Part shown: positions 1-64,000 of the stretch, piece after piece | How the letters are laid out: each line of letters opens with the position of its first letter | Position numbering within the stretch: the first letter of the stretch is position 1 | Assembly (NCBI GenBank): GCA_976226885.1 | Contig: OZ320315.1 | Location: 116,002,001-116,066,000 of the forward strand | Length of the DNA: 64,000 nt | Direction of reading: 5' to 3' | DNA from: Iphione sp. A-MEVVRFRX5 | Taxonomy: Eukaryota | Position numbers and translations under genes: made by a program | The notes under the pieces: model-generated | What the model was told of the DNA's origin: nothing | What the model saw: only the letters and a program-made list of their open reading frames with translations | Database searches by the model: none

Positions 1-769
1 TGTGTTAGTGTGATCGGTTTGAGTGAGGGCTGCTGTTTATACTTCATAGCTGTTGCTGCAGAGTGGGGGTCACAGGCAATCAAGTCCGTAGTTTCCCGAG
101 GTATACTCTAAACAGCTTTTGCAGCTTTTTAACATGTTGGCTAAAAAAAGAGGGTGGTTTTCGAGGTTTAGCAATATTTTACAAGAGGACGTCATGCTGG
201 AACTAACCCACTCATGGATTTACTTGGAGAAAAAGGATTGTTTTTAGAGGTTGTTAAGTTCAGCCATCAACAATAGGAGAACCACTTGCCTGATTTACTC
301 AAGACGCACAGGGTATGTATGCCTCTATGTGGTCTCTATGTGTGAGCAATTTCAGACCTCTGTATTTATTCACTCTGGTTGTATGGTGAGTTCAATCACT
401 GATTGGCGAGAGCAGTTCATTCAATCATTTCAGGTACGTGAGATGAATTTTCCTTCAGATAAGAGTTAACATTGTAGGTAACAGTAATATGTTGAAACGA
501 AGCTGTAGGTACACTGTTTTCTCTTGATGACATTAGTTTGCCAGTATGATAAAATCTAACGCGTGAGAACAGGTTTAAAGTTGCTGATCAGTAAGAGTGG
601 AGGACTTAATGTAGGCCTAGCTGCTGTCGGTTGTAGGAGTGGTAGACATGTTCGGTAGGGACATTTGTCTTGGTCATGATTATAATCATGGGTAGGTACT
701 TCAAACATTGTTATCATATAAATATAGTGCTTTAAATCCATAGAGTAAAAAGGTAATTTAAAAGTTAAA

Positions 770-1500
770 AGGGTTTACAGATAAAATGTCCATTCAGTCC
801 CAAATTTCTTGTTCTTCGGACTCTGCTTGTGACTTAAATCCTGCAAAATTCAGCCTCTCTTGTTCTCTGTACATGCCAAACTCAAACTCACAGAAGTAGT
901 GTGTGTAGTTCCACACCACTCTTTGAGCTGCCTCTCTCCAACTCATACAAGACCTTGAATGCTGGAAAGTCAGCAAAACGATGCAGGACGGTAGTGAGCA
1001 TGAAGGTCGGGCTCTTGCCTATTCTCCATGTATGTGAGCACTAGATTCATCACTGTTTGGCGAACCAAATTGTTTTGAAAGTTGAAGAACCTTCCTCTCC
1101 ATGAAGGGAGAATATCCATGGCTAATGCCAGATAGATGTCAAATATGTGAGACAGTATCTTGAGCATTTCTTTTCTTGCCCCATTTGAAACCTTTGGGTC
1201 GCAGATCCTCGTGTCCTTCCTAAGAAGATACATCATGAGATGTACTGTATACAGTCTTTGGTTGTTGGAGGTATGCCTTGATCCAACTTTCTTCCTCGGC
1301 AGTGGGCCCTCTTCATTGCTTTGTAAGGCATCTGAAAGGTTAATGTTCCTTGGATAAAAACAATTTCACCAAGTTTAGAAAGGGGATGAGGTACAGGTTG
1401 TAAGATGTTTTTGCTTTTTTTTTCTGGGATTCTCCAAGGAATTTTTACATTAGCAGTCTTTTGAGTGATTTGCTCATTTTATCTTTCCATTTATTTCATT
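770..1500 (-). pseudogene. Degenerate copy 1 of an unassigned multi-copy coding family ('family X')
   Basis: Minus-strand frames give KEMLKILSHIFDIYLALAMDILPSWRGRFFNFQNNLVRQTV...LLTFQHSR...VVWNYTHYFCEFEFGMYREQERLNFAG. Clear nucleotide and peptide paralogs lie at 2050-2700 and 49200-49760, with a fragment in every array monomer. Broken by stops and frameshifts; product not recognised. Confidence 0.55.
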
Positions 1501-2049
1501 ATGTTATGTAGAATAAGTACAATCCTACATAATAGGGCTGAACTGACTGAACAATTCCCTACATCTTGATATATGAAGAGGTGATAATGAAGGTATATAA
1601 AAATATGCCAAATAGATAAATAGAATAAAGCTCTCATTCTAAAGTGAAGGTAGTTTATACTATAGTGAATTAGCACTATCCTCCTAGAAAGGTGGATAAA
1701 GACTGGTGTCTTACATGGAATCTAGGCTGCGCCAACCTACAGCCCTGTTTTTCTATTTGATGTATACTTTGAAAAGAATAGAGGATGTGTGCCAACTTAT
1801 GGGCCTCTAGGCTGCAAAACCACTCCTCCCTTTTGAGAACTCTTCATCAGTATATAACTAAATTTTGGTCAGGCTCTTCTGCCTTCCAGTAGAGTATGCC
1901 TCAAATAATTTTGTACATGATTTCTACATAATTCTATATTGAAGTGAGACAGTACTAGACATACAATTGACAAAACAATCATTTGGCAAAATAAGGCTAA
2001 GTAATGAAGGTATTTTCCAATAATGTATCAATTCATCCTGATATACACT

Positions 2050-2700
2050 TCTGGCTCTGTTTGTGGCATATATCCAGCAAAAGTCAACCTTTCTTGTTCT
2101 TTTTATATGCCAAAATGGCCATTTGAGCTGCTTCTCCCCAACTCATGCAAGACCTTGAATGCTGGAAAGTCAGCAAAATGCAGGACAGTAGTGAATGGGA
2201 AGGTTGGGCTTTGGCAAACCAAATTGTTTTGAATGTTGAAGAACCTTCTTCTCCATGAAGGCAGAATGTCCATGGCTAATGCCAGATAGATTTCAAATGT
2301 GTGAGACAGAGTCTAAAGCATCCTTTTTCATTCTGCTGGTGCAATCCTCTGATAATGAATCCCGGTTTCATTCCTGAGAAGGTATGTCTTATACAGTCTT
2401 TGGCTGTTAGAGGTACACCTTGATCCAATTGCTTTCCTCGGCAGTGAGCCCTCTTCATCATTCTGGATGGCATCTTGTTTTTGTCTGAAAGGTTAATATC
2501 TTTTTTGGATTGATAAAAGGAGTTCCCCTAGTGACTTTGTGGAAGTTTAGAAACGATGAAAGGGATTGGGATAAAGTTTGTGGGACTTTCTTTCTACTGG
2601 ACTTCTCTAAGGTACCTTAGGTAGGATTTTAGCAGCTCATGTGTGATTTGTTACTTTGATTCTTCCATTTATTTCTCTATTTGTAGTCTAGGTATTATCA
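2050..2700 (-). pseudogene. Degenerate copy 2 of family X
   Basis: Shares ccttgaatgctggaaagtcagcaaaa, ccatggctaatgccagataga and gaaaggttaat with 950-1345; translates to FGIYKEQERLTFAG. Multiple frameshifts. Confidence 0.55.
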
Positions 2701-5700
2701 AGTTTTCTCCATTTAAAGGACAACATGGAATTCTGTTACACCTAGGTTTGAGCACCTTTCTAGTTATTTTACAACTCAGTGATTTTACCTTGTCATGTAC
2801 ATAGACTTCCATGTATTCATAGTCACACTTGCAGTTACCATGTTTATGGTCAATAATTGCCATTTTTAAGGCCTTAAGGCCATAAGAGGCCATATTCAAG
2901 GCTATTGACACAAAGTCCTTCTGCAACTTGACAGTCACATTGAGGTGTAATGTTACCCTTCTCATCAGTTTTAACAACACATATACAATGATTTGGGCAA
3001 TGTCAACAATCAAAGCTTAAATGTCTATTGGCAGGAATGTTTGCATCCTGCTTGTCCTGTACCTTAGTTTTGGACTGTTTTGCATGTAGGGCAGCTTGGG
3101 CAAAGAGGATGGGATTCAATTGTAGATATTTTAAACTCTTAACCCAACTAAGTTTTCCCTCAAACTGGGGAGGTAGGGGTTTTGTTAAAATTAGAACTAT
3201 CTGTTTCTCAAAGGTCTTTCCTCAAAGACTCTGGTGAGCTCAACTGATTTTTGGCTGGTATTTTTCATTTTTGGTTGGTATTTTTCATTCTCTCAATTTA
3301 TAGCTAGATGGTCTCCTTTAGGATATAAGATTTAAGATTCCAGTTTAGATTACATGTGTCTATGGAAAAAACCATTGGATTTAGAATGTGACTTTTCTTC
3401 CCAATAATCCCCATTCAGTTGTTGCATATATCTTTCATACTCATGCATCCAGTCATCTACAAAGAGGGCAGAGGGAAAATCACCAGGTCTTTTAGGAGGA
3501 CATGTGAGTTACATAGCAATCTGATAAACCAAATCACTCCTTGCCTTAGCCATACCCCATTAGCGACAGGTTGGCCTCCCTGTGCCACTACCTCATTCTC
3601 AGCCCCAGGCATGATTAAGACAAGGTTAGGACTTACTGGTTCTGAAGTTGGTTGTCTTGGAGCACTGGTTGTAGTCTGGATTTTTGAAGACTTCTGGGTT
3701 TTCTTGAAGATGGAAGAGAAAATAATAGCCCACAGGGATTACTTGGATGGACCTGTGAGGCTTGAATCAGGCTTGTCCTCTGACTTTCTACTACTGGGGA
3801 TCCTGTATGCCATACACTGTCTCTGTCAGGTATAGAGTTACCTGGGTTCTCCACCAGTTTGAGATCTATGCTTCAGATGATGACAAATGATGATGATATG
3901 ACTACCTCCTCCTCTTCTGTCCTCATCTCCAGGGACAGTGTCGATATGAAGGTAGGGAAAGGCTTAAAGTCTGAGATGTAGGGGAGCAAAGAGTATGTCC
4001 TTTTGCCTGTCCAATGATCTCATGGGATCTTCCTGTTTCAGGTGTCAGTGTTATGTCCTCTTCTTCCTGGCTCTTCTTGATATAGACTGTGATAGGAACT
4101 GAGTCCTGATATTCTAATAAATACTTTTGAGATATTCTGCACTGCCTATATGAGAATAAATATACTCTTTGTTCTTATGACTGAGTAAATTTATACATCT
4201 CAGTATTCTCAATGTTCAATACTTGTAGGTGTGTATAAAGGCCCGTAGATTGGACACTTAAACTGTAATATATGTATTTGAAAATAGCACACAAGGGGTG
4301 ACTGCCTTCCTCTGACAGCAGTAGTATATTTACAGTGTGGCAGAGTCAATGTAATGTGCCAGTAGTTTAGGCAATATATAGCCTGACAGGGGAAATATAG
4401 TCAGTCATAAACCAGAGCTTCACTAATATGTCTAGCAGCTTCAACCAATATTGTAATAGTAGTGGCATTAGTTGTTCAACCAGTTTGTCCAGCCGTTTCA
4501 ATTAGATTTGGCAACAGTCAATAATGGCAGAAAAAGTTTCCAGTAACAGGCAAAATAAAGTGGAGTTTCTACAGTTCTTGTCCTTATTGTGAAACAAAAA
4601 AGAACTTAATGAAGAAGTCAAACATTACATTCTGTAACCATACTTTTCCAGCTTTATAACTCTGCATAGACAAACACAGGGTAGCTTGGCAGTGTCGAAG
4701 GATGGGGTCGAGACCCCATTCCCCCCTTTATTACTCATACGAAAGAAAAGAATTTTTGCAGGAGTGTACATACTCCCCAACTGGCCAACACACTGGAACT
4801 GTTTAAATAAGGCTGTTTGCCTGTTGCCTGGTTACCTGTGCCCAGGCCTGCCTGTAGGTGGCAGTAGAGGAAGCAATGGGCTCGCCTCTAGTGAGAAGGA
4901 GGAGTTATACCTGCATAATACATTATACACTACATATTAATTCAACTGTTGTTTCAAAGCTGTGAGACTCACCCAAAAAAATCTTTCCAATTTTGCATTG
5001 TGCATCTACAAAGTACAATTCTTTCTTAAATGTGTTCATCAATTCTTAACAGATGTCATCATACGAGGAATAGCCATACTTAAGTGTATTTTGAATTTTG
5101 TTTGTTTCTAGATTCATTTTTCATTAATCTCATGATGTCAGCTGGGGATATTTTAGAACAAATGATGTTTGCCAAACATGGACCTTTCTGCAAAGGAATT
5201 TAACAGCCCAGTTGTTTAGTGTAAAAGAGAGATTTGTATAACATGTGAGAAAAAAATCCTTGAGGGACTGGTGCTCACTACAAAAGTGCCTGAAATACAC
5301 GCTAGGTTTTCCACACTTGGTGGTCCTACTGTCAGTCACTTTACAAAACCTGTCATGTTCTTCTATACTCGTCCAGCCTACCTTGTTCTTTTTGTGCAGA
5401 TCTGTTATTGCAGTGAATATATTCGCAGAGATTTACTTGAAAACATTGTATGTGTGCTTATGTGCCGTCATGAAAATTCATTCCATTTCAGCCTGCCAGA
5501 TGCCCATGGGCTTGCTTGGGAAAGAATTAGTGAAGTGGTAACTGGGCTGCTAGGAAAGGGGCAGGATATAGTCAGGGTCTTAGGGAGAAGGAAAATGGGC
5601 AGGAGAAGGTGGGCAACAAGGAGAGGACCCTGTGGATGGCAGGTAGTGGGGGGAAAGGTATTGGGGAGGCAGAAGGCTCTGGAGAACCAGGCGCAGAGAG

Positions 5701-5879
5701 GATAGAAATATGAAAACTCATGAATGATCACAGATTTGAACTGAATGTCCAAAGAGACATACATGTTTCCCAGCAGAAGAATCATCTTTCTCAAAACGTG
5801 TTCATTATTGTCAATTTTCACCAAAACATCATCAATCTCCATCATTCACTTCACCAATTCAATGGGGATAGGGTCACTC

Positions 5880-6050
5880 CCTTGTGTGGATGTGCTTTTC
5901 AGCCATCCCTGTCTGTCTCTCAGAGTTGGATGGACATCATACCTTTGTGACAGGCCACCTAGACATTTTGATATTTCCCAAAGGTAACATGTAAAGCAGA
6001 ATCAAGTGTCATCCATCACAGGTTCAGTTGTAGTGATTTTCCTCGTGAAT
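5880..6050 (-). repeat. Dispersed repeat fragment paralogous to 54520-54700 (possibly Polinton-like gene region)
   Basis: ttttcagccatccct(g/t)tctgtctctcagagttggatggaca...tttgtgacaggcca(c/t)ctagacattttgat occurs at both ~5897-5972 and ~54532-54607. Confidence 0.5.
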
Positions 6051-7232
6051 TTGCTGATTGACCCTAGAAATCACAAGTTTATCACCCGGTTAAGCACATA
6101 CGGGTTATGACCACTGCTGTTTATCACAGCCCACCCATTGAACAGCATGTTGTATTTAAACAATTACTGCGTAAATGGTTGAAAAGTAGTGTGGTATATG
6201 TTGCAGTTTTTGTTATAGTCTGAAGCTACATCTAGCACATTGAAACAAGTTTGTCATCTCCTTCCCTTCTCAGTGTTCCCTGTGCATAGAAGTCCATCTT
6301 TACATACAATGCCCCATAATTATGACCCCTTCCAATTGCTCTGCTATTGCACTATGTTTAATTGTGCTGGCAAGCCTTTGTAGGTCATACCCAGGGATTA
6401 CGTCTGTGGTCTCCCCCTCTGTGTGTGTGAATTTTGGTCTTCCTAGGTTATGCTCCAGAAATAAATCTTGGTTGAAAAATATTTGTCCTGAGGAGAAATG
6501 AGATGTGGGCACTCTGAGATAACACCAGAGAATGCATTGATTTACACTAACTGACATGTTGACTGGAGGAGTGCTTCCTTGTCCAGAGAAGTTGTTTCTT
6601 GTTCAGAAGAATATTTCCTCATCCAGAATAAGCTACAGAATACACTAAACAAGGGCATTTGCTCCTAGAAATAATAATTCCTTGTATTTCTAGATTATCT
6701 GCCATGTCTTAGAGTCCAGCCTGCCATTTTCCCCACTATAAATGAGTTTATGCCCCATGGTCACTGGTTAAGCTAATGTTGCATCCTTCCCGATCCCTGT
6801 AAGGGATTATCCTGATTAATTCTGGTTAATCCTGGTTAATCTATAGGTTGTACCTGAATGCATTCATTCCTGTTATTGTTGCAAAGTGAAATAATATAGC
6901 TTGTAGCTTGTCAATCAACCAAAGATTTGCATCCAGTACTGTTTGCTGCACCCTGTCTAGCCCTACATCCCTGTCACCATCCAGTATTATTCTGGTGTAG
7001 CCTACTCTATTTTCATCATGCAGCAAACTGCCTCTCAGTACAGCCACAGAAGACACCAAGTTACATTACACATACATACACCTGTGAAAGAAAACAAAAT
7101 TCAAGTCTCCTACTTCCACTCAATATTGGGGGGTGTAGGGGTCTTCCCCCACATATAAGGAATTTAGAATTTAGAAACTAGATGTTTATTGAGGAATGTA
7201 AATATATTAGGTTATCTTAGCTCTCTTTCTTC

Positions 7233-8123
7233 TTAAGAGATGCATTGTCTTGTGCAGGCTCTGGTTCTGGTTCTGGTTCTAGTGAAGTTGTACAACAGCT
7301 TGAAAAAGTCAGTTTCATTAGAATACTTCACCCTGAAAATAAACTCAGCAAGATAAGTATCAAGTAATTCCTTTGAACCACCATGTTTAAGGAGTGTCCT
7401 CTTCACACAGTAACAAGTACCCTCAGTGTTGTTGATGTGCACATCTGTCACCAGATCTTTGAAGGTCAGTGAGTGGTTGACTGTCAGATGTCTATATCCC
7501 TCCTCTCCTAGACAGCCATATGCCTTCCAGCAGTCCAAGGCGATGACAAATCCAGGCACAATGTACTTCTTGATGACTGGAAGGAGAGTTTTCCTGGACT
7601 GGTTCTCAATTTAACAAGAAAAATTTATCATTCTCTTCAAGTCCACCAAAAACTAATTGGCCATTTACATGTTGACCTCTATGGTACTTTCTCTTACAAA
7701 ACTTGCTCTCATCTATCTTCACTCCCACACCAGGGACACCAATCTGTTCACTATCCTTATCCTTGCCATGCAAAAATTAAGCAATCAACTACTACGCCAG
7801 CACATTCTATACCCAGCTGCACCTGCATAAAACTCTGTGGTATCTTTCAGGTCCAGTAGCAAGTGAGCTTGAGGACCTGTACTGGTTTAAGGTGTGTTCT
7901 TTCCATCCAGCTCTCTTCCTAATAGAAATCTTCTGGCACTTGCAACATCTCCCCTCCACACATGTTGGTCAGTCACAAAGCTGGGGTCTCACCAAAGTGA
8001 CAGTTCCCACTGCACACCCACTGCACAATCCCTGAAAATTCCCAAATATCTTCTCCTGCCTCAGCCATTTGTACAAATAACTGGGATCTCTGTATTATCA
8101 TAGAGAAATAGTGACTGGTCCAT
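7233..8123 (-). mobile_element. Merlin / ISXO2-like (IS1595-family DDE) transposase pseudogene, copy A
   Basis: Minus strand reads MDQ start (ATG at 8123), a Cys-rich N-terminus, then QIGVPGVGVKIDESKFCKRKYHRGQHVNGQLVFGGLEEN (~7630-7750), DCWKAY, TVNHS, NNTEG and LLDTYLAEFIFR. These are the hallmark ISXO2/Merlin DDE motifs. Frameshifted. Confidence 0.85.
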
Positions 8124-8139
8124 GACAGAAACAGTATAA

Positions 8140-8240
8140 AATTCTTCAAAGAAAACAATGCAAAAATCACAGAAAGAAAATCACAGTATAATCAAGCAAA
8201 CAAACTGTCAATAAAATCACAAGCAAAATCACATGATTTT
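8140..8240. repeat. AAAATCAC(AG) short direct repeats upstream of the Merlin start codon (present in every monomer and in Merlin copy B)
   Basis: 4-6 imperfect copies of aaaatcac(ag) per monomer (e.g. 9830-9930), and also at 48920-48975. Possibly Merlin subterminal repeats (inference). Confidence 0.6.
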
Positions 8241-8320
8241 GTGGAATAAATGCAATACCAGATGATCTACTCTGCATGTGGGTGAGACACATGGTGACCA
8301 AGGCAGGGAAATGTTCCATC

Positions 8321-8396
8321 TTTTATACCTAGAGGTGGGAAGCCATTCCAGTCAAACTCTGGAGTGGATCGGGGGTGGTCGGGTCTGGGTATAAAA
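8321..8396. promoter_or_regulatory. Back-to-back TATA boxes flanking a GT/CACCC-box-like motif (repeated in each monomer)
   Basis: ttttata at 8321-8327 (TATAAAA on minus), gggggtggtcggg at ~8371-8383, tataaaa at 8390-8396 (plus). Sequence match only; no expression evidence. Confidence 0.3.
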
Positions 8397-11300
8397 ACAG
8401 GAATAACTCCGGAACTAAGGGCAGATTCAAAAAAGGACAAAAGTGTCATGCTGCAGGCCAGAGGGAGGGTAGGAATATGTAGAAGATGGCTGTCAAGGGT
8501 TTCTATCAGAATTAGGGTTGTAAAGCTTTCTGAAAACTTCAAAAACCCCTCAAGGGTAGGATTCCGGAGTTTAGAGTAGATTGGAGGTGGTCGGGTCTGG
8601 TTATTAAAACCAGATCAGGTAAGTGCCACTCACCTACACTAGGCAAATGAATGGCTACAACCACAGGTGCATGCATGTCCATGTAGCTTGTACCAGCCAT
8701 CGTAGGAACTGGCTGATATGGCAGAGCCATATCTATCTACCTGCTCCTCCTCAACCTGACACAGGCCCTAACAACATCCAACTACCCTACGAACTAAATG
8801 AAGAGCCATCTTTCTTTCTGGGTAACTTTCACAAAAAAGAACGCACCTGACATAAATCCCAAAAACCCACTTAACTGAATCTGACTCTGAGGTTACTCAG
8901 GATGATAATTTTCACTTGACAGTAGTACAAGAAGATAATTAGGTTTTGAAATGAATCCTCCATAGTCCACAGATTTTGTACTTTTCTGATTCTGCTTCTG
9001 ACCAGTACCCAGCAAAGGTCAGCCTTTCTTGTCTGTCCAATCTATACAAGTTAAAATTCTCCACTGCTAAATAATTGTTTAGGTACCATTTTCCAGTTTG
9101 GATTTTGTTACAGATATTTCTTATGTTCATATGATTGAGTTTTACTCACATGTTTGACATCATCTGATATGAGTTGACATGTCAAGGTGTTTAACATGAA
9201 ATCAACATGTCGCCTGCATTAGCCATCAGAGGAACCTGTTGATATGGCAGAGCCATATCTACCTGCTCCTCGTCAACCTGACACAGGCCCCAACAACATC
9301 CAACTACCCTAAGAACTAAACTAAGAGCCATCTTTCTTTCTGAGTGTAATTTTCACAAAGAATGCACCTGGTATAAACCCCATAAACTTCTTGATGAGTG
9401 CAAGGAGAGTTTTCCTGGACTGGTTCTCAGTTTAACAAGAAAATATTTCTTAACTAATTGGCCATTCACATGTTGACCTCTATGGTACTTTCTCTCACAA
9501 AATGTGCTCTAATCTATCTTCACTCCCACACCAGGGCCACCAATCTGTTCACTATCCTTCTCCATGACTGCCATACAAAAATTAACCAATCAACTACTAC
9601 GCCAGCACATTCTATACCCAGCTGCACCTGCATAAAACTCTGTGGTATCTTTCAGGTCCAGTAGCAAGTGAGCTTGAGGACCTGTGCTGGTTCAAGGTGT
9701 GTTCTTTCCATCCAGCTCTCTTCCTAGTAGAAATCTTCCAGCACTTACAACACATGTCTCTATATTATCATAGAGAAATAGTGACTGGTCCATGGCAGAA
9801 ACAGTATAAAATTCTTCAAAGAAAACAATGCAAAAATCACAGAAAAATCAGTAAGGAAAATCACAGAAAGAAAATCACAGTAAAATCAAGCAAACAAACT
9901 GTCAATAAAATCACAAGCAAAATCACATGATTTTGTGGAATAAATGCAATACCAGATGATCTACTCTGCATGTGGGTGAGACACATGGTGACCAAGGCAG
10001 GGAAATGTTCCATCTTTTATACCTAGAGGTGGGAAGCCATTCCAGTCAAACTCTGGAGTGGATCGGGGGTGGTCGGGTCTGGGTATAAAAACAGGAATAA
10101 CTCCGGAACTAAGGGCAGATTCAAAAAAGGACAAAAGTGTCATGCTGCAGGCCAGAGGGAGGGTAGGAATATGTAGAAGATGGCTGTCAAGGGTTTCTAT
10201 CAGAATTAGGGTTGTAAAGCTTTCTGAAAACTCCAAAAACCCCTCAAGGGTAGGATTCCGGAGTTTAGAGTAGATTGGAGGTGGTCGGGTCTGGTTATTA
10301 AAACCAGATCAGGTAAGTGCCACTCACCTACACTAGGCAAATGAATGGCTACAACCACAGGTGCATGCATGTCCATGTAGCTTGTACCAGCCATCGTAGG
10401 AACTGGCTGATACGGCAGAGCCATATCTATCTACCTGCTCCTCCTCAACCTGACACAGGCCCTAACAACATCCAACTACCCTACGAACTAAATGAAGAGC
10501 CATCTTTCTTTCTGGGTAACTTTCACAAAAAAGAATGCACCTGACATAAATCCCAAAAACCCACTTAACTGAATCTGACTCTGAGGTTACTCAGGATGAT
10601 AATTTTCACTTGACAGTAGTACAAGAAGATAATTAGGTTTTGAAATGAATCCTCCATAGTCCACAGATTTTGTACTTTTCTGATTCTGCTTCTGACCAGT
10701 ACCCAGCAAAGGTCAGCCTTTCTTGTCTGTCCAATCTATACAAGTTAAAATTCTCCACTGCTGAATAATTGTTTAGGTACCATTTTCCAGTTTGGATTTT
10801 GTTACAGATATTTCTTATGTTCATATGATTGAGTTTTACTCACATGTTTGACATCATCTGATATGAGTTGACATGTCAAGGTGTTTAACATGAAATCAAC
10901 ATGTCGCCTGCATTAGCCATCAGAGGAACCTGTTGATATGGCAGAGCCATATCTACCTGCTCCTCGTCAACCTGACACAGGCCCCAACAACATCCAACTA
11001 CCCTAAGAACTAAACTAAGAGCCATCTTTCTTTCTGAGTGTAATTTTCACAAAGAATGCACCTGGTATAAACCCCATAAACTTCTTGATGAGGAGTGGAA
11101 GGAGAGTTTTCCTGGACTGGTTCTCAGTTGAACAAGAAAACATTTCTTAACTAATTGGCCATTCACATGTTGACCTCTATGGTACTTCCTCTTACAAAAT
11201 GTGCTCTAATCTATCTTCACTCCCACACCAGGGCCACTAATCTGTTCACTATCCTTCTCCATGACTGCCATACAAAAATTAACCAATCAACTACTACGCC

Positions 11301-14300
11301 AGCACATTCTATACCCAGGTGCACCTGCATAAAACTCTGTGGTATCTTTCAGGTCCAGTAGAAAGTGAGCTTGAGGACCTGTGCTGGTTCAAGGTGTGTT
11401 CTTTCCATCCAGCTCTCTTCCTAGTAGAAATCTTCAAGCACTTACAACACATGCTGATCAGTGGCATAGCTTGGACCTGTCACCAAAGTGACAGTTCCCA
11501 CTGCACACCCACTGTGCAACCCCTGAAAATTGTCAAATATCTTCTCCTGCCATAGCCTTTTATATAAATACCTGGGATCTCTATATTATCATAGAGAAAT
11601 AGTGACTGGTCCATGGCAGAAACAGTATAAAATTCTTCAAAGAAAACAATGCAAAAATCACAGAAAAATCAGTAAGGAAAATCACAGAAAGAAAATCACA
11701 GTAAAATCAAGCAAACAAACTGTCAATAAAATCACAAGCAAAATCACATGATTTTGTGGAATAAATGCAATACCAGATGATCTACTCTGCATGTGGGTGA
11801 GAAACATGGTGACCAAGGCAGGGAAATGTTCCATCTTTTATACCTAGAGGTGGGAAGCCATTCCAGTCAAACTCTGAAGTGGATCAGGGGTGGTCGGGTC
11901 TGGGTATAAAAACAGGAATAACTCCGGAACTAAGGGCAGATTCAAAAAAGGACAAAAGTGTCATGCTGCAGGCCAGAGGGAGGGTAGGAATATGTAGAAG
12001 ATGGCTGTCAAGGGTTTCTATCAGAATTAGGGTTGTAAAGCTTTCTGAAAACTTCAAAAACCCCTCAAGGGTAGGATTCCGGAGTTTAGAGTAGATTGGA
12101 GGTGGTCGGGTCTGGTTATTAAAACCAGATCAGGTAAGTGCCACTCACCTACACTAGGCAAATGAATGGCTACAACCACAGGTGCATGCATGTCCATGTA
12201 GCTTGTACCAGCCATCGTAGGAACTGGCTGATATGGCAGAGCCATATCTATCTACCTGCTCCTCCTCAACCTGACACAGGCCCTAACAACATCCAACTAC
12301 CCTACGAACTAAATGAAGAGCCATCTTTCTTTCTGGGTAACTTTCACAAAAAAGAACGCACCTGACATAAATCCCAAAAACCCACTTAACTGAATCTGAC
12401 TCTGAGGTTACTCAGGATGATAATTTTCACTTGACAGTAGTACAAGAAGATAATTAGGTTTTGAAATGAATCCTCCATAGTCCACAGATTTTGTACTTTT
12501 CTGATTCTGCTTCTGACCAGTACCCAGCAAAGGTCAGCCTTTCTTGTCTGTCCAATCTATACAAGTTAAAATTCTCCACTGCTAAATAATTGTTTAGGTA
12601 CCATTTTCCAGTTTGGATTTTGTTACAGATATTTCTTATGTTCATATGATTGAGTTTTACTCACATGTTTGACATCATCTGATATGAGTTGACATGTCAA
12701 GGTGTTTAACATGAAATCAACATGTCGCCTGCATTAGCCATCAGAGGAACCTGTTGATATGGCAGAGCCATATCTACCTGCTCCTCGTCAACCTGACACA
12801 GGCCCCAACAACATCCAACTACCCTAAGAACTAAACTAAGAGCCATCTTTCTTTCTGAGTGTAATTTTCACAAAGAATGCACCTGGTATAAACCCCATAA
12901 ACTTCTTGATGAGTGCAAGGAGAGTTTTCCTGGACTGGTTCTCAGTTTAACAAGAAAATATTTCTTAACTAATTGGCCATTCACATGTTGACCTCTATGG
13001 TACTTTCTCTCACAAAATGTGCTCTAATCTATCTTCACTCCCACACCAGGGCCACCAATCTGTTCACTATCCTTCTCCATGACTGCCATACAAAAATTAA
13101 CCAATCAACTACTACGCCAGCACATTCTATACCCAGCTGCACCTGCATAAAACTCTGTGGTATCTTTCAGGTCCAGTAGCAAGTGAGCTTGAGGACCTGT
13201 GCTGGTTCAAGGTGTGTTCTTTCCATCCAGCTCTCTTCCTAGTAGAAATCTTCCAGCACTTACAACACATGTCTCTATATTATCATAGAGAAATAGTGAC
13301 TGGTCCATGGCAGAAACAGTATAAAATTCTTCAAAGAAAACAATGCAAAAATCACAGAAAAATCAGTAAGGAAAATCACAGAAAGAAAATCACAGTAAAA
13401 TCAAGCAAACAAACTGTCAATAAAATCACAAGCAAAATCACATGATTTTGTGGAATAAATGCAATACCAGATGATCTACTCTGCATGTGGGTGAGACACA
13501 TGGTGACCAAGGCAGGGAAATGTTCCATCTTTTATACCTAGAGGTGGGAAGCCATTCCAGTCAAACTCTAGAGTGGATCGGGGGTGGTCGGGTCTGGGTA
13601 TAAAAACAGGAATAACTCTGGAACTAAGGGCAGATTCAAAAAAAGACAAAAGTGTCATGCTGCAGGCCAGAGGGAGGGTAGGAATATGTAGAAGATGGCT
13701 GTCAAGGGTTTCTATCAGAATTAGGGTTGTAAAGCTTTCTGAAAACTCCAAAAACCCCTCAAGGGTAGGATTCCGGAGTTTAGAGTAGATTGGAGGTGGT
13801 CGGGTCTGGTTATTAAAACCAGATCAGGTAAGTGCCACTCACCTACACTAGGCAAATGAATGGCTACAACCACAGGGGCATGCATGTCCATGTAGCTTGT
13901 ACCAGCCATCGTAGGAACTGGCTGATACGGCAGAGCCATATCTATCTACCTGCTCCTCCTCAACCTGACACAGGCCCTAACAACATCCAACTACCCTACG
14001 AACTAAATGAAGAGCCATCTTTCTTTCTGGGTAACTTTCACAAAAAAGAATGCACCTGACATAAATCCCAAAAACCCACTTAACTGAATCTGACTCTGAG
14101 GTTACTCAGGATGATAATTTTCACTTGACAGTAGTACAAGAAGATAATTAGGTTTTGAAATGAATCCTCCATAGTCCACAGATTTTGTACTTTTCTGATT
14201 CTGCTTCTGACCAGTACCCAGCAAAGGTCAGCCTTTCTTGTCTGTCCAATCTATACAAGTTAAAATTCTCCACTGCTGAATAATTGTTTAGGTACCATTT

Positions 14301-17300
14301 TCCAGTTTGGATTTTGTTACAGATATTTCTTATGTTCATATGATTGAGTTTTACTCACATGTTTGACATCATCTGATATGAGTTGACATGTCAAGGTGTT
14401 TAACATGAAATCAACATGTCGCCTGCATTAGCCATCAGAGGAACCTGTTGATATGGCAGAGCCATATCTACCTGCTCCTCGTCAACCTGACACAGGCCCC
14501 AACAACATCCAACTACCCTAAGAACTAAACTAAGAGCCATCTTTCTTTCTGAGTGTAATTTTCACAAAGAATGCACCTGGTATAAACCCCATAAACTTCT
14601 TGATGAGGAGTGGAAGGAGAGTTTTCCTGGACTGGTTCTCAGTTGAACAAGAAAACATTTCTTAACTAATTGGCCATTCACATGTTGACCTCTATGGTAC
14701 TTCCTCTTACAAAATGTGCTCTAATCTATCTTCACTCCCACACCAGGGCCACTAATCTGTTCACTATCCTTCTCCATGACTGCCATACAAAAATTAACCA
14801 ATCAACTACTACGCCAGCACATTCTATACCCAGGTGCACCTGCATAAAACTCTGTGGTATCTTTCAGGTCCAGTAGAAAGTGAGCTTGAGGACCTGTGCT
14901 GGTTCAAGGTGTGTTCTTTCCATCCAGCTCTCTTCCTAGTAGAAATCTTCAAGCACTTACAACACATGCTGATCAGTGGCATAGCTTGGACCTGTCACCA
15001 AAGTGACAGTTCCCACTGCACACCCACTGTGCAACCCCTGAAAATTGTCAAATATCTTCTCCTGCCATAGCCTTTTATATAAATACCTGGGATCTCTATA
15101 TTATCATAGAGAAATAGTGACTGGTCCATGGCAGAAACAGTATAAAATTCTTCAAAGAAAACAATGCAAAAATCACAGAAAAATCAGTAAGGAAAATCAC
15201 AGAAAGAAAATCACAGTAAAATCAAGCAAACAAACTGTCAATAAAATCACAAGCGAAATCACATGATTTTGTGGAATAAATGCAATACCAGATGATCTAC
15301 TCTGCATGTGGGTGAGAAACATGGTGACCAAGGCAGGGAAATGTTCCATCTTTTATACCTAGAGGTGGGAAGCCATTCCAGTCAAACTCTGAAGTGGATC
15401 AGGGGTGGTCGGGTCTGGGTATAAAAACAGGAATAACTCCGGAACTAAGGGCAGATTCAAAAAAGGACAAAAGTGTCATGCTGCAGGCCAGAGGGAGGGT
15501 AGGAATATGTAGAAGATGGCTGTCAAGGGTTTCTATCAGAATTAGGGTTGTAAAGCTTTCTGAAAACTTCAAAAACCCCTCAAGGGTAGGATTCCGGAGT
15601 TTAGAGTAGATTGGAGGTGGTCGGGTCTGGTTATTAAAACCAGATCAGGTAAGTGCCACTCACCTACACTAGGCAAATGAATGGCTACAACCACAGGTGC
15701 ATGCATGTCCATGTAGCTTGTACCAGCCATCGTAGGAACTGGCTGATATGGCAGAGCCATATCTATCTACCTGCTCCTCCTCAACCTGACACAGGCCCTA
15801 ACAACATCCAACTACCCTACGAACTAAATGAAGAGCCATCTTTCTTTCTGGGTAACTTTCACAAAAAAGAACGCACCTGACATAAATCCCAAAAACCCAC
15901 TTAACTGAATCTGACTCTGAGGTTACTCAGGATGATAATTTTCACTTGACAGTAGTACAAGAAGATAATTAGGTTTTGAAATGAATCCTCCATAGTCCAC
16001 AGATTTTGTACTTTTCTGATTCTGCTTCTGACCAGTACCCAGCAAAGGTCAGCCTTTCTTGTCTGTCTAATCTATACAAGTTAAAATTCTCCACTGCTAA
16101 ATAATTGTTTAGGTACCATTTTCCAGTTTGGATTTTGTTACAGATATTTCTTATGTTCATATGATTGAGTTTTACTCACATGTTTGACATCATCTGATAT
16201 GAGTTGACATGTCAAGGTGTTTAACATGAAATCAACATGTCGCCTGCATTAGCCATCAGAGGAACCTGTTGATATGGCAGAGCCATATCTACCTGCTCCT
16301 CGTCAACCTGACACAGGCCCCAACAACATCCAACTACCCTAAGAACTAAACTAAGAGCCATCTTTCTTTCTGAGTGTAATTTTCACAAAGAATGCACCTG
16401 GTATAAACCCCATAAACTTCTTGATGAGTGCAAGGAGAGTTTTCCTGGACTGGTTCTCAGTTTAACAAGAAAATATTTCTTAACTAATTGGCCATTCACA
16501 TGTTGACCTCTATGGTACTTTCTCTCACAAAATGTGCTCTAATCTATCTTCACTCCCACACCAGGGCCACCAATCTGTTCACTATCCTTCTCCATGACTG
16601 CCATACAAAAATTAACCAATCAACTACTACGCCAGCACATTCTATACCCAGGTGCACCTGCATAAAACTCTGTGGTATCTTTCAGGTCCAGTAGCAAGTG
16701 AGCTTGAGGACCTGTGCTGGTTCAAGGTGTGTTCTTTCCATCCAGCTCTCTTCCTAGTAGAAATCTTCCAGCACTTACAACACATGTCTCTATATTATCA
16801 TAGAGAAATAGTGACTGGTCCATGGCAGAAACAGTATAAAATTCTTCAAAGAAAACAATGCAAAAATCACAGAAAAATCAGTAAGGAAAATCACAGAAAG
16901 AAAATCACAGTAAAATCAAGCAAACAAACTGTCAATAAAATCACAAGCAAAATCACATGATTTTGTGGAATAAATGCAATACCAGATGATCTACTCTGCA
17001 TGTGGGTGAGACACATGGTGACCAAGGCAGGGAAATGTTCCATCTTTTATACCTAGAGGTGGGAAGCCATTCCAGTCAAACTCTAGAGTGGATCGGGGGT
17101 GGTCGGGTCTGGGTATAAAAACAGGAATAACTCTGGAACTAAGGGCAGATTCAAAAAAAGACAAAAGTGTCATGCTGCAGGCCAGAGGGAGGGTAGGAAT
17201 ATGTAGAAGATGGCTGTCAAGGGTTTCTATCAGAATTAGGGTTGTAAAGCTTTCTGAAAACTCCAAAAACCCCTCAAGGGTAGGATTCCGGAGTTTAGAG

Positions 17301-20300
17301 TAGATTGGAGGTGGTCGGGTCTGGTTATTAAAACCAGATCAGGTAAGTGCCACTCACCTACACTAGGCAAATGAATGGCTACAACCACAGGGGCATGCAT
17401 GTCCATGTAGCTTGTACCAGCCATCGTAGGAACTGGCTGATACGGCAGAGCCATATCTATCTACCTGCTCCTCCTCAACCTGACACAGGCCCTAACAACA
17501 TCCAACTACCCTACGAACTAAATGAAGAGCCATCTTTCTTTCTGGGTAACTTTCACAAAAAAGAATGCACCTGACATAAATCCCAAAAACCCACTTAACT
17601 GAATCTGACTCTGAGGTTACTCAGGATGATAATTTTCACTTGACAGTAGTACAAGAAGATAATTAGGTTTTGAAATGAATCCTCCATAGTCCACAGATTT
17701 TGTACTTTTCTGATTCTGCTTCTGACCAGTACCCAGCAAAGGTCAGCCTTTCTTGTCTGTCCAATCTATACAAGTTAAAATTCTCCACTGCTGAATAATT
17801 GTTTAGGTACCATTTTCCAGTTTGGATTTTGTTACAGATATTTCTTATGTTCATATGATTGAGTTTTACTCACATGTTTGACATCATCTGATATGAGTTG
17901 ACATGTCAAGGTGTTTAACATGAAATCAACATGTCGCCTGCATTAGCCATCAGAGGAACCTGTTGATATGGCAGAGCCATATCTACCTGCTCCTCGTCAA
18001 CCTGACACAGGCCCCAACAACATCCAACTACCCTAAGAACTAAACTAAGAGCCATCTTTCTTTCTGAGTGTAATTTTCACAAAGAATGCACCTGGTATAA
18101 ACCCCATAAACTTCTTGATGAGGAGTGGAAGGAGAGTTTTCCTGGACTGGTTCTCAGTTGAACAAGAAAACATTTCTTAACTAATTGGCCATTCACATGT
18201 TGACCTCTATGGTACTTCCTCTTACAAAATGTGCTCTAATCTATCTTCACTCCCACACCAGGGCCACTAATCTGTTCACTATCCTTCTCCATGACTGCCA
18301 TACAAAAATTAACCAATCAACTACTACGCCAGCACATTCTATACCCAGGTGCACCTGCATAAAACTCTGTGGTATCTTTCAGGTCCAGTAGAAAGTGAGC
18401 TTGAGGACCTGTGCTGGTTCAAGGTGTGTTCTTTCCATCCAGCTCTCTTCCTAGTAGAAATCTTCAAGCACTTACAACACATGCTGATCAGTGGCATAGC
18501 TTGGACCTATCACCAAAGTGACAGTTCCCACTGCACACCCACTGTGCAACCCCTGAAAATTGTCAAATATCTTCTCCTGCCATAGCCTTTTATATAAATA
18601 CCTGGGATCTCTATATTATCATAGAGAAATAGTGACTGGTCCATGGCAGAAACAGTATAAAATTCTTCAAAGAAAACAATGCAAAAATCACAGAAAAATC
18701 AGTAAGGAAAATCACAGAAAGAAAATCACAGTAAAATCAAGCAAACAAACTGTCAATAAAATCACAAGCGAAATCACATGATTTTGTGGAATAAATGCAA
18801 TACCAGATGATCTACTCTGCATGTGGGTGAGAAACATGGTGACCAAGGCAGGGAAATGTTCCATCTTTTATACCTAGAGGTGGGAAGCCATTCCAGTCAA
18901 ACTCTGAAGTGGATCAGGGGTGGTCGGGTCTGGGTATAAAAACAGGAATAACTCCGGAACTAAGGGCAGATTCAAAAAAGGACAAAAGTGTCATGCTGCA
19001 GGTCAGAGGGAGGGTAGGAATATGTAGAAGATGGCTGTCAAGGGTTTCTATCAGAATTAGGGTTGTAAAGCTTTCTGAAAACTCCAAAAACCCCTCAAGG
19101 GTAGGATTCCGGAGTTTAGAGTAGATTGGAGGTGGTCGGGTCTGGTTATTAAAACCAGATCAGGTAAGTGCCACTCACCTACACTAGGCAAATGAATGGC
19201 TACAACCACAGGTGCATGCATGTCCATGTAGCTTGTACCAGCCATCGTAGGAACTGGCTGATATGGCAGAGCCATATCTATCTACCTGCTCCTCCTCAAC
19301 CTGACACAGGCCCTAACAACATCCAACTACCCTACGAACTAAATGAAGAGCCATCTTTCTTTCTGGGTAACTTTCACAAAAAAGAACGCACCTGACATAA
19401 ATCCCAAAAACCCACTTAACTGAATCTGACTCTGAGGTTACTCAGGATGATAATTTTCACTTGACAGTAGTACAAGAAGATAATTAGGTTTTGAAATGAA
19501 TCCTCCATAGTCCACAGATTTTGTACTTTTCTGATTCTGCTTCTGACCAGTACCCAGCAAAGGTCAGCCTTTCTTGTCTGTCCAATCTATACAAGTTAAA
19601 ATTCTCCACTGCTAAATAATTGTTTAGGTACCATTTTCCAGTTTGGATTTTGTTACAGATATTTCTTATGTTCATATGATTGAGTTTTACTCACATGTTT
19701 GACATCATCTGATATGAGTTGACATGTCAAGGTGTTTAACATGAAATCAACATGTCGCCTGCATTAGCCATCAGAGGAACCTGTTGATATGGCAGAGCCA
19801 TATCTACCTGCTCCTCGTCAACCTGACACAGGCCCCAACAACATCCAACTACCCTAAGAACTAAACTAAGAGCCATCTTTCTTTCTGAGTGTAATTTTCA
19901 CAAAGAATGCACCTGGTATAAACCCCATAAACTTCTTGATGAGTGCAAGGAGAGTTTTCCTGGACTGGTTCTCAGTTTAACAAGAAAATATTTCTTAACT
20001 AATTGGCCATTCACATGTTGACCTCTATGGTACTTTCTCTCACAAAATGTGCTCTAATCTATCTTCACTCCCACACCAGGGCCACCAATCTGTTCACTAT
20101 CCTTCTCCATGACTGCCATACAAAAATTAACCAATCAACTACTACGCCAGCACATTCTATACCCAGGTGCACCTGCATAAAACTCTGTGGTATCTTTCAG
20201 GTCCAGTAGCAAGTGAGCTTGAGGACCTGTGCTGGTTCAAGGTGTGTTCTTTCCATCCAGCTCTCTTCCTAGTAGAAATCTTCCAGCACTTACAACACAT

Positions 20301-23300
20301 GTCTCTATATTATCATAGAGAAATAGTGACTGGTCCATGGCAGAAACAGTATAAAATTCTTCAAAGAAAACAATGCAAAAATCACAGAAAAATCAGTAAG
20401 GAAAATCACAGAAAGAAAATCACAGTAAAATCAAGCAAACAAACTGTCAATAAAATCACAAGCAAAATCACATGATTTTGTGGAATAAATGCAATACCAG
20501 ATGATCTACTCTGCATGTGGGTGAGACACATGGTGACCAAGGCAGGGAAATGTTCCATCTTTTATACCTAGAGGTGGGAAGCCATTCCAGTCAAACTCTA
20601 GAGTGGATCGGGGGTGGTCGGGTCTGGGTATAAAAACAGGAATAACTCTGGAACTAAGGGCAGATTCAAAAAAAGACAAAAGTGTCATGCTGCAGGCCAG
20701 AGGGAGGGTAGGAATATGTAGAAGATGGCTGTCAAGGGTTTCTATCAGAATTAGGGTTGTAAAGCTTTCTGAAAACTCCAAAAACCCCTCAAGGGTAGGA
20801 TTCCGGAGTTTAGAGTAGATTGGAGGTGGTCGGGTCTGGTTATTAAAACCAGATCAGGTAAGTGCCACTCACCTACACTAGGCAAATGAATGGCTACAAC
20901 CACAGGGGCATGCATGTCCATGTAGCTTGTACCAGCCATCGTAGGAACTGGCTGATACGGCAGAGCCATATCTATCTACCTGCTCCTCCTCAACCTGACA
21001 CAGGCCCTAACAACATCCAACTACCCTACGAACTAAATGAAGAGCCATCTTTCTTTCTGGGTAACTTTCACAAAAAAGAATGCACCTGACATAAATCCCA
21101 AAAACCCACTTAACTGAATCTGACTCTGAGGTTACTCAGGATGATAATTTTCACTTGACAGTAGTACAAGAAGATAATTAGGTTTTGAAATGAATCCTCC
21201 ATAGTCCACAGATTTTGTACTTTTCTGATTCTGCTTCTGACCAGTACCCAGCAAAGGTCAGCCTTTCTTGTCTGTCCAATCTATACAAGTTAAAATTCTC
21301 CACTGCTGAATAATTGTTTAGGTACCATTTTCCAGTTTGGATTTTGTTACAGATATTTCTTATGTTCATATGATTGAGTTTTACTCACATGTTTGACATC
21401 ATCTGATATGAGTTGACATGTCAAGGTGTTTAACATGAAATCAACATGTCGCCTGCATTAGCCATCAGAGGAACCTGTTGATATGGCAGAGCCATATCTA
21501 CCTGCTCCTCGTCAACCTGACACAGGCCCCAACAACATCCAACTACCCTAAGAACTAAACTAAGAGCCATCTTTCTTTCTGAGTGTAATTTTCACAAAGA
21601 ATGCACCTGGTATAAACCCCATAAACTTCTTGATGAGGAGTGGAAGGAGAGTTTTCCTGGACTGGTTCTCAGTTGAACAAGAAAACATTTCTTAACTAAT
21701 TGGCCATTCACATGTTGACCTCTATGGTACTTCCTCTTACAAAATGTGCTCTAATCTATCTTCACTCCCACACCAGGGCCACTAATCTGTTCACTATCCT
21801 TCTCCATGACTGCCATACAAAAATTAACCAATCAACTACTACGCCAGCACATTCTATACCCAGGTGCACCTGCATAAAACTCTGTGGTATCTTTCAGGTC
21901 CAGTAGAAAGTGAGCTTGAGGACCTGTGCTGGTTCAAGGTGTGTTCTTTCCATCCAGCTCTCTTCCTAGTAGAAATCTTCAAGCACTTACAACACATGCT
22001 GATCAGTGGCATAGCTTGGACCTGTCACCAAAGTGACAGTTCCCACTGCACACCCACTGTGCAACCCCTGAAAATTGTCAAATATCTTCTCCTGCCATAG
22101 CCTTTTATATAAATACCTGGGATCTCTATATTATCATAGAGAAATAGTGACTGGTCCATGGCAGAAACAGTATAAAATTCTTCAAAGAAAACAATGCAAA
22201 AATCACAGAAAAATCAGTAAGGAAAATCACAGAAAGAAAATCACAGTAAAATCAAGCAAACAAACTGTCAATAAAATCACAAGCGAAATCACATGATTTT
22301 GTGGAATAAATGCAATACCAGATGATCTACTCTGCATGTGGGTGAGAAACATGGTGACCAAGGCAGGGAAATGTTCCATCTTTTATACCTAGAGGTGGGA
22401 AGCCATTCCAGTCAAACTCTGAAGTGGATCAGGGGTGGTCGGGTCTGGGTATAAAAACAGGAATAACTCCGGAACTAAGGGCAGATTCAAAAAAGGACAA
22501 AAGTGTCATGCTGCAGGCCAGAGGGAGGGTAGGAATATGTAGAAGATGGCTGTCAAGGGTTTCTATCAGAATTAGGGTTGTAAAGCTTTCTGAAAACTTC
22601 AAAAACCCCTCAAGGGTAGGATTCCGGAGTTTAGAGTAGATTGGAGGTGGTCGGGTCTGGTTATTAAAACCAGATCAGGTAAGTGCCACTCACCTACACT
22701 AGGCAAATGAATGGCTACAACCACAGGTGCATGCATGTCCATGTAGCTTGTACCAGCCATCGTAGGAACTGGCTGATATGGCAGAGCCATATCTATCTAC
22801 CTGCTCCTCCTCAACCTGACACAGGCCCTAACAACATCCAACTACCCTACGAACTAAATGAAGAGCCATCTTTCTTTCTGGGTAACTTTCACAAAAAAGA
22901 ACGCACCTGACATAAATCCCAAAAACCCACTTAACTGAATCTGACTCTGAGGTTACTCAGGATGATAATTTTCACTTGACAGTAGTACAAGAAGATAATT
23001 AGGTTTTGAAATGAATCCTCCATAGTCCACAGATTTTGTACTTTTCTGATTCTGCTTCTGACCAGTACCCAGCAAAGGTCAGCCTTTCTTGTCTGTCTAA
23101 TCTATACAAGTTAAAATTCTCCACTGCTAAATAATTGTTTAGGTACCATTTTCCAGTTTGGATTTTGTTACAGATATTTCTTATGTTCATATGATTGAGT
23201 TTTACTCACATGTTTGACATCATCTGATATGAGTTGACATGTCAAGGTGTTTAACATGAAATCAACATGTCGCCTGCATTAGCCATCAGAGGAACCTGTT

Positions 23301-25938
23301 GATATGGCAGAGCCATATCTACCTGCTCCTCGTCAACCTGACACAGGCCCCAACAACATCCAACTACCCTAAGAACTAAACTAAGAGCCATCTTTCTTTC
23401 TGAGTGTAATTTTCACAAAGAATGCACCTGGTATAAACCCCATAAACTTCTTGATGAGTGCAAGGAGAGTTTTCCTGGACTGGTTCTCAGTTTAACAAGA
23501 AAATATTTCTTAACTAATTGGCCATTCACATGTTGACCTCTATGGTACTTTCTCTCACAAAATGTGCTCTAATCTATCTTCACTCCCACACCAGGGCCAC
23601 CAATCTGTTCACTATCCTTCTCCATGACTGCCATACAAAAATTAACCAATCAACTACTACGCCAGCACATTCTATACCCAGCTGCACCTGCATAAAACTC
23701 TGTGGTATCTTTCAGGTCCAGTAGCAAGTGAGCTTGAGGACCTGTGCTGGTTCAAGGTGTGTTCTTTCCATCCAGCTCTCTTCCTAGTAGAAATCTTCCA
23801 GCACTTACAACACATGTCTCTATATTATCATAGAGAAATAGTGACTGGTCCATGGCAGAAACAGTATAAAATTCTTCAAAGAAAACAATGCAAAAATCAC
23901 AGAAAAATCAGTAAGGAAAATCACAGAAAGAAAATCACAGTAAAATCAAGCAAACAAACTGTCAATAAAATCACAAGCAAAATCACATGATTTTGTGGAA
24001 TAAATGCAATACCAGATGATCTACTCTGCATGTGGGTGAGACACATGGTGACCAAGGCAGGGAAATGTTCCATCTTTTATACCTAGAGGTGGGAAGCCAT
24101 TCCAGTCAAACTCTAGAGTGGATCGGGGGTGGTCGGGTCTGGGTATAAAAACAGGAATAACTCCGGAACTAAGGGCAGATTCAAAAAAAGACAAAAGTGT
24201 CATGCTGCAGGCCAGAGGGAGGGTAGGAATATGTAGAAGATGGCTGTCAAGGGTTTCTATCAGAATTAGGGTTGTAAAGCTTTCTGAAAACTCCAAAAAC
24301 CCCTCAAGGGTAGGATTCCGGAGTTTAGAGTAGATTGGAGGTGGTCGGGTCTGGTTATTAAAACCAGATCAGGTAAGTGCCACTCACCTACACTAGGCAA
24401 ATGAATGGCTACAACCACAGGGGCATGCATGTCCATGTAGCTTGTACCAGCCATCGTAGGAACTGGCTGATACGGCAGAGCCATATCTATCTACCTGCTC
24501 CTCCTCAACCTGACACAGGCCCTAACAACATCCAACTACCCTACGAACTAAATGAAGAGCCATCTTTCTTTCTGGGTAACTTTCACAAAAAAGAATGCAC
24601 CTGACATAAATCCCAAAAACCCACTTAACTGAATCTGACTCTGAGGTTACTCAGGATGATAATTTTCACTTGACAGTAGTACAAGAAGATAATTAGGTTT
24701 TGAAATGAATCCTCCATAGTCCACAGATTTTGTACTTTTCTGATTCTGCTTCTGACCAGTACCCAGCAAAGGTCAGCCTTTCTTGTCTGTCCAATCTATA
24801 CAAGTTAAAATTCTCCACTGCTGAATAATTGTTTAGGTACCATTTTCCAGTTTGGATTTTGTTACAGATATTTCTTATGTTCATATGATTGAGTTTTACT
24901 CACATGTTTGACATCATCTGATATGAGTTGACATGTCAAGGTGTTTAACATGAAATCAACATGTCGCCTGCATTAGCCATCAGAGGAACCTGTTGATATG
25001 GCAGAGCCATATCTACCTGCTCCTCGTCAACCTGACACAGGCCCCAACAACATCCAACTACCCTAAGAACTAAACTAAGAGCCATCTTTCTTTCTGAGTG
25101 TAATTTTCACAAAGAATGCACCTGGTATAAACCCCATAAACTTCTTGATGAGGAGTGGAAGGAGAGTTTTCCTGGACTGGTTCTCAGTTGAACAAGAAAA
25201 CATTTCTTAACTAATTGGCCATTCACATGTTGACCTCTATGGTACTTCCTCTTACAAAATGTGCTCTAATCTATCTTCACTCCCACACCAGGGCCACTAA
25301 TCTGTTCACTATCCTTCTCCATGACTGCCATACAAAAATTAACCAATCAACTACTACGCCAGCACATTCTATACCCAGGTGCACCTGCATAAAACTCTGT
25401 GGTATCTTTCAGGTCCAGTAGAAAGTGAGCTTGAGGACCTGTGCTGGTTCAAGGTGTGTTCTTTCCATCCAGCTCTCTTCCTAGTAGAAATCTTCCAGCA
25501 CTTACAACACATGCTGATCAGTGGCATAGCTTGGACCTGTCACCAAAGTGACAGTTCCCACTGCACACCCACTGTGCAACCCCTGAAAATTGTCAAATAT
25601 CTTCTCCTGCCATAGCCTTTTATATAAATACCTGGGATCTCTATATTATCATAGAGAAATAGTGACTGGTCCATGGCAGAAACAGTATAAAATTCTTCAA
25701 AGAAAACAATGCAAAAATCACAGAAAAATCAGTAAGGAAAATCACAGAAAGAAAATCACAGTAAAATCAAGCAAACAAACTGTCAATAAAATCACAAGCG
25801 AAATCACATGATTTTGTGGAATAAATGCAATACCAGATGATCTACTCTGCATGTGGGTGAGAAACATGGTGACCAAGGCAGGGAAATGTTCCATCTTTTA
25901 TACCTAGAGGTGGGAAGCCATTCCAGTCAAACTCTGAA
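8364..25938. repeat. Higher-order repeat: 3,515-bp dimer (1,694 + 1,821) x5
   Basis: Short monomers lack 124 bp (junction cacatg|tctctata at 9756/9757; equivalent to 11454-11577) and a 3-bp gag; long monomers retain both. 5 x 3515 = 17575 = 25939 - 8364. Confidence 0.95.
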
Positions 25939-28900
25939 GTGGATCAGGGGTGGTCGGGTCTGGGTATAAAAACAGGAATAACTCCGGAACTAAGGGCAGA
26001 TTCAAAAAAGGACAAAAGTGTCATGCTGCAGGTCAGAGGGAGGGTAGGAATATGTAGAAGATGGCTGTCAAGGGTTTCTATCAGAATTAGGGTTGTAAAG
26101 CTTTCTGAAAACTCCAAAAACCCCTCAAGGGTAGGATTCCGGAGTTTAGAGTAGATTGGAGGTGGTCGGGTCTGGTTATTAAAACCAGATCAGGTAAGTG
26201 CCACTCACCTACACTAGGCAAATGAATGGCTACAACCACAGGTGCATGCATGTCCATGTAGCTTGTACCAGCCATCGTAGGAACTGGCTGATACGGCAGA
26301 GCCATATCTATCTACCTGCTCCTCCTCAACCTGACACAGGCCCTAACAACATCCAACTACCCTACGAACTAAATGAAGAGCCATCTTTCTTTCTGGGTAA
26401 CTTTCACAAAAAAGAATGCACCTGACATAAATCCCAAAAACCCACTTAACTGAATCTGACTCTGAGGTTACTCAGGATGATAATTTTCACTTGACAGTAG
26501 TACAAGAAGATAATTAGGTTTTGAAATGAATCCTCCATAGTCCACAGATTTTGTACTTTTCTGATTCTGCTTCTGACCAGTACCCAGCAAAGGTCAGCCT
26601 TTCTTGTCTGTCCAATCTATACAAGTTAAAATTCTCCACTGCTGAATAATTGTTTAGGTACCATTTTCCAGTTTGGATTTTGTTACAGATATTTCTTATG
26701 TTCATATGATTGAGTTTTACTCACATGTTTGACATCATCTGATATGAGTTGACATGTCAAGGTGTTTAACATGAAATCAACATGTCGCCTGCATTAGCCA
26801 TCAGAGGAACCTGTTGATATGGCAGAGCCATATCTACCTGCTCCTCGTCAACCTGACACAGGCCCCAACAACATCCAACTACCCTAAGAACTAAACTAAG
26901 AGCCATCTTTCTTTCTGAGTGTAATTTTCACAAAGAATGCACCTGGTATAAACCCCATAAACTTCTTGATGAGGAGTGGAAGGAGAGTTTTCCTGGACTG
27001 GTTCTCAGTTGAACACGAAAACATTTCTTAACTAATTGGCCATTCACATGTTGACCTCTATGGTACTTCCTCTTACAAAATGTGCTCTAATCTATCTTCA
27101 CTCCCACACCAGGGCCACTAATCTGTTCACTATCCTTCTCCATGACTGCCATACAAAAATTAACCAATCAACTACTACGCCAGCACATTCTTTACCCAGG
27201 TGCACCTGCATAAAACTCTGTGGTATCTTTCAGGTCCAGTAGAAAGTGAGCTTGAGGACCTGTGCTGGTTCAAGGTGTGTTCTTTCCATCCAGCTCTCTT
27301 CCTAGTAGAAATCTTCCAGCACTTACAACACATGCTGATCAGTGGCATAGCTTGGACCTGTCACCAAAGTGACAGTTCCCACTGCACACCCACTGTGCAA
27401 CCCCTGAAAATTGTCAAATATCTTCTCCTGCCATAGCCTTTTATATAAATAACTGGGATCTCTATATTATCATAGAGAAATAGTGACTGGTCCATGGCAG
27501 AAACAGTATCAAATTCTTCAAAGAAAACAATGCAAAAATCACCGAAAAATCAGTAAGGAAAATCACAGAAAGAAAATCACAGTAAAATCAAGCAAACAAA
27601 CTGTCAATAAAATCACAAGCAAAATCACACGATTTTGTGGAATAAATGCAATACCAGATGATCTACTCTGCATGTGGGTGAGACACATGGTGACCAAGGC
27701 AGGGAAATGTTCCATCTTTTATACTTAGAGGTGGGAAGCCATTCCAGTCAAACTCTGGAGTGGATCGGGGTGGTCGGGTCTGGGTATAAAAACAGGAATA
27801 ACTCCGGAACTAAGGGCAGATTCAAAAAAGGACAAAAGTGTCATGTTGCAGGCCAGAGGGAGGGTAGGAATATGTAGAAGATGGCTGTCAAGGGTTTCTA
27901 TCAGAATTAGGGTTGTAAAGCTTTCTGAAAATTCCAAAAACCCCTCAAGGGTAGGATTCCGGAGTTTAGAGTAGATTGGAGGTGGTCGGGTCTGGTTATT
28001 AAAACCTGATCAGGTAAGTGCCACTCACCTACACTAGGCAAATGAATGGCTACAACCACAGGTGCATGCATGTCCATGTAGCTTGTACCAGCCATCGTAG
28101 GAACTGGCTGATACGGCAGAGCCATATCTATCTACCTGCTCCTCCACAACCTGACACAGGCCCTAACAACATCCAACTACCCTACGAACTAAATGAAGAG
28201 CCATCTTTCTTTCTGGGTAACTTTCACAAAAAAGAATGCACCTGACATAAATCCCAAAAACCCACTTAACTGAATCTGACTCTGAGGTTACTCAGGATGA
28301 TAATTTTCACTTGACAGTAGTACAAGAAGATAATTAGGTTTTGAAATGAATCCTCCATAGTCCACAGATTTTGTACTTTTCTGATTCTGCTTCTGACCAG
28401 TACCCAGCAAAGGTCAGCCTTTCTTGTCTGTCCAATCTATACAAGTTAAAATTCTCCACTGCTGAATAATTGTTTAGGTACCATTTTCCAGTTTGGATTT
28501 TGTTACAGATATTTCTTATGTTCATATGATTGAGTTTTACTCACATGTTTGACATCATCTGATATGAGTTGACATGTCAAGGTGTTTAACATGAAATCAA
28601 CATGTCGCCTGCATTAGCCATCAGAGGAACCTGTTGATATGGCAGAGCCATATCTACCTGCTCCTCGTCAACCTGACACAGGCCCCAACAACATCCAACT
28701 ACCCTAAGAACTAAACTAAGAGCCATCTTTCTTTCTGAGTGTAATTTTCACAAAGAATGCACCTGGTATAAACCCCATAAACTTCTTGATGAGGAGTGGA
28801 AGGAGAGTTTTCCTGGACTGGTTCTCAGTTGAACACGAAAACATTTCTTAACTAATTGGCCATTCACATGTTGACCTCTATGGTACTTCCTCTTACAAAA

Positions 28901-31900
28901 TGTGCTCTAATCTATCTTCACTCCCACACCAGGGCCACTAATCTGTTCACTATCCTTCTCCATGACTGCCATACAAAAATTAACCAATCAACTACTACGC
29001 CAGCACATTCTTTACCCAGGTGCACCTGCATAAAACTCTGTGGTATCTTTCAGGTCCAGTAGAAAGTGAGCTTGAGGACCTGTGCTGGTTCAAGGTGTGT
29101 TCTTTCCATCCAGCTCTCTTCCTAGTAGAAATCTTCCAGCACTTACAACACATGCTGATCAGTGGCATAGCTTGGACCTGTCACCAAAGTGACAGTTCCC
29201 ACTGCACACCCACTGTGCAACCCCTGAAAATTGTCAAATATCTTCTCCTGCCATAGCCTTTTATATAAATAACTGGGATCTCTATATTATCATAGAGAAA
29301 TAGTGACTGGTCCATGGCAGAAACAGTATAAAATTCTTCAAAGAAAACAATGCAAAAATCACAGAAAAATCAGTAAGGAAAATCACAGAAAGAAAATCAC
29401 AGTAAAATCAAGCAAACAAACTGTCAATAAAATCACAAGCAAAATCACACGATTTTGTGGAATAAATGCAATACCAGATGATCTACTCTGCATGTGGGTG
29501 AGACACATGGTGACCAAGGCAGGGAAATGTTCCATCTTTTATACCTAGAGGTGAGAAGCCATTCCAGTCAAACTCTGGAGTGGATCGGGGGTGGTCGGGT
29601 CTGGGTATAAAAACAGGAATAACTCCGGAACTAAGGGCAGATTCAAAAAAGGACAAAAGTGTCATGTTGCAGGCCAGAGGGAGGGTAGGAATATGTAGAA
29701 GATGGCTGTCAAGGGTTTCTATCAGAATTAGGGTTGTAAAGCTTTCTGAAAATTCCAAAAACCCCTCAAGGGTAGGATTCCGGAGTTTAGAGTAGATTGG
29801 AGGTGGTCGGGTCTGGTTATTAAAACCAGATCAGGTAAGTGCCACTCACCTACACTAGGCAAATGAATGGCTACAACCACAGGGGCATGCATGTCCATGT
29901 AGCTTGTACCAGCCATCGTAGGAACTGGCTGATACGGCAGAGCCATATCTATCTACCTGCTCCTCCTCAACCTGACACAGGCCCTAACAACATCCAACTA
30001 CCCTACGAACTAAATGAAGAGCCATCTTTCTTTCTGGGTAACTTTCACAAAAAAGAATGCACCTGACATAAACCCCAAAAACCCACTTAACTGAATCTGA
30101 CTCTGAGGTTACTCAGGATGATAATTTTCACTTGACAGTAGTACAAGAAGATAATTAGGTTTTGAAATGAATCCTCCATAGTCCACAGATTTTGTACTTT
30201 TCTGATTCTGCTTCTGACCAGTACCCAGCAAAGGTCAGCCTTTCTTGTCTGTCCAATCTATACAAGTTAAAATTCTCCACTGCTGAATAATTGTTTAGGT
30301 ACCATTTTCCAGTTTGGATTTTGTTACAGATATTTCTTATGTTCATATGATTGAGTTTTACTCACATGTTTGACATCATCTGATATGAGTTGACATGTCA
30401 AGGTGTTTAACATGAAATCAACATGTCGCCTGCATTAGCCATCAGAGGAACCTGTTGATATGGCAGAGCCATATCTACCTGCTCCTCGTCAACCTGACAC
30501 AGGCCCCAACAACATCCAACTACCCTAAGAACTAAACTAAGAGCCATCTTTCTTTCTGAGTGTAATTTTCACAAAGAATGCACCTGGTATAAACCCCATA
30601 AACTTCTTGATGAGTGGAAGGAGAGTTTTCCTGGACTGGTTCTCAGTTGAACAAGAAAACATTTCTTAACTAATTGGCCATTCACATGTTGACCTCTATG
30701 GTACTTTCTCTTACAAAATGTGCTCTAATCTATCTTCACTCCCACACCAGGGCCACCAATCTGTTCACTATCCTTCTCCATGACTGCCATACAAAAATTA
30801 ACCAATCAACTACTAGGCCAGCACATTCTATACCCAGCTGCACCTGCATAAAACTCTGTGGTATCTTTCAGGTCCAGTAGCAAGTGAGCTTGAGGACCTG
30901 TGCTGGTTTAAGGTGTGTTCTTTCCATCCAGTTCTCTTCCTAGTAGAAATCTTCCAGCACTTACAACACATGCTGATCAGTGGCATAGCTTGGGCCTGTC
31001 ACCAAAGTGACAGTTCCCACTGCACACCCACTGCGCAACCCCTGAAAATTATCAAATATCTTCTCCTGCCATAGCCTTTTATATAAATAACTGGGATCTC
31101 TATATTATCATAGAGAAATAGTGACTGGTCCATGGCAGAAACAGTATAAAATTCTTCAAAGAAAACAATGCAAAAATCACAGAAAAATCAGTAAGGAAAA
31201 TCACAGAAAGAAAATCACAGTAAAATCAAGCAAACAAACTGTCAATAAAATCACAAGCAAAATCACATGATTTTGTGGAAAAAAATGCAATACCAGATGA
31301 TCTACTCTGCATGTGGGTGAGACACATGGTGACCAAGGCAGGGAAATGTTCCATCTTTTATACCTAGAGGTGGGAAGCCATTCCAGTCAAACTCTGGAGT
31401 GGATCAGGGGTGTTCGGGTCTGGGTATAAAAACAGGAATAACTCCGGAACTAAGGGCAGATTCAAAAAAGGACAAAAGTGTCATGCTGCAGGCCAGAGGG
31501 AGGGTAGGAATATGTAGAAGATGGCTGTCAAGGGTTTCTATCAGAATTAGGGTTGTAAAGCTTTCTGAAAACTCAAAAAACCCCTCAAGGGTAGGATTCT
31601 GGAGTTTAGAGTAGATTGGAGGTGGTCGGGTCTGGTTATTAAAACCAGATCAGGTAAGTGCCACTCACCTACACTAGGCAAATGAATGGCTACAACCACA
31701 GGGGCATGCATGTCCATGTAGCTTGTATCAGCCATCGTAGGAACTGGCTGATACGGCAGAGCAATATCTATCTACCTGCTCCTCCTCAACCTGACACAGG
31801 CCCCAACAACATCCAACTACCCTACGAACTAAATGAAGAGCCATCTTTCTTTCTGGGTAACTTTCACAAAAAAGAATGCACCTGACATAAACCCCAAAAA

Positions 31901-34900
31901 CCCACTTAACTGAATCTGACTCTGAGGTTACTCAGGATGATAATTTTCACTTGACAGTAGTACAAGAAGATAATTAGGTTTTGAAATGAATCCTCCATAG
32001 TCCACAGATTTTGTACTTTTCTGATTCTGCTTCTGACCAGTACCCAGCAAAGGTCAGCCTTTCTTGTCTGTCCAATCTATACAAGTTAAAATTCTCCACT
32101 GCTGAATAATTGTTTAGGTACCATTTTCCAGTTTGGATTTTGTTACAGATATTTCTTATGTTCATATGATTGAGTTTTACTCACATGTTTGACATCATCT
32201 GATATGAGTTGACATGTCAAGGTGTTTAACATGAAATCAACATGTCGCCTGCATTAGCCATCAGAGGAACCTGTTGATATGGCAGAGCCATATCTACCTG
32301 CTCCTCGTCAACCTGACACAGGCCCCAACAACATCCAACTACCCTAAGAACTAAACTAAGAGCCATCTTTCTTTCTGAGTGTAATTTTCACAAAGAATGC
32401 ACCTGGTATAAACCCCATAAACTTCTTGATGAGTGGAAGGAGAGTTTTCCTGGACTGGTTCTCAGTTTAACAAGAAAACATTTCTTAACTAATTGGCCAT
32501 TCACATGTTGACCTCTATGGTACTTTCTCTTACAAAATGTGCTCTAATCTATCTTCACTCCCACACCAGGGCCACCAATCTGTTCACTATCCTTCTCCAT
32601 GACTGCCATACAAAAATTAACCAATCAACTACTACGCCAGCACATTCTATACCCAGCTGCACCTGCATAAAACTCTGTGGTATCTTTCAGGTCCAGTAGC
32701 AAGTGAGCTTGAGGACCTGTGCTGGTTCAAGGTGTGTTCTTTCCATCCAGTTCTCTTCCTAGTAGAAATCTTCCAGCACTTACAACACATGCTGATCAGT
32801 GGCATAGCTTGGGCCTGTCACCAAAGTGACAGTTCCCACTGCACACCCACTGCGCAACCCCTGAAAATTATCAAATATCTTCTCCTGCCATAGCCTTTTA
32901 TATAAATAACTGGGATCTCTATATTATCATAGAGAAATAGTGACTGGTCCATGGCAGAAACAGTATAAAATTCCTCAAAGAAAACAATGCAAAAATCACA
33001 GAAAAATCAGTAAGGAAAATCACAGAAAGAAAATCACAGTAAAATCAAGCAAACAAACTGTCAATAAAATCACAAGCAAAATCACATGATTTTGTGGAAT
33101 AAATGCAATACCAGATGATCTACTCTGCATGTGGGTGAGACACATGGTGACCAAGGCAGGGAAATGTTCCATCTTTTATACCTAGAGGTGGGAAGCCATT
33201 CCAGTCAAACTCTGGAGTGGATCGGGGGTGGTCGGGTCTGGGTTGTAAAGCTTTCTGAAAACTCCAAAAACCCCTCAAGGGTAGGATTCCGGAGTTTAGA
33301 GTAGATTGGAGGTGGTCGGGTCTGGTTATTAAAACCAGATCAGGTAAGTGCCACTCACCTACACTAGGCAAATGAATGGCTACAACCACAGGGGCATGCA
33401 TGTCCATGTAGCTTGTACCAGCCATCGTAGGAACTGGCTGATACGGCAGAGCCATATCTATCTACCTGCTCCTCCTCAACCTGACACAGGCCCTAACAAC
33501 ATCCAACTACCCTACGAACTAAATGAAGAGCCATCTTTCTTTCTGGGTAACTTTCACAAAAAAGAATGCACCTGACATAAACCCCAAAAACCCACTTAAC
33601 TGAATCTGACTCTCAAGTTATGACAGTAGTCCTGAGGTTACTCAGGATGATAATTTTCACTTGACAGTAGTACAAGAAGATAATTAGGTTTTGAAATGAA
33701 TCCTCCATAGTCCACAGATTTTGTACTTTTCTGATTCTGCTTCTGACCAGTATCCAGCAAAGGTCAGCCTTTCTTGTCTGTCCAATCTATACAAGTTAAA
33801 ATTCTCCACTGCTGAATAATTGTTTAGGTACCATTTTCCAGTTTGGATTTTGTTACAGATATTTCTTATGTTCATATGATTGAGTTTTACTCACATGTTT
33901 GACATCATCTGATATGAGTTGACATGTCAAGGTGTTTAACATGAAATCAACATGTCGCCTGCATTAGCCATCAGAGGAACCTGTTGATATGGCAGAGCCA
34001 TATCTACCTGCTCCTCGTCAACCTGACACAGGCCCCAACAACATCCAACTACCCTAAGAACTAAACTAAGAGCCATCTTTCTTTCTGAGTGTAATTTTCA
34101 CAAAGAATGAACCTGGTATAAACCCCATAAACTTCTTGATGAGTGGAAGGAGAGTTTTCCTGGACTGGTTCTCAGTTTAACAAGAAAACATTTCTTAACT
34201 AATTGGCCATTCACATGTTGACCTCTATGGTACTTTCTCTTACAAAATGTGCTCTAATCTATCTTCACTCCCACACCAGGGCCACCAATCTGTTCACTAT
34301 CCTTCTCCATGACTGCCATACAAAAATTAACCAATCAACTACTACGCCAGCACATTCTATACCCAGCTGCACCTGCATAAAACTCTGTGGTATCTTTCAG
34401 GTCCAGTAGCAAGTGAGCTTGAGGACCTGTGCTGGTTCAAGGTGTGTTCTTTCCATCCAGTTCTCTTCCTAGTAGAAATCTTCCAGCACTTACAACACAT
34501 GCTGATCAGTGGCATAGCTTGGGCCTGTCACCAAAGTGACAGTTCCCACTGCACACCCACTGCGCAACCCCTGAAAATTGTCAAATATCTTCTCCTGCCA
34601 TAGCCTTTTATATAAATAACTGGGATCTCTATATTATCATAGAGAAATAGTGACTGGTCCCTGGCAGAAACAGTATAAAATTATTCAAAGAAAACAATGC
34701 AAAAATCACAGAAAAATCAGTAAGGAAAATCACAGAAAGAAAATCACAGTAAAATCAAGCAAACAAACTGTCAATAAAATCACAAGCAAAATCACATGAT
34801 TTTGTGGAATAAATGCAATACCAGATGATCTACTCTGCATGTGGGTGAGACACATGGTGACCAAGGCAGGGAAATGTTCCATCTTTTATACCTAGAGGTG

Positions 34901-36329
34901 GGAAGCCATTCCAGTCAAATTCTGGAGTGGATCGGGGGTGGTCGGGTCTGGGTATAAAAACAGGAATAACTCTGGAACTAAGGGCAGATTAAAAAAAGGA
35001 CAAAAGTGTCATGCTGCAGGCCAGAGGGAGGGTAGGAATATGTAGAAGATGGCTGTCAAGGGTTTCTATCAGAATTAGGGTTGTAAAGCTTTCTGAAAAC
35101 TCCAAAAACCCCTCAAGGGTAGGATTCCGGAGTTTAGAGTAGATTGGAGGCGGTCGGGTCTGGTTATTAAAACCAGATCAGGTAAGTGCCACTCACCTAC
35201 ACTAGGCAAATGAATGGCTACAACCACAGGTGCATGCATGTTCATGTAGCTTGTACCAGCCATCGTAGGAACTGGCTGATACGGCAGAGCCATATCTATC
35301 TACTTGCTCCTCCTCAACCTGACACAGGCCCCAACAACATCCAACTACCCTACGAACTAAATGAAGAGCCATCTTTCTTTCTGGGTAACTTTCACAAAAA
35401 AGAATGCACCTGACATAAACCCCAAAAACCCACTTAACTGAATCTGACTCTCAAGTTATGACAGTAGTCCTGAGGTTACTGAGGATGATGATTTTCACTT
35501 GACAGTAGTACAAGAAGATAATTAGGTTTTCACATAAATCATCCTTAGTCCACAGATTTCGTACTTTTTCAGATTTTTCTTCTTATGTTCATATGATTGA
35601 CTTTGACTCACATGTTTGACATCATCTGATACAATTGATATGTCAAAGTGTTTTACATGAAACCAATATATAAAATCATCACATTGCACATTTCCCTCAC
35701 CCAGTTTCCCAGGATCCTCCAGCAATTCCTCTCAAAACAAATACTTGTTGTCCAACAGTTCATGTATAGGCCGTGCAGTTTCTGGGGTCAGTAAGTCATT
35801 GAACCCATTGTGCTCCTCAATTCTAAAGTTCACAATACCAATTTATCAGCCTCCTCCTTTCTTCCAGCTCAACCCGTTGATTTTTGTCATGGTATGTTTT
35901 TCCATTCAAATTACTTGGTTTCTGATCAATATTTACTTTTTGCTGGAGGCTCATAAAACTTCAACCTTTCTTCATCTATTCATAACTGTCCTTACTTTTT
36001 CATCTTACTTTTAGGGATAATTGCAAAGCACTAATCCAGAAAATTCTGCTTGCAATAAAACCCACAGACTAACAATAATGGTAGAGTAGTCACTCCTGGC
36101 AGCACAGGCTCTTGAGACAGAACTAGTGTCTTTGTCAGTCTGTTCACTCATAGTTATAGGTGTTTCATTCTTATAGGTAATGTCTTCAGGAATGGCAATG
36201 TTATCTGTAGTACCTATTGATGTAGACTAATGTATTCAGTGTTCTTATGAAGTGAGATGAGAATGGGCTATTAATGGACAACAGCTATGCAAATAGGTCC
36301 CATACAACATGAAATGAACTAGCATTTTG

Positions 36330-36475
36330 TTTTAGCCATGAAATTCAGCTGTTATGGCGTGGTCAGAATCCAATGCTGCTGACACTTATTATGGATGTCA
36401 TACTACATGAATTCTGGAGGTGCTGCCATCATGTCCGTCTCAAATGCAAGATCATTTGGATGCTTGGGGCGGACG
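36330..36475 (-). mobile_element. MULE transposase fragment
   Basis: Nucleotide paralog of 46090-46190; minus frame PKHPNDLAFETDMMAAPPEF matches the linker upstream of the MULE domain. Confidence 0.6.
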
Positions 36476-37268
36476 GTTCAAACAAATTAAATGTCAAGAT
36501 TTATTCAAACTCAAAAAGGTGTCGGTATGATATTAGGCACAGTTGTCTTCACAACTAATCAAAAGTAATGCTAATTGTCATTTGCCCTACTTATGATTAC
36601 TGGTGTAAAATTGACCAGGTAAGCAAAGCAGGTGAAAACCGGTTCCAGAATGTCCTGGATTGATAGTTTTAACACAGAGTTCAAGAAGTAGAAAGTATGG
36701 ATTCTTTGAATCACTCTTTCCATGTGGATGCATGTCTCTGCCACATGCTCTGACTCAGTAGCCTCATCATGTGTCATCTGTGACCTTCTGAGTCCTTTAA
36801 AGCTGGGGATGATCAGTTCCAGACCAAGGTTCTTCAGAGGCTCAGTGCTGCCATCATGTCCATCTCAAATGCAAGATCATTTGGATGATCGGGGTAGACA
36901 GTTCAAATTAAATGTCAAGATTTATTCAAACTCAAAAAGGAGACGGTATGATATTAGGCACAGTTATCTTCACAACTAATCAAAAGTAATGCTAATTGTC
37001 ATTTGCCCTACTTATGATTACTGGTGTAAAATTGACCAGGTAAGCAAAGCAGGTGAAAACCTGCTCCAGAATGTCCTGGATTGATAGTTTTACCACAAAG
37101 TTCAAGAAGTATGAAGTACAGATTCTTTGAATCACTCTTTCCATGTGGATGCATGTCTCTGCCACATGCTCTGACTCGGTAGCCTCATCATGTGTCATCT
37201 GTGACCTTCTGTGTCCTTTAAAGCTGGGGATGATCAGTTCCAGACCAAGGTTCTTCAGAGGCTCAGTG
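36420..37268. repeat. Tandem duplication (~425 + ~421 bp) of the Harbinger transposase 3' end plus MULE piece
   Basis: ORFs 36571-36777 and 36992-37198 are near-identical (offset 421). The junction ...gaggctcagtg|ctgccatc shares gtg with both unit ends. Confidence 0.9.
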
Positions 37269-38014
37269 ATGTTGAAGCCTCAGTCGGTCATCCCCGATGT
37301 CCCTGGTTGAAGTGCCTTGAGAAGGTCATCAGAGGTCAATGTGATGTCCTTATCTAAAGCTCACCCCCCCAAGGCAGCTATCTCTCTCCCCTTGTAGTTG
37401 GAGTGCTGGCTGGCTTCTCCACTGCCAGCTCTGTACAGTCAAGGACAACCTGAACAGTAGAGTTCAGATGGGTGATGGTATAAGCACACTGTTCATTCAG
37501 TACATGTATATGTGAATTAGTAATGATATACCTGATATCATTAACACCTTTACTGACCCTTACTACCAATAATCATTCTAAGTTTACTTTCTGGATTTTT
37601 ACTAAAACTGATAATTCCTACAGTAAATAAGTACAGTATTTAAGTCTGGATAGCCACAGAAGCAAAGCAGGACACTCTCATTGTCTGCCTCTGCCAGGGG
37701 CATCTCAAAGAGGTATGTCAAGTCTAGAGCAAGGAAATTGACCCATGTAGAGAAAATCTGGCTGATGGCTGTGTCACTGACTTGGAACAGCCTTTCCAAC
37801 TCCAGGTTACTCAGGCCATTCTTAAGCTTCAGGAGCATAAGATAGATCTCCTCCCTGAAGCTAAGGCAATGCTCAGGGCCATGTTTGTTCATACCCGAAC
37901 ATACACCATGTTTAGTGGTTTTGCTCCCACACCAGAAACGAACCTACAAGTGCAATGGAAACATAAAGAAAAAGGGCTATAATGTAATATATACAGTTAT
38001 ATATACAGTGATGA

Positions 38015-38165
38015 AGAGGGACAGAGGCAGACAGGGATAGAGAGGGAGGGAAGGAGGATGGGAGAAGGATTGAGTGAGACAGAGATGGAGAGTGAGGGAA
38101 AAAGAGGGAGACAGGTGGAGAGGGGGTAGGAAGGTGGAGGAAGATTTAGGGAGGGAGAGAGACCT
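38015..38165. repeat. GA-rich low-complexity tract inside transposase intron 2
   Basis: Purine-rich gagggacagaggcagacagggatagagagggagggaagg... run. Confidence 0.8.
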
Positions 38166-38992
38166 AAAGACACATCTGCACACACAAGCACACACTCACA
38201 AAACAAAACACAAAGACAAAGTGTACTGAACTATTCACAGAATACTCTGAGAAACCATCATTGACCTTAGAAATTTCTACATTTGAAGAGCATAAAATGA
38301 TTGTATATATCACTCAACAGGTAAGTAAATTTATTTTACTACTCACTTTTGGTGCACCACTTCTCTCTAAATGTTTGCATATGTCCTAAAAAACCTCCTG
38401 GTTTGGCAAATTGGTCCACATCGGGAAGTCTTCGTCCGCTATAGAATCCAGGGTTATAACTTTTGCTGCCAGTTCTTGTTGACCTCAGACAACTCCTCTA
38501 GGGTGAGCTGCACTGCCTGCAACTGCTTCATTGGCCCTTGCAGTTTCACTAGTTCATGTAGTCGTGATTTAAATCCCATAGAGGATTCTAGTAGGCACTG
38601 TTGTCTTGTGCTGGATTGAACTGGGATGGCCGTCCTTGAGATACTGTCACTGCTGTCTGTGGACATCTCATCTTTGTTGGTGTCTGCAGTACCTCACAAC
38701 CAGTGCCCACAGACCACTGGCTCTGACATGGTGACTGAACAAGGCTACCTGGCTGAAGTTTTGCCCCAGTTAATATTGTGGCTACACAGCCATCATTGTT
38801 GACTGTACCAGTCCTCTTCCCTGTTATGTAAAGGTGTATATTTCATTACACAAGCTGGGCACTGTACATAGTCATCCTGGGTTATGTATGGGACAGAGTC
38901 AATGCATTTAACATACATAATGGGTGGTCAAGGTCATGCATCAGTCTATAGGGTCACCCTGAGTAAGTAGAGGACAAAATGAATATGTATAA

Positions 38993-39013
38993 CATATATA
39001 TATATATATATAT
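38993..39013. repeat. (TA)n microsatellite
   Basis: catatatatatatatatatatc. Confidence 0.9.
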
Positions 39014-39399
39014 CAGGTGGTAGGGGTGTCAAAGTAGGCTCATGCCAGTGTACATTGTCAACCTGGGTTATGTAAGAGAAAATAATTTTCTTTAGTGGAC
39101 ATAATGGGTGGTATTAGTATCAAGGTAGGCAACCTTTTACCTTTGAAGTGCTCTCTACATATGTGGCTGTATATACTTTGGGTCCAATCAATGGGAATTT
39201 ATGGTATGACCTTTTCAGGCCAAGGGCAGCATCATTACCAGAACTGTTCCTGCATCCTTGGACACTGCAGAAAGCACCCCTGTATTTGCATCTGCAACCA
39301 GTCTGGACTTTGTTCTTGGCTATTATACCTGTAGAATGTAAATAAATATTTAGGAAAATCATATTACACATTGGATCTACCACCCACTCACCCTACCCA

Positions 39400-39830
39400 T
39401 ATCCTAACCTTTTCAACCAAGTCATTTTATACCAGTGGGCTACTAGGAGGCAGTCTATGAGGTGCCGTACTCATGCATACTAGTACAAAAATAATAGAAA
39501 TAAATCCTGTACCTGCACCAAAATACACAGAAACCTTCTTTCCTATCCCTTCATCCTATCAACACCTCAACCTTGTCCACGAAGTTGTTTTATATGATTG
39601 GGTTAATAGGTGACAATCTATATGGGGCCCTACTCATGCATTTCAGTACATAAAAAATAGAAATATACCCCTACCTTCACCAAAATTCACAGAAGCCTTC
39701 TCTCCTATCCCCTTATCCTACCCACACCTCACGTCAACCACACTGTTATATATTAGTGAGATTTCTAGGTACTAATTTACATAAATACAAATACATTCCC
39801 TACCTGTGCCAAATTACACCAGATGCTTAT
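39400..39830. repeat. Old ~163-bp tandem repeat, about 2.5-3 diverged copies
   Basis: actcatgca...atagaaata...caccaaaat.cacagaa.ccttct.tcctatccc at 39469 and 39632; partial copy near 39770. Confidence 0.6.
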
Positions 39831-40971
39831 ATCCGGTATGACATATGCAATGAAATCAAAATAAGCTAGCAGCATCTCTTTACTAGTGTTATAGGAATGC
39901 TTTGCCTACCCTTTTAGACGGGCAACTACCTACATTTAGAGAAAACAGAAGAAAAATATAACATTTGCTCATAGAAGCTATCACATTCCGTCTCAGTACA
40001 TCAGAAGTAAATTTTATCATGATTTCATCCCTATGAATCAAGGAGATTTGATGTGATAGGATCCCTTCACTGTCTTTACCTTGGATCTAGACAAAAAAAT
40101 GTCACTGACAAACCTTTGTTTATAGAAATAATTCATAACGAATCTATTTGTACATAAGTAGAACACTAAACACACTGTATACTTACTGTCTGATGCCATT
40201 TATAATATCTTTTCACTCTAATTTTGAAGGAAATTTGCTTTATCTAAACCAGATAATCCTTAGATTAGCATGAGGGAGGCAAAACCTACACACATGACTG
40301 ACAACTTTCCTTGTTTTTTTCTTTTCAGAATTACACCAACCAAATACATTCATTTTAACATATAAATACTAACCTGTAGCAATCAAACTGTTTCTGTCCA
40401 GTTGTTTTCCTTAGATCTCTTCTTGAATGTGTCTGGGTGAGAAAAGTGCTGCAGTCTGCAATCTGTTTACATTCACAGCTTAAATCTCAGTCTCACCAAG
40501 AATTTGCAAGAATCGGCAGGATTTCGAACATCAATATGACAAATGGGTTCATTCGTCTTGGTTATCATGATATCTTTTTCCTGATCGGTCTGTTCATAGT
40601 GGGCGGCTGTTGGCCTAAAGGGAGTCATTGCCCCCCTGCTAATTATTTTCATATACTGACCTTCTCGCAGGAGTCGGGGTAAAAGGAAGCAAAGTGGGGA
40701 CAAAGAGGGGAAAAAAGGGAAAATTAAAAAGGAGAGGACATATTATATATATATACATAATATAGTTACTTTGAACCCTCAAAACGGTCCGATCTGGATG
40801 AAATCTGATACGTACTAGCAGCAGGCCCCCCATCATTACCTAGCAAATCTCAGACTGATTCACCCACAGAGGCCCTACAGTTATTGCCCGCCTTAAGGGG
40901 GCCCAAATGGCCTGGGATTTGGAAATCGGGGTTATGGTTGTTCCTTATGGATTAGCTGGCCCACAGTGGGG

Positions 40972-41200
40972 TTATCTGTTTCTTCCTCGGCTTGAAACGT
41001 ACTCCAGCATATAATCAACAATGTTACTACCATAGTAACTTTCCCAGTCAATTTTAGTGAGAATCTCACATGAGGCCTTTTTATAATTCCTTTCTACTAT
41101 TCCTACTACCCTCTCCCTGTCGACCTTATTAACAGATACCGTTATGTTTAGAAGGCTATGGTCTCTCAGGTAGTGTCTCTGGCATCCCAAGTTACTCGTT
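40972..41200 (-). mobile_element. LINE ORF2 fragment (endonuclease C-terminus / linker)
   Basis: LRDHSLL...RNYKKASCEILTKIDWESYYGSNIVD resembles the SDH motif and the RNYKKA..IDW linker of CR1/L2-type ORF2. Confidence 0.5.
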
Positions 41201-41568
41201 AACATATTGGTATACATGTATATATATGTTTGAGTATTGAATCTCTTTTTTTGCATATTCTCGTTGGGCACTTCACTAATTGATGCAGCCCATATATATG
41301 AATATGCACATCAGTTACATACAGTTACAATGTGAAGGGGTAGTTAATGTGGAACGCAAATGGAAGGAATGATGGCTGGACATGATCAATATATAATATA
41401 AGATACAAGGTAAATGCAGCTTTAGACACAAGTTTTTTTTTGTTTTTTTGAGATAAGTTTTGCACTCATAATGACATACTCGTAGGAGGCTGATATTGTA
41501 TAACTGGTTATAGTAATCATTGGGTCATATATGGGCTAGAGAAGAGCATCCAATGGGGTACAGGGTAT

Positions 41569-41625
41569 TAAATAGAAAAAGGGAGGGGGTTGCTTCCAAA
41601 TCTAAGCCCTCCCTTTTTCTATTTA
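41569..41625. other. Perfect 19-bp inverted repeat (hairpin, 19-nt loop) followed by a T-rich tract
   Basis: taaatagaaaaagggaggg (41569-41587) / ccctccctttttctattta (41607-41625). Confidence 0.85.
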
Positions 41626-42351
41626 TTTTATTTTTTTCATTTTTTTATTACTATCAACTATGTATATAAGGTATCATAACCAGAATGGTGTTTGGAGGTG
41701 GTGATGTGTTCCTTACTGTTATTGATTGACAAATATACATGTGACAGTGGTACATATAAGATAGAACAGAATTCGGGATCACCATTCCCTAGAGTGGATG
41801 TGTCGCAGACTGTGTCATCAATGGTGTTGCAACTTGTGTTGTCCATGTCTGGCTGCTACAGGGGTAGAAAGAAAAATATATATATATTATACAATTTAAT
41901 AAAAGGTGAAGGAATGGGGATATAGGAAGAAATAGGCCAAAACAAATCCGGAGGGATCCATGTATCTAAGAGTCCATGTAGCAATTGTAATGGTAATCAA
42001 TATACAAATCTTTCTGTAAAGGTACATTGAGAGTCAAAAAGTGAGGCATCTTTGATGGATGTAATAAATCCTACAGGTATAAAGCAATGAAAAGGCCCAG
42101 GATTTCAAGCATACCGACGTTATTATAGGATCATTTCCATAGGAGTGTTGAATTTACTTGAATTTCAGAAAAATGACATGTCATTTATGACAGAAGAAAA
42201 GAGGCAGCTTTTGTTAGTGTCTGTTTTAAGAGAGCAGTTCTTCCTTCAAGTTGTGGGCAAATAAGTTACTTACTAATGCATGTTTTAGTGAAAGTTCAAA
42301 TCTACCTAATCTATGGAAGTAGGATTTCACAGAAAGGTATGTATTGGAGAT

Positions 42352-44135
42352 ATTCAAATTCAAATTCAAATTCAAATTCTTTTATTGGCCATCTCCGTAC
42401 CCGGAGCTCTCCTGGTCAACATGTGCAGGTCAAACGTGACAAAGTCAATATCAGTGTGGTACAATTAGTAAATATCAGTACAGTATATGATCAATCAAGC
42501 AAAGGTAGTACAATAATAGACATATATTTGTATCTAGCTCTCGAAGATAGCATCACAGTCCAATTGACACCCGAGTAATCAGTCATAATCACAGTCTCCT
42601 TTTTTCCTCACATAACAAGATATCTCAACTGTAAGGCAATTTATCACAGGAATATCACAATTCTATATTCCGCTACCACTCTTCAGCCTCTTATCCTCCT
42701 TTGGCTAGCTCTCTGTGCTTCCCACGACTCTGTTGTGATCGACACAAACATCCAATCAAATCAAACTTTTTAATTTCCTTTTCCCCACTCATACTCTCCT
42801 TGCACTCTGATCTTCTTTCTTCATACTCAACCACTCACATTTAGCACACTCTTTTCACTCTGCAACTCCCTTCAGTAGCCACATTAGCACTGACTCCAAG
42901 TATCACACCGATTCCAAAACCCACTGCATTTACCTCTCGCACTCACACATGCTATCGCTACTCATACCCCACTTTACTCACTATGTTAGTAAGTGGCGTG
43001 TTCCATCGCTCTTTCCGCGTCAATTCCCCAAATTCCTACATTGACACCCACCCCTCTCTTGGGGGTATGGTATACAGTCCCTAGTGGCAGGGACACAGCA
43101 CATACCCCGTCCCTATAATCCCCCAGCCTTTCCATCCTGCAGTATACTTCTCCCACTAGGTTGTACCTTACTTCATTTAACCAAACCCAACCCACGCCCT
43201 CCTGCCTTCAAACGCATGGACATCCTCGTAGAGGGCCACTGCCCCTAATGGAGGTCCCTAGTCCGCATTCTTTCCCAGAACCGCTCTGGACACCACTCTC
43301 CTGGTGATCTTGCCTACTCTTTTCACTGACTCATCCAGGGCATTCCAAACTCTGACTCCCTTGTAGGCAAGCGAGACTGCATAGGCCTTAGACTTCGGCC
43401 TATCCAATTTTACCCTCAGGCCACAGCCAGTCCGGGTAACACTACGCCTATCATCCTCCAATAGGCCTAGATGGTATTGCTTGTGTATGGCCAGTACACC
43501 AGCCGTGTCCACCATCTTTGATACTCTCTCAATGCCTATCCTTCGATGTATCACAGCCGCAGAAAGAAACTCCTTTTTCTGCAGAGCTACTCTACAGCAC
43601 CTATTCAAGTGCACCTGTAGCCTCACAAGGTCAGACTTGCTTATACCATGCCAAAGCGCAGCATGATATCAGAAGAGAGGCAAGAGCATGGCTTTCACCA
43701 GAGTCACACAGACAGTGTGTGGCATCTTCCACTTTACCCTAGAAAGCCTTTTGGCAATGCCCCATGTTTTCCTCACCACTTGTTTTATGTTGTCCTTCAT
43801 TTTCAGTCCTTCATCTAGCTGGTATCCAAGAAGATTCACAACTCTTTCAGCCTTCATCTTCCTCTCATTTATGCATAAGTCTAGATCTAGACCCACTGCT
43901 CCTCCCATTGGGCAGTGTACGCATTTTTCTGGACTTAACACCAGCCCTTCCTCATTGCACCATCTTTCCACCACCTCAAGCATACGTTGGCATTGGCCCC
44001 TGAGCCTCAGCAAGTCTCTTGCCCAGACCAGCACGGAGACATCATCTGCGTACAGAATTGGCAGTGTGCAATCTGGCAGGCACTCGGGGAGTGAGTCAAG
44101 CACCAGGGTAAACGCACAGGGCCCAAAAACTGAGC
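42352..44135 (-). mobile_element. 5'-truncated LINE (CR1/L2-like): RT C-half, long 3' UTR, stem-loop, AATAAA and (TTTGAA)n tail
   Basis: Frame from 44133 reads SVFGPCAF...ILYADD...NLLGYQLD, with one in-frame stop at 43669, and ends at 43258. Stem-loop ctccg-tacc-cggag at 42392-42405. The minus-strand 3' end reads ggccaataaagaatttgaatttgaatttgaatttgaat. Confidence 0.9.
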
Positions 44136-44899
44136 TATACTTTGCAAGAGACTTCTTTATTAAATAGCCCTATCTTTTTTGTTATCCACATTGAGAACTA
44201 CAACCCAACTTCACCTTGTATTGAGCTCAACTTCGATGGTGTTTTCTTCTCGCTGTTGACTTACCTCATTGGTATTGAAAGTGAATGATAATGTTCATGA
44301 TTAATTGATCACATATAAAATGTTCATGTAGGATGTATTAATAGATATGTACATGGTGGGGTAAAGATGGCATAGTATCAGAAGATTGGTTCGATCACGC
44401 AAGTAGTTCATATTTTATCATACTAAATGATTGATGTTTCACCAGTTATTATCGTAATATATACAAAACGCATGTCGTTATTTCAGAAACCTCCAAGACA
44501 ATGGCTGATTAAATGTCCATTTACTACAGCTTTGAGTAACAACTTCATTATTTAATTAAAATACATCATGATGCTTTTTCTTCGATTGTACATAGGATTC
44601 ATCTATTTACGTATACCACTACATAGTACTTGTATTTCATTCAGATCACTTTCTTACTACCCAATAAATGAGTTGATGTATGTCTTAATGATAGCAGCTA
44701 TCTGACAATAACTTTCCTTAGTGACATTCCAGTTTCTCCTTCTTAAAAGTGTATTTCCCGTGTACACCATATGAACTGTTACAAGATACCTGATTAACAT
44801 CCCCCAAGATATCCATTGTAATGTTCATAGTCTAAGGCACAGATTGGCTGACTGCTGGTTCCCCTGCTGGCAGCATATGACTGTAGCTTATGCCCTAAA

Positions 44900-45230
44900 G
44901 CACATTCTTCTGTAAAAAGGCATTTATGCTTTTTCCCTCTGGCAATGAGAGATCCACACTGATTCTTCTGCTACCACTCTTCCTAGGACATGATATCACT
45001 GGGGTGACATAGAACCATGGCATGAATGGAAACATGTCCAACGGGCCCTTGCGTGCTCTGGCGTATAGGTGTCATTATATAAGCGTTGACTGCCAGAGAA
45101 TATTCTTAAGCAGAGGCATGGTTGGCAACCATCATGCCACTAATGTGGGGTCCACTGTAGCCTATTGGGAAACCATTTTGTATTCCATTCAGCACAAACA
45201 TGTTCTCCCAATATGCAGTAGTGGCTGCAC
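44900..45230 (-). mobile_element. DIRS/Ngaro-type (tyrosine-recombinase retrotransposon) RT N-terminal fragment
   Basis: LNGIQNGFPIGYSGP...NHASA...QGP...SRRISVDLSLPEGKSINA matches the GFxIGY and RxIxDLSxPxGxSVN motifs of this RT group. Degenerate. Confidence 0.65.
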
Positions 45231-45384
45231 CCTGATTTCCATGATACAGATTTGATTCCAAAGGTAGCCTGGATGCTACACAGTTAGTGAGGCCCCTGTG
45301 GATTTTTAGGACATCTTTTGGCAAGACAATGCCGAATCCTGGGTAGAGAGTCCACTTGCTGTTTAACAAGAAGTCTCTTTAATC

Positions 45385-46830
45385 AGTGCTCTGAGTGATC
45401 AGCAAGCTGGCTGCATTTCCTGAGGTAATTTGATGTGACCTCCTTTTTCGTATAGTGCCAGCAGATTTTTTTCGAGGGATTCCGTTTTGGACTTGTTTCC
45501 TTGCTCCATGGTGGTTGTGTCTGTGTTAACCATTAAGTTTCACCTGCAAGGGAAGCAAGTTGACCTCTCTGCGGAGCCTGGTAATCAGAACATAGAGGTT
45601 GAGGCAGTCATGTGGTGCACCGTGATACAACTTTCAATGCTATCCCTCAGTATCCTTGTTCGTCCTGACTGAGTCGAATGCCAGCTCAAGGTGGTTCCCA
45701 GGTAATTTGGGGTGAACCAACAGTTCCTTTATGTATCGACACACAGGCATCAGGTGCGCATATGCTCTTTGCAGACACACTGCTTTGACCTTTCTGTATA
45801 TAGCCTGTGCCGAATGAAATGCACAGCCATGGATGTTATGCCCATCCTTGAGGCATGTGCAGACCAGATGGCCCTCTCCAGTAATCACTACATTGACAGA
45901 TGATGGTGCTGGGAGCACGTCCATAACAGCATAAAAAATTGACTTTGTAGTTAGGCTACTTGTGATGTAACATAAGATAAAACAAAACTGTGAATGGTCT
46001 TTTGCTATGCAAATGGCTCCCATATGAAATGTTCCATCAGTGAACCAGCATTTTGGTTTGGCCAGGAAACTCTTTTGGAAAGGAGTGGCCAATGCTGCTG
46101 ACATTCATGATGGATATCATTCTGCAAGAATCCTCGAGGTGCTGGCATCATGTCCATCTTAAATGCCAGATCAGTTGGATGCTTGGGACAAATACTTGTG
46201 GGCCCTGTTGCCAGATCTTTGCAGAAGATCAATACTTGACAGCTCTAGATGCCTCAGTGTCATCTGAGACTATTTCTGCAAAGTGTCCTGAACCAGTTTC
46301 TTTTAAGGATTGGTGTTAAGGATGTTTGCTTTAATTATTGATTTCATTAAGGCTCTAGTTTCATTGCACAGGACTGCACTAGGATCAGCTGGGTCTGTCT
46401 GGTGATTAGACACATGGATGAAACGGACACATTGTTATTTCACTATGTGTCTTTTGTATCTGAGTAGTTAGAGCATTTGTAACTCTTCTCACACCATACA
46501 CACATCTACAATTGTCTGTCAGCAGGGCACCACCCTTCTTTGAGGACTTTTCATAGAAGAATTTCATAGAATGGTGGCAGATTCTCCACAACAATATCAA
46601 GTAGAGAGGCTGCTGTCGGATGGAATCTTCCATGTGCTCCTTCACAGGTTATACAGGCAAATCAATGATGAAGGACTCAGGCTGCACTTAGACAGGCGCA
46701 GCCGGCAGGTCACAAGGCAGAGGCTAAGGCTGGGTAAGCAACTCTGGTTGCTGCACTTTGACAGACACCCTCCTATCTTTCTGATACTTTCAAGGAGGTC
46801 CTCCAGAAAATAGTGTGAAAATTAAGGTAC
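45385..46830 (-). mobile_element. MULE (Mutator-like) transposase pseudogene with FLYWCH-like N-terminal region
   Basis: KSSKKGGALLTDN..YGVRRVTN; PKHPTDLAFKMD; ATPFQKSFLAKPKCWFTDGTFH; IHGCAFHSAQAIYRKV; VRTNKDTEG; VLITRLRREVNLLPLQVKL. Confidence 0.85.
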
Positions 46831-46849
46831 TGCCTCATCCTTACTTTAT

Positions 46850-47045
46850 CTCTCAGAATCAACCTAGCTCTCACCATCACTCTCAGACTCACTCAAGGAC
46901 TCACCCTTCTCACGCTTGGCTGCCACCACCTCCTCTGGTATCAAATCTAAAAGCAGTACCTCTAGATCATCCACATCCAACTCAGGCAGCGACAAGGGAA
47001 GAGACCTCTTCTTGTACCTCATGTCAAAGAAGTTCTTCTGGAAAA
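46850..47045 (-). pseudogene. Acidic-motif family copy
   Basis: SLPLSLPELDVDDLEVLLLDLIPEEVVAAKREKGESLSESESDGES; paralogs at 52.1, 53.4 and 57.9 kb. Confidence 0.6.
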
Positions 47046-47399
47046 GGGTAGGCAGTGACCCTTACATATCCAAGGTGCTGTCATTAGTTATAGCTTACAC
47101 ATAATATAGTTAACCAACTATGATGACTAATGACGTTATTTATATTTAATAGAGGGTAGCGATAAAGGTGAAAAGTGATGATGAGGATGAGGTGAAGAAA
47201 GGTGATGAGTATATTGCACATGGCCCATATTTAATGGTTCTAAATGATTTTGTTATTAAACAGGTAACATCTTGTCATTACGGTTTAGGACTACTGTTAC
47301 TCGTGTTGGTGGTTATGTGCTTGCATTGATATAAACAACCTATCTGAAACCATTGATTCATAACCAATACTTTCGCTTAAGGGACCCTGAGGTTCTCCT

Positions 47400-48360
47400 A
47401 TCTATTTCGTGGCATAAAGTACATTTTTAGCCTAGATTTCAGACATTTTTATATTCAGAGGTAAGTAATTCTATACCCTGATTACGTCACAGTATACTGA
47501 TCTCTTAACACTTTCTAATTTGTTGATTTGCTTTAGCATTTTGGCTTTAGTTCTTTGTGTGTCAACCGATAGATTTCTTGCAATTTGTCCATATTAGAGA
47601 TTCCATAGATTAATAGATAGTATTCCTGTCTAAGATCGCAGTAAATTTAACATGAGATATAGTTCTGGTAGGGGTGCTGTCCAACCTAGAAAGCAATAGT
47701 GAACAAGCTATCCATTGCTTTAGCGATCCTTTTAAACACTCTTTTCTTCTTATTATTGAACAAAAGAAGGCCCTGATCTGCATACGGGACTAGAACCCTT
47801 ATTTGCTTTGCACTTTTAAAAGACAGTATGCACCTACAACCTCTATCTATAGATACATTTTGATTTATGGCTTCAGCTTACATAGCACTGATCTCATTTG
47901 CGGTTCCATGGTCAGATGTTTATCGAGCTTGATTCCGAAGTATTGCACCGAGTCTGTTGATGGAGAATACTGATTCCCTCTTGCTCAGTCCTGAGCTTAA
48001 CGTTTCAATAGGTGCTTCTGCCATTGGTAAATAAGATCACCTCTGATTTTTTCAAATTTATCCGAAGGCCATATTTACCACACCATCCAGACAGTTAATC
48101 TAGCTTATCCTGTAGATCTACTGCTACTGCTAAAGGAATATGCCCACTGCTTATCAAAGTTGTATCATTGGCATACAACAAACAACATTCCTTTTCCTTG
48201 AAAAGGTCCATAGAGTCGTTTATGTAGAGGTGGAACAGTGGCGGTCCTAGGATACTACCCTGCGGTACCCCTGCCATGTCTTGTGTTTCTTTCGATAAGT
48301 TCAAACCAATTTTTGTTACTTGCATTCTTCCAGTCAAGTTATCAGTTAGGCAGACATGGT
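47400..48360 (-). mobile_element. Degenerate 5'-truncated LINE RT fragment
   Basis: LTGRMQVTKIG...GVPQGSILGPPLFHLYIND...LLYANDT, continuing through WCGKYGLRINLKKS and YFGIKLDKHL with stops and frameshifts. Confidence 0.8.
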
Positions 48361-48409
48361 AATTTTCTAGGCTGAAGTTGCACAGTTTAGAGATTATGAT
48401 ATTCATTTA

Positions 48410-48975
48410 GAAAGCATAACTAGAATTTTACTGAGGAATGATTTTAGGTTGTCTTAGCTCTCTTCCTTTTTGTAGATTCATTGTCTTGTGCAGGCTCTGT
48501 TCTGGTGCAGTCAGGTTGTACGACAGCTTGAAAAAGTCAGTTTCATTAGAATACTTCCTTCTGAAAATAAACTCAGCAAGATAACTATCAAGTAACCTGT
48601 GCTGGTTAAGGTGTGTTCCTTCCATCCAGCTCTTCTTCCTAATAGAAATCTTCCAGCACTTACAACATCTGCACACATGTTGGTCAGTGGTATAGCTGGG
48701 GGTGCACACATGTTGGACAGTGGTATAGCTAGGGTCTCTCACCAAAGTGACAGTTCCCACTGCACACCTACTGCACAACCCTGAAAATTACCAAATTTCT
48801 TCTCCTGCCATAGCCATTTATACAAATGAATTTGATCCCTGCAAAGCTCTGCAACATTATGATACAGAATGAGTAGCTGGTCCATGTCAGAAACAGTATG
48901 AAATAATTCAAAGAAAACAATGCAAAAATCACAGAAAAATTAGTAAGGAAAATCACAGAAAATTAGAAAGAAAAT
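48410..48975 (-). mobile_element. Merlin transposase copy B, internal-deletion derivative lacking the DDE core
   Basis: ATG at 48885 (MDQLLILYHNVAELCRDQ...KWL...LCSRC...KISIRK..WMEGTHL) is fused at 48595/48596 directly to LLDSYLAEFIFR. Relative to copy A, 7368-7875 (508 bp) is missing. Shares the 3' flank with 7165-7260. Confidence 0.8.
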
Positions 48976-49199
48976 CAGGATTCTTTGGATGTTACAGGGG
49001 TCAAGGTCATGAGTAGTGCCATTGGAGCCGGTAAACTAGAATTCTACTGGTGAATTAAATCACCACTTGTTATGCTTATAACATTTGGGATAGTGGTTTT
49101 GAGATAAGGTAGCAGTTTGTAGGCATCAGGTGAGGTAAATGTCACCAGGTGGGTTGATTTATATAGGGTAACAAAATAAGGAAAATTTTTGTGTTAGGT

Positions 49200-49760
49200 A
49201 ATTTATATATCAGTATTTGTAGAGTCAAAGGAGAAGAAATATTGGGTATAATTCCAGACTGCTATTTTAGCTGGTATCCTCCCGCTCTCACTGGTTCTTG
49301 AGTCTTGGAAAGTTAGCAAAATGATGGAATCCCATGAAGAAGGGTAGTTAGTGCTAGTGAGTGGGAAGGCTGGGCTCCTGCCCTTCTCCATTTATGCAAG
49401 TACCAGACTGGTAACTGTCTGGCAGATGAAATTATTTTGAAGGTTGGAGAACCTTTCTCTTCATGAAGGAAGAATGTCTAGGGCTAATGCCAAGTAGATG
49501 TCAAAAGTGTGAGACAGTGTCTCAAGCATATCCTTTTTCTGTGGTTGAAATCTTTCGGTGCTGAATCCCTGTCTCATTCCTGGGAAGGTATGCCATGTAT
49601 ATTTGTCCAACTGCTTGCTTTGGCAGTGTGTCAGCTTCATTTTGCAAGGCATCTAACAGGTTAATGTTCTTTTGGTAAGAGGATTCCCCAGGGCAACAGG
49701 TAAGGTGATATTTTTGCATTTTCAGAAAGACTTTGTCTTTATGGTACATGTATTCAATTC
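49200..49760 (-). pseudogene. Degenerate copy 3 of family X
   Basis: KKDMLETLSHTFDIYLALALDILPS...IILLTFQDSR...AVWNYTQYFF aligns with copy 1. Confidence 0.6.
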
Positions 49761-49810
49761 AATTCTTTTATTAACCTTCTCATTATTACAATGAGCTGTC
49801 ACAGGTTAAT
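49750..49810 (-). mobile_element. Very short LINE 3'-end remnant with (AATTG)n tail
   Basis: Minus strand reads ...ggttaataaaagaattgaattgaata: AATAAA plus a pentamer tail, like the other LINEs here. Confidence 0.4.
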
Positions 49811-49939
49811 GCTGGGAAAGATATCTTTTAAGTGTTTTCATCTTTGAGCAATTTGTTCATTTATTTTATTTGCCTTTTTGTTATAGATAAGAAAGGCTCT
49901 TGTTGGGTAAAAAGAGTATTGTATCTCAGAGGAAGGGGA

Positions 49940-50370
49940 TGGGTCTTTTGCTAAAGGGTTGCAGGCTGGGTGGGGAATGTGCCGGTGGATTTTAGAGGGG
50001 ATAGGGTGAGGTTGGTGTCAGCAGGCATAGTTCGGAGGGAAATGTAGATAGAGGGACGTGACTTTCACTTAAGTGTTGTGGGCTGGGTGGAGATATGCCT
50101 GTAAAGTTTGGAGGGATCGGACGAGGTTGTTGTTGGTAAGAGAAACGGGCATAGGTCGGAGGGAAGTGTAGATGGAGGAATGGGACTTTCTCTAAGGTGG
50201 ACTGGGTGGGGAATGTGCCCGTGGAGTTAGGACGATGTTGATGTCAGCAGAAAAACGAGTGCAGTTTGGAGGAAAATGTAGATAAAAGGGTAGGACTTTT
50301 GCTAAAGTGTTGCGGGCAGGTGGGGGATATGCCTGTAAAGTTTGAGGGGATAGATGAGGTTGTTATGCTC
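49940..50370. repeat. ~117-bp minisatellite, about 4 diverged copies alternating A/B
   Basis: Anchor ctgggtgg/caggtgg at 49966, 50083, 50202 and 50317. Copies 1 and 3 share gggaatgtgcc; copies 2 and 4 share gatatgcctgtaaagtttg. Confidence 0.8.
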
Positions 50371-50649
50371 TGCTGGTAGGTATGGCAGTGCCAGAAGATG
50401 GCGAACAAACTAATGTGCAGAATCATTGGTTAAGTAGAGTGTCTGAAAATACAGGAACAATGATGGGACATTGCATGACCACTATCAAGCAAGTAATGCC
50501 TCTTTACGTTCAAATTAGTCAATATAGTCTCAGCTAATGAATGCAGTAAGGAAAATCGACAGTCCAGATCTGCTGACTACATAATTGGGTCCTAGATGGA
50601 CTCAGTCAGATATGATGCAAATGTCCACCCCCACTCATTGCATATGCCG

Positions 50650-51330
50650 CCACTTCATTAATTAATATTTGAAAACAAAGGAATCTCACCCTCCAATAAT
50701 CTGTCATCTTCCTTTTTGACATCAGTGCAAATGCCAAAGGAACTTGTTTCATTTGGGCACCACTCTTCATAAATGCGTGGATACTAAAGAGCTGGTAAAG
50801 GGATGACTTCACAACTTTGAACGTTGCATCAGTGTACCAGATCTTTGCAGCCTAGAGGTAGTCTAGTTGTTCTTTTGTGGCAAAAACCATATGGTGTGAG
50901 ACACTGTTCAGCAGATCACATTGCAGAAATCCATCATGGATGTATTCCTCTCTAAGCTACAAATATATTGTGTGGATTGGTTCAGAATGTATGGTAAGGA
51001 AAAGAAAAAGTAGCAGGAAAAACAATGATATGGGCATATGTTGGTTATGTCAATGGTTAAGTCAATGGACTTTGGTTCTGGTGGGTGCATACCCTGCCGC
51101 ATGTGGTCAACCGCCCTGATTAGATTTTGTGGGTTTGGCTTGAAACCCAAATGGTAAGGATAGGTCCTGTGTTGCTAGGATATCTCTCACAATGACACAT
51201 GCAGGTGTGAAGAGCTCTGCAGCAGCCTTCCCATAGCAAAAGGATGCCCCTATTCTGAATAACTGTATGGGTACAGCCTTGTTGCAGGTGCTGGTTGCAG
51301 TACCATTCAACCCTCTGCTTCTGTTGATGC
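50650..51330 (-). mobile_element. MULE transposase pseudogene fragment (diverged from the 45-47 kb copy)
   Basis: AAAELFTPACVIVRDIL...NLIRAVDHMRQ..PPEPKSID; MVFATKEQLDYL*AAKIWYTDATFKVVKSSLYQLFSIHAFMKSGAQMKQVPLAFALMSKRKMTDY, followed by a gtgag donor-like site. Confidence 0.85.
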
Positions 51331-51889
51331 CAAAAAAAGAGGGTTTACTTAGTTAAACTTCTTATATAACCCACCAGACTTTCACATTGCAATATACGTG
51401 ATGATACTGTTTTATGTATTGCGTGTTAAGAAGGACCTTTATTATTTAGTTTTCTTTCAAGCTGTGTGATTGTTGTGTGAACACATGAGTATTCTCTCAT
51501 GTGTATGCAGTGGAACAATTCTTCTTTGTTATAAATGGTAGTTGTCTGTGGCATGAAAACTGATTTTACTTGTGTCATCATCGTAACTTTCACTGTCTAA
51601 ATCCAACTGCAAGGACCACTGACCATAGTCATCTGGGGAGTTGTCCACAGTGACTCGTTTTGTCACTGGCTGGTATGTTTTCCAAAGGAATTACTTGGAA
51701 AACAACCACCATACATTGTATGCAAATAATCTTTACAACATTGGACATTACACTGATGAGCAAGTGAAAATAGAAACATTCACTATCATATTTTACATAC
51801 AAGTACATGCTATAGAATATAACTATTTATATCACACTGTATGACTTGAGTGACAGTTAATTGTATCCAATATATGATAACCACACCGA

Positions 51890-52810
51890 AAAATTAATTT
51901 TCAACAGAAACTGACCTCTCCAGCTGTGGATGGGACTTCCAGTGTGGTACTCTCTGCTGCAGGAATGTGCAGCTTGTCTGTGACATGAAGACTGATGACA
52001 ACTGTGTCATCATCATCGCTTTCACTATCCACATCCAACTGCAAGGACCACTGATCACTCTCACTCTCAGACTCACTTTCAGACTCACCCTCACTCTCAC
52101 CATCTCTCTCAAGACTCACTCTCAGACCCACCCTCCTCACCCTTGGCTGCCACCTCTTCCTCTGGTGACAAGGAGAAGCAGTGCCTCTGTATCATCCACA
52201 TCAAACAAAGGCAAAGAAAGGGAAAGAACAAGGTCCTGAAAGTCCTCAAGCTCCCACTCCTCACCCATTTCCTGTGCCTCATTACAACGAAACCCAAAGT
52301 CATCAAGGTAATGAGGGATTTCATCATCCTGATGAACCTGAAATTCCTCACTAGCAGGTGTAGGAGGAGCAGGGAGATCCTGCTCCTCCACACCTGCCTC
52401 ACCCCCGGCCTCAGCTGGTGCAGGTAGAGCAGGGAGGTCCTGCTCTACAGCACCGGCATCACCTGCAGGGGCAGCAGGTGGAGGAAGAGTAGGAAGGACC
52501 CACTCTTCCTTATCTGCTGCCTCATGTAGCACAACCAGATCCATTTGGTGCCACTCACCTGCACAAGGCAAATGAACAGCAACAACCACAGGTGCATGGA
52601 TGTCCATGCTGCCTGCATCAGCAATTGGAGGAGCTCACTGAAATGGCAGAGCCACATCCACCTGCTCCTCCTCAACCTGACACAGGCCCCAACAACATCT
52701 CACTACCCTACGAACTATACTAAGAGCCATCTTTCTTTCTGAATGTGATTCTCAAGTCATGATGGTATATAGCCCTGTGTAAAGCCCTGCTATGTCACCT
52801 AACTGAATCT
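51890..52810 (-). pseudogene. Longest copy of the acidic/Pro-rich ORF family; its 5' end is the paralog of the array monomer segment 8623-8890
   Basis: MALSIVRRVVRCCWGLCQVEEEQVDVALP*...MDIHAPVVVAVHLP...LSLPLFDVDDTEALLLL..EEEVAAK..GESESESESESDQWSLQLD. Nucleotides 52545-52810 align with array 8623-8890. Confidence 0.55.
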
Positions 52811-53389
52811 GACTATCAAAGTACATTGTAAGGACTGAAAACACAAAGCACAATACAAACCCACAATACCCAATTCAAGTACACAACACAATAATACAGT
52901 ACAAAAACCACAGGTAATGAAATACAATGTGAAATCAGAAAAGACTCACTAAAAAATCACCCGGTAAATCAACGTAGCATGCTCTGGTAGGAGTAAGACT
53001 GGGAGCCTGCTTCCTGTTCCAAGCAGTTTTGTTGAATGCTAGCAATCCACATGCACCAGTTATAAAGGAAGCCCATGTGACAGAATCGTATAATTTCTGT
53101 CATATCTCTTCTTATCTGTAACACCTTAGTCTTTCATCCACTAGTTTCACTACAGGAAATTGCTTTGTTTCTAGATTTGTCTCCACCTTCAGCTAGTCAG
53201 TGAGTCAGGTACCTGAGAAATCAGGTTTAAGGGGGCACTGCCAGTAACTAACTGCCTTCATTGGCAGTCATCTCTTCAGGATGGACTGAATTCACATGAA
53301 CCAACCTAGCACCAATCTAGCATGCAGACCAAGAGTACTAGTTCAGCAGCTGCCTTATTCTCACTCTAAATCTTACTGTCACTCTCCTT

Positions 53390-53660
53390 ACACTTGGCTG
53401 CCACCTCCTCCACTGACTCAAATAGATCTAGAAGAATCTTCTCCAGATGTATGACCTCTATCTCTGGCAGAGGTAGAGGTAAAAACAAATCCAAATCCAA
53501 AAAGTCTCAAGCTCCTCCTCATCCATTTCCTGCAACTCAGGTAGGGCAGGTTCACATACACGGTACTGATGAGTGAGCTCATCACCAACCTGCCCCTCAC
53601 CATTCTCTACCTGACATACAGCAGTTGAGGAGGTGCAACTGGACACTGAATCAGCAGTGG
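53390..53660 (-). pseudogene. Acidic-motif family copy
   Basis: LDLFLPLPLPEIEVIHLEKILLDLFESVEEVAAKC. Confidence 0.5.
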
Positions 53661-53949
53661 AAGTTTGCAAGCCAGTGCACCAACTTTAATTGCTGGTATA
53701 GGACATGGCTGTACCCACAGATGCTGGGGTGGCAACTGGCTGGTCAACTGGTGTACGTCAGCCCTGGGTGGCACAGGTTGATATGGTGAAACCACGGCAA
53801 CCTTGTCATAGCTAACAGAAATACACATGCCACCCAACTAACTTACCTACTGACCTGGCCATGTTCAAGTTATTTAACATAAACCCTGTCTCTGTATCCT
53901 AGCTAAATTTCCCTTTCAAACAGTTACAATGTAAAAGTAAACTGAAATC

Positions 53950-54720
53950 TACAATGTTTGTCCTTGGAATTGTAAGGTATTAAACATACCTCACAAAAAT
54001 ATGATTGGTGGAAGAATCCTGCAATAGGATGGAAATACCCAATGGCCTCATGGTCATCATGCACAAGGTAGACACAGAGATGTTGTCCATCACTTGATCA
54101 TGAAATGGTACCCGGATGCACTTGTTGCCTTGTCTTTGACTGATAGCTAATATATCCAGACCCAACAAGGTCTTAAATTCTAGTATGTCTGCAATACTCA
54201 GTACATGGTCTGTGGACAAGTTTGCATTCTGACATAATCTAATAGCAAGGTCTCTTTGATTTACCCTTTTCTTGTCCAGGAGCTTTAGAAAATACCATAC
54301 AGGTACTTTCTTTACAAGCATGATGTTATTTAGAACACTACCCACAAGACCACCAGTCACTTTTTTTGATTGAAGCCACGCTGGGGACCTACATGTTGGG
54401 AACTGTCCTTGTAAGTAGGAATCCTCAGATCTTGCCCAGGACTGATGATGTGGGAGCTCCTGGTTTTCTTTCTTTTTTTCATTATATCTTTAACCAGGAA
54501 CTAGATATTCCTAATCACAGGACAGAGTTCTTTTCAGCCATCCCTTTCTGTCTCTCAGAGTTGGATGGACAGGGTACTTTTGTGACAGGCCATCTAGACA
54601 TTTTGATCCTTCCCAATGTTAACATAACATGTAAAGGAGACTCGAATGTCCTCCCCAGTATCCACCATGTCATCCATCCCAGGTTCAATTATGTAGGGAA
54701 TCATCACCCATCACATCCTC
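53950..54720 (-). mobile_element. Polinton/Maverick-like protein-primed DNA polymerase B gene, N-terminal region fragment
   Basis: QRDLAIRLCQNANL...EFKTLLGLDILAISQRQGNKCIRVP, then (frameshift) HLCVYLVHDD...YFHPIAGFFHQSYFCEVCLIPYNSKDKHC. This resembles the YLY...HF..I.GF...YFC..C..PY...H.C region preceding the exonuclease in invertebrate Polinton-like pPolB. No polymerase core is present. Confidence 0.55.
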
Positions 54721-54968
54721 AGTGGACATTGTTGCTTGATTTTGTAATGAAAATAGTTCCGGATCATGGATCTGATTATGGATCGGATGATTCTAATAGT
54801 AGTCCTTATGATACCTTCTTGAATCCAATGATTCGGTTTAATCTAAGAGGTCCTAATGAACTCCTAAATGATTAAAGAATTTCGGTTAGCCACAGGTGCC
54901 ACAGGTTGATATGGCACAAACACTGCAACCTGGTCCTAGCTGGCAGAATCATACACCATCACACTAAC

Positions 54969-55970
54969 TGGGGTTCCTCAAGGGTCCGTGTTAGGACCGC
55001 TATTATTTATAATTGCAACAAACGACATCATTGAAATAGCAAAGCCATGTGAATTAATTATATATGCAGATGACGTAACAATAATCGGGGATGCAACGAA
55101 TGCATGGGCATTACGACAAAAACTACAATATACATTGCGAAATGTAGAGAAGTGGACTGTATCAAATGGGTTAATTATAAACAAGGAAAAATCTAAGACT
55201 ATGTGCTTCGGTAAAGCCATTAAATTTAAATTGGATATTTCGTTGTTCGGGACAATTTTGGGTAATGTCCATGAGTATAAATTCGTGGGTTACAAATTGG
55301 ATCCGAAACTAACCTTTAGACCTTTTGTTGATGAAAAAATCAAGAAGATTAATTCTGTTAGTTACTTGTTGAGTAGATGCAAACATGTTTTGAACCAAGA
55401 GTTACGGGAAAAATTTTTTATAGCATTTGTCCAGCCACATGTGGATTTTGGTTTAAACCTAATTTTGTCAGCAAATCTTACTGAGCAAACAAAATTAAAA
55501 CGTGCCTGGTATCGAGGAATAAGGAGGTGTGTCCTAGGTTTGTTTTCATCTAATAGACAAATTGAGGAATGGTTATCATGGAGAAAGATATATTCATTAA
55601 AGGAGAGAATGATCTATCTATCACTGTTATCTGTAACTGATTTGTATAAATTCTCTTTTTGCAAGAGACGTCATCTATCTGCGACAAGGGCTGGTCAAAG
55701 AACACAGCTACAAATTCCCAAGCCAAACACCCAGCAGTTTAAAAGAAGCTTTATCTATAAGACATTGAGATGTTGGAATAATCTACCTAGTGATATAGTG
55801 GATAAAGAGAGGAATATTATTAAAAACTATTTGAGATCTAACATGTTGAAATTAGCAGCCGCCGAATAAAGTTCTTTTGTTACTGAATGCGGCTGAGTAT
55901 TTCTCAATAATACCATGTATTTACATATGTGTCGGGATTGCTCAATAAAAACTTTCAAATCAAATCAAAT
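54969..55970 (+). mobile_element. 5'-truncated LINE (CR1/L2-like), intact RT C-half ORF, AATAAA + (CAAAT)n tail, probable 5-bp TSD ctaac
   Basis: Starts at tggggttcctcaagggtccgtgttaggaccg (GVPQGSVLGP); YADD; ORF ends at 55869; tail ctcaataaaaactttcaaatcaaatcaaat. ctaac lies at 54964-54968 and 55971-55975. The empty-site paralog at ~53835 supports the junctions. Confidence 0.92.
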
Positions 55971-56339
55971 CTAACCTGCCTACCCACCTAGCCATGTTCA
56001 AGTTACTTAAAGCTCTGTCTCGTTGTCCTGGCTAAATGTCCCTTTCAAATAGTTACAATCAAAAAGTACACTGAAATCTAAGATAAATTATGCCAAATCG
56101 CTTGTGGTATGCCAACATTTGTGTGAAGCCTTGCTGGGGTTCACTGTCAGACCACCTCTTGTTCCACATTGATTAAGGGGGCAAACCCATCAGCATGTTT
56201 ATACTTCTTTACCTCCTGCTCGGGGTACATCCCCTCCAGCAACTCATGTGCACCAGTTATAAAGGAAGCCCGTGTGACAGAAATGAGGTAGAGCCTCATA
56301 TCATCTGTCATATCATGTGCCCCCTTAATCATTTAGGGC

Positions 56340-57788
56340 ATGCTGGATGCAGGTATTATTCAGCCAAGTCACAGCCCGTGGGCGTCTCCAATCGTTTTGG
56401 TAGAAAAGAAGGATGGCACCCAACGGTTTTGCGTGGATTACAGAAGGGTCAATGATGTGACCTCCAAGTTTAATTGGCCACTGCCACGCATCGATGACAT
56501 ATTGGCTAAGCTGGGAGGCAGTACGTGCTTCTCTACTCTCGATTTGAGAAGTCAGTACCATCAGGTGCCTATGAATGAAGCCTCTCGGCCTAAAACTGCT
56601 TTCGCATGTCACGCGGGGTTGTTTGAATTCAATGTCATGCCTTTTGGGTTATGTAACGCTCCGAGTGTGTTTTGTGAGTTGATGGCAAAAGTGCTCGATG
56701 GAATAAATGGCACGTTTACCACAGCGTATATTGACGATATTTTAATCTGGTCGCCAGATGAAGCAACGCATTTGTGCCATTTGCAGATGGTCTTTGATCG
56801 GTTAAGACAGGCGGGCTTGAAACTTAAACGTTCCAAGTGTGAGTTCTTCACACCACAGATTCGATATCTGGGGCATGTTGTGACTCCTGACGGGGTACAA
56901 CCTGATATGGACAAGGTTGAGAGCATTGCAGGGTTAGAACCACCGCAGGACGTGAAGGGAGTGCGATCCTTCATTGGAATGGCCAGTTTTTATCGGCGGT
57001 ACGTACCCACCTTTGCGTTGATTGCCGAGCCGCTTATTGCCATGACCCGAAAGCATGCGGAGTTCGTGTGGACGGAGGATTGTCAGATCGCTTTTGATCA
57101 GCTAAAAGAGAAGCTGACTCACCCACCGGTTTTGGCGTTCCCGAGATTCGATAGAATCTTCATCCTGTATACGGATGCAAGTGACGCTTGCATAGGGGCA
57201 GTGTTAGCCCAGGAGTTTGAGGAAGGCGAACGTCCCATACAGTATATGTCGCATCATCTGAGTGATACCCAACGGAGATGGCCCGTGATCGAGAAGGAAG
57301 GGTATGCCATTGTGTCCGCTATTCGCAAGTTTCGATCGTACTTATACGGACATAAGTTTATTGTCCGTACTGATCACAAACCCTTGCAATTTCTGTTCAA
57401 ATCAGAACAAAAGAACGCTAAGGTGCAACGTTGGGCAATGCAGTTATCTGAGTACAATTGCGAAATTGAATACATCCCCAGGAAGCAAAATATACCCGCG
57501 GATGCTTTGAGTAGGCTCTGGTCCAAGCGTAATGAAGGCGCAGCCACAGAAGAAATGGCTCCTGTGGAAGGGACGGATACGGATGGGGAGTCAGGGGCCC
57601 TTAGTGACTCCTCCTCTGTTCAGAGCCAGGAGAGTGAGCGTCCGAATACTCCCAAGACCGACTCGGAGGGAGAGGACGTACCACTAATTTGCGAAACGGA
57701 CTTGCGAAATGTAGATTTGAAGAGGGCGCAGGCACAGGACCCGGAATGCCAACGGCTGAAGGAAGGGCCATTGATTTACATTAACTGA
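56340..57788 (+). CDS. pol: Ty3/Gypsy pol fragment: complete RT + RNase H in one uninterrupted 482-aa ORF; no gag, protease, integrase or LTR
   Basis: MLDAGIIQPSHSPWASPIVLVEKKDG..RFCVDYRRVN; LDLRSQYHQ; MPFGLCNAP; YIDDILI; YLGH; LYTDAS...IGAVLAQ; IEKEGYAIV; RTDHKPL; ADALSR. CpG-rich relative to its flanks. Confidence 0.95.
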   Translation: MLDAGIIQPSHSPWASPIVLVEKKDGTQRFCVDYRRVNDVTSKFNWPLPRIDDILAKLGGSTCFSTLDLRSQYHQVPMNEASRPKTAFACHAGLFEFNVMPFGLCNAPSVFCELMAKVLDGINGTFTTAYIDDILIWSPDEATHLCHLQMVFDRLRQAGLKLKRSKCEFFTPQIRYLGHVVTPDGVQPDMDKVESIAGLEPPQDVKGVRSFIGMASFYRRYVPTFALIAEPLIAMTRKHAEFVWTEDCQIAFDQLKEKLTHPPVLAFPRFDRIFILYTDASDACIGAVLAQEFEEGERPIQYMSHHLSDTQRRWPVIEKEGYAIVSAIRKFRSYLYGHKFIVRTDHKPLQFLFKSEQKNAKVQRWAMQLSEYNCEIEYIPRKQNIPADALSRLWSKRNEGAATEEMAPVEGTDTDGESGALSDSSSVQSQESERPNTPKTDSEGEDVPLICETDLRNVDLKRAQAQDPECQRLKEGPLIYIN

Positions 57789-57789
57789 C

Positions 57790-57915
57790 AGGGATATGAT
57801 GTGTTGACCAGAGAAGTGCTTCCTTGAAAGATTCCTTCTGCATCAGCCTTCTGTATTCTTGTTGGGTAATTCCAGTCTTGCATGTGTGGTGCTGCCATCT
57901 CTGGCAGATATCACA
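57790..57915 (-). mobile_element. PHD-finger-like fragment of the type found at MULE transposase N-termini
   Basis: CDICQRWQHHTCKTGITQQEYRRLM. Confidence 0.55.
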
Positions 57916-58140
57916 TGACTCACCCTAGCTCTCACCATCACTCTAAGACTCACTCATGGACTCACCCTTCTCACACTTGCCTGCTATCTTCTCCTCTGGT
58001 AACAGATCCAGAAGCAGTACCTCTAGATCGTCCACATCCAACTCAGGAAGAGACAGGGGAAGAGAGAGGTGCAGTAGGTCCTCAAGTTGCCCCACCTCAT
58101 GATGAAGAAATTCAGGCTCAACAGGATGATGAGGGACCAG
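57915..58140 (-). pseudogene. Acidic-motif family copy, fused to the PHD fragment
   Basis: LSLPLSLPELDVDDLEVLLLDLLPEEKIAGKCEKGESMSES; close paralog of 46860-47005. Confidence 0.6.
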
Positions 58141-58199
58141 TACATTGGAATTATCTTTCTCAATGTCTGAGACAAATGATATGAGGCTCACACATCATG

Positions 58200-58703
58200 C
58201 ATATCATTGTGGATCACCTGGCTCCAAAGAGGAGGACAGTTTTTTGAGGGATTCCAGTTTGGACTTGTTACCTTGCTCCAATGGTGGTCGTATCTTGTGT
58301 TGTCCATCAAGTTGCACCTTCAAATGAAGCAAGTTGATCTCTCTGTGGAGCATGGTAATGAGAACATTGAGGTTGAGGCAGTCATGTGGTGCACCATGAT
58401 GCAACCTTAATGCTATCCCTCAGTGTCCTTGTAGGTCCTGACTCTGCACTTGTATGTTGTTTCAACCTAAGTCTTCCTGAGACGTTCCAATAATTCTTGA
58501 ATCTTTTCGGTGCCTTAGGTGGCTGGACATCTTTCTGTCAGCTGGGTAAATGCCAGCTCAAGATGGTTCACAGGTAAGTTGGGGCGAACCAACAGTTCTT
58601 TTATGTATAAACACAAAGGCATTGGGTGTGCGTATGCTCTTTGCAGACCCACCGCTTTGACTTTTCTGTACATAGCCTGTACATGAAATGCACAGCCATG
58701 GAT
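58200..58703 (-). mobile_element. MULE transposase C-terminal fragment (close paralog of 45470-45835)
   Basis: IHGCAFHVQAMYRKVKAVGLQRAYAH...; HGAPHDCLNLNVLITMLHREINLLHLKVQL. Homology stops abruptly at cagccatggat (58703). Confidence 0.85.
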
Positions 58704-58890
58704 AGTTTTATTTTTTTTTTTGGAACTTTTATTTATCCTGGCGACATACTGAAGCCAGCCATATTTCATACAGTATATCAGATTCCATAGTAAATATACA
58801 TTTTTTTTTATAAACTTTAATTTCTCCTGGTGTGAATGATACATTAAAATGTATAAATGGACCAGGTTTCGGTTTTGAAAATACCAATAA
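58704..58890 (-). mobile_element. Probable retroelement 3' end (element D) with AATAAA and A-rich tail
   Basis: Minus strand reads ...ctggcttcagtatgtcgccaggataaataaaagttccaaaaaaaaaaaataaaact and abuts the MULE break. No coding sequence, so identity is inferred. Confidence 0.45.
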
Positions 58891-58892
58891 TG

Positions 58893-61400
58893 ATATGAGA
58901 TGAGATGAAGATTGTATTGGCAAGGTGAATTCTTCATTATTTTCCCTTGTATTGTTTTCAATCCCTTTCACTGATTCGTTGTTTAGTTAAATATATCCGA
59001 TCTTTATCATCCCTTAAACAAAATGTTCATTACAAAATTACCTTATACAGACATATACACCCTCTTTCCCCAGAAATAGTCATCATCCTACATGAAAATT
59101 CTCAGACATATATATTTCTCATACACAGATTTCTTCAGGCCATTCTTAAATTTCTCCACCGGCAGTTCTTGTAGCACTCTTGGTAATTTGTTCCAAATAA
59201 TGTATCCATTATATCTGATTGAGTTACAATATATCTCTCTTTGAACCCTGCTTATTGTTCCTATTGAGTACCTCCTATATCTTGTATCATGCGGTCTTAT
59301 TGTTTGCCCTTGGTTTGTCTCAGTGTGTTTATACATTAGTACCGTCTGTATCTCCGTTCTCAGACTGAACGGTAACAATTTCACTTCCCTTAATAGATTT
59401 TTATTTGAAATATATGTCACTTTATAACCAAGTGTTCTCCTATAGATCCTTCTTAGTGTCAACTCCACCTTTTGTATTACTTCATGTTTCCTTGATGGCA
59501 AAAAACATGCACCATACTCAATTATTGGTTGAATATGCGTCTTTAATATCAGAGTTTTTTGAACTCCTCGGTGTAAGTAACACTTCATTCTATTTAACAG
59601 GTTTATTCTTGGCTGTATGTTGGAGTAAATATGTTCTAAATGTTTATTGAAGTTCATATTCTTGTTCAGTACAACCCTCAAATACTTATAATTTGTTACC
59701 CTCTTCAATTGGTTATCACTAATATTCAATCTTACATTGCATATCTCTTCTTTCTGTCCGTTATTATGAAAAATCATTAACTCACTTTTGCTAATGTTAA
59801 CTAAAATTTTATTCTTTTTATACCATTCTCAGGCCTGGTCTAACATTCTTTGCATTTTTTGTTGGAGATCCATTGCACTATCACTTGTTATATACAGTAC
59901 AGTGTCATCAGCATATAGTAGGACCTCCCCTTGTTCTACAGCATGGACTATATCATTAATAAACAACCCGAATAATAATGGTCCTAACACAGAGCCTTGC
60001 AGAACCCCGCACTGTATTTTCATTAAATCTGATGTCCTTTTATTAACCTTAACTCTTTGATATCTTTCATTTAAGTAATTGTCAAACCATTTCAATTCTT
60101 TACCAATCCCTAGTTTCTTTAATTTCTGTAATAATATTTGGTGATTTACTGAATCAAAAGCTTTACGGCAGTCTATGTAGATAGCCCCAATCAGTTTGTT
60201 TTCATTTAATCCCTCATATATATAGTTAGTAAATACTGTTAATGCTGTCCCCGTGCTATAATTTGCCCGAAAACCATGTTGCTTCTCACTTATAAGGTTG
60301 TATTTGTTTAAATGTTCCATTAGTTGCTCATATACTACTTTTTCCAAGATTTTAGAAAAAACATTTAAAATGCTAACTGGCCGATAATTACCTATTTCTG
60401 TCCGTTTTCCACCCTTGTAAATGGGGGTTACGCAAGATTCCTTCCATGCCGATGGAATTTCTTTCATTGTAAGTGATTGATTTATGAAATTACAAACTTC
60501 TTTATTCATTAATAGGAGTATGTTCTTGACCACATTCATGTTTAAATTTAACCATCCTGTCGGTTTATTCATAGGTAACCCTTTAACTATCTTTGTATAT
60601 GTATTGTTGTCAATTAAGTCAAAATTAAACAAATTTGTTTGTTCAATACTTTCCCCCTTTAGGCCTACTTCCCCCAGTTCACATAATATATTCAGACCTA
60701 TGTTTATGAAGAATTTGTTAATTTCCCCAGGTATTTCATTTTCCGGAATCCAACTACCTTCATCATGTAACAGTATTTTATTTCGTGGCTTGTCTCCTAT
60801 TATCTCTTGTCTTATTATTCTCCAAAACCTTTTTGTATTACCTCTATTCCCTTCCATCTGACTTTCAATATATTCCCTTTTCTTTTTTGTCATCAAATTT
60901 CTTACATACCTTCCTTGTTCTTTGGCATAATTTAGATCCACTTCGTTTTTACTTTGATAATATATTATCATACAATGTCTTCCTATGTTCGCATTCATTT
61001 TTTCACTCTATATCAAACCAAGCGTTTGTTACTCTCCGTGCTTTTTCATACCTGTATGGACATAATCTGTTGACTATTTTCTTTATTTTGTTTTCAAAAT
61101 ATGACCATTTTGATTCTAGTGTTACACTATAGTCATAAATGTATCCCCATCTAGTCTTATTTAATAGTCTTCTCAATTTTTGCCCTGTATAGTATTTCAT
61201 TATCCGATATTTATGCTGTATACTAGTTTGTTTTAACTGCTTAGCATTTATCAAATTTATCCATACAGTATAATGATCACTAATATACTTTCTATCAACT
61301 ATACAGGTTATGTTTTCCTGACTGTTTGTAATTACTATATCTATTATCGCACGGGTAGTCAGTGTTTCCCTGGTATAAATATTTACCTGTTGAAAAAATC
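58893..61400 (-). mobile_element. 5'-truncated LINE (element C): APE C-terminus, linker, full RT; one frameshift and one stop; (TCTCA)n tail
   Basis: TRETLTTRAIIDIVITN...ISDHY (61395-61255); NYRPVSIL; YIDCRKAFDSVNH; VLQGSVLGPLLF; LYADDT; in-frame TGA at 59829; ORF ends at 59088; tail ccaatacaatcttcatctcatctcatatc. Confidence 0.92.
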
Positions 61401-61408
61401 CATATTTA

Positions 61409-61640
61409 GATTTGATTTGATTTGATGCGATGCGATTTATTTCTGAAGGGTGAACATACAGTATTTGTATTAGATCTTCAGATCTTTGTACCTATGAATA
61501 TGTACAGATGATATGAAATGTATGAACAGGGATTATTCGATAATACAGGAGTATGACATGTATAAGCACTGATTATTCGATTATACAAGAATATGACATT
61601 AATCATTTGTTACATTTCTTGTTCCTAGTAAGGTTCTCGA
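61409..61640 (-). mobile_element. Short LINE 3'-UTR remnant (element B) with AATAAA and (TCAAA)n tail
   Basis: Minus strand reads cagaaataaatcgcatcgcatcaaatcaaatcaaatc, the same pentamer type as the 55 kb LINE. Contains an internal ~40-bp tandem duplication at 61531-61600. Confidence 0.55.
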
Positions 61641-61642
61641 CA

Positions 61643-63820
61643 ATAAGATAAGATAAGATAAGATAAGAAGAATTTATTGACCATCCAACAGCTCGCCTCT
61701 TTGAGGCGTTTTTACAGGTATGGATGTACTTCCTGATAGGCTTGAATGATGTTTTGCAGCAAACAGTTAATACATTAGAACACATGAAATATCATTTACA
61801 ACAGTAAATACATTAAAAATCATTTAAAAGAGTAAAGGTGAGCGCAAAGCTGGTGTTGAATAATTTGAATGATGTTTTAGTCAGTTAAGTGATGTTAGTG
61901 TTAGATAGGATAACTAGATTGAGAACCTAGAGAGTAGCTTAAAAGTCTCCATATCAGGGGCATCTCTGATAAAGGGATCAAGCTTATTCCAGAGGCATAA
62001 GCCATGATAGTGTAGAGATCTTTTAATGAATTCTGTATTTGGTTTTGCTATCTTTATTAATTTTGAGTCATGTTGTCTAGTCGTAAGAGAATTTTGAAGG
62101 GGCAGCATATCCAGTAGGATGAGCTTATGAATAACATTTAACATGAACCATCTTCTTCTTGCGAATGTGTCTCGAATGTTGAAGAAGATATGCAAGTCTT
62201 TCTCACAGGGCATAGTTTTCTTTAATTGATAAGTCTTGGTTTTTGTATAGATAATAGCTAAGGCTCTATTTTGAAGTTTTTGAAGTCTCATGATGCCACT
62301 CTTGCGGTTACAAGATAAGAATATAGTTGAATAATCAACATAGGGCAAGATGAGGACTTTGTAAACTCTGATCAAATCATCTGTATTGAAATAGTTTTTC
62401 AACTTGTTCAAGAGGTAGATTTTGCTGGATATCTTCTTAATTAGTTTCTCTAATTCTTCAGAAAAGTGCATATGGCGATCAAACATGATTCCTAGATACG
62501 GGTAGCTATCAACAAAGTCTATAACTTCATTATTGACCATTAGGTTACTGGTACATGTGGCATTATGTGTATATACAGGTAAGATTTTTGTTTTCTTGAA
62601 ATTTAGGGTTAATAAGTTGTTCTGGCACCATAGACACGCTTGCTTTATAACCTTTTCAGTCTCTACCATCAGTACATCCAGGTTATCATTTTCAACCATT
62701 ATTAAGGTGTCATCCGCAAATAATGTAGTGCTAGCATTTATGTGACCTGGCATATCGTTAATATAGAGAGAGAAGAGTAGTGGTCCCAAGTTGGACCCTT
62801 GTGGGACCCCTATGTTGCAGTCTCTTAAATCTGATGATAAACCATTTACAACACAATATTGTTTCCTAGAGCTTAGATAGTCTTTAAACCATTTAGTCGA
62901 ATGATCTGATAGGTGGAACTGAGTTCTTAATTTTGTGATTAGAATAGCATGGTCGACAGTGTCAAAAGCCTTACGTAGGTCTATGAATACCAGGTTTGAG
63001 TGATGGCCCTCATTGATATTCTCATATACTTTATTTGCCACATGGAAAACAGCTTCTCTTGTACCTCTTGATTTCCGAAATCCAAATTGGTTGGCAACTA
63101 ATAGGCTGTGTTGTTCTAGATGATCATACAGTTGATTGAATACAATCTTTTCTAATATTTTAACAGGAGTTGGCAAAAGTGATATAGGTCTATAATTATC
63201 AGTGGATTCAGGGTTGCCTTTTTTAAAAAGAGGAATAACCTTGGCTATTTTCCAGTTTTGGGGGATCTTCTCAGTTTCAATACTAAGATTGATCAGATGT
63301 GTAAATTGATTAATCGTTTTGGAAATGCAATGCCAAAATAAAGTAGGTGATATGCCCGGAAGATTAGTGAACTTTTTCTTATTAAGTTGATTGATGACCA
63401 ATAATACATCTTTTTTGGTGATCTTCTTAAGATTGAAGTTGGGCACATCATGTGAAGTATCAGAATGTGTTACTTCCACATTTTTCGCTACATAATTCCT
63501 CCTTAGGTCTTGGGCAATGTTTGCAAAATAGTCATTCATATGATTAGGTACTTGATTGAGAGGAATGTTAACGTTCTCTTTCTTTATATTAATGAAAGAT
63601 GATTTAGTAGTTGCAGTACCAGTCAATTCTTTCATTAGAGCCCAGTAATCCTTGCTATTTTTTCGGATATCATGTAACTTTCTTCTGTAGTATGATTCCT
63701 TATAAAATTTGACTTTCTTCCTTATTTGTTGTTTCAAGTGTGCAGTTATTCTCTTAGTGTCTATATCTTTTCTCTTCTTATATTTTTTGAGGAAATAATT
63801 TTTTAGTCTAATTTCTCTTA
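61643..63820 (-). mobile_element. 5'-truncated LINE (element A): uninterrupted 607-aa RT ORF (61914-63737), 3' stem-loop, AATAAA, (CTTAT)n tail
   Basis: NYRPISLL; FIDLRKAFDTVDH; GVPQGSNLGPLLF; LFADDT; YLGIMFD. Stem-loop cgcctc-ttt-gaggcg at 61694-61708; (taaga)5 at ~61643-61667. The 5' boundary is uncertain. Confidence 0.95.
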
Positions 63821-64000
63821 TTAAACTACATCAAAAATATACATATTGTATTGTTACTTGATATCGTATCACTACTAGATGTGACACCGTGCATTTCAAT
63901 GCACCTCTTTTAACATATACTTCACAATAAACCAATGACTCATTCTTTATTGATTCAAGGCACCAAATAGTTTTCTCTTCTATACTTCTCGAAGTAAATC

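What the first reader, a model, noticed from the sequence alone, without database searches (positions are those of the whole stretch)
7233..63820. Strong co-orientation of unrelated TE fragments: candidate unistrand piRNA-cluster-like 'trap' locus
Seen: outside the array, my manual tally gives 18 TE fragments on the minus strand (Merlin x2, Harbinger, MULE x5, LINE x8, DIRS/Ngaro, Polinton-like) and 2 on plus (LINE at 55 kb, Gypsy at 56-58 kb). The two plus-strand elements look young (intact ORFs; the Gypsy piece is CpG-rich). The unassigned ORF families and all 15 array Merlin pieces are also minus. No host exon was found. Established: unistrand piRNA clusters such as Drosophila flamenco are mosaics of truncated TEs oriented antisense to one long transcript. 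Inference: a plus-strand transcript here would be antisense to at least six TE superfamilies. Caveat: several fragments are local duplicates, so the counts are not independent.
Basis: partly seen in the sequence, partly recalled or inferred. Interest (0 to 1): 0.72.

Follow-up and report, generated by a model that had tools for sequence, protein, structure and literature searches.

The report
One-way transposon stack with viral relic
About 200,000 bases of an animal chromosome, this window included, are packed with broken jumping genes and one RNA-virus gene remnant that nearly all point the same way, starting just after a predicted promoter facing the other way, so the region likely makes silencing small RNAs, though no RNA data were available to test it.

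Summary
With duplicates collapsed the window holds 10 minus and 2 plus elements (p=0.04). The biased domain runs about -101 kb to +96 kb (19 minus, 3 plus). Controls are even: 20 random 50-kb windows 34/33, a TE-dense neighbour 15/15. The domain holds the genome's only detected Mononegavirales polymerase remnant, on minus. It begins 1-2 kb downstream of an apparently single-copy CpG island whose motifs predict plus-strand transcription. Three PIWI-clade genes exist; no host exon was found inside. Best reading (0.6): a flamenco-like unistrand piRNA source, with bias across LINEs, DNA transposons, DIRS, Polintons and env-Gypsy alike. Main rival: a giant first intron or lncRNA without piRNAs; a plus-strand GPCR sits just past the right edge. 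No RNA run was listed, so transcription and piRNAs are untested. The scan noted similar stacks in other genomes.

The parts
1..64000 (-). The whole window is the middle third of a co-oriented domain that runs from about 101 kb left of base 1 to 32 kb right of base 64000. Parts outside the window: CpG island and predicted plus-strand promoter at L010:7000-9500 (G000:C4 about 115,899,000-115,901,500); scrambled env-Gypsy, DIRS, Polinton and LINE remnants in L010-L020 (one plus LINE in L016); Mononegavirales L remnant at L021:2758-5169 minus; LINEs, full-length Gypsy and Pogo in L021-L024, 6 of 6 units minus
   Evidence: domain limits; unit counts; island; viral element
2690..3209 (-). Gypsy fragment
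7236..8088 (-). Merlin transposase fragment, seed of the array
   Evidence: Pfam PF12762 E 2e-13
7565..35583 (-). Tandem array of about 1.7-1.8-kb units (3,515-bp higher-order repeat), each with a minus Merlin piece; counted as one element
   Evidence: self-BLAST up to 99% between 3,515-bp repeats; 15 Merlin pieces; 31 plus-strand AATAAA
36574..37943 (-). Harbinger/PIF transposase fragments
   Evidence: PF13359, PF13613; other genomic copies 73-75%
43285..44169 (-). LINE RT fragment
   Evidence: PF00078
44838..45047 (-). DIRS-type RT fragment
   Evidence: tblastn E 8e-13
45535..46187 (-). MULE fragment (partly duplicated at 58.2-58.9 kb and at +74 to +75 kb)
47877..48406 (-). LINE RT fragment
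   Evidence: PF00078
48512..48961 (-). Merlin fragment related to the array (collapsed with it)
50660..51733 (-). Second MULE, not collapsed with the first
   Evidence: other copies 79-84%
53954..54342 (-). Polinton DNA polymerase B fragment
   Evidence: tblastn 51-53% identity
54940..55970 (+). Plus-strand 5'-truncated LINE, no close relative found in the genome
   Evidence: PF00078; best long matches 77-78%
56335..57770 (+). Plus-strand internal Gypsy pol piece without LTRs, young
   Evidence: 98-99% to 39 other copies
58309..58967 (-). MULE fragment, local duplicate of 45.5 kb
59091..61491 (-). LINE ORF2 in three open pieces
61917..63830 (-). Young LINE ORF2, unrelated to its neighbours
   Evidence: 638-aa open frame; about 100% to a C15 copy; at most 47% aa to other domain LINEs over alignments longer than 50 residues

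Best explanation
The window is the middle third of a roughly 197-kb stretch in which remnants of many unrelated transposons and one RNA-virus gene lie almost all on the minus strand, and it is likely a unistrand piRNA source transcribed on the plus strand from a predicted CpG-island promoter at its left edge. Shown: the strand bias, its extent, its absence from controls, the independence of the LINE insertions, the viral remnant, the CpG island at the boundary, and PIWI-clade genes in the genome. Inferred: RNA polymerase II makes one long plus-strand, partly spliced non-coding precursor; it is cut into phased piRNAs antisense to the trapped elements; insertions antisense to the precursor are kept because they yield silencing guides and bring fewer premature poly(A) sites, while sense insertions are mostly purged; direct local duplications then multiply the retained pieces.
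For: Domain from the island to +97 kb: 19 minus, 3 plus collapsed units, p=0.0009; 18:3, p=0.0015 with the viral element merged into its LINE. Out-of-sample fixed 50-kb flanks 11:1, one-sided p=0.003; strict library 10:1, p=0.006. Controls: 20 random 50-kb windows (17 with hits) 34 minus, 33 plus, same-strand pairs 63 against 74 opposite; TE-dense 200 kb nearby 15:15; right outer flank 6 minus, 7 plus. TE-coding bases 54,179 minus, 4,572 plus from -120 to +99 kb outside the array. Ten LINE pieces compared share no nucleotide match over 43 bp, so they are separate insertions, 8 minus, 2 plus (one minus piece lies 17 kb left of the final boundary). DNA transposon and Polinton units 7 of 7 minus. 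An extended ORF library adds 20 minus, 1 plus hits, the plus one an antisense frame inside a minus Gypsy (many are duplicates). The maximal-scoring segment of minus-TE bases is -101 to +96 kb, starting 1-2 kb after the island core; 1 of 5,120 700-bp windows holds all four promoter-type motifs. YY1 motifs sit just downstream of human start sites with strong strand bias (PMC11160661, passages). Plus strand is T-rich in TE-masked domain DNA (A-T skew -0.064; 20 unmasked controls at most 0.035 either way), and the sense strand is T-rich in 4 of 4 host genes measured. The only PF00946 match found in 1.18 Gb lies in the domain, on minus, as in mosquito clusters (PMC7161354 passages; bioRxiv 2022.08.22.504762 abstract and two sections). 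env remnants cover 7.0% of the domain, all minus, against 1.15% in random windows. Three of 4 Argonaute-family exons tested are PIWI-clade (5 loci found).
Against: No RNA evidence of any kind. Heavy collapsing leaves few units: a scan over the 57 ordered units of the 464 kb gives 27 of 2,000 random strings as extreme, and the window was picked from many. The left outer flank also leans minus (10:5). 127 of 128 self-matches inside the domain are direct, so much of the bulk is local duplication. The viral element may have entered with its LINE and is not an independent orientation. No TE was detected between +96 kb and a plus-strand GPCR at +109 kb, and the T+G skew continues to about +116 kb, which fits a giant first intron equally. 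The array carries 31 plus-strand AATAAA, and AATAAA is not clearly depleted on plus (126 against 150). A young sense Gypsy piece is tolerated. The skew is confounded by TE composition. The promoter motifs were chosen after seeing the sequence and come from vertebrate work. env cover is also high (4.0%) in the unbiased TE-dense control.
Confidence: 0.6

Rival explanations
1. The island drives an ordinary plus-strand gene or lncRNA whose first intron spans about 200 kb (for example the 5' UTR of the single-exon GPCR at +109 kb); sense insertions were purged because they disturb splicing or elongation, and no piRNAs are made in bulk.
For: Donor-like sites follow the island motifs; an intact plus-strand GPCR frame lies just past the last minus element and the first plus TE comes after it; the skew runs to about +116 kb. 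Antisense bias of retroelements in introns is known from mammals (recalled).
Against: Random windows show no within-window co-orientation (63 against 74 pairs). In four spectrin-family genes (153 kb) gaps between matched exons are at most about 16 kb and the only 2 intronic elements found are sense (too few to measure a bias). The GPCR belongs to an expanded family most of whose closer relatives lie 20-100 kb apart in tandem. DNA transposons are biased too (7 of 7). This rival does not predict the viral element. No coding exon was found in the domain.
Confidence: 0.2
2. A heterochromatic, subtelomeric TE graveyard in which chance early insertions were multiplied by direct duplications, giving an apparent bias with no transcript behind it.
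For: 127 of 128 internal self-matches are direct, including scrambled 67-100% duplicates, besides a 28-kb array; the locus is 2.35 Mb from the contig end; old elements are strongly CpG-depleted (0.12-0.15); thousands of 200-kb segments exist in the genome, so one extreme case is possible.
Confidence: 0.13
3. A piRNA source fed by read-through from the plus-strand host gene that ends at -120 kb, as in mosquito core clusters, rather than by its own promoter.
For: A plus-strand gene of an expanded glycosyltransferase-like family, with at least three open exons and canonical splice sites, ends at -120.0 kb; mosquito core clusters mostly start at the end of an upstream gene (bioRxiv 2022.08.22.504762, section read).
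Against: The gene has poly(A)-type signals 224 and 578 nt after its stop; the dense stack starts 19 kb later, right after the island; DNA downstream of its paralogue at C4:116.94 Mb is not biased.
Confidence: 0.07

Closest known systems
flamenco and flam-like unistrand piRNA clusters of Drosophila (PMC10643416, passages; PMC10495008, passages)
   Same: Over 100 kb, repeat-dense, strongly one-strand; found by the same kind of strand scan; env-bearing Gypsy remnants enriched and antisense to the predicted transcript; about 86% of units on one strand (figures in the passages for simulans-clade flamenco copies are 67-78% antisense); own promoter at one edge (predicted here).
   Different: In flam-like clusters the LTR bias is driven by Gypsy elements alone; here LINEs, Merlin, MULE, Harbinger, Pogo, DIRS and Polintons share it. 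Subtelomeric rather than pericentromeric position. No transcript or piRNA shown here.
Aedes aegypti flamenco-like EVE cluster 38 (about 143 kb; PMC7161354, passages) and mosquito core piRNA clusters (bioRxiv 10.1101/2022.08.22.504762, abstract and two sections)
   Same: TE and non-retroviral viral remnants on one strand, including TE-EVE hybrids; similar size.
   Different: One RNA-virus element here, not many, and it abuts a LINE; the predicted source is an own CpG-island promoter, not read-through from a gene as in most core clusters.
Endogenous bornavirus-like elements in mammals (PMC4574747, search listing and start of abstract only)
   Same: Mononegavirales mRNA remnant apparently copied by a retrotransposon enzyme, proposed to give antiviral piRNAs.
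   Different: Polymerase (L) rather than nucleoprotein gene; closest solved structures are rhabdovirus-type L proteins; invertebrate-type genome.
Annelid piRNA loci (Capitella teleta, PMC8915122, passages; polychaete TE-mosaic transcripts, PMC8556966, passages)
   Same: PIWI genes present; transcripts over 8 kb made of mixed TE fragments were seen in polychaetes.
   Different: Capitella loci are under 20 kb and the authors state that no flamenco-like locus was found; this domain is about ten times longer. That this genome is an annelid rests on an earlier unchecked note.

Membership tests
Unistrand piRNA cluster (flamenco type) | Long (over 100 kb) repeat-rich region with TE remnants on one strand | tested here: met
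   About 197 kb, 19 minus to 3 plus units, controls even
Unistrand piRNA cluster (flamenco type) | One long Pol II precursor antisense to the TEs, from a defined promoter | tested here: inconclusive
   Only predicted: CpG island with plus-oriented motifs at the boundary; no RNA data reachable
Unistrand piRNA cluster (flamenco type) | Abundant 24-32 nt, 1U, phased small RNAs from one strand, bound to PIWI proteins | not testable with these tools
Unistrand piRNA cluster (flamenco type) | Host has PIWI-clade Argonautes | tested here: met
   3 of 4 tested C-terminal exons match PIWI structures far better than AGO; full genes not assembled
Unistrand piRNA cluster (flamenco type) | No protein-coding host gene spanning the region | tested here: inconclusive
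   No host family above Pfam cut-off in 334 window frames of 45 aa or more, 286 plus flank frames of 60 aa or more and 149 minus flank frames, apart from genes outside the domain; short, non-coding or Pfam-less exons would be missed (the last exon of the -120 kb gene has no Pfam hit); minus frames of L011-L021 and L023 under 150 aa were not scanned
flam-like subtype (van Lopik et al.) | Strand bias driven by Gypsy elements only | tested here: not met
   LINEs 8 of 10 and DNA transposon/Polinton units 7 of 7 are also minus
flam-like subtype (van Lopik et al.) | Enrichment of env-bearing Gypsy remnants in antisense | tested here: met
   13,264 bases minus, 0 plus; 7.0% against 1.15% random and 4.0% TE-dense control; inflated by local duplication
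Mosquito core (read-through) piRNA cluster | Non-retroviral viral elements antisense to the transcript | tested here: met
   One Mononegavirales L element on minus; antisense only if the predicted direction is right
Mosquito core (read-through) piRNA cluster | Starts at the end of an upstream same-strand gene and lacks its own promoter | tested here: not met
   Gene ends 19 kb before the stack, with poly(A)-type signals, and a CpG island intervenes; sequence-level test only
Intronic antisense bias | Exons of one plus-strand gene on both sides of the biased region | tested here: inconclusive
   Predicted non-coding first exon on the left and a single-exon GPCR on the right; no evidence that they are joined

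The most novel reading that the evidence does not exclude
A non-arthropod invertebrate (an annelid, by an earlier unchecked note) has a flamenco-sized master locus with its own CpG-island promoter that stores antisense memory of every transposon class and of an RNA virus, so that large unistrand piRNA traps with antiviral content exist in a lineage where published work found only small piRNA loci.
Probability: 0.4. Interest if true: 0.75.

Novelty: new member of a known kind. Interest (0 to 1): 0.55.

Why it matters
Unistrand piRNA traps are well studied in flies and mosquitoes; the one annelid small-RNA survey found here reports no locus above 20 kb. A 197-kb candidate with a predicted start site, locus-specific sequence that maps uniquely, young and old insertions, and a single RNA-virus remnant makes three questions testable in one place: whether such master loci exist outside arthropods and vertebrates, whether they trap all transposon classes rather than Gypsy alone, and whether captured RNA-virus genes give antiviral piRNAs there. 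If no piRNAs are found it is still a likely case of one long transcript shaping insertion orientation.

Tried and rejected
No RNA holder was listed for window:44201-54200; this says nothing about expression, and no reads could be laid. Rfam at gathering scores on the window, L009, L010 and L024: 0 matches. CpG depletion as a sign of transcription: rejected, because it extends beyond the domain and four host gene bodies are not depleted (0.46-0.84). AATAAA depletion on plus: not seen clearly. A small inversion explaining the two adjacent plus elements: rejected, since the DNA between them matches local duplicates in direct orientation. 'Plus elements are young, minus are old': rejected. Weak Pfam hits in window frames (CARD_2, RuvA_N, WDGH, UPAR_LY6, T4_y05I_C, VipE) are all below cut-off and were treated as chance. 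A search for the erythrocruorin linker family as a phylum marker found nothing and rang in no control, so it is uninformative. Intronic orientation bias could be sampled in only four genes, with 2 insertions. Three of 20 control windows had no TE hit and add nothing to the counts. The age of the minus LINE at 59-61.5 kb was not obtained, because Gypsy copies filled the 40 scored candidates. Literature searches for a flamenco-sized cluster or Mononegavirales elements in annelids or molluscs (22, 13 and 3 papers held the terms, 20, 12 and 3 listed) showed none by title, abstract start or the passages read; supplements were not read, and the transcripts listed in an additional file of PMC8556966 may bear on novelty.
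Full report
Setting. The window is G000:C4:116,002,001-116,066,000, 2.35 Mb from the end of a 118-Mb contig in a 1.18-Gb animal genome. Coordinates below are window coordinates; negative values and values above 64,000 are flanks fetched as L001-L040. An earlier unchecked note calls the organism an annelid; my one marker search was uninformative.

Observation. The 28-kb array (7.6-35.6 kb; 3,515-bp higher-order repeat) carries 15 minus Merlin pieces and counts once. After merging neighbouring pieces and collapsing same-class pieces 70% alike over 80 bp, the window has 10 minus and 2 plus units (p=0.039), or 9 and 2 with a library that excludes proteins from within 100 kb (p=0.065). The claim that the plus elements are the young ones fails: the plus LINE has no long match above 78%, whereas a minus LINE is about 100% identical to a copy on C15 and a minus full-length Gypsy has 99.8% identical ends.

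Is it more than chance? Fixed 50-kb flanks give 5 minus and 1 plus on the left, 6 and 0 on the right (one-sided p=0.003; strict 10:1, p=0.006). The maximal-scoring segment of minus-strand TE bases over 464 kb is -101 to +96 kb. It holds 19 minus and 3 plus units (p=0.0009), or 18 and 3 if the viral element is merged with its LINE. Twenty random 50-kb windows, 17 with hits, give 34 minus and 33 plus, with no excess of same-strand pairs (63 against 74). A TE-dense 200-kb stretch 0.8 Mb away gives 15 and 15. The right outer flank gives 6 minus and 7 plus; the left outer flank leans minus, 10 and 5. A scan statistic on the 57 ordered units, allowing any segment and either strand, is reached by 27 of 2,000 coin-toss strings, so the evidence is good but not overwhelming. 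Local duplication is heavy: 127 of 128 self-matches inside are direct, against 119 of 159 outside. It cannot be the whole cause, since ten LINE pieces compared are unrelated at DNA level (8 minus, 2 plus) and 7 of 7 DNA-transposon and Polinton units are minus.

What else is in the domain. A Mononegavirales polymerase remnant (804 codons stop to stop, PF00946 E 9e-110) lies 2.8 kb past the window on minus (L021:2758-5169). It is the only match of that family found in the genome (1 of 2 candidates), has no DNA copy among 40 scored candidates, is 34% identical to its best database relative, and is nearest to rhabdovirus-type L proteins among solved structures. It abuts the start of a LINE ORF2, which suggests capture by that LINE's enzyme (inference). 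The left half is a scrambled store of env-bearing Gypsy pieces: env remnants cover 7.0% of the domain, all minus, against 1.15% in random windows and 4.0% in the dense control. No host family was found inside the domain among 286 plus and 149 minus flank frames, though the method misses short or Pfam-less exons.

Direction and start of a transcript (predicted). At -103 to -100.5 kb (L010:7000-9500) lies a CpG island (o/e 0.79-1.17) with almost no repeat match in the 1.6 Mb held; its core has no second copy among the scored genome candidates apart from a 140-bp repeat. It has E-box, NRF1-like, CRE and plus-strand YY1 motifs, each pair followed by a plus donor-like site; 1 of 5,120 windows of 700 bp has all four, but the motifs are recalled and were chosen after viewing. 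In human data YY1 lies just downstream of start sites with strong strand bias (PMC11160661, passages). The TE stack begins 1-2 kb later. TE-masked domain DNA is T-rich on plus beyond all 20 controls, the direction seen on the sense strand of 4 of 4 host genes, although TE composition confounds this. The genome has five Argonaute-family loci; three of four tested are PIWI-clade.

Mechanism. Most likely (0.6) a long plus-strand non-coding precursor from the island is processed into piRNAs antisense to the trapped elements, antisense insertions are retained and sense ones mostly lost, and direct duplications amplify the store. Only the layout is shown; transcription, processing and selection are inferred. 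Against: 31 plus-strand AATAAA in the array, no clear AATAAA depletion, a tolerated young sense Gypsy piece. The main rival (0.2) is a giant first intron or lncRNA: a plus-strand single-exon GPCR lies at +109 kb, no TE was detected between it and the last minus element, and the skew runs to about +116 kb. Against that rival, sampled genes are compact, their 2 intronic insertions are sense, and random windows show no co-orientation. Chance plus duplication (0.13) and read-through from the plus-strand gene ending at -120 kb (0.07) fit less well.

Comparison. It works like flamenco, flam-like clusters and the Aedes EVE cluster (PMC10643416, PMC10495008, PMC7161354, passages; bioRxiv 2022.08.22.504762, abstract and two sections). 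It differs from flam-like clusters, where the LTR bias is due to Gypsy alone, and from mosquito core clusters, which mostly lack their own promoter. Membership is not established, because piRNA production is the defining feature. In Capitella no locus above 20 kb was found (PMC8915122, passages); polychaete transcriptomes hold TE-mosaic transcripts over 8 kb (PMC8556966, passages); mollusc clusters are known (PMC6128900, abstract start and two passages). Searches showed no report of such a locus in an annelid. The scan's notes hold five comparable candidates from other genomes, one of them not reproduced by its own follow-up; I did not check them.

Verdict. A real, about 197-kb co-oriented TE and virus-remnant domain with a predicted promoter: a good candidate new member of a known kind. 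Interest 0.55.

Noticed in passing
L021:720-5169 (window +64.7 to +69.2 kb): The viral L frame ends within about 25 bases of the start of a LINE ORF2 frame, in the place where ORF1 would be, and a second LINE piece lies just upstream; it looks like a LINE-virus chimera. The LINE has long open frames but no genomic match above about 76-80%.
   Followed up: partly
window 56335-57770: A 1,435-bp internal pol piece of a very abundant young Gypsy family is inserted with no LTR on either side; how an internal piece alone got in is unexplained.
   Followed up: partly
window 7565-35583: Tandem array with alternating 1,821 and 1,694-bp units forming a 3,515-bp higher-order repeat; the unit is a mosaic also found in pieces at 48.4-49.0, 52.5-52.8 and +79.8 to +80.2 kb, and nowhere else in the 1.6 Mb held.
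   Followed up: partly
L005-L009 (window -160 to -119 kb): Inverted segmental duplicate (mostly 80-95%) of C4:116.93-117.02 Mb, carrying a plus-strand member of an expanded glycosyltransferase-like gene family whose closest paralogues lie on minus 0.9-1.6 Mb away; homology stops at about -119.4 kb.
   Followed up: partly
L014:593-6902 (window -69.4 to -63.1 kb): Minus-strand element with 219-bp direct ends 99.5% identical, a gag-like frame and a 1,350-codon frame with protease and a zinc finger but no reverse transcriptase match: possibly a young non-autonomous LTR element.
   Followed up: no
L011-L017 (window -94 to -37 kb): Twelve minus-strand matches to one unnamed ORF lying beside a Gypsy pol in a control locus (L073:3512-4252), at 32-41% identity.
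   Followed up: partly
L007:3649-8038 (window -136 to -132 kb): Two LINE RT frames lie back to back on opposite strands and overlap at their 5' parts, perhaps one element with an inversion.
   Followed up: no
L020:1796-3679, L028:3932-4549, L038:1707-3485: LINE ORF1-type frames with a NADAR domain match, already noted elsewhere in this genome by the scan.
   Followed up: no
L200-L217 against window 7565-39100: Host gene bodies have CpG o/e 0.46-0.84, while old repeats here have 0.12-0.15, which suggests methylation of repeat-rich subtelomeric DNA more than of gene bodies in this genome.
   Followed up: no

Follow-up and report, generated by a model that had tools for sequence, protein, structure and literature searches.

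The window, a 64,000-nucleotide stretch of DNA, contains a long tandem array built from pieces of transposable elements (TEs), and it raises the question of how such an array was formed and whether it could serve as an amplified source of RNA directed against the Merlin transposon. The original prediction had described a young 28-kb macrosatellite whose monomer joins three repeat families and which, if transcribed on the plus strand, would raise the dose of anti-Merlin sequence about 15-fold. Our analysis of the genome sequence leads us to favour, with some reserve, a single-locus satellite lying in a ~200-kb strand-biased graveyard of transposons. This graveyard is probably a piRNA cluster of the unistrand type, with transcription on plus, in which the array would supply ~15 times the anti-Merlin guides of one copy.

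Extent and copy structure of the array

The window held 15 head-to-tail periods of ~1.7 or 1.82 kb (1.69-1.82 kb), ~28 kb in total and ~99% identical, in agreement with the predicted extent. An anchor sequence occurred 15 times, with spacings of 1694 and 1821 bp that alternated five times and were followed by spacings of 1820, 1821, 1819 and 1710 bp. Homology to the monomer extended over 7565-35583 and again over 35580-35669. The main parts are:

7565..35669, no strand assigned: macrosatellite at a single locus, with 15 periods and 16 Merlin-junction anchors
9405..26982, no strand assigned: higher-order part, five 3,515-bp dimers
26983..34149, no strand assigned: four single monomers, 8-30 substitutions from other units
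35440..36474, minus: right end of the array, 8.6-9.3% diverged from the monomer and passing into native flank and part of a MULE transposase (36313-36474)

The genome was searched with positions 8560-9420, and the 39 matches placed the array at a single locus: the 16 at 92-100% identity were all inside the window, and the other 23 were partial (73-97%), those above 89% being just 35-43 bp long. No near-identical full monomer was found outside the array by this search, and Rfam gave no match to the monomer. With tandem units of more than 1 kb at one locus, a homogeneous core and diverged edges, the array is a macrosatellite.

Within each dimer the short monomer lacked 124 bp of Merlin. In the dimer part, short units differed from each other by 0-5 substitutions, long units by 0-8 and the two types by 12-22; two pairs of units were identical, so the dimer count could be off. 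The last single monomer lacked 128 bp between the two GT motifs described below and carried a 20-bp insertion. Internal units differed overall by 0-30 substitutions, and the array edges were 7.3% and 8.6-9.3% diverged. The array is therefore young in its homogenisation, for which the figure given is 0-5 substitutions within each dimer type, and not in its founding, as the edges are 7-9% diverged.

Origin of the monomer

The monomer combined four families, namely Merlin, a non-LTR repeat, an acidic open reading frame (ORF) present as two pieces, and an accessory gene of env-bearing LTR elements, all of them sense on minus. The predicted chimera thus stood, with four families in place of three and a higher-order dimer in addition. 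The modules and their relatives in the window are:

9386..10054, minus: module a in its short variant, comprising the Merlin leader and the 5' part of the transposase
11080-11874, minus: module a, long variant, codons 1-199, 12% substitutions from intact copies
10054..10304, minus: module b, from a 229-233-bp tandem repeat in the 5' region of a dispersed non-LTR retroelement, of which it has one unit and the beginning of the following one, ~70% identical
10302..10563, minus: module c1, start of the orphan acidic ORF (first ~60 codons) with the DNA upstream of it, interrupted by a stop and a 4-bp insertion
10640..10750, minus: module d, last ~35 codons of the accessory ORF ('family X')
10700..10900, no strand assigned: spacer Y, already a neighbour of the acidic ORF in a paralogous cassette (89%) that lies 16 kb past the window
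10900..11075, minus: module c2, the other 5' piece of the acidic ORF, lying at the founding junction
7062..8360, minus: founding Merlin remnant, with its leader and an entire though disrupted transposase ORF, lacking terminal inverted repeats (TIRs)
48418..48961, minus: second Merlin remnant, internally deleted
700..4572, minus: decayed LTR element that bears env and contains copies of family X
52137..52741, minus: broken acidic ORF copy

Module a matched Merlin (PF12762) at 9386-10054 on the minus strand, and the predicted start codon (ATG at 9793-9791) and AAAATCAC repeats in the leader were both present. The Merlin ORF of the array stopped near codon 199 of 326, ahead of the second and third catalytic residues, and the pieces carried stops and deletions. 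The stretch of the founding remnant at 7565-8050 was 7.3% diverged from the array copies. Complete Merlins with TIRs and 8-9-bp target duplications were present at five of six loci examined in the genome; these five were 2.1-3.5% from the C19 copy, and four had open ORFs. The source family is Merlin, on the evidence of its IS1595-like DDE transposase (PF12762), GG-starting TIRs and 8-9-bp target duplications, the latter two being typical of Merlin / IS1595-like transposons. Module a shares this descent, whereas the array copies lack both TIRs, to which no match within 3 mismatches was found anywhere in the window, and two of the three catalytic residues; an array unit does not qualify as a mobile Merlin.

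Module b carried a GT/TATA-like motif on plus at 10056-10092 and 10268-10304. The predicted duplication of this motif, at a distance of 212 bp, was borne out, and it arises because module b consists of one 232-bp unit and the start of the next. The suggestion that it acts as a promoter found no support, since the module is a retroelement repeat lying antisense and the TATA is absent from two source units of the repeat. Three large composites also contained the 232-bp repeat together with an acidic ORF, but at a distance of 4 kb from each other and with a relative orientation opposite to that in the monomer.

The predicted paralogy of the acidic-ORF 5' end was recovered between 8608-8820 and 52533-52741 (83-84% identity). 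The second acidic piece existed as predicted, although in the first monomer it spanned about 175 bp (9206-9381) rather than ~125 bp; module c2 was 11.7% diverged from c1 and 10.8% from a paralog at C4:116.082 Mb. The acidic ORF had no Pfam family, 0 of 7995 scored candidates reached E<=0.01, and its residues 1-70 gave no usable Atlas match. It might be a MULE gene, but MULE pieces flanked broken copies only and none of five stretches with intact ones.

Module d resembled family X weakly as DNA (72%, E 6.6e-4), and the predicted relationship held at the protein level (55%, tblastx E 1e-6). Family X is identified by where it lies in gypsy-type LTR elements that carry env, namely between pol and env; it had no Pfam family, and its Atlas matches were all at 0.80 or below. 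A further family X piece was located at 49223-49680.

The monomer is not the interior of one known TE, its modules having their matches in different families and at different places in the genome, and by the genome search it is not dispersed; the predicted birth from TE debris agrees with this. One Maverick or one giant element as the source of all modules was rejected. Fragments of Merlin, the non-LTR 5' repeat, the acidic ORF and the LTR accessory gene may first have met in the graveyard. One rearrangement would then have joined Merlin codon ~199 to the spacer via the 175-bp sister acidic-ORF piece and produced a tandem duplicate, which unequal crossing-over would have expanded and homogenised, most recently as the 3.5-kb dimer. 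The amplification itself was probably neutral or weakly favoured.

Strand bias of the surrounding domain and potential for guide RNAs

The array lies in a domain whose remnants face predominantly one way:

1..64000, minus: window as part of the strand-biased domain C4 ~115.90-116.10 Mb, 13 of 15 remnants (10 of 12 groups) on minus

In a census based on Pfam-checked seed proteins, with related copies collapsed into groups, 35 of 38 transposon remnants and 20 of 23 independent groups of the domain (~200 kb; 197 kb) were on minus (p=0.0005), the domain edges having been drawn after the data were seen. The window alone gave p=0.039, and a symmetric region of +-100 kb had 21 of 26 groups on minus (p=0.0025). 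The flanks were near 50:50 (15/23 and 10/23 on minus), and four 100-kb controls had minus counts of 1/1, 2/6, 7/22 and 0/3. An annotation-free count of dispersed repeat pairs gave 116 of 116 direct in the domain, and 8/20 and 54/94 in the flanks. The left half is a patchwork of local env-LTR duplicates, and for this reason neither its events nor its repeat pairs count as independent. Some controls leaned as well (C17, 15/22 plus and 19/23 pairs direct; C4:114.48 Mb, 8/8 blocks). An earlier, smaller census had given 13 of 16 groups (p=0.02; scan-corrected p 0.09-0.11); the larger one had a scan-corrected p of 0.001-0.022, but one plus event was lost to grouping.

A second satellite of the acidic-ORF 5' end was found 18 Mb from the array, with 44 hits at C4:97.54-97.56 Mb, all 44 co-oriented. 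The domain around it (C4:97.465-97.635 Mb) was picked for this satellite without regard to strand bias, and 30 of its 31 groups shared one strand (p=3e-8); it was LINE-rich, and just 5 pairs of dispersed repeats were present within it. At C1:16.28-16.33 Mb, a third locus with an acidic 5' piece, there were two MULE blocks only, too few to gauge bias. Across the two domains the bias was followed by DNA transposon pieces (Merlin, pogo, MULE, Harbinger and Maverick polymerase), and also by a mononegavirus L remnant and a gypsy element with 99.8% identical LTRs; in the domain of the array it was shared by LINEs and DIRS as well.

Because nearly all surrounding transposon remnants face one way, the array is likely inside a small-RNA-producing locus, and this layout, a long TE-dense locus with its remnants on one strand, resembles unistrand piRNA clusters. 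If the cluster is transcribed on plus, the array, being sense on minus, would be read through as antisense RNA. An upstream promoter, rather than the TATA-like motif of the monomer, would drive a long read-through RNA that would be cut into piRNAs. The predicted antisense orientation and ~15-fold dose hold as geometry, and the domain bias in the same direction and the five young complete Merlins add support. The genome encoded five Piwi-domain genes, counted by domain with PIWI and AGO clades together.

Among 768 plus-strand 28-mers of the Merlin piece, 342 matched intact Merlins with <=3 mismatches and just 8 matched exactly. Fifteen perfectly paired bases starting at g2-g5 are described as the minimum for PIWI slicing (PMC10338343), and 160/768 had such a stretch. 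The single left Merlin copy already yields guides by this rule (224/1134). The 28-mers of the two acidic-ORF pieces had no exact match to intact copies; 20/235 and 31/149 matched with <=3 mismatches, and 13/235 and 9/149 satisfied the 15-base rule.

Instead, a host gene or lncRNA on the plus strand might contain the domain as one very long intron, from which sense insertions were purged as transcript-disturbing, the array being neutral and giving no small RNAs. LINE and LTR elements in mammalian introns do lean antisense (PMC3088655), and a GPCR ORF on plus is located immediately to the right of the domain. We consider this rather unlikely, as the bias is near-complete in both domains and is shared by short DNA-transposon and RNA-virus fragments, which we would expect less to bear sense-strand splice or poly(A) hazards; the intron survey left DNA transposons out (PMC3088655).

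It is quite improbable that the array was selected as an amplified suppressor aimed mainly at the acidic-ORF family rather than Merlin, like the Fem/Mom or Su(Ste) arrays. Amplification of one 5' end at two loci, as ~30 pieces here and as the second satellite, antisense in two biased domains, would suit such a role, as would a family with only six long open frames found (298-337 aa). The poor guide match to intact acidic ORFs speaks against it, and so does the position of acidic-ORF relatives beside unrelated 1.4-1.8-kb macrosatellites, since a tendency to expand in tandem may simply be a property of such regions. A broader proposal is only a little less doubtful, namely that piRNA clusters here tune their output through macrosatellites, the acidic-ORF 5' end having been amplified antisense twice on one chromosome and once fused to Merlin, as a dosage-amplified multi-target suppressor of a selfish orphan gene and a still-active Merlin.

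Silent heterochromatin with an inert array, its co-orientation inherited from repeated local direct duplications, would fit the 79 of 79 direct internal repeats of >=250 bp in the domain, many of them local duplicates (68-100%), and the strong CpG depletion of the array (o/e 0.12-0.18), but it is highly improbable, as the bias persists after related copies are collapsed and the second domain is near-completely biased with so few dispersed repeat pairs.

Under the favoured reading, a piRNA cluster transcribed on plus, the array would offer a direct test of piRNA dose, with the Merlin fragment present once at the edge and 15 times inside, against five complete targets; reads could be assigned to units because of unit-specific variants and junctions. 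At least two domains of 170-200 kb are near-completely strand-biased, and the bias takes in LINEs, DNA transposons and a remnant of an RNA virus, not gypsy elements alone. If no small RNAs are produced, the array would be an ordinary TE-derived satellite.

Comparison with known systems

Searches of an open-access library yielded no paper on flamenco-like strand bias in lophotrochozoans and nothing relevant on Merlin-derived satellites. The domain resembles flamenco and the flam-like unistrand clusters of Drosophila in its hundreds of kilobases, its TE fragments on one strand and its env-bearing gypsy remnants (PMC10643416), and flam-like loci were likewise first chosen on the basis of genome sequence, with the strand bias of 100-kb windows as the criterion (PMC10643416). 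In that description, however, the bias comes from Gypsy only and the piRNAs were sequenced, whereas the bias described here extends to LINEs, DIRS, DNA transposons and a remnant of an RNA virus, and the evidence is genome sequence; under a strict definition, with Gypsy alone driving the bias, the domain is not flam-like.

The tandem R1 islands in the D. simulans flamenco locus are also TE fragments tandemly expanded inside a unistrand cluster (PMC10495008). Much of the piRNA output of the cluster is described as coming from them, without an evident benefit, and they consist of one element, often in sense orientation (PMC10495008), in contrast to the four-family, wholly antisense monomer with its higher-order dimer. 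The Bombyx Fem and pyralid Mom arrays are, like the array, homogeneous tandem monomers; they have 12-233 copies and are piRNA sources, and Fem is said to be chimeric, made up of transposon pieces fused together (PMC12487030). The Fem and Mom arrays are W-linked and yield one dominant piRNA against Masc (PMC12487030).

A TE-derived satellite of ~16 hobo copies (PMC5932611) is similar in its DNA-transposon sequence, copy number and single locus. Such satellites are described as beginning with a double insertion of whole elements (PMC5932611), whereas the array unit has no TIRs and appears to have begun with a rearrangement among dead fragments.

Structure and history of the array

The macrosatellite of the original prediction was borne out and extended by self-comparison of the window (C4:116,002,001-116,066,000), which placed the tandem array at 7565-35583. 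An anchor sequence occurs 15 times, with spacings of 1694 and 1821 bp alternating five times, followed by 1820, 1821, 1819 and 1710 bp; cutting at the Merlin junction gave 16 starts and 15 periods, a copy number read from the assembly (1.18 Gb, 89 contigs) alone. The first ten units form five 3,515-bp dimers, in which 124 bp of Merlin are missing from the short unit. Substitutions numbered 0-5 among short units, 0-8 among long units and 12-22 between the two types; the four right-hand monomers differ from the rest by 8-30, and two pairs of units in the array are identical. Divergence from the array copies is 7.3% at the left edge (7565-8050) and 8.6-9.3% at the right edge. On whether the monomer is single-locus or dispersed, a genome search with 8560-9420 returned 39 matches, 16 of them at 92-100% and all 16 in the window, which places it at a single locus. 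The homogeneous units, the older edges and the confinement of near-identical matches to the window indicate a single locus with an older founding event and recent homogenisation. Directly right of the array, a 421-bp tandem duplication (94%, 36420-37268) starts within a MULE remnant.

Modules of the monomer and their sources

The Merlin piece lies on the minus strand (PF12762). It takes in a leader containing AAAATCAC repeats, the start codon ATG (9793-9791) and the coding sequence up to roughly codon 199 of 326. It contains stops, keeps D148 and has lost D210 and E247, all three of which we take to be catalytic residues, as in the DDE family. Five of the six source Merlin loci examined have terminal inverted repeats (TIRs) and 8-9-bp target duplications; these five differ by 2.1-3.5% from the copy on contig C19, and four have an open ORF. 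The window gave no match to the Merlin TIRs. Counting substitutions only, the array piece differs by 12.0% from intact source copies, while its BLAST identity of 79% includes gaps.

Module b matches at ∼70% the 229-233-bp tandem units present at many loci, which keep a conserved order inside a 2.5-kb segment that is itself dispersed (111 matches, with 40 scored out of 97 candidates). Downstream of this segment come a gag-like frame, which contains cysteine-histidine motifs and gave no Pfam hit, and a reverse transcriptase on the same strand. We take module b to represent a non-LTR element's 5' region, putatively sense on minus in the monomer. That a GT/TATA module occurs twice per monomer held true, because the piece comprises one repeat unit and the beginning of the following one. 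TATA is absent from the motif site in the two source units aligned, and the 28-base motif gave 15 matches in the genome, all in the array. Many copies of the non-LTR element are concentrated at C26:55.9-56.27 Mb, <0.4 Mb from the contig end, and at C19:74.07-74.50 Mb.

The two acidic-ORF pieces come from an orphan family, for which no relatives were found in Pfam, among scored candidates or by Atlas search. The protein is Pro/Ala/Glu-rich with a Cys-Cys-Trp N-terminus, and two copies are identical over residues 1-59. Elsewhere in the genome this family has six long open frames, 298-337 aa in length, in the following stretches (L handles, with coordinates counted within each stretch):

L050:4804-5793 (+), acidic-ORF long open frame
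L133, acidic-ORF long open frame
L049:8356-9303, acidic-ORF long open frame
L039, acidic-ORF long open frame
L040/L055, acidic-ORF long open frame

Module d is the tail of family X, an accessory ORF of ∼180 aa that young gypsy-type LTR elements carry between pol and a baculovirus-F-like env; the genome contains at least 150 related matches:

Window 700-4572; L116-L118, L120-L122, L124-L125: stretches of this young gypsy-type family, which has LTRs of ∼2.4 kb, an F-like env and a ∼180-aa unnamed gene

The order of acidic 5' end, spacer and array right flank is already found in a paralogous cassette 16 kb outside the window, so the array appears to have been carved out in situ. At the Merlin junction, the second acidic piece is as close to this cassette (10.8% divergence) as to the first piece (11.7%), and probably arose by templated insertion or sister-cassette crossover. 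Dispersed composites at C22:7.83-7.89, C11:94.56-94.63 and C19:70.20-70.27 Mb have up to ∼58 kb in common, mostly at 75-96%; besides an intact acidic ORF, each contains several short tandem arrays and a 1.43-1.79-kb macrosatellite of its own, and no transposase was found for the composites as a whole.

Strand bias around the array and at a second domain

All four monomer modules are sense on minus, as is most of the neighbourhood. A tblastn census of TE remnants covered 514 kb around the window, using seed proteins verified by Pfam or by position and masking the array; counts were made before (events) and after (groups) collapsing related copies. From -101 to +96 kb, the small seed set placed 21/24 events and 13/16 groups on minus (p=0.02, scan-corrected 0.09-0.11). 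With MULE, Harbinger and Maverick polymerase seeds added, these became 35/38 events and 20/23 groups, one plus event being absorbed by grouping (p=0.0005, scan-corrected 0.001-0.022). In this enlarged census minus groups made up 10/12 in the window, 21/26 within a symmetric ±100 kb, 15/23 and 10/23 in the flanks, and 1/1, 2/6, 7/22 and 0/3 in four 100-kb controls. Independently of annotation, dispersed repeat pairs in the domain were direct in 116/116 cases (non-independent pairs, with the left half of the domain pieced together from local duplicates); the flanks gave 8/20 and 54/94, three controls 9/21, 11/17 and 19/23, and the fourth, dominated by a tandem array, 2776/2795.

The domain holds a minus-strand gypsy with 99.8% identical LTRs and, ∼3 kb outside the window, an endogenous RNA-virus remnant abutting a LINE (L031:2758-5169, minus), whose 804-aa open frame matches the Mononegavirales RNA polymerase (PF00946, E 9e-110). 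At G000:C4:115.90-115.98 Mb (L147-L154), fragments of env and accessory genes from several LTR families are shuffled and duplicated at 68-100%, always directly. A Maverick polymerase remnant lies in the window (53983-54489), and a set of Maverick-like genes in long open frames lies left of the domain (L135-L136, C4:115.785-115.801 Mb). Five of the scanned proteins, all LINE-associated ORFs, carry a NADAR domain (PF08719; L034:1796-3679, L118:3444-4934, L130, L159, L169), and a 441-aa open frame at L134:7450-8772 (+) matched the RNA ligase family PF09414 (E 2e-16).

Another satellite from the acidic-ORF 5' end is located at C4:97.54-97.56 Mb. It comprises 15.2 copies of an 897-bp period at 86% along with longer units and gave 44 hits, and the surrounding 170 kb was chosen solely for it:

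G000:C4:97,465,001-97,635,000 (L227-L238, L088, L036-L038, L089), second biased domain, open at both ends and no shorter than 170 kb

Here 30/31 groups lie on minus (p=3e-8; 14 LINE, 5 MULE, 5 DIRS, 3 pogo, 2 LTR and 1 Merlin, with 1 LINE opposite), the 23-kb satellite is co-oriented, and there are just 5 internal repeat pairs. At a third locus with one acidic piece (C1:16.28-16.33 Mb), two MULE blocks were the only TE blocks. At C4:114.48-114.52 Mb (L127-L130), 8/8 TE blocks lie on minus over 40 kb, possibly a further such domain, and strand-biased domains may thus be common in this genome. The main rival explanation is that co-orientation reflects the antisense bias of intronic elements, as described in PMC3088655.

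Guide potential and comparison with known systems

The long Merlin piece yields 768 plus-strand 28-mers, of which 8 match an intact copy exactly, 342 within 3 mismatches and 553 within 5; 160 pair perfectly over 15 bases starting at g2-g5, the reported minimum for PIWI slicing (PMC10338343). By the same rule the remaining modules matched their best known targets poorly (13/235, 9/149 (acidic-ORF pieces) and 20/224), and for the family X piece 3/84 28-mers fell within 5 mismatches. Merlin is thus the best-matched candidate silencing target. The genome has five Piwi-domain genes, a count that takes PIWI and AGO clades together.

Judged from sequence, we consider it rather likely that the array would work like a tandem expansion within a unistrand piRNA cluster. 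In the published work compared, Drosophila flam-like clusters were predicted from strand bias and confirmed by small RNAs, their bias being Gypsy-specific (PMC10643416); in molluscs, Gypsy and DNA transposons are the elements for which piRNA clusters show enrichment (PMC6128900), and a hobo array of 16 copies is known (PMC5932611). The closest case to a neutral expansion of the array is the D. simulans flamenco locus, whose tandem R1 islands yield many piRNAs without evident use (PMC10495008), and the closest to a selected one is Bombyx Fem, a chimeric TE-derived tandem piRNA source (PMC12487030).
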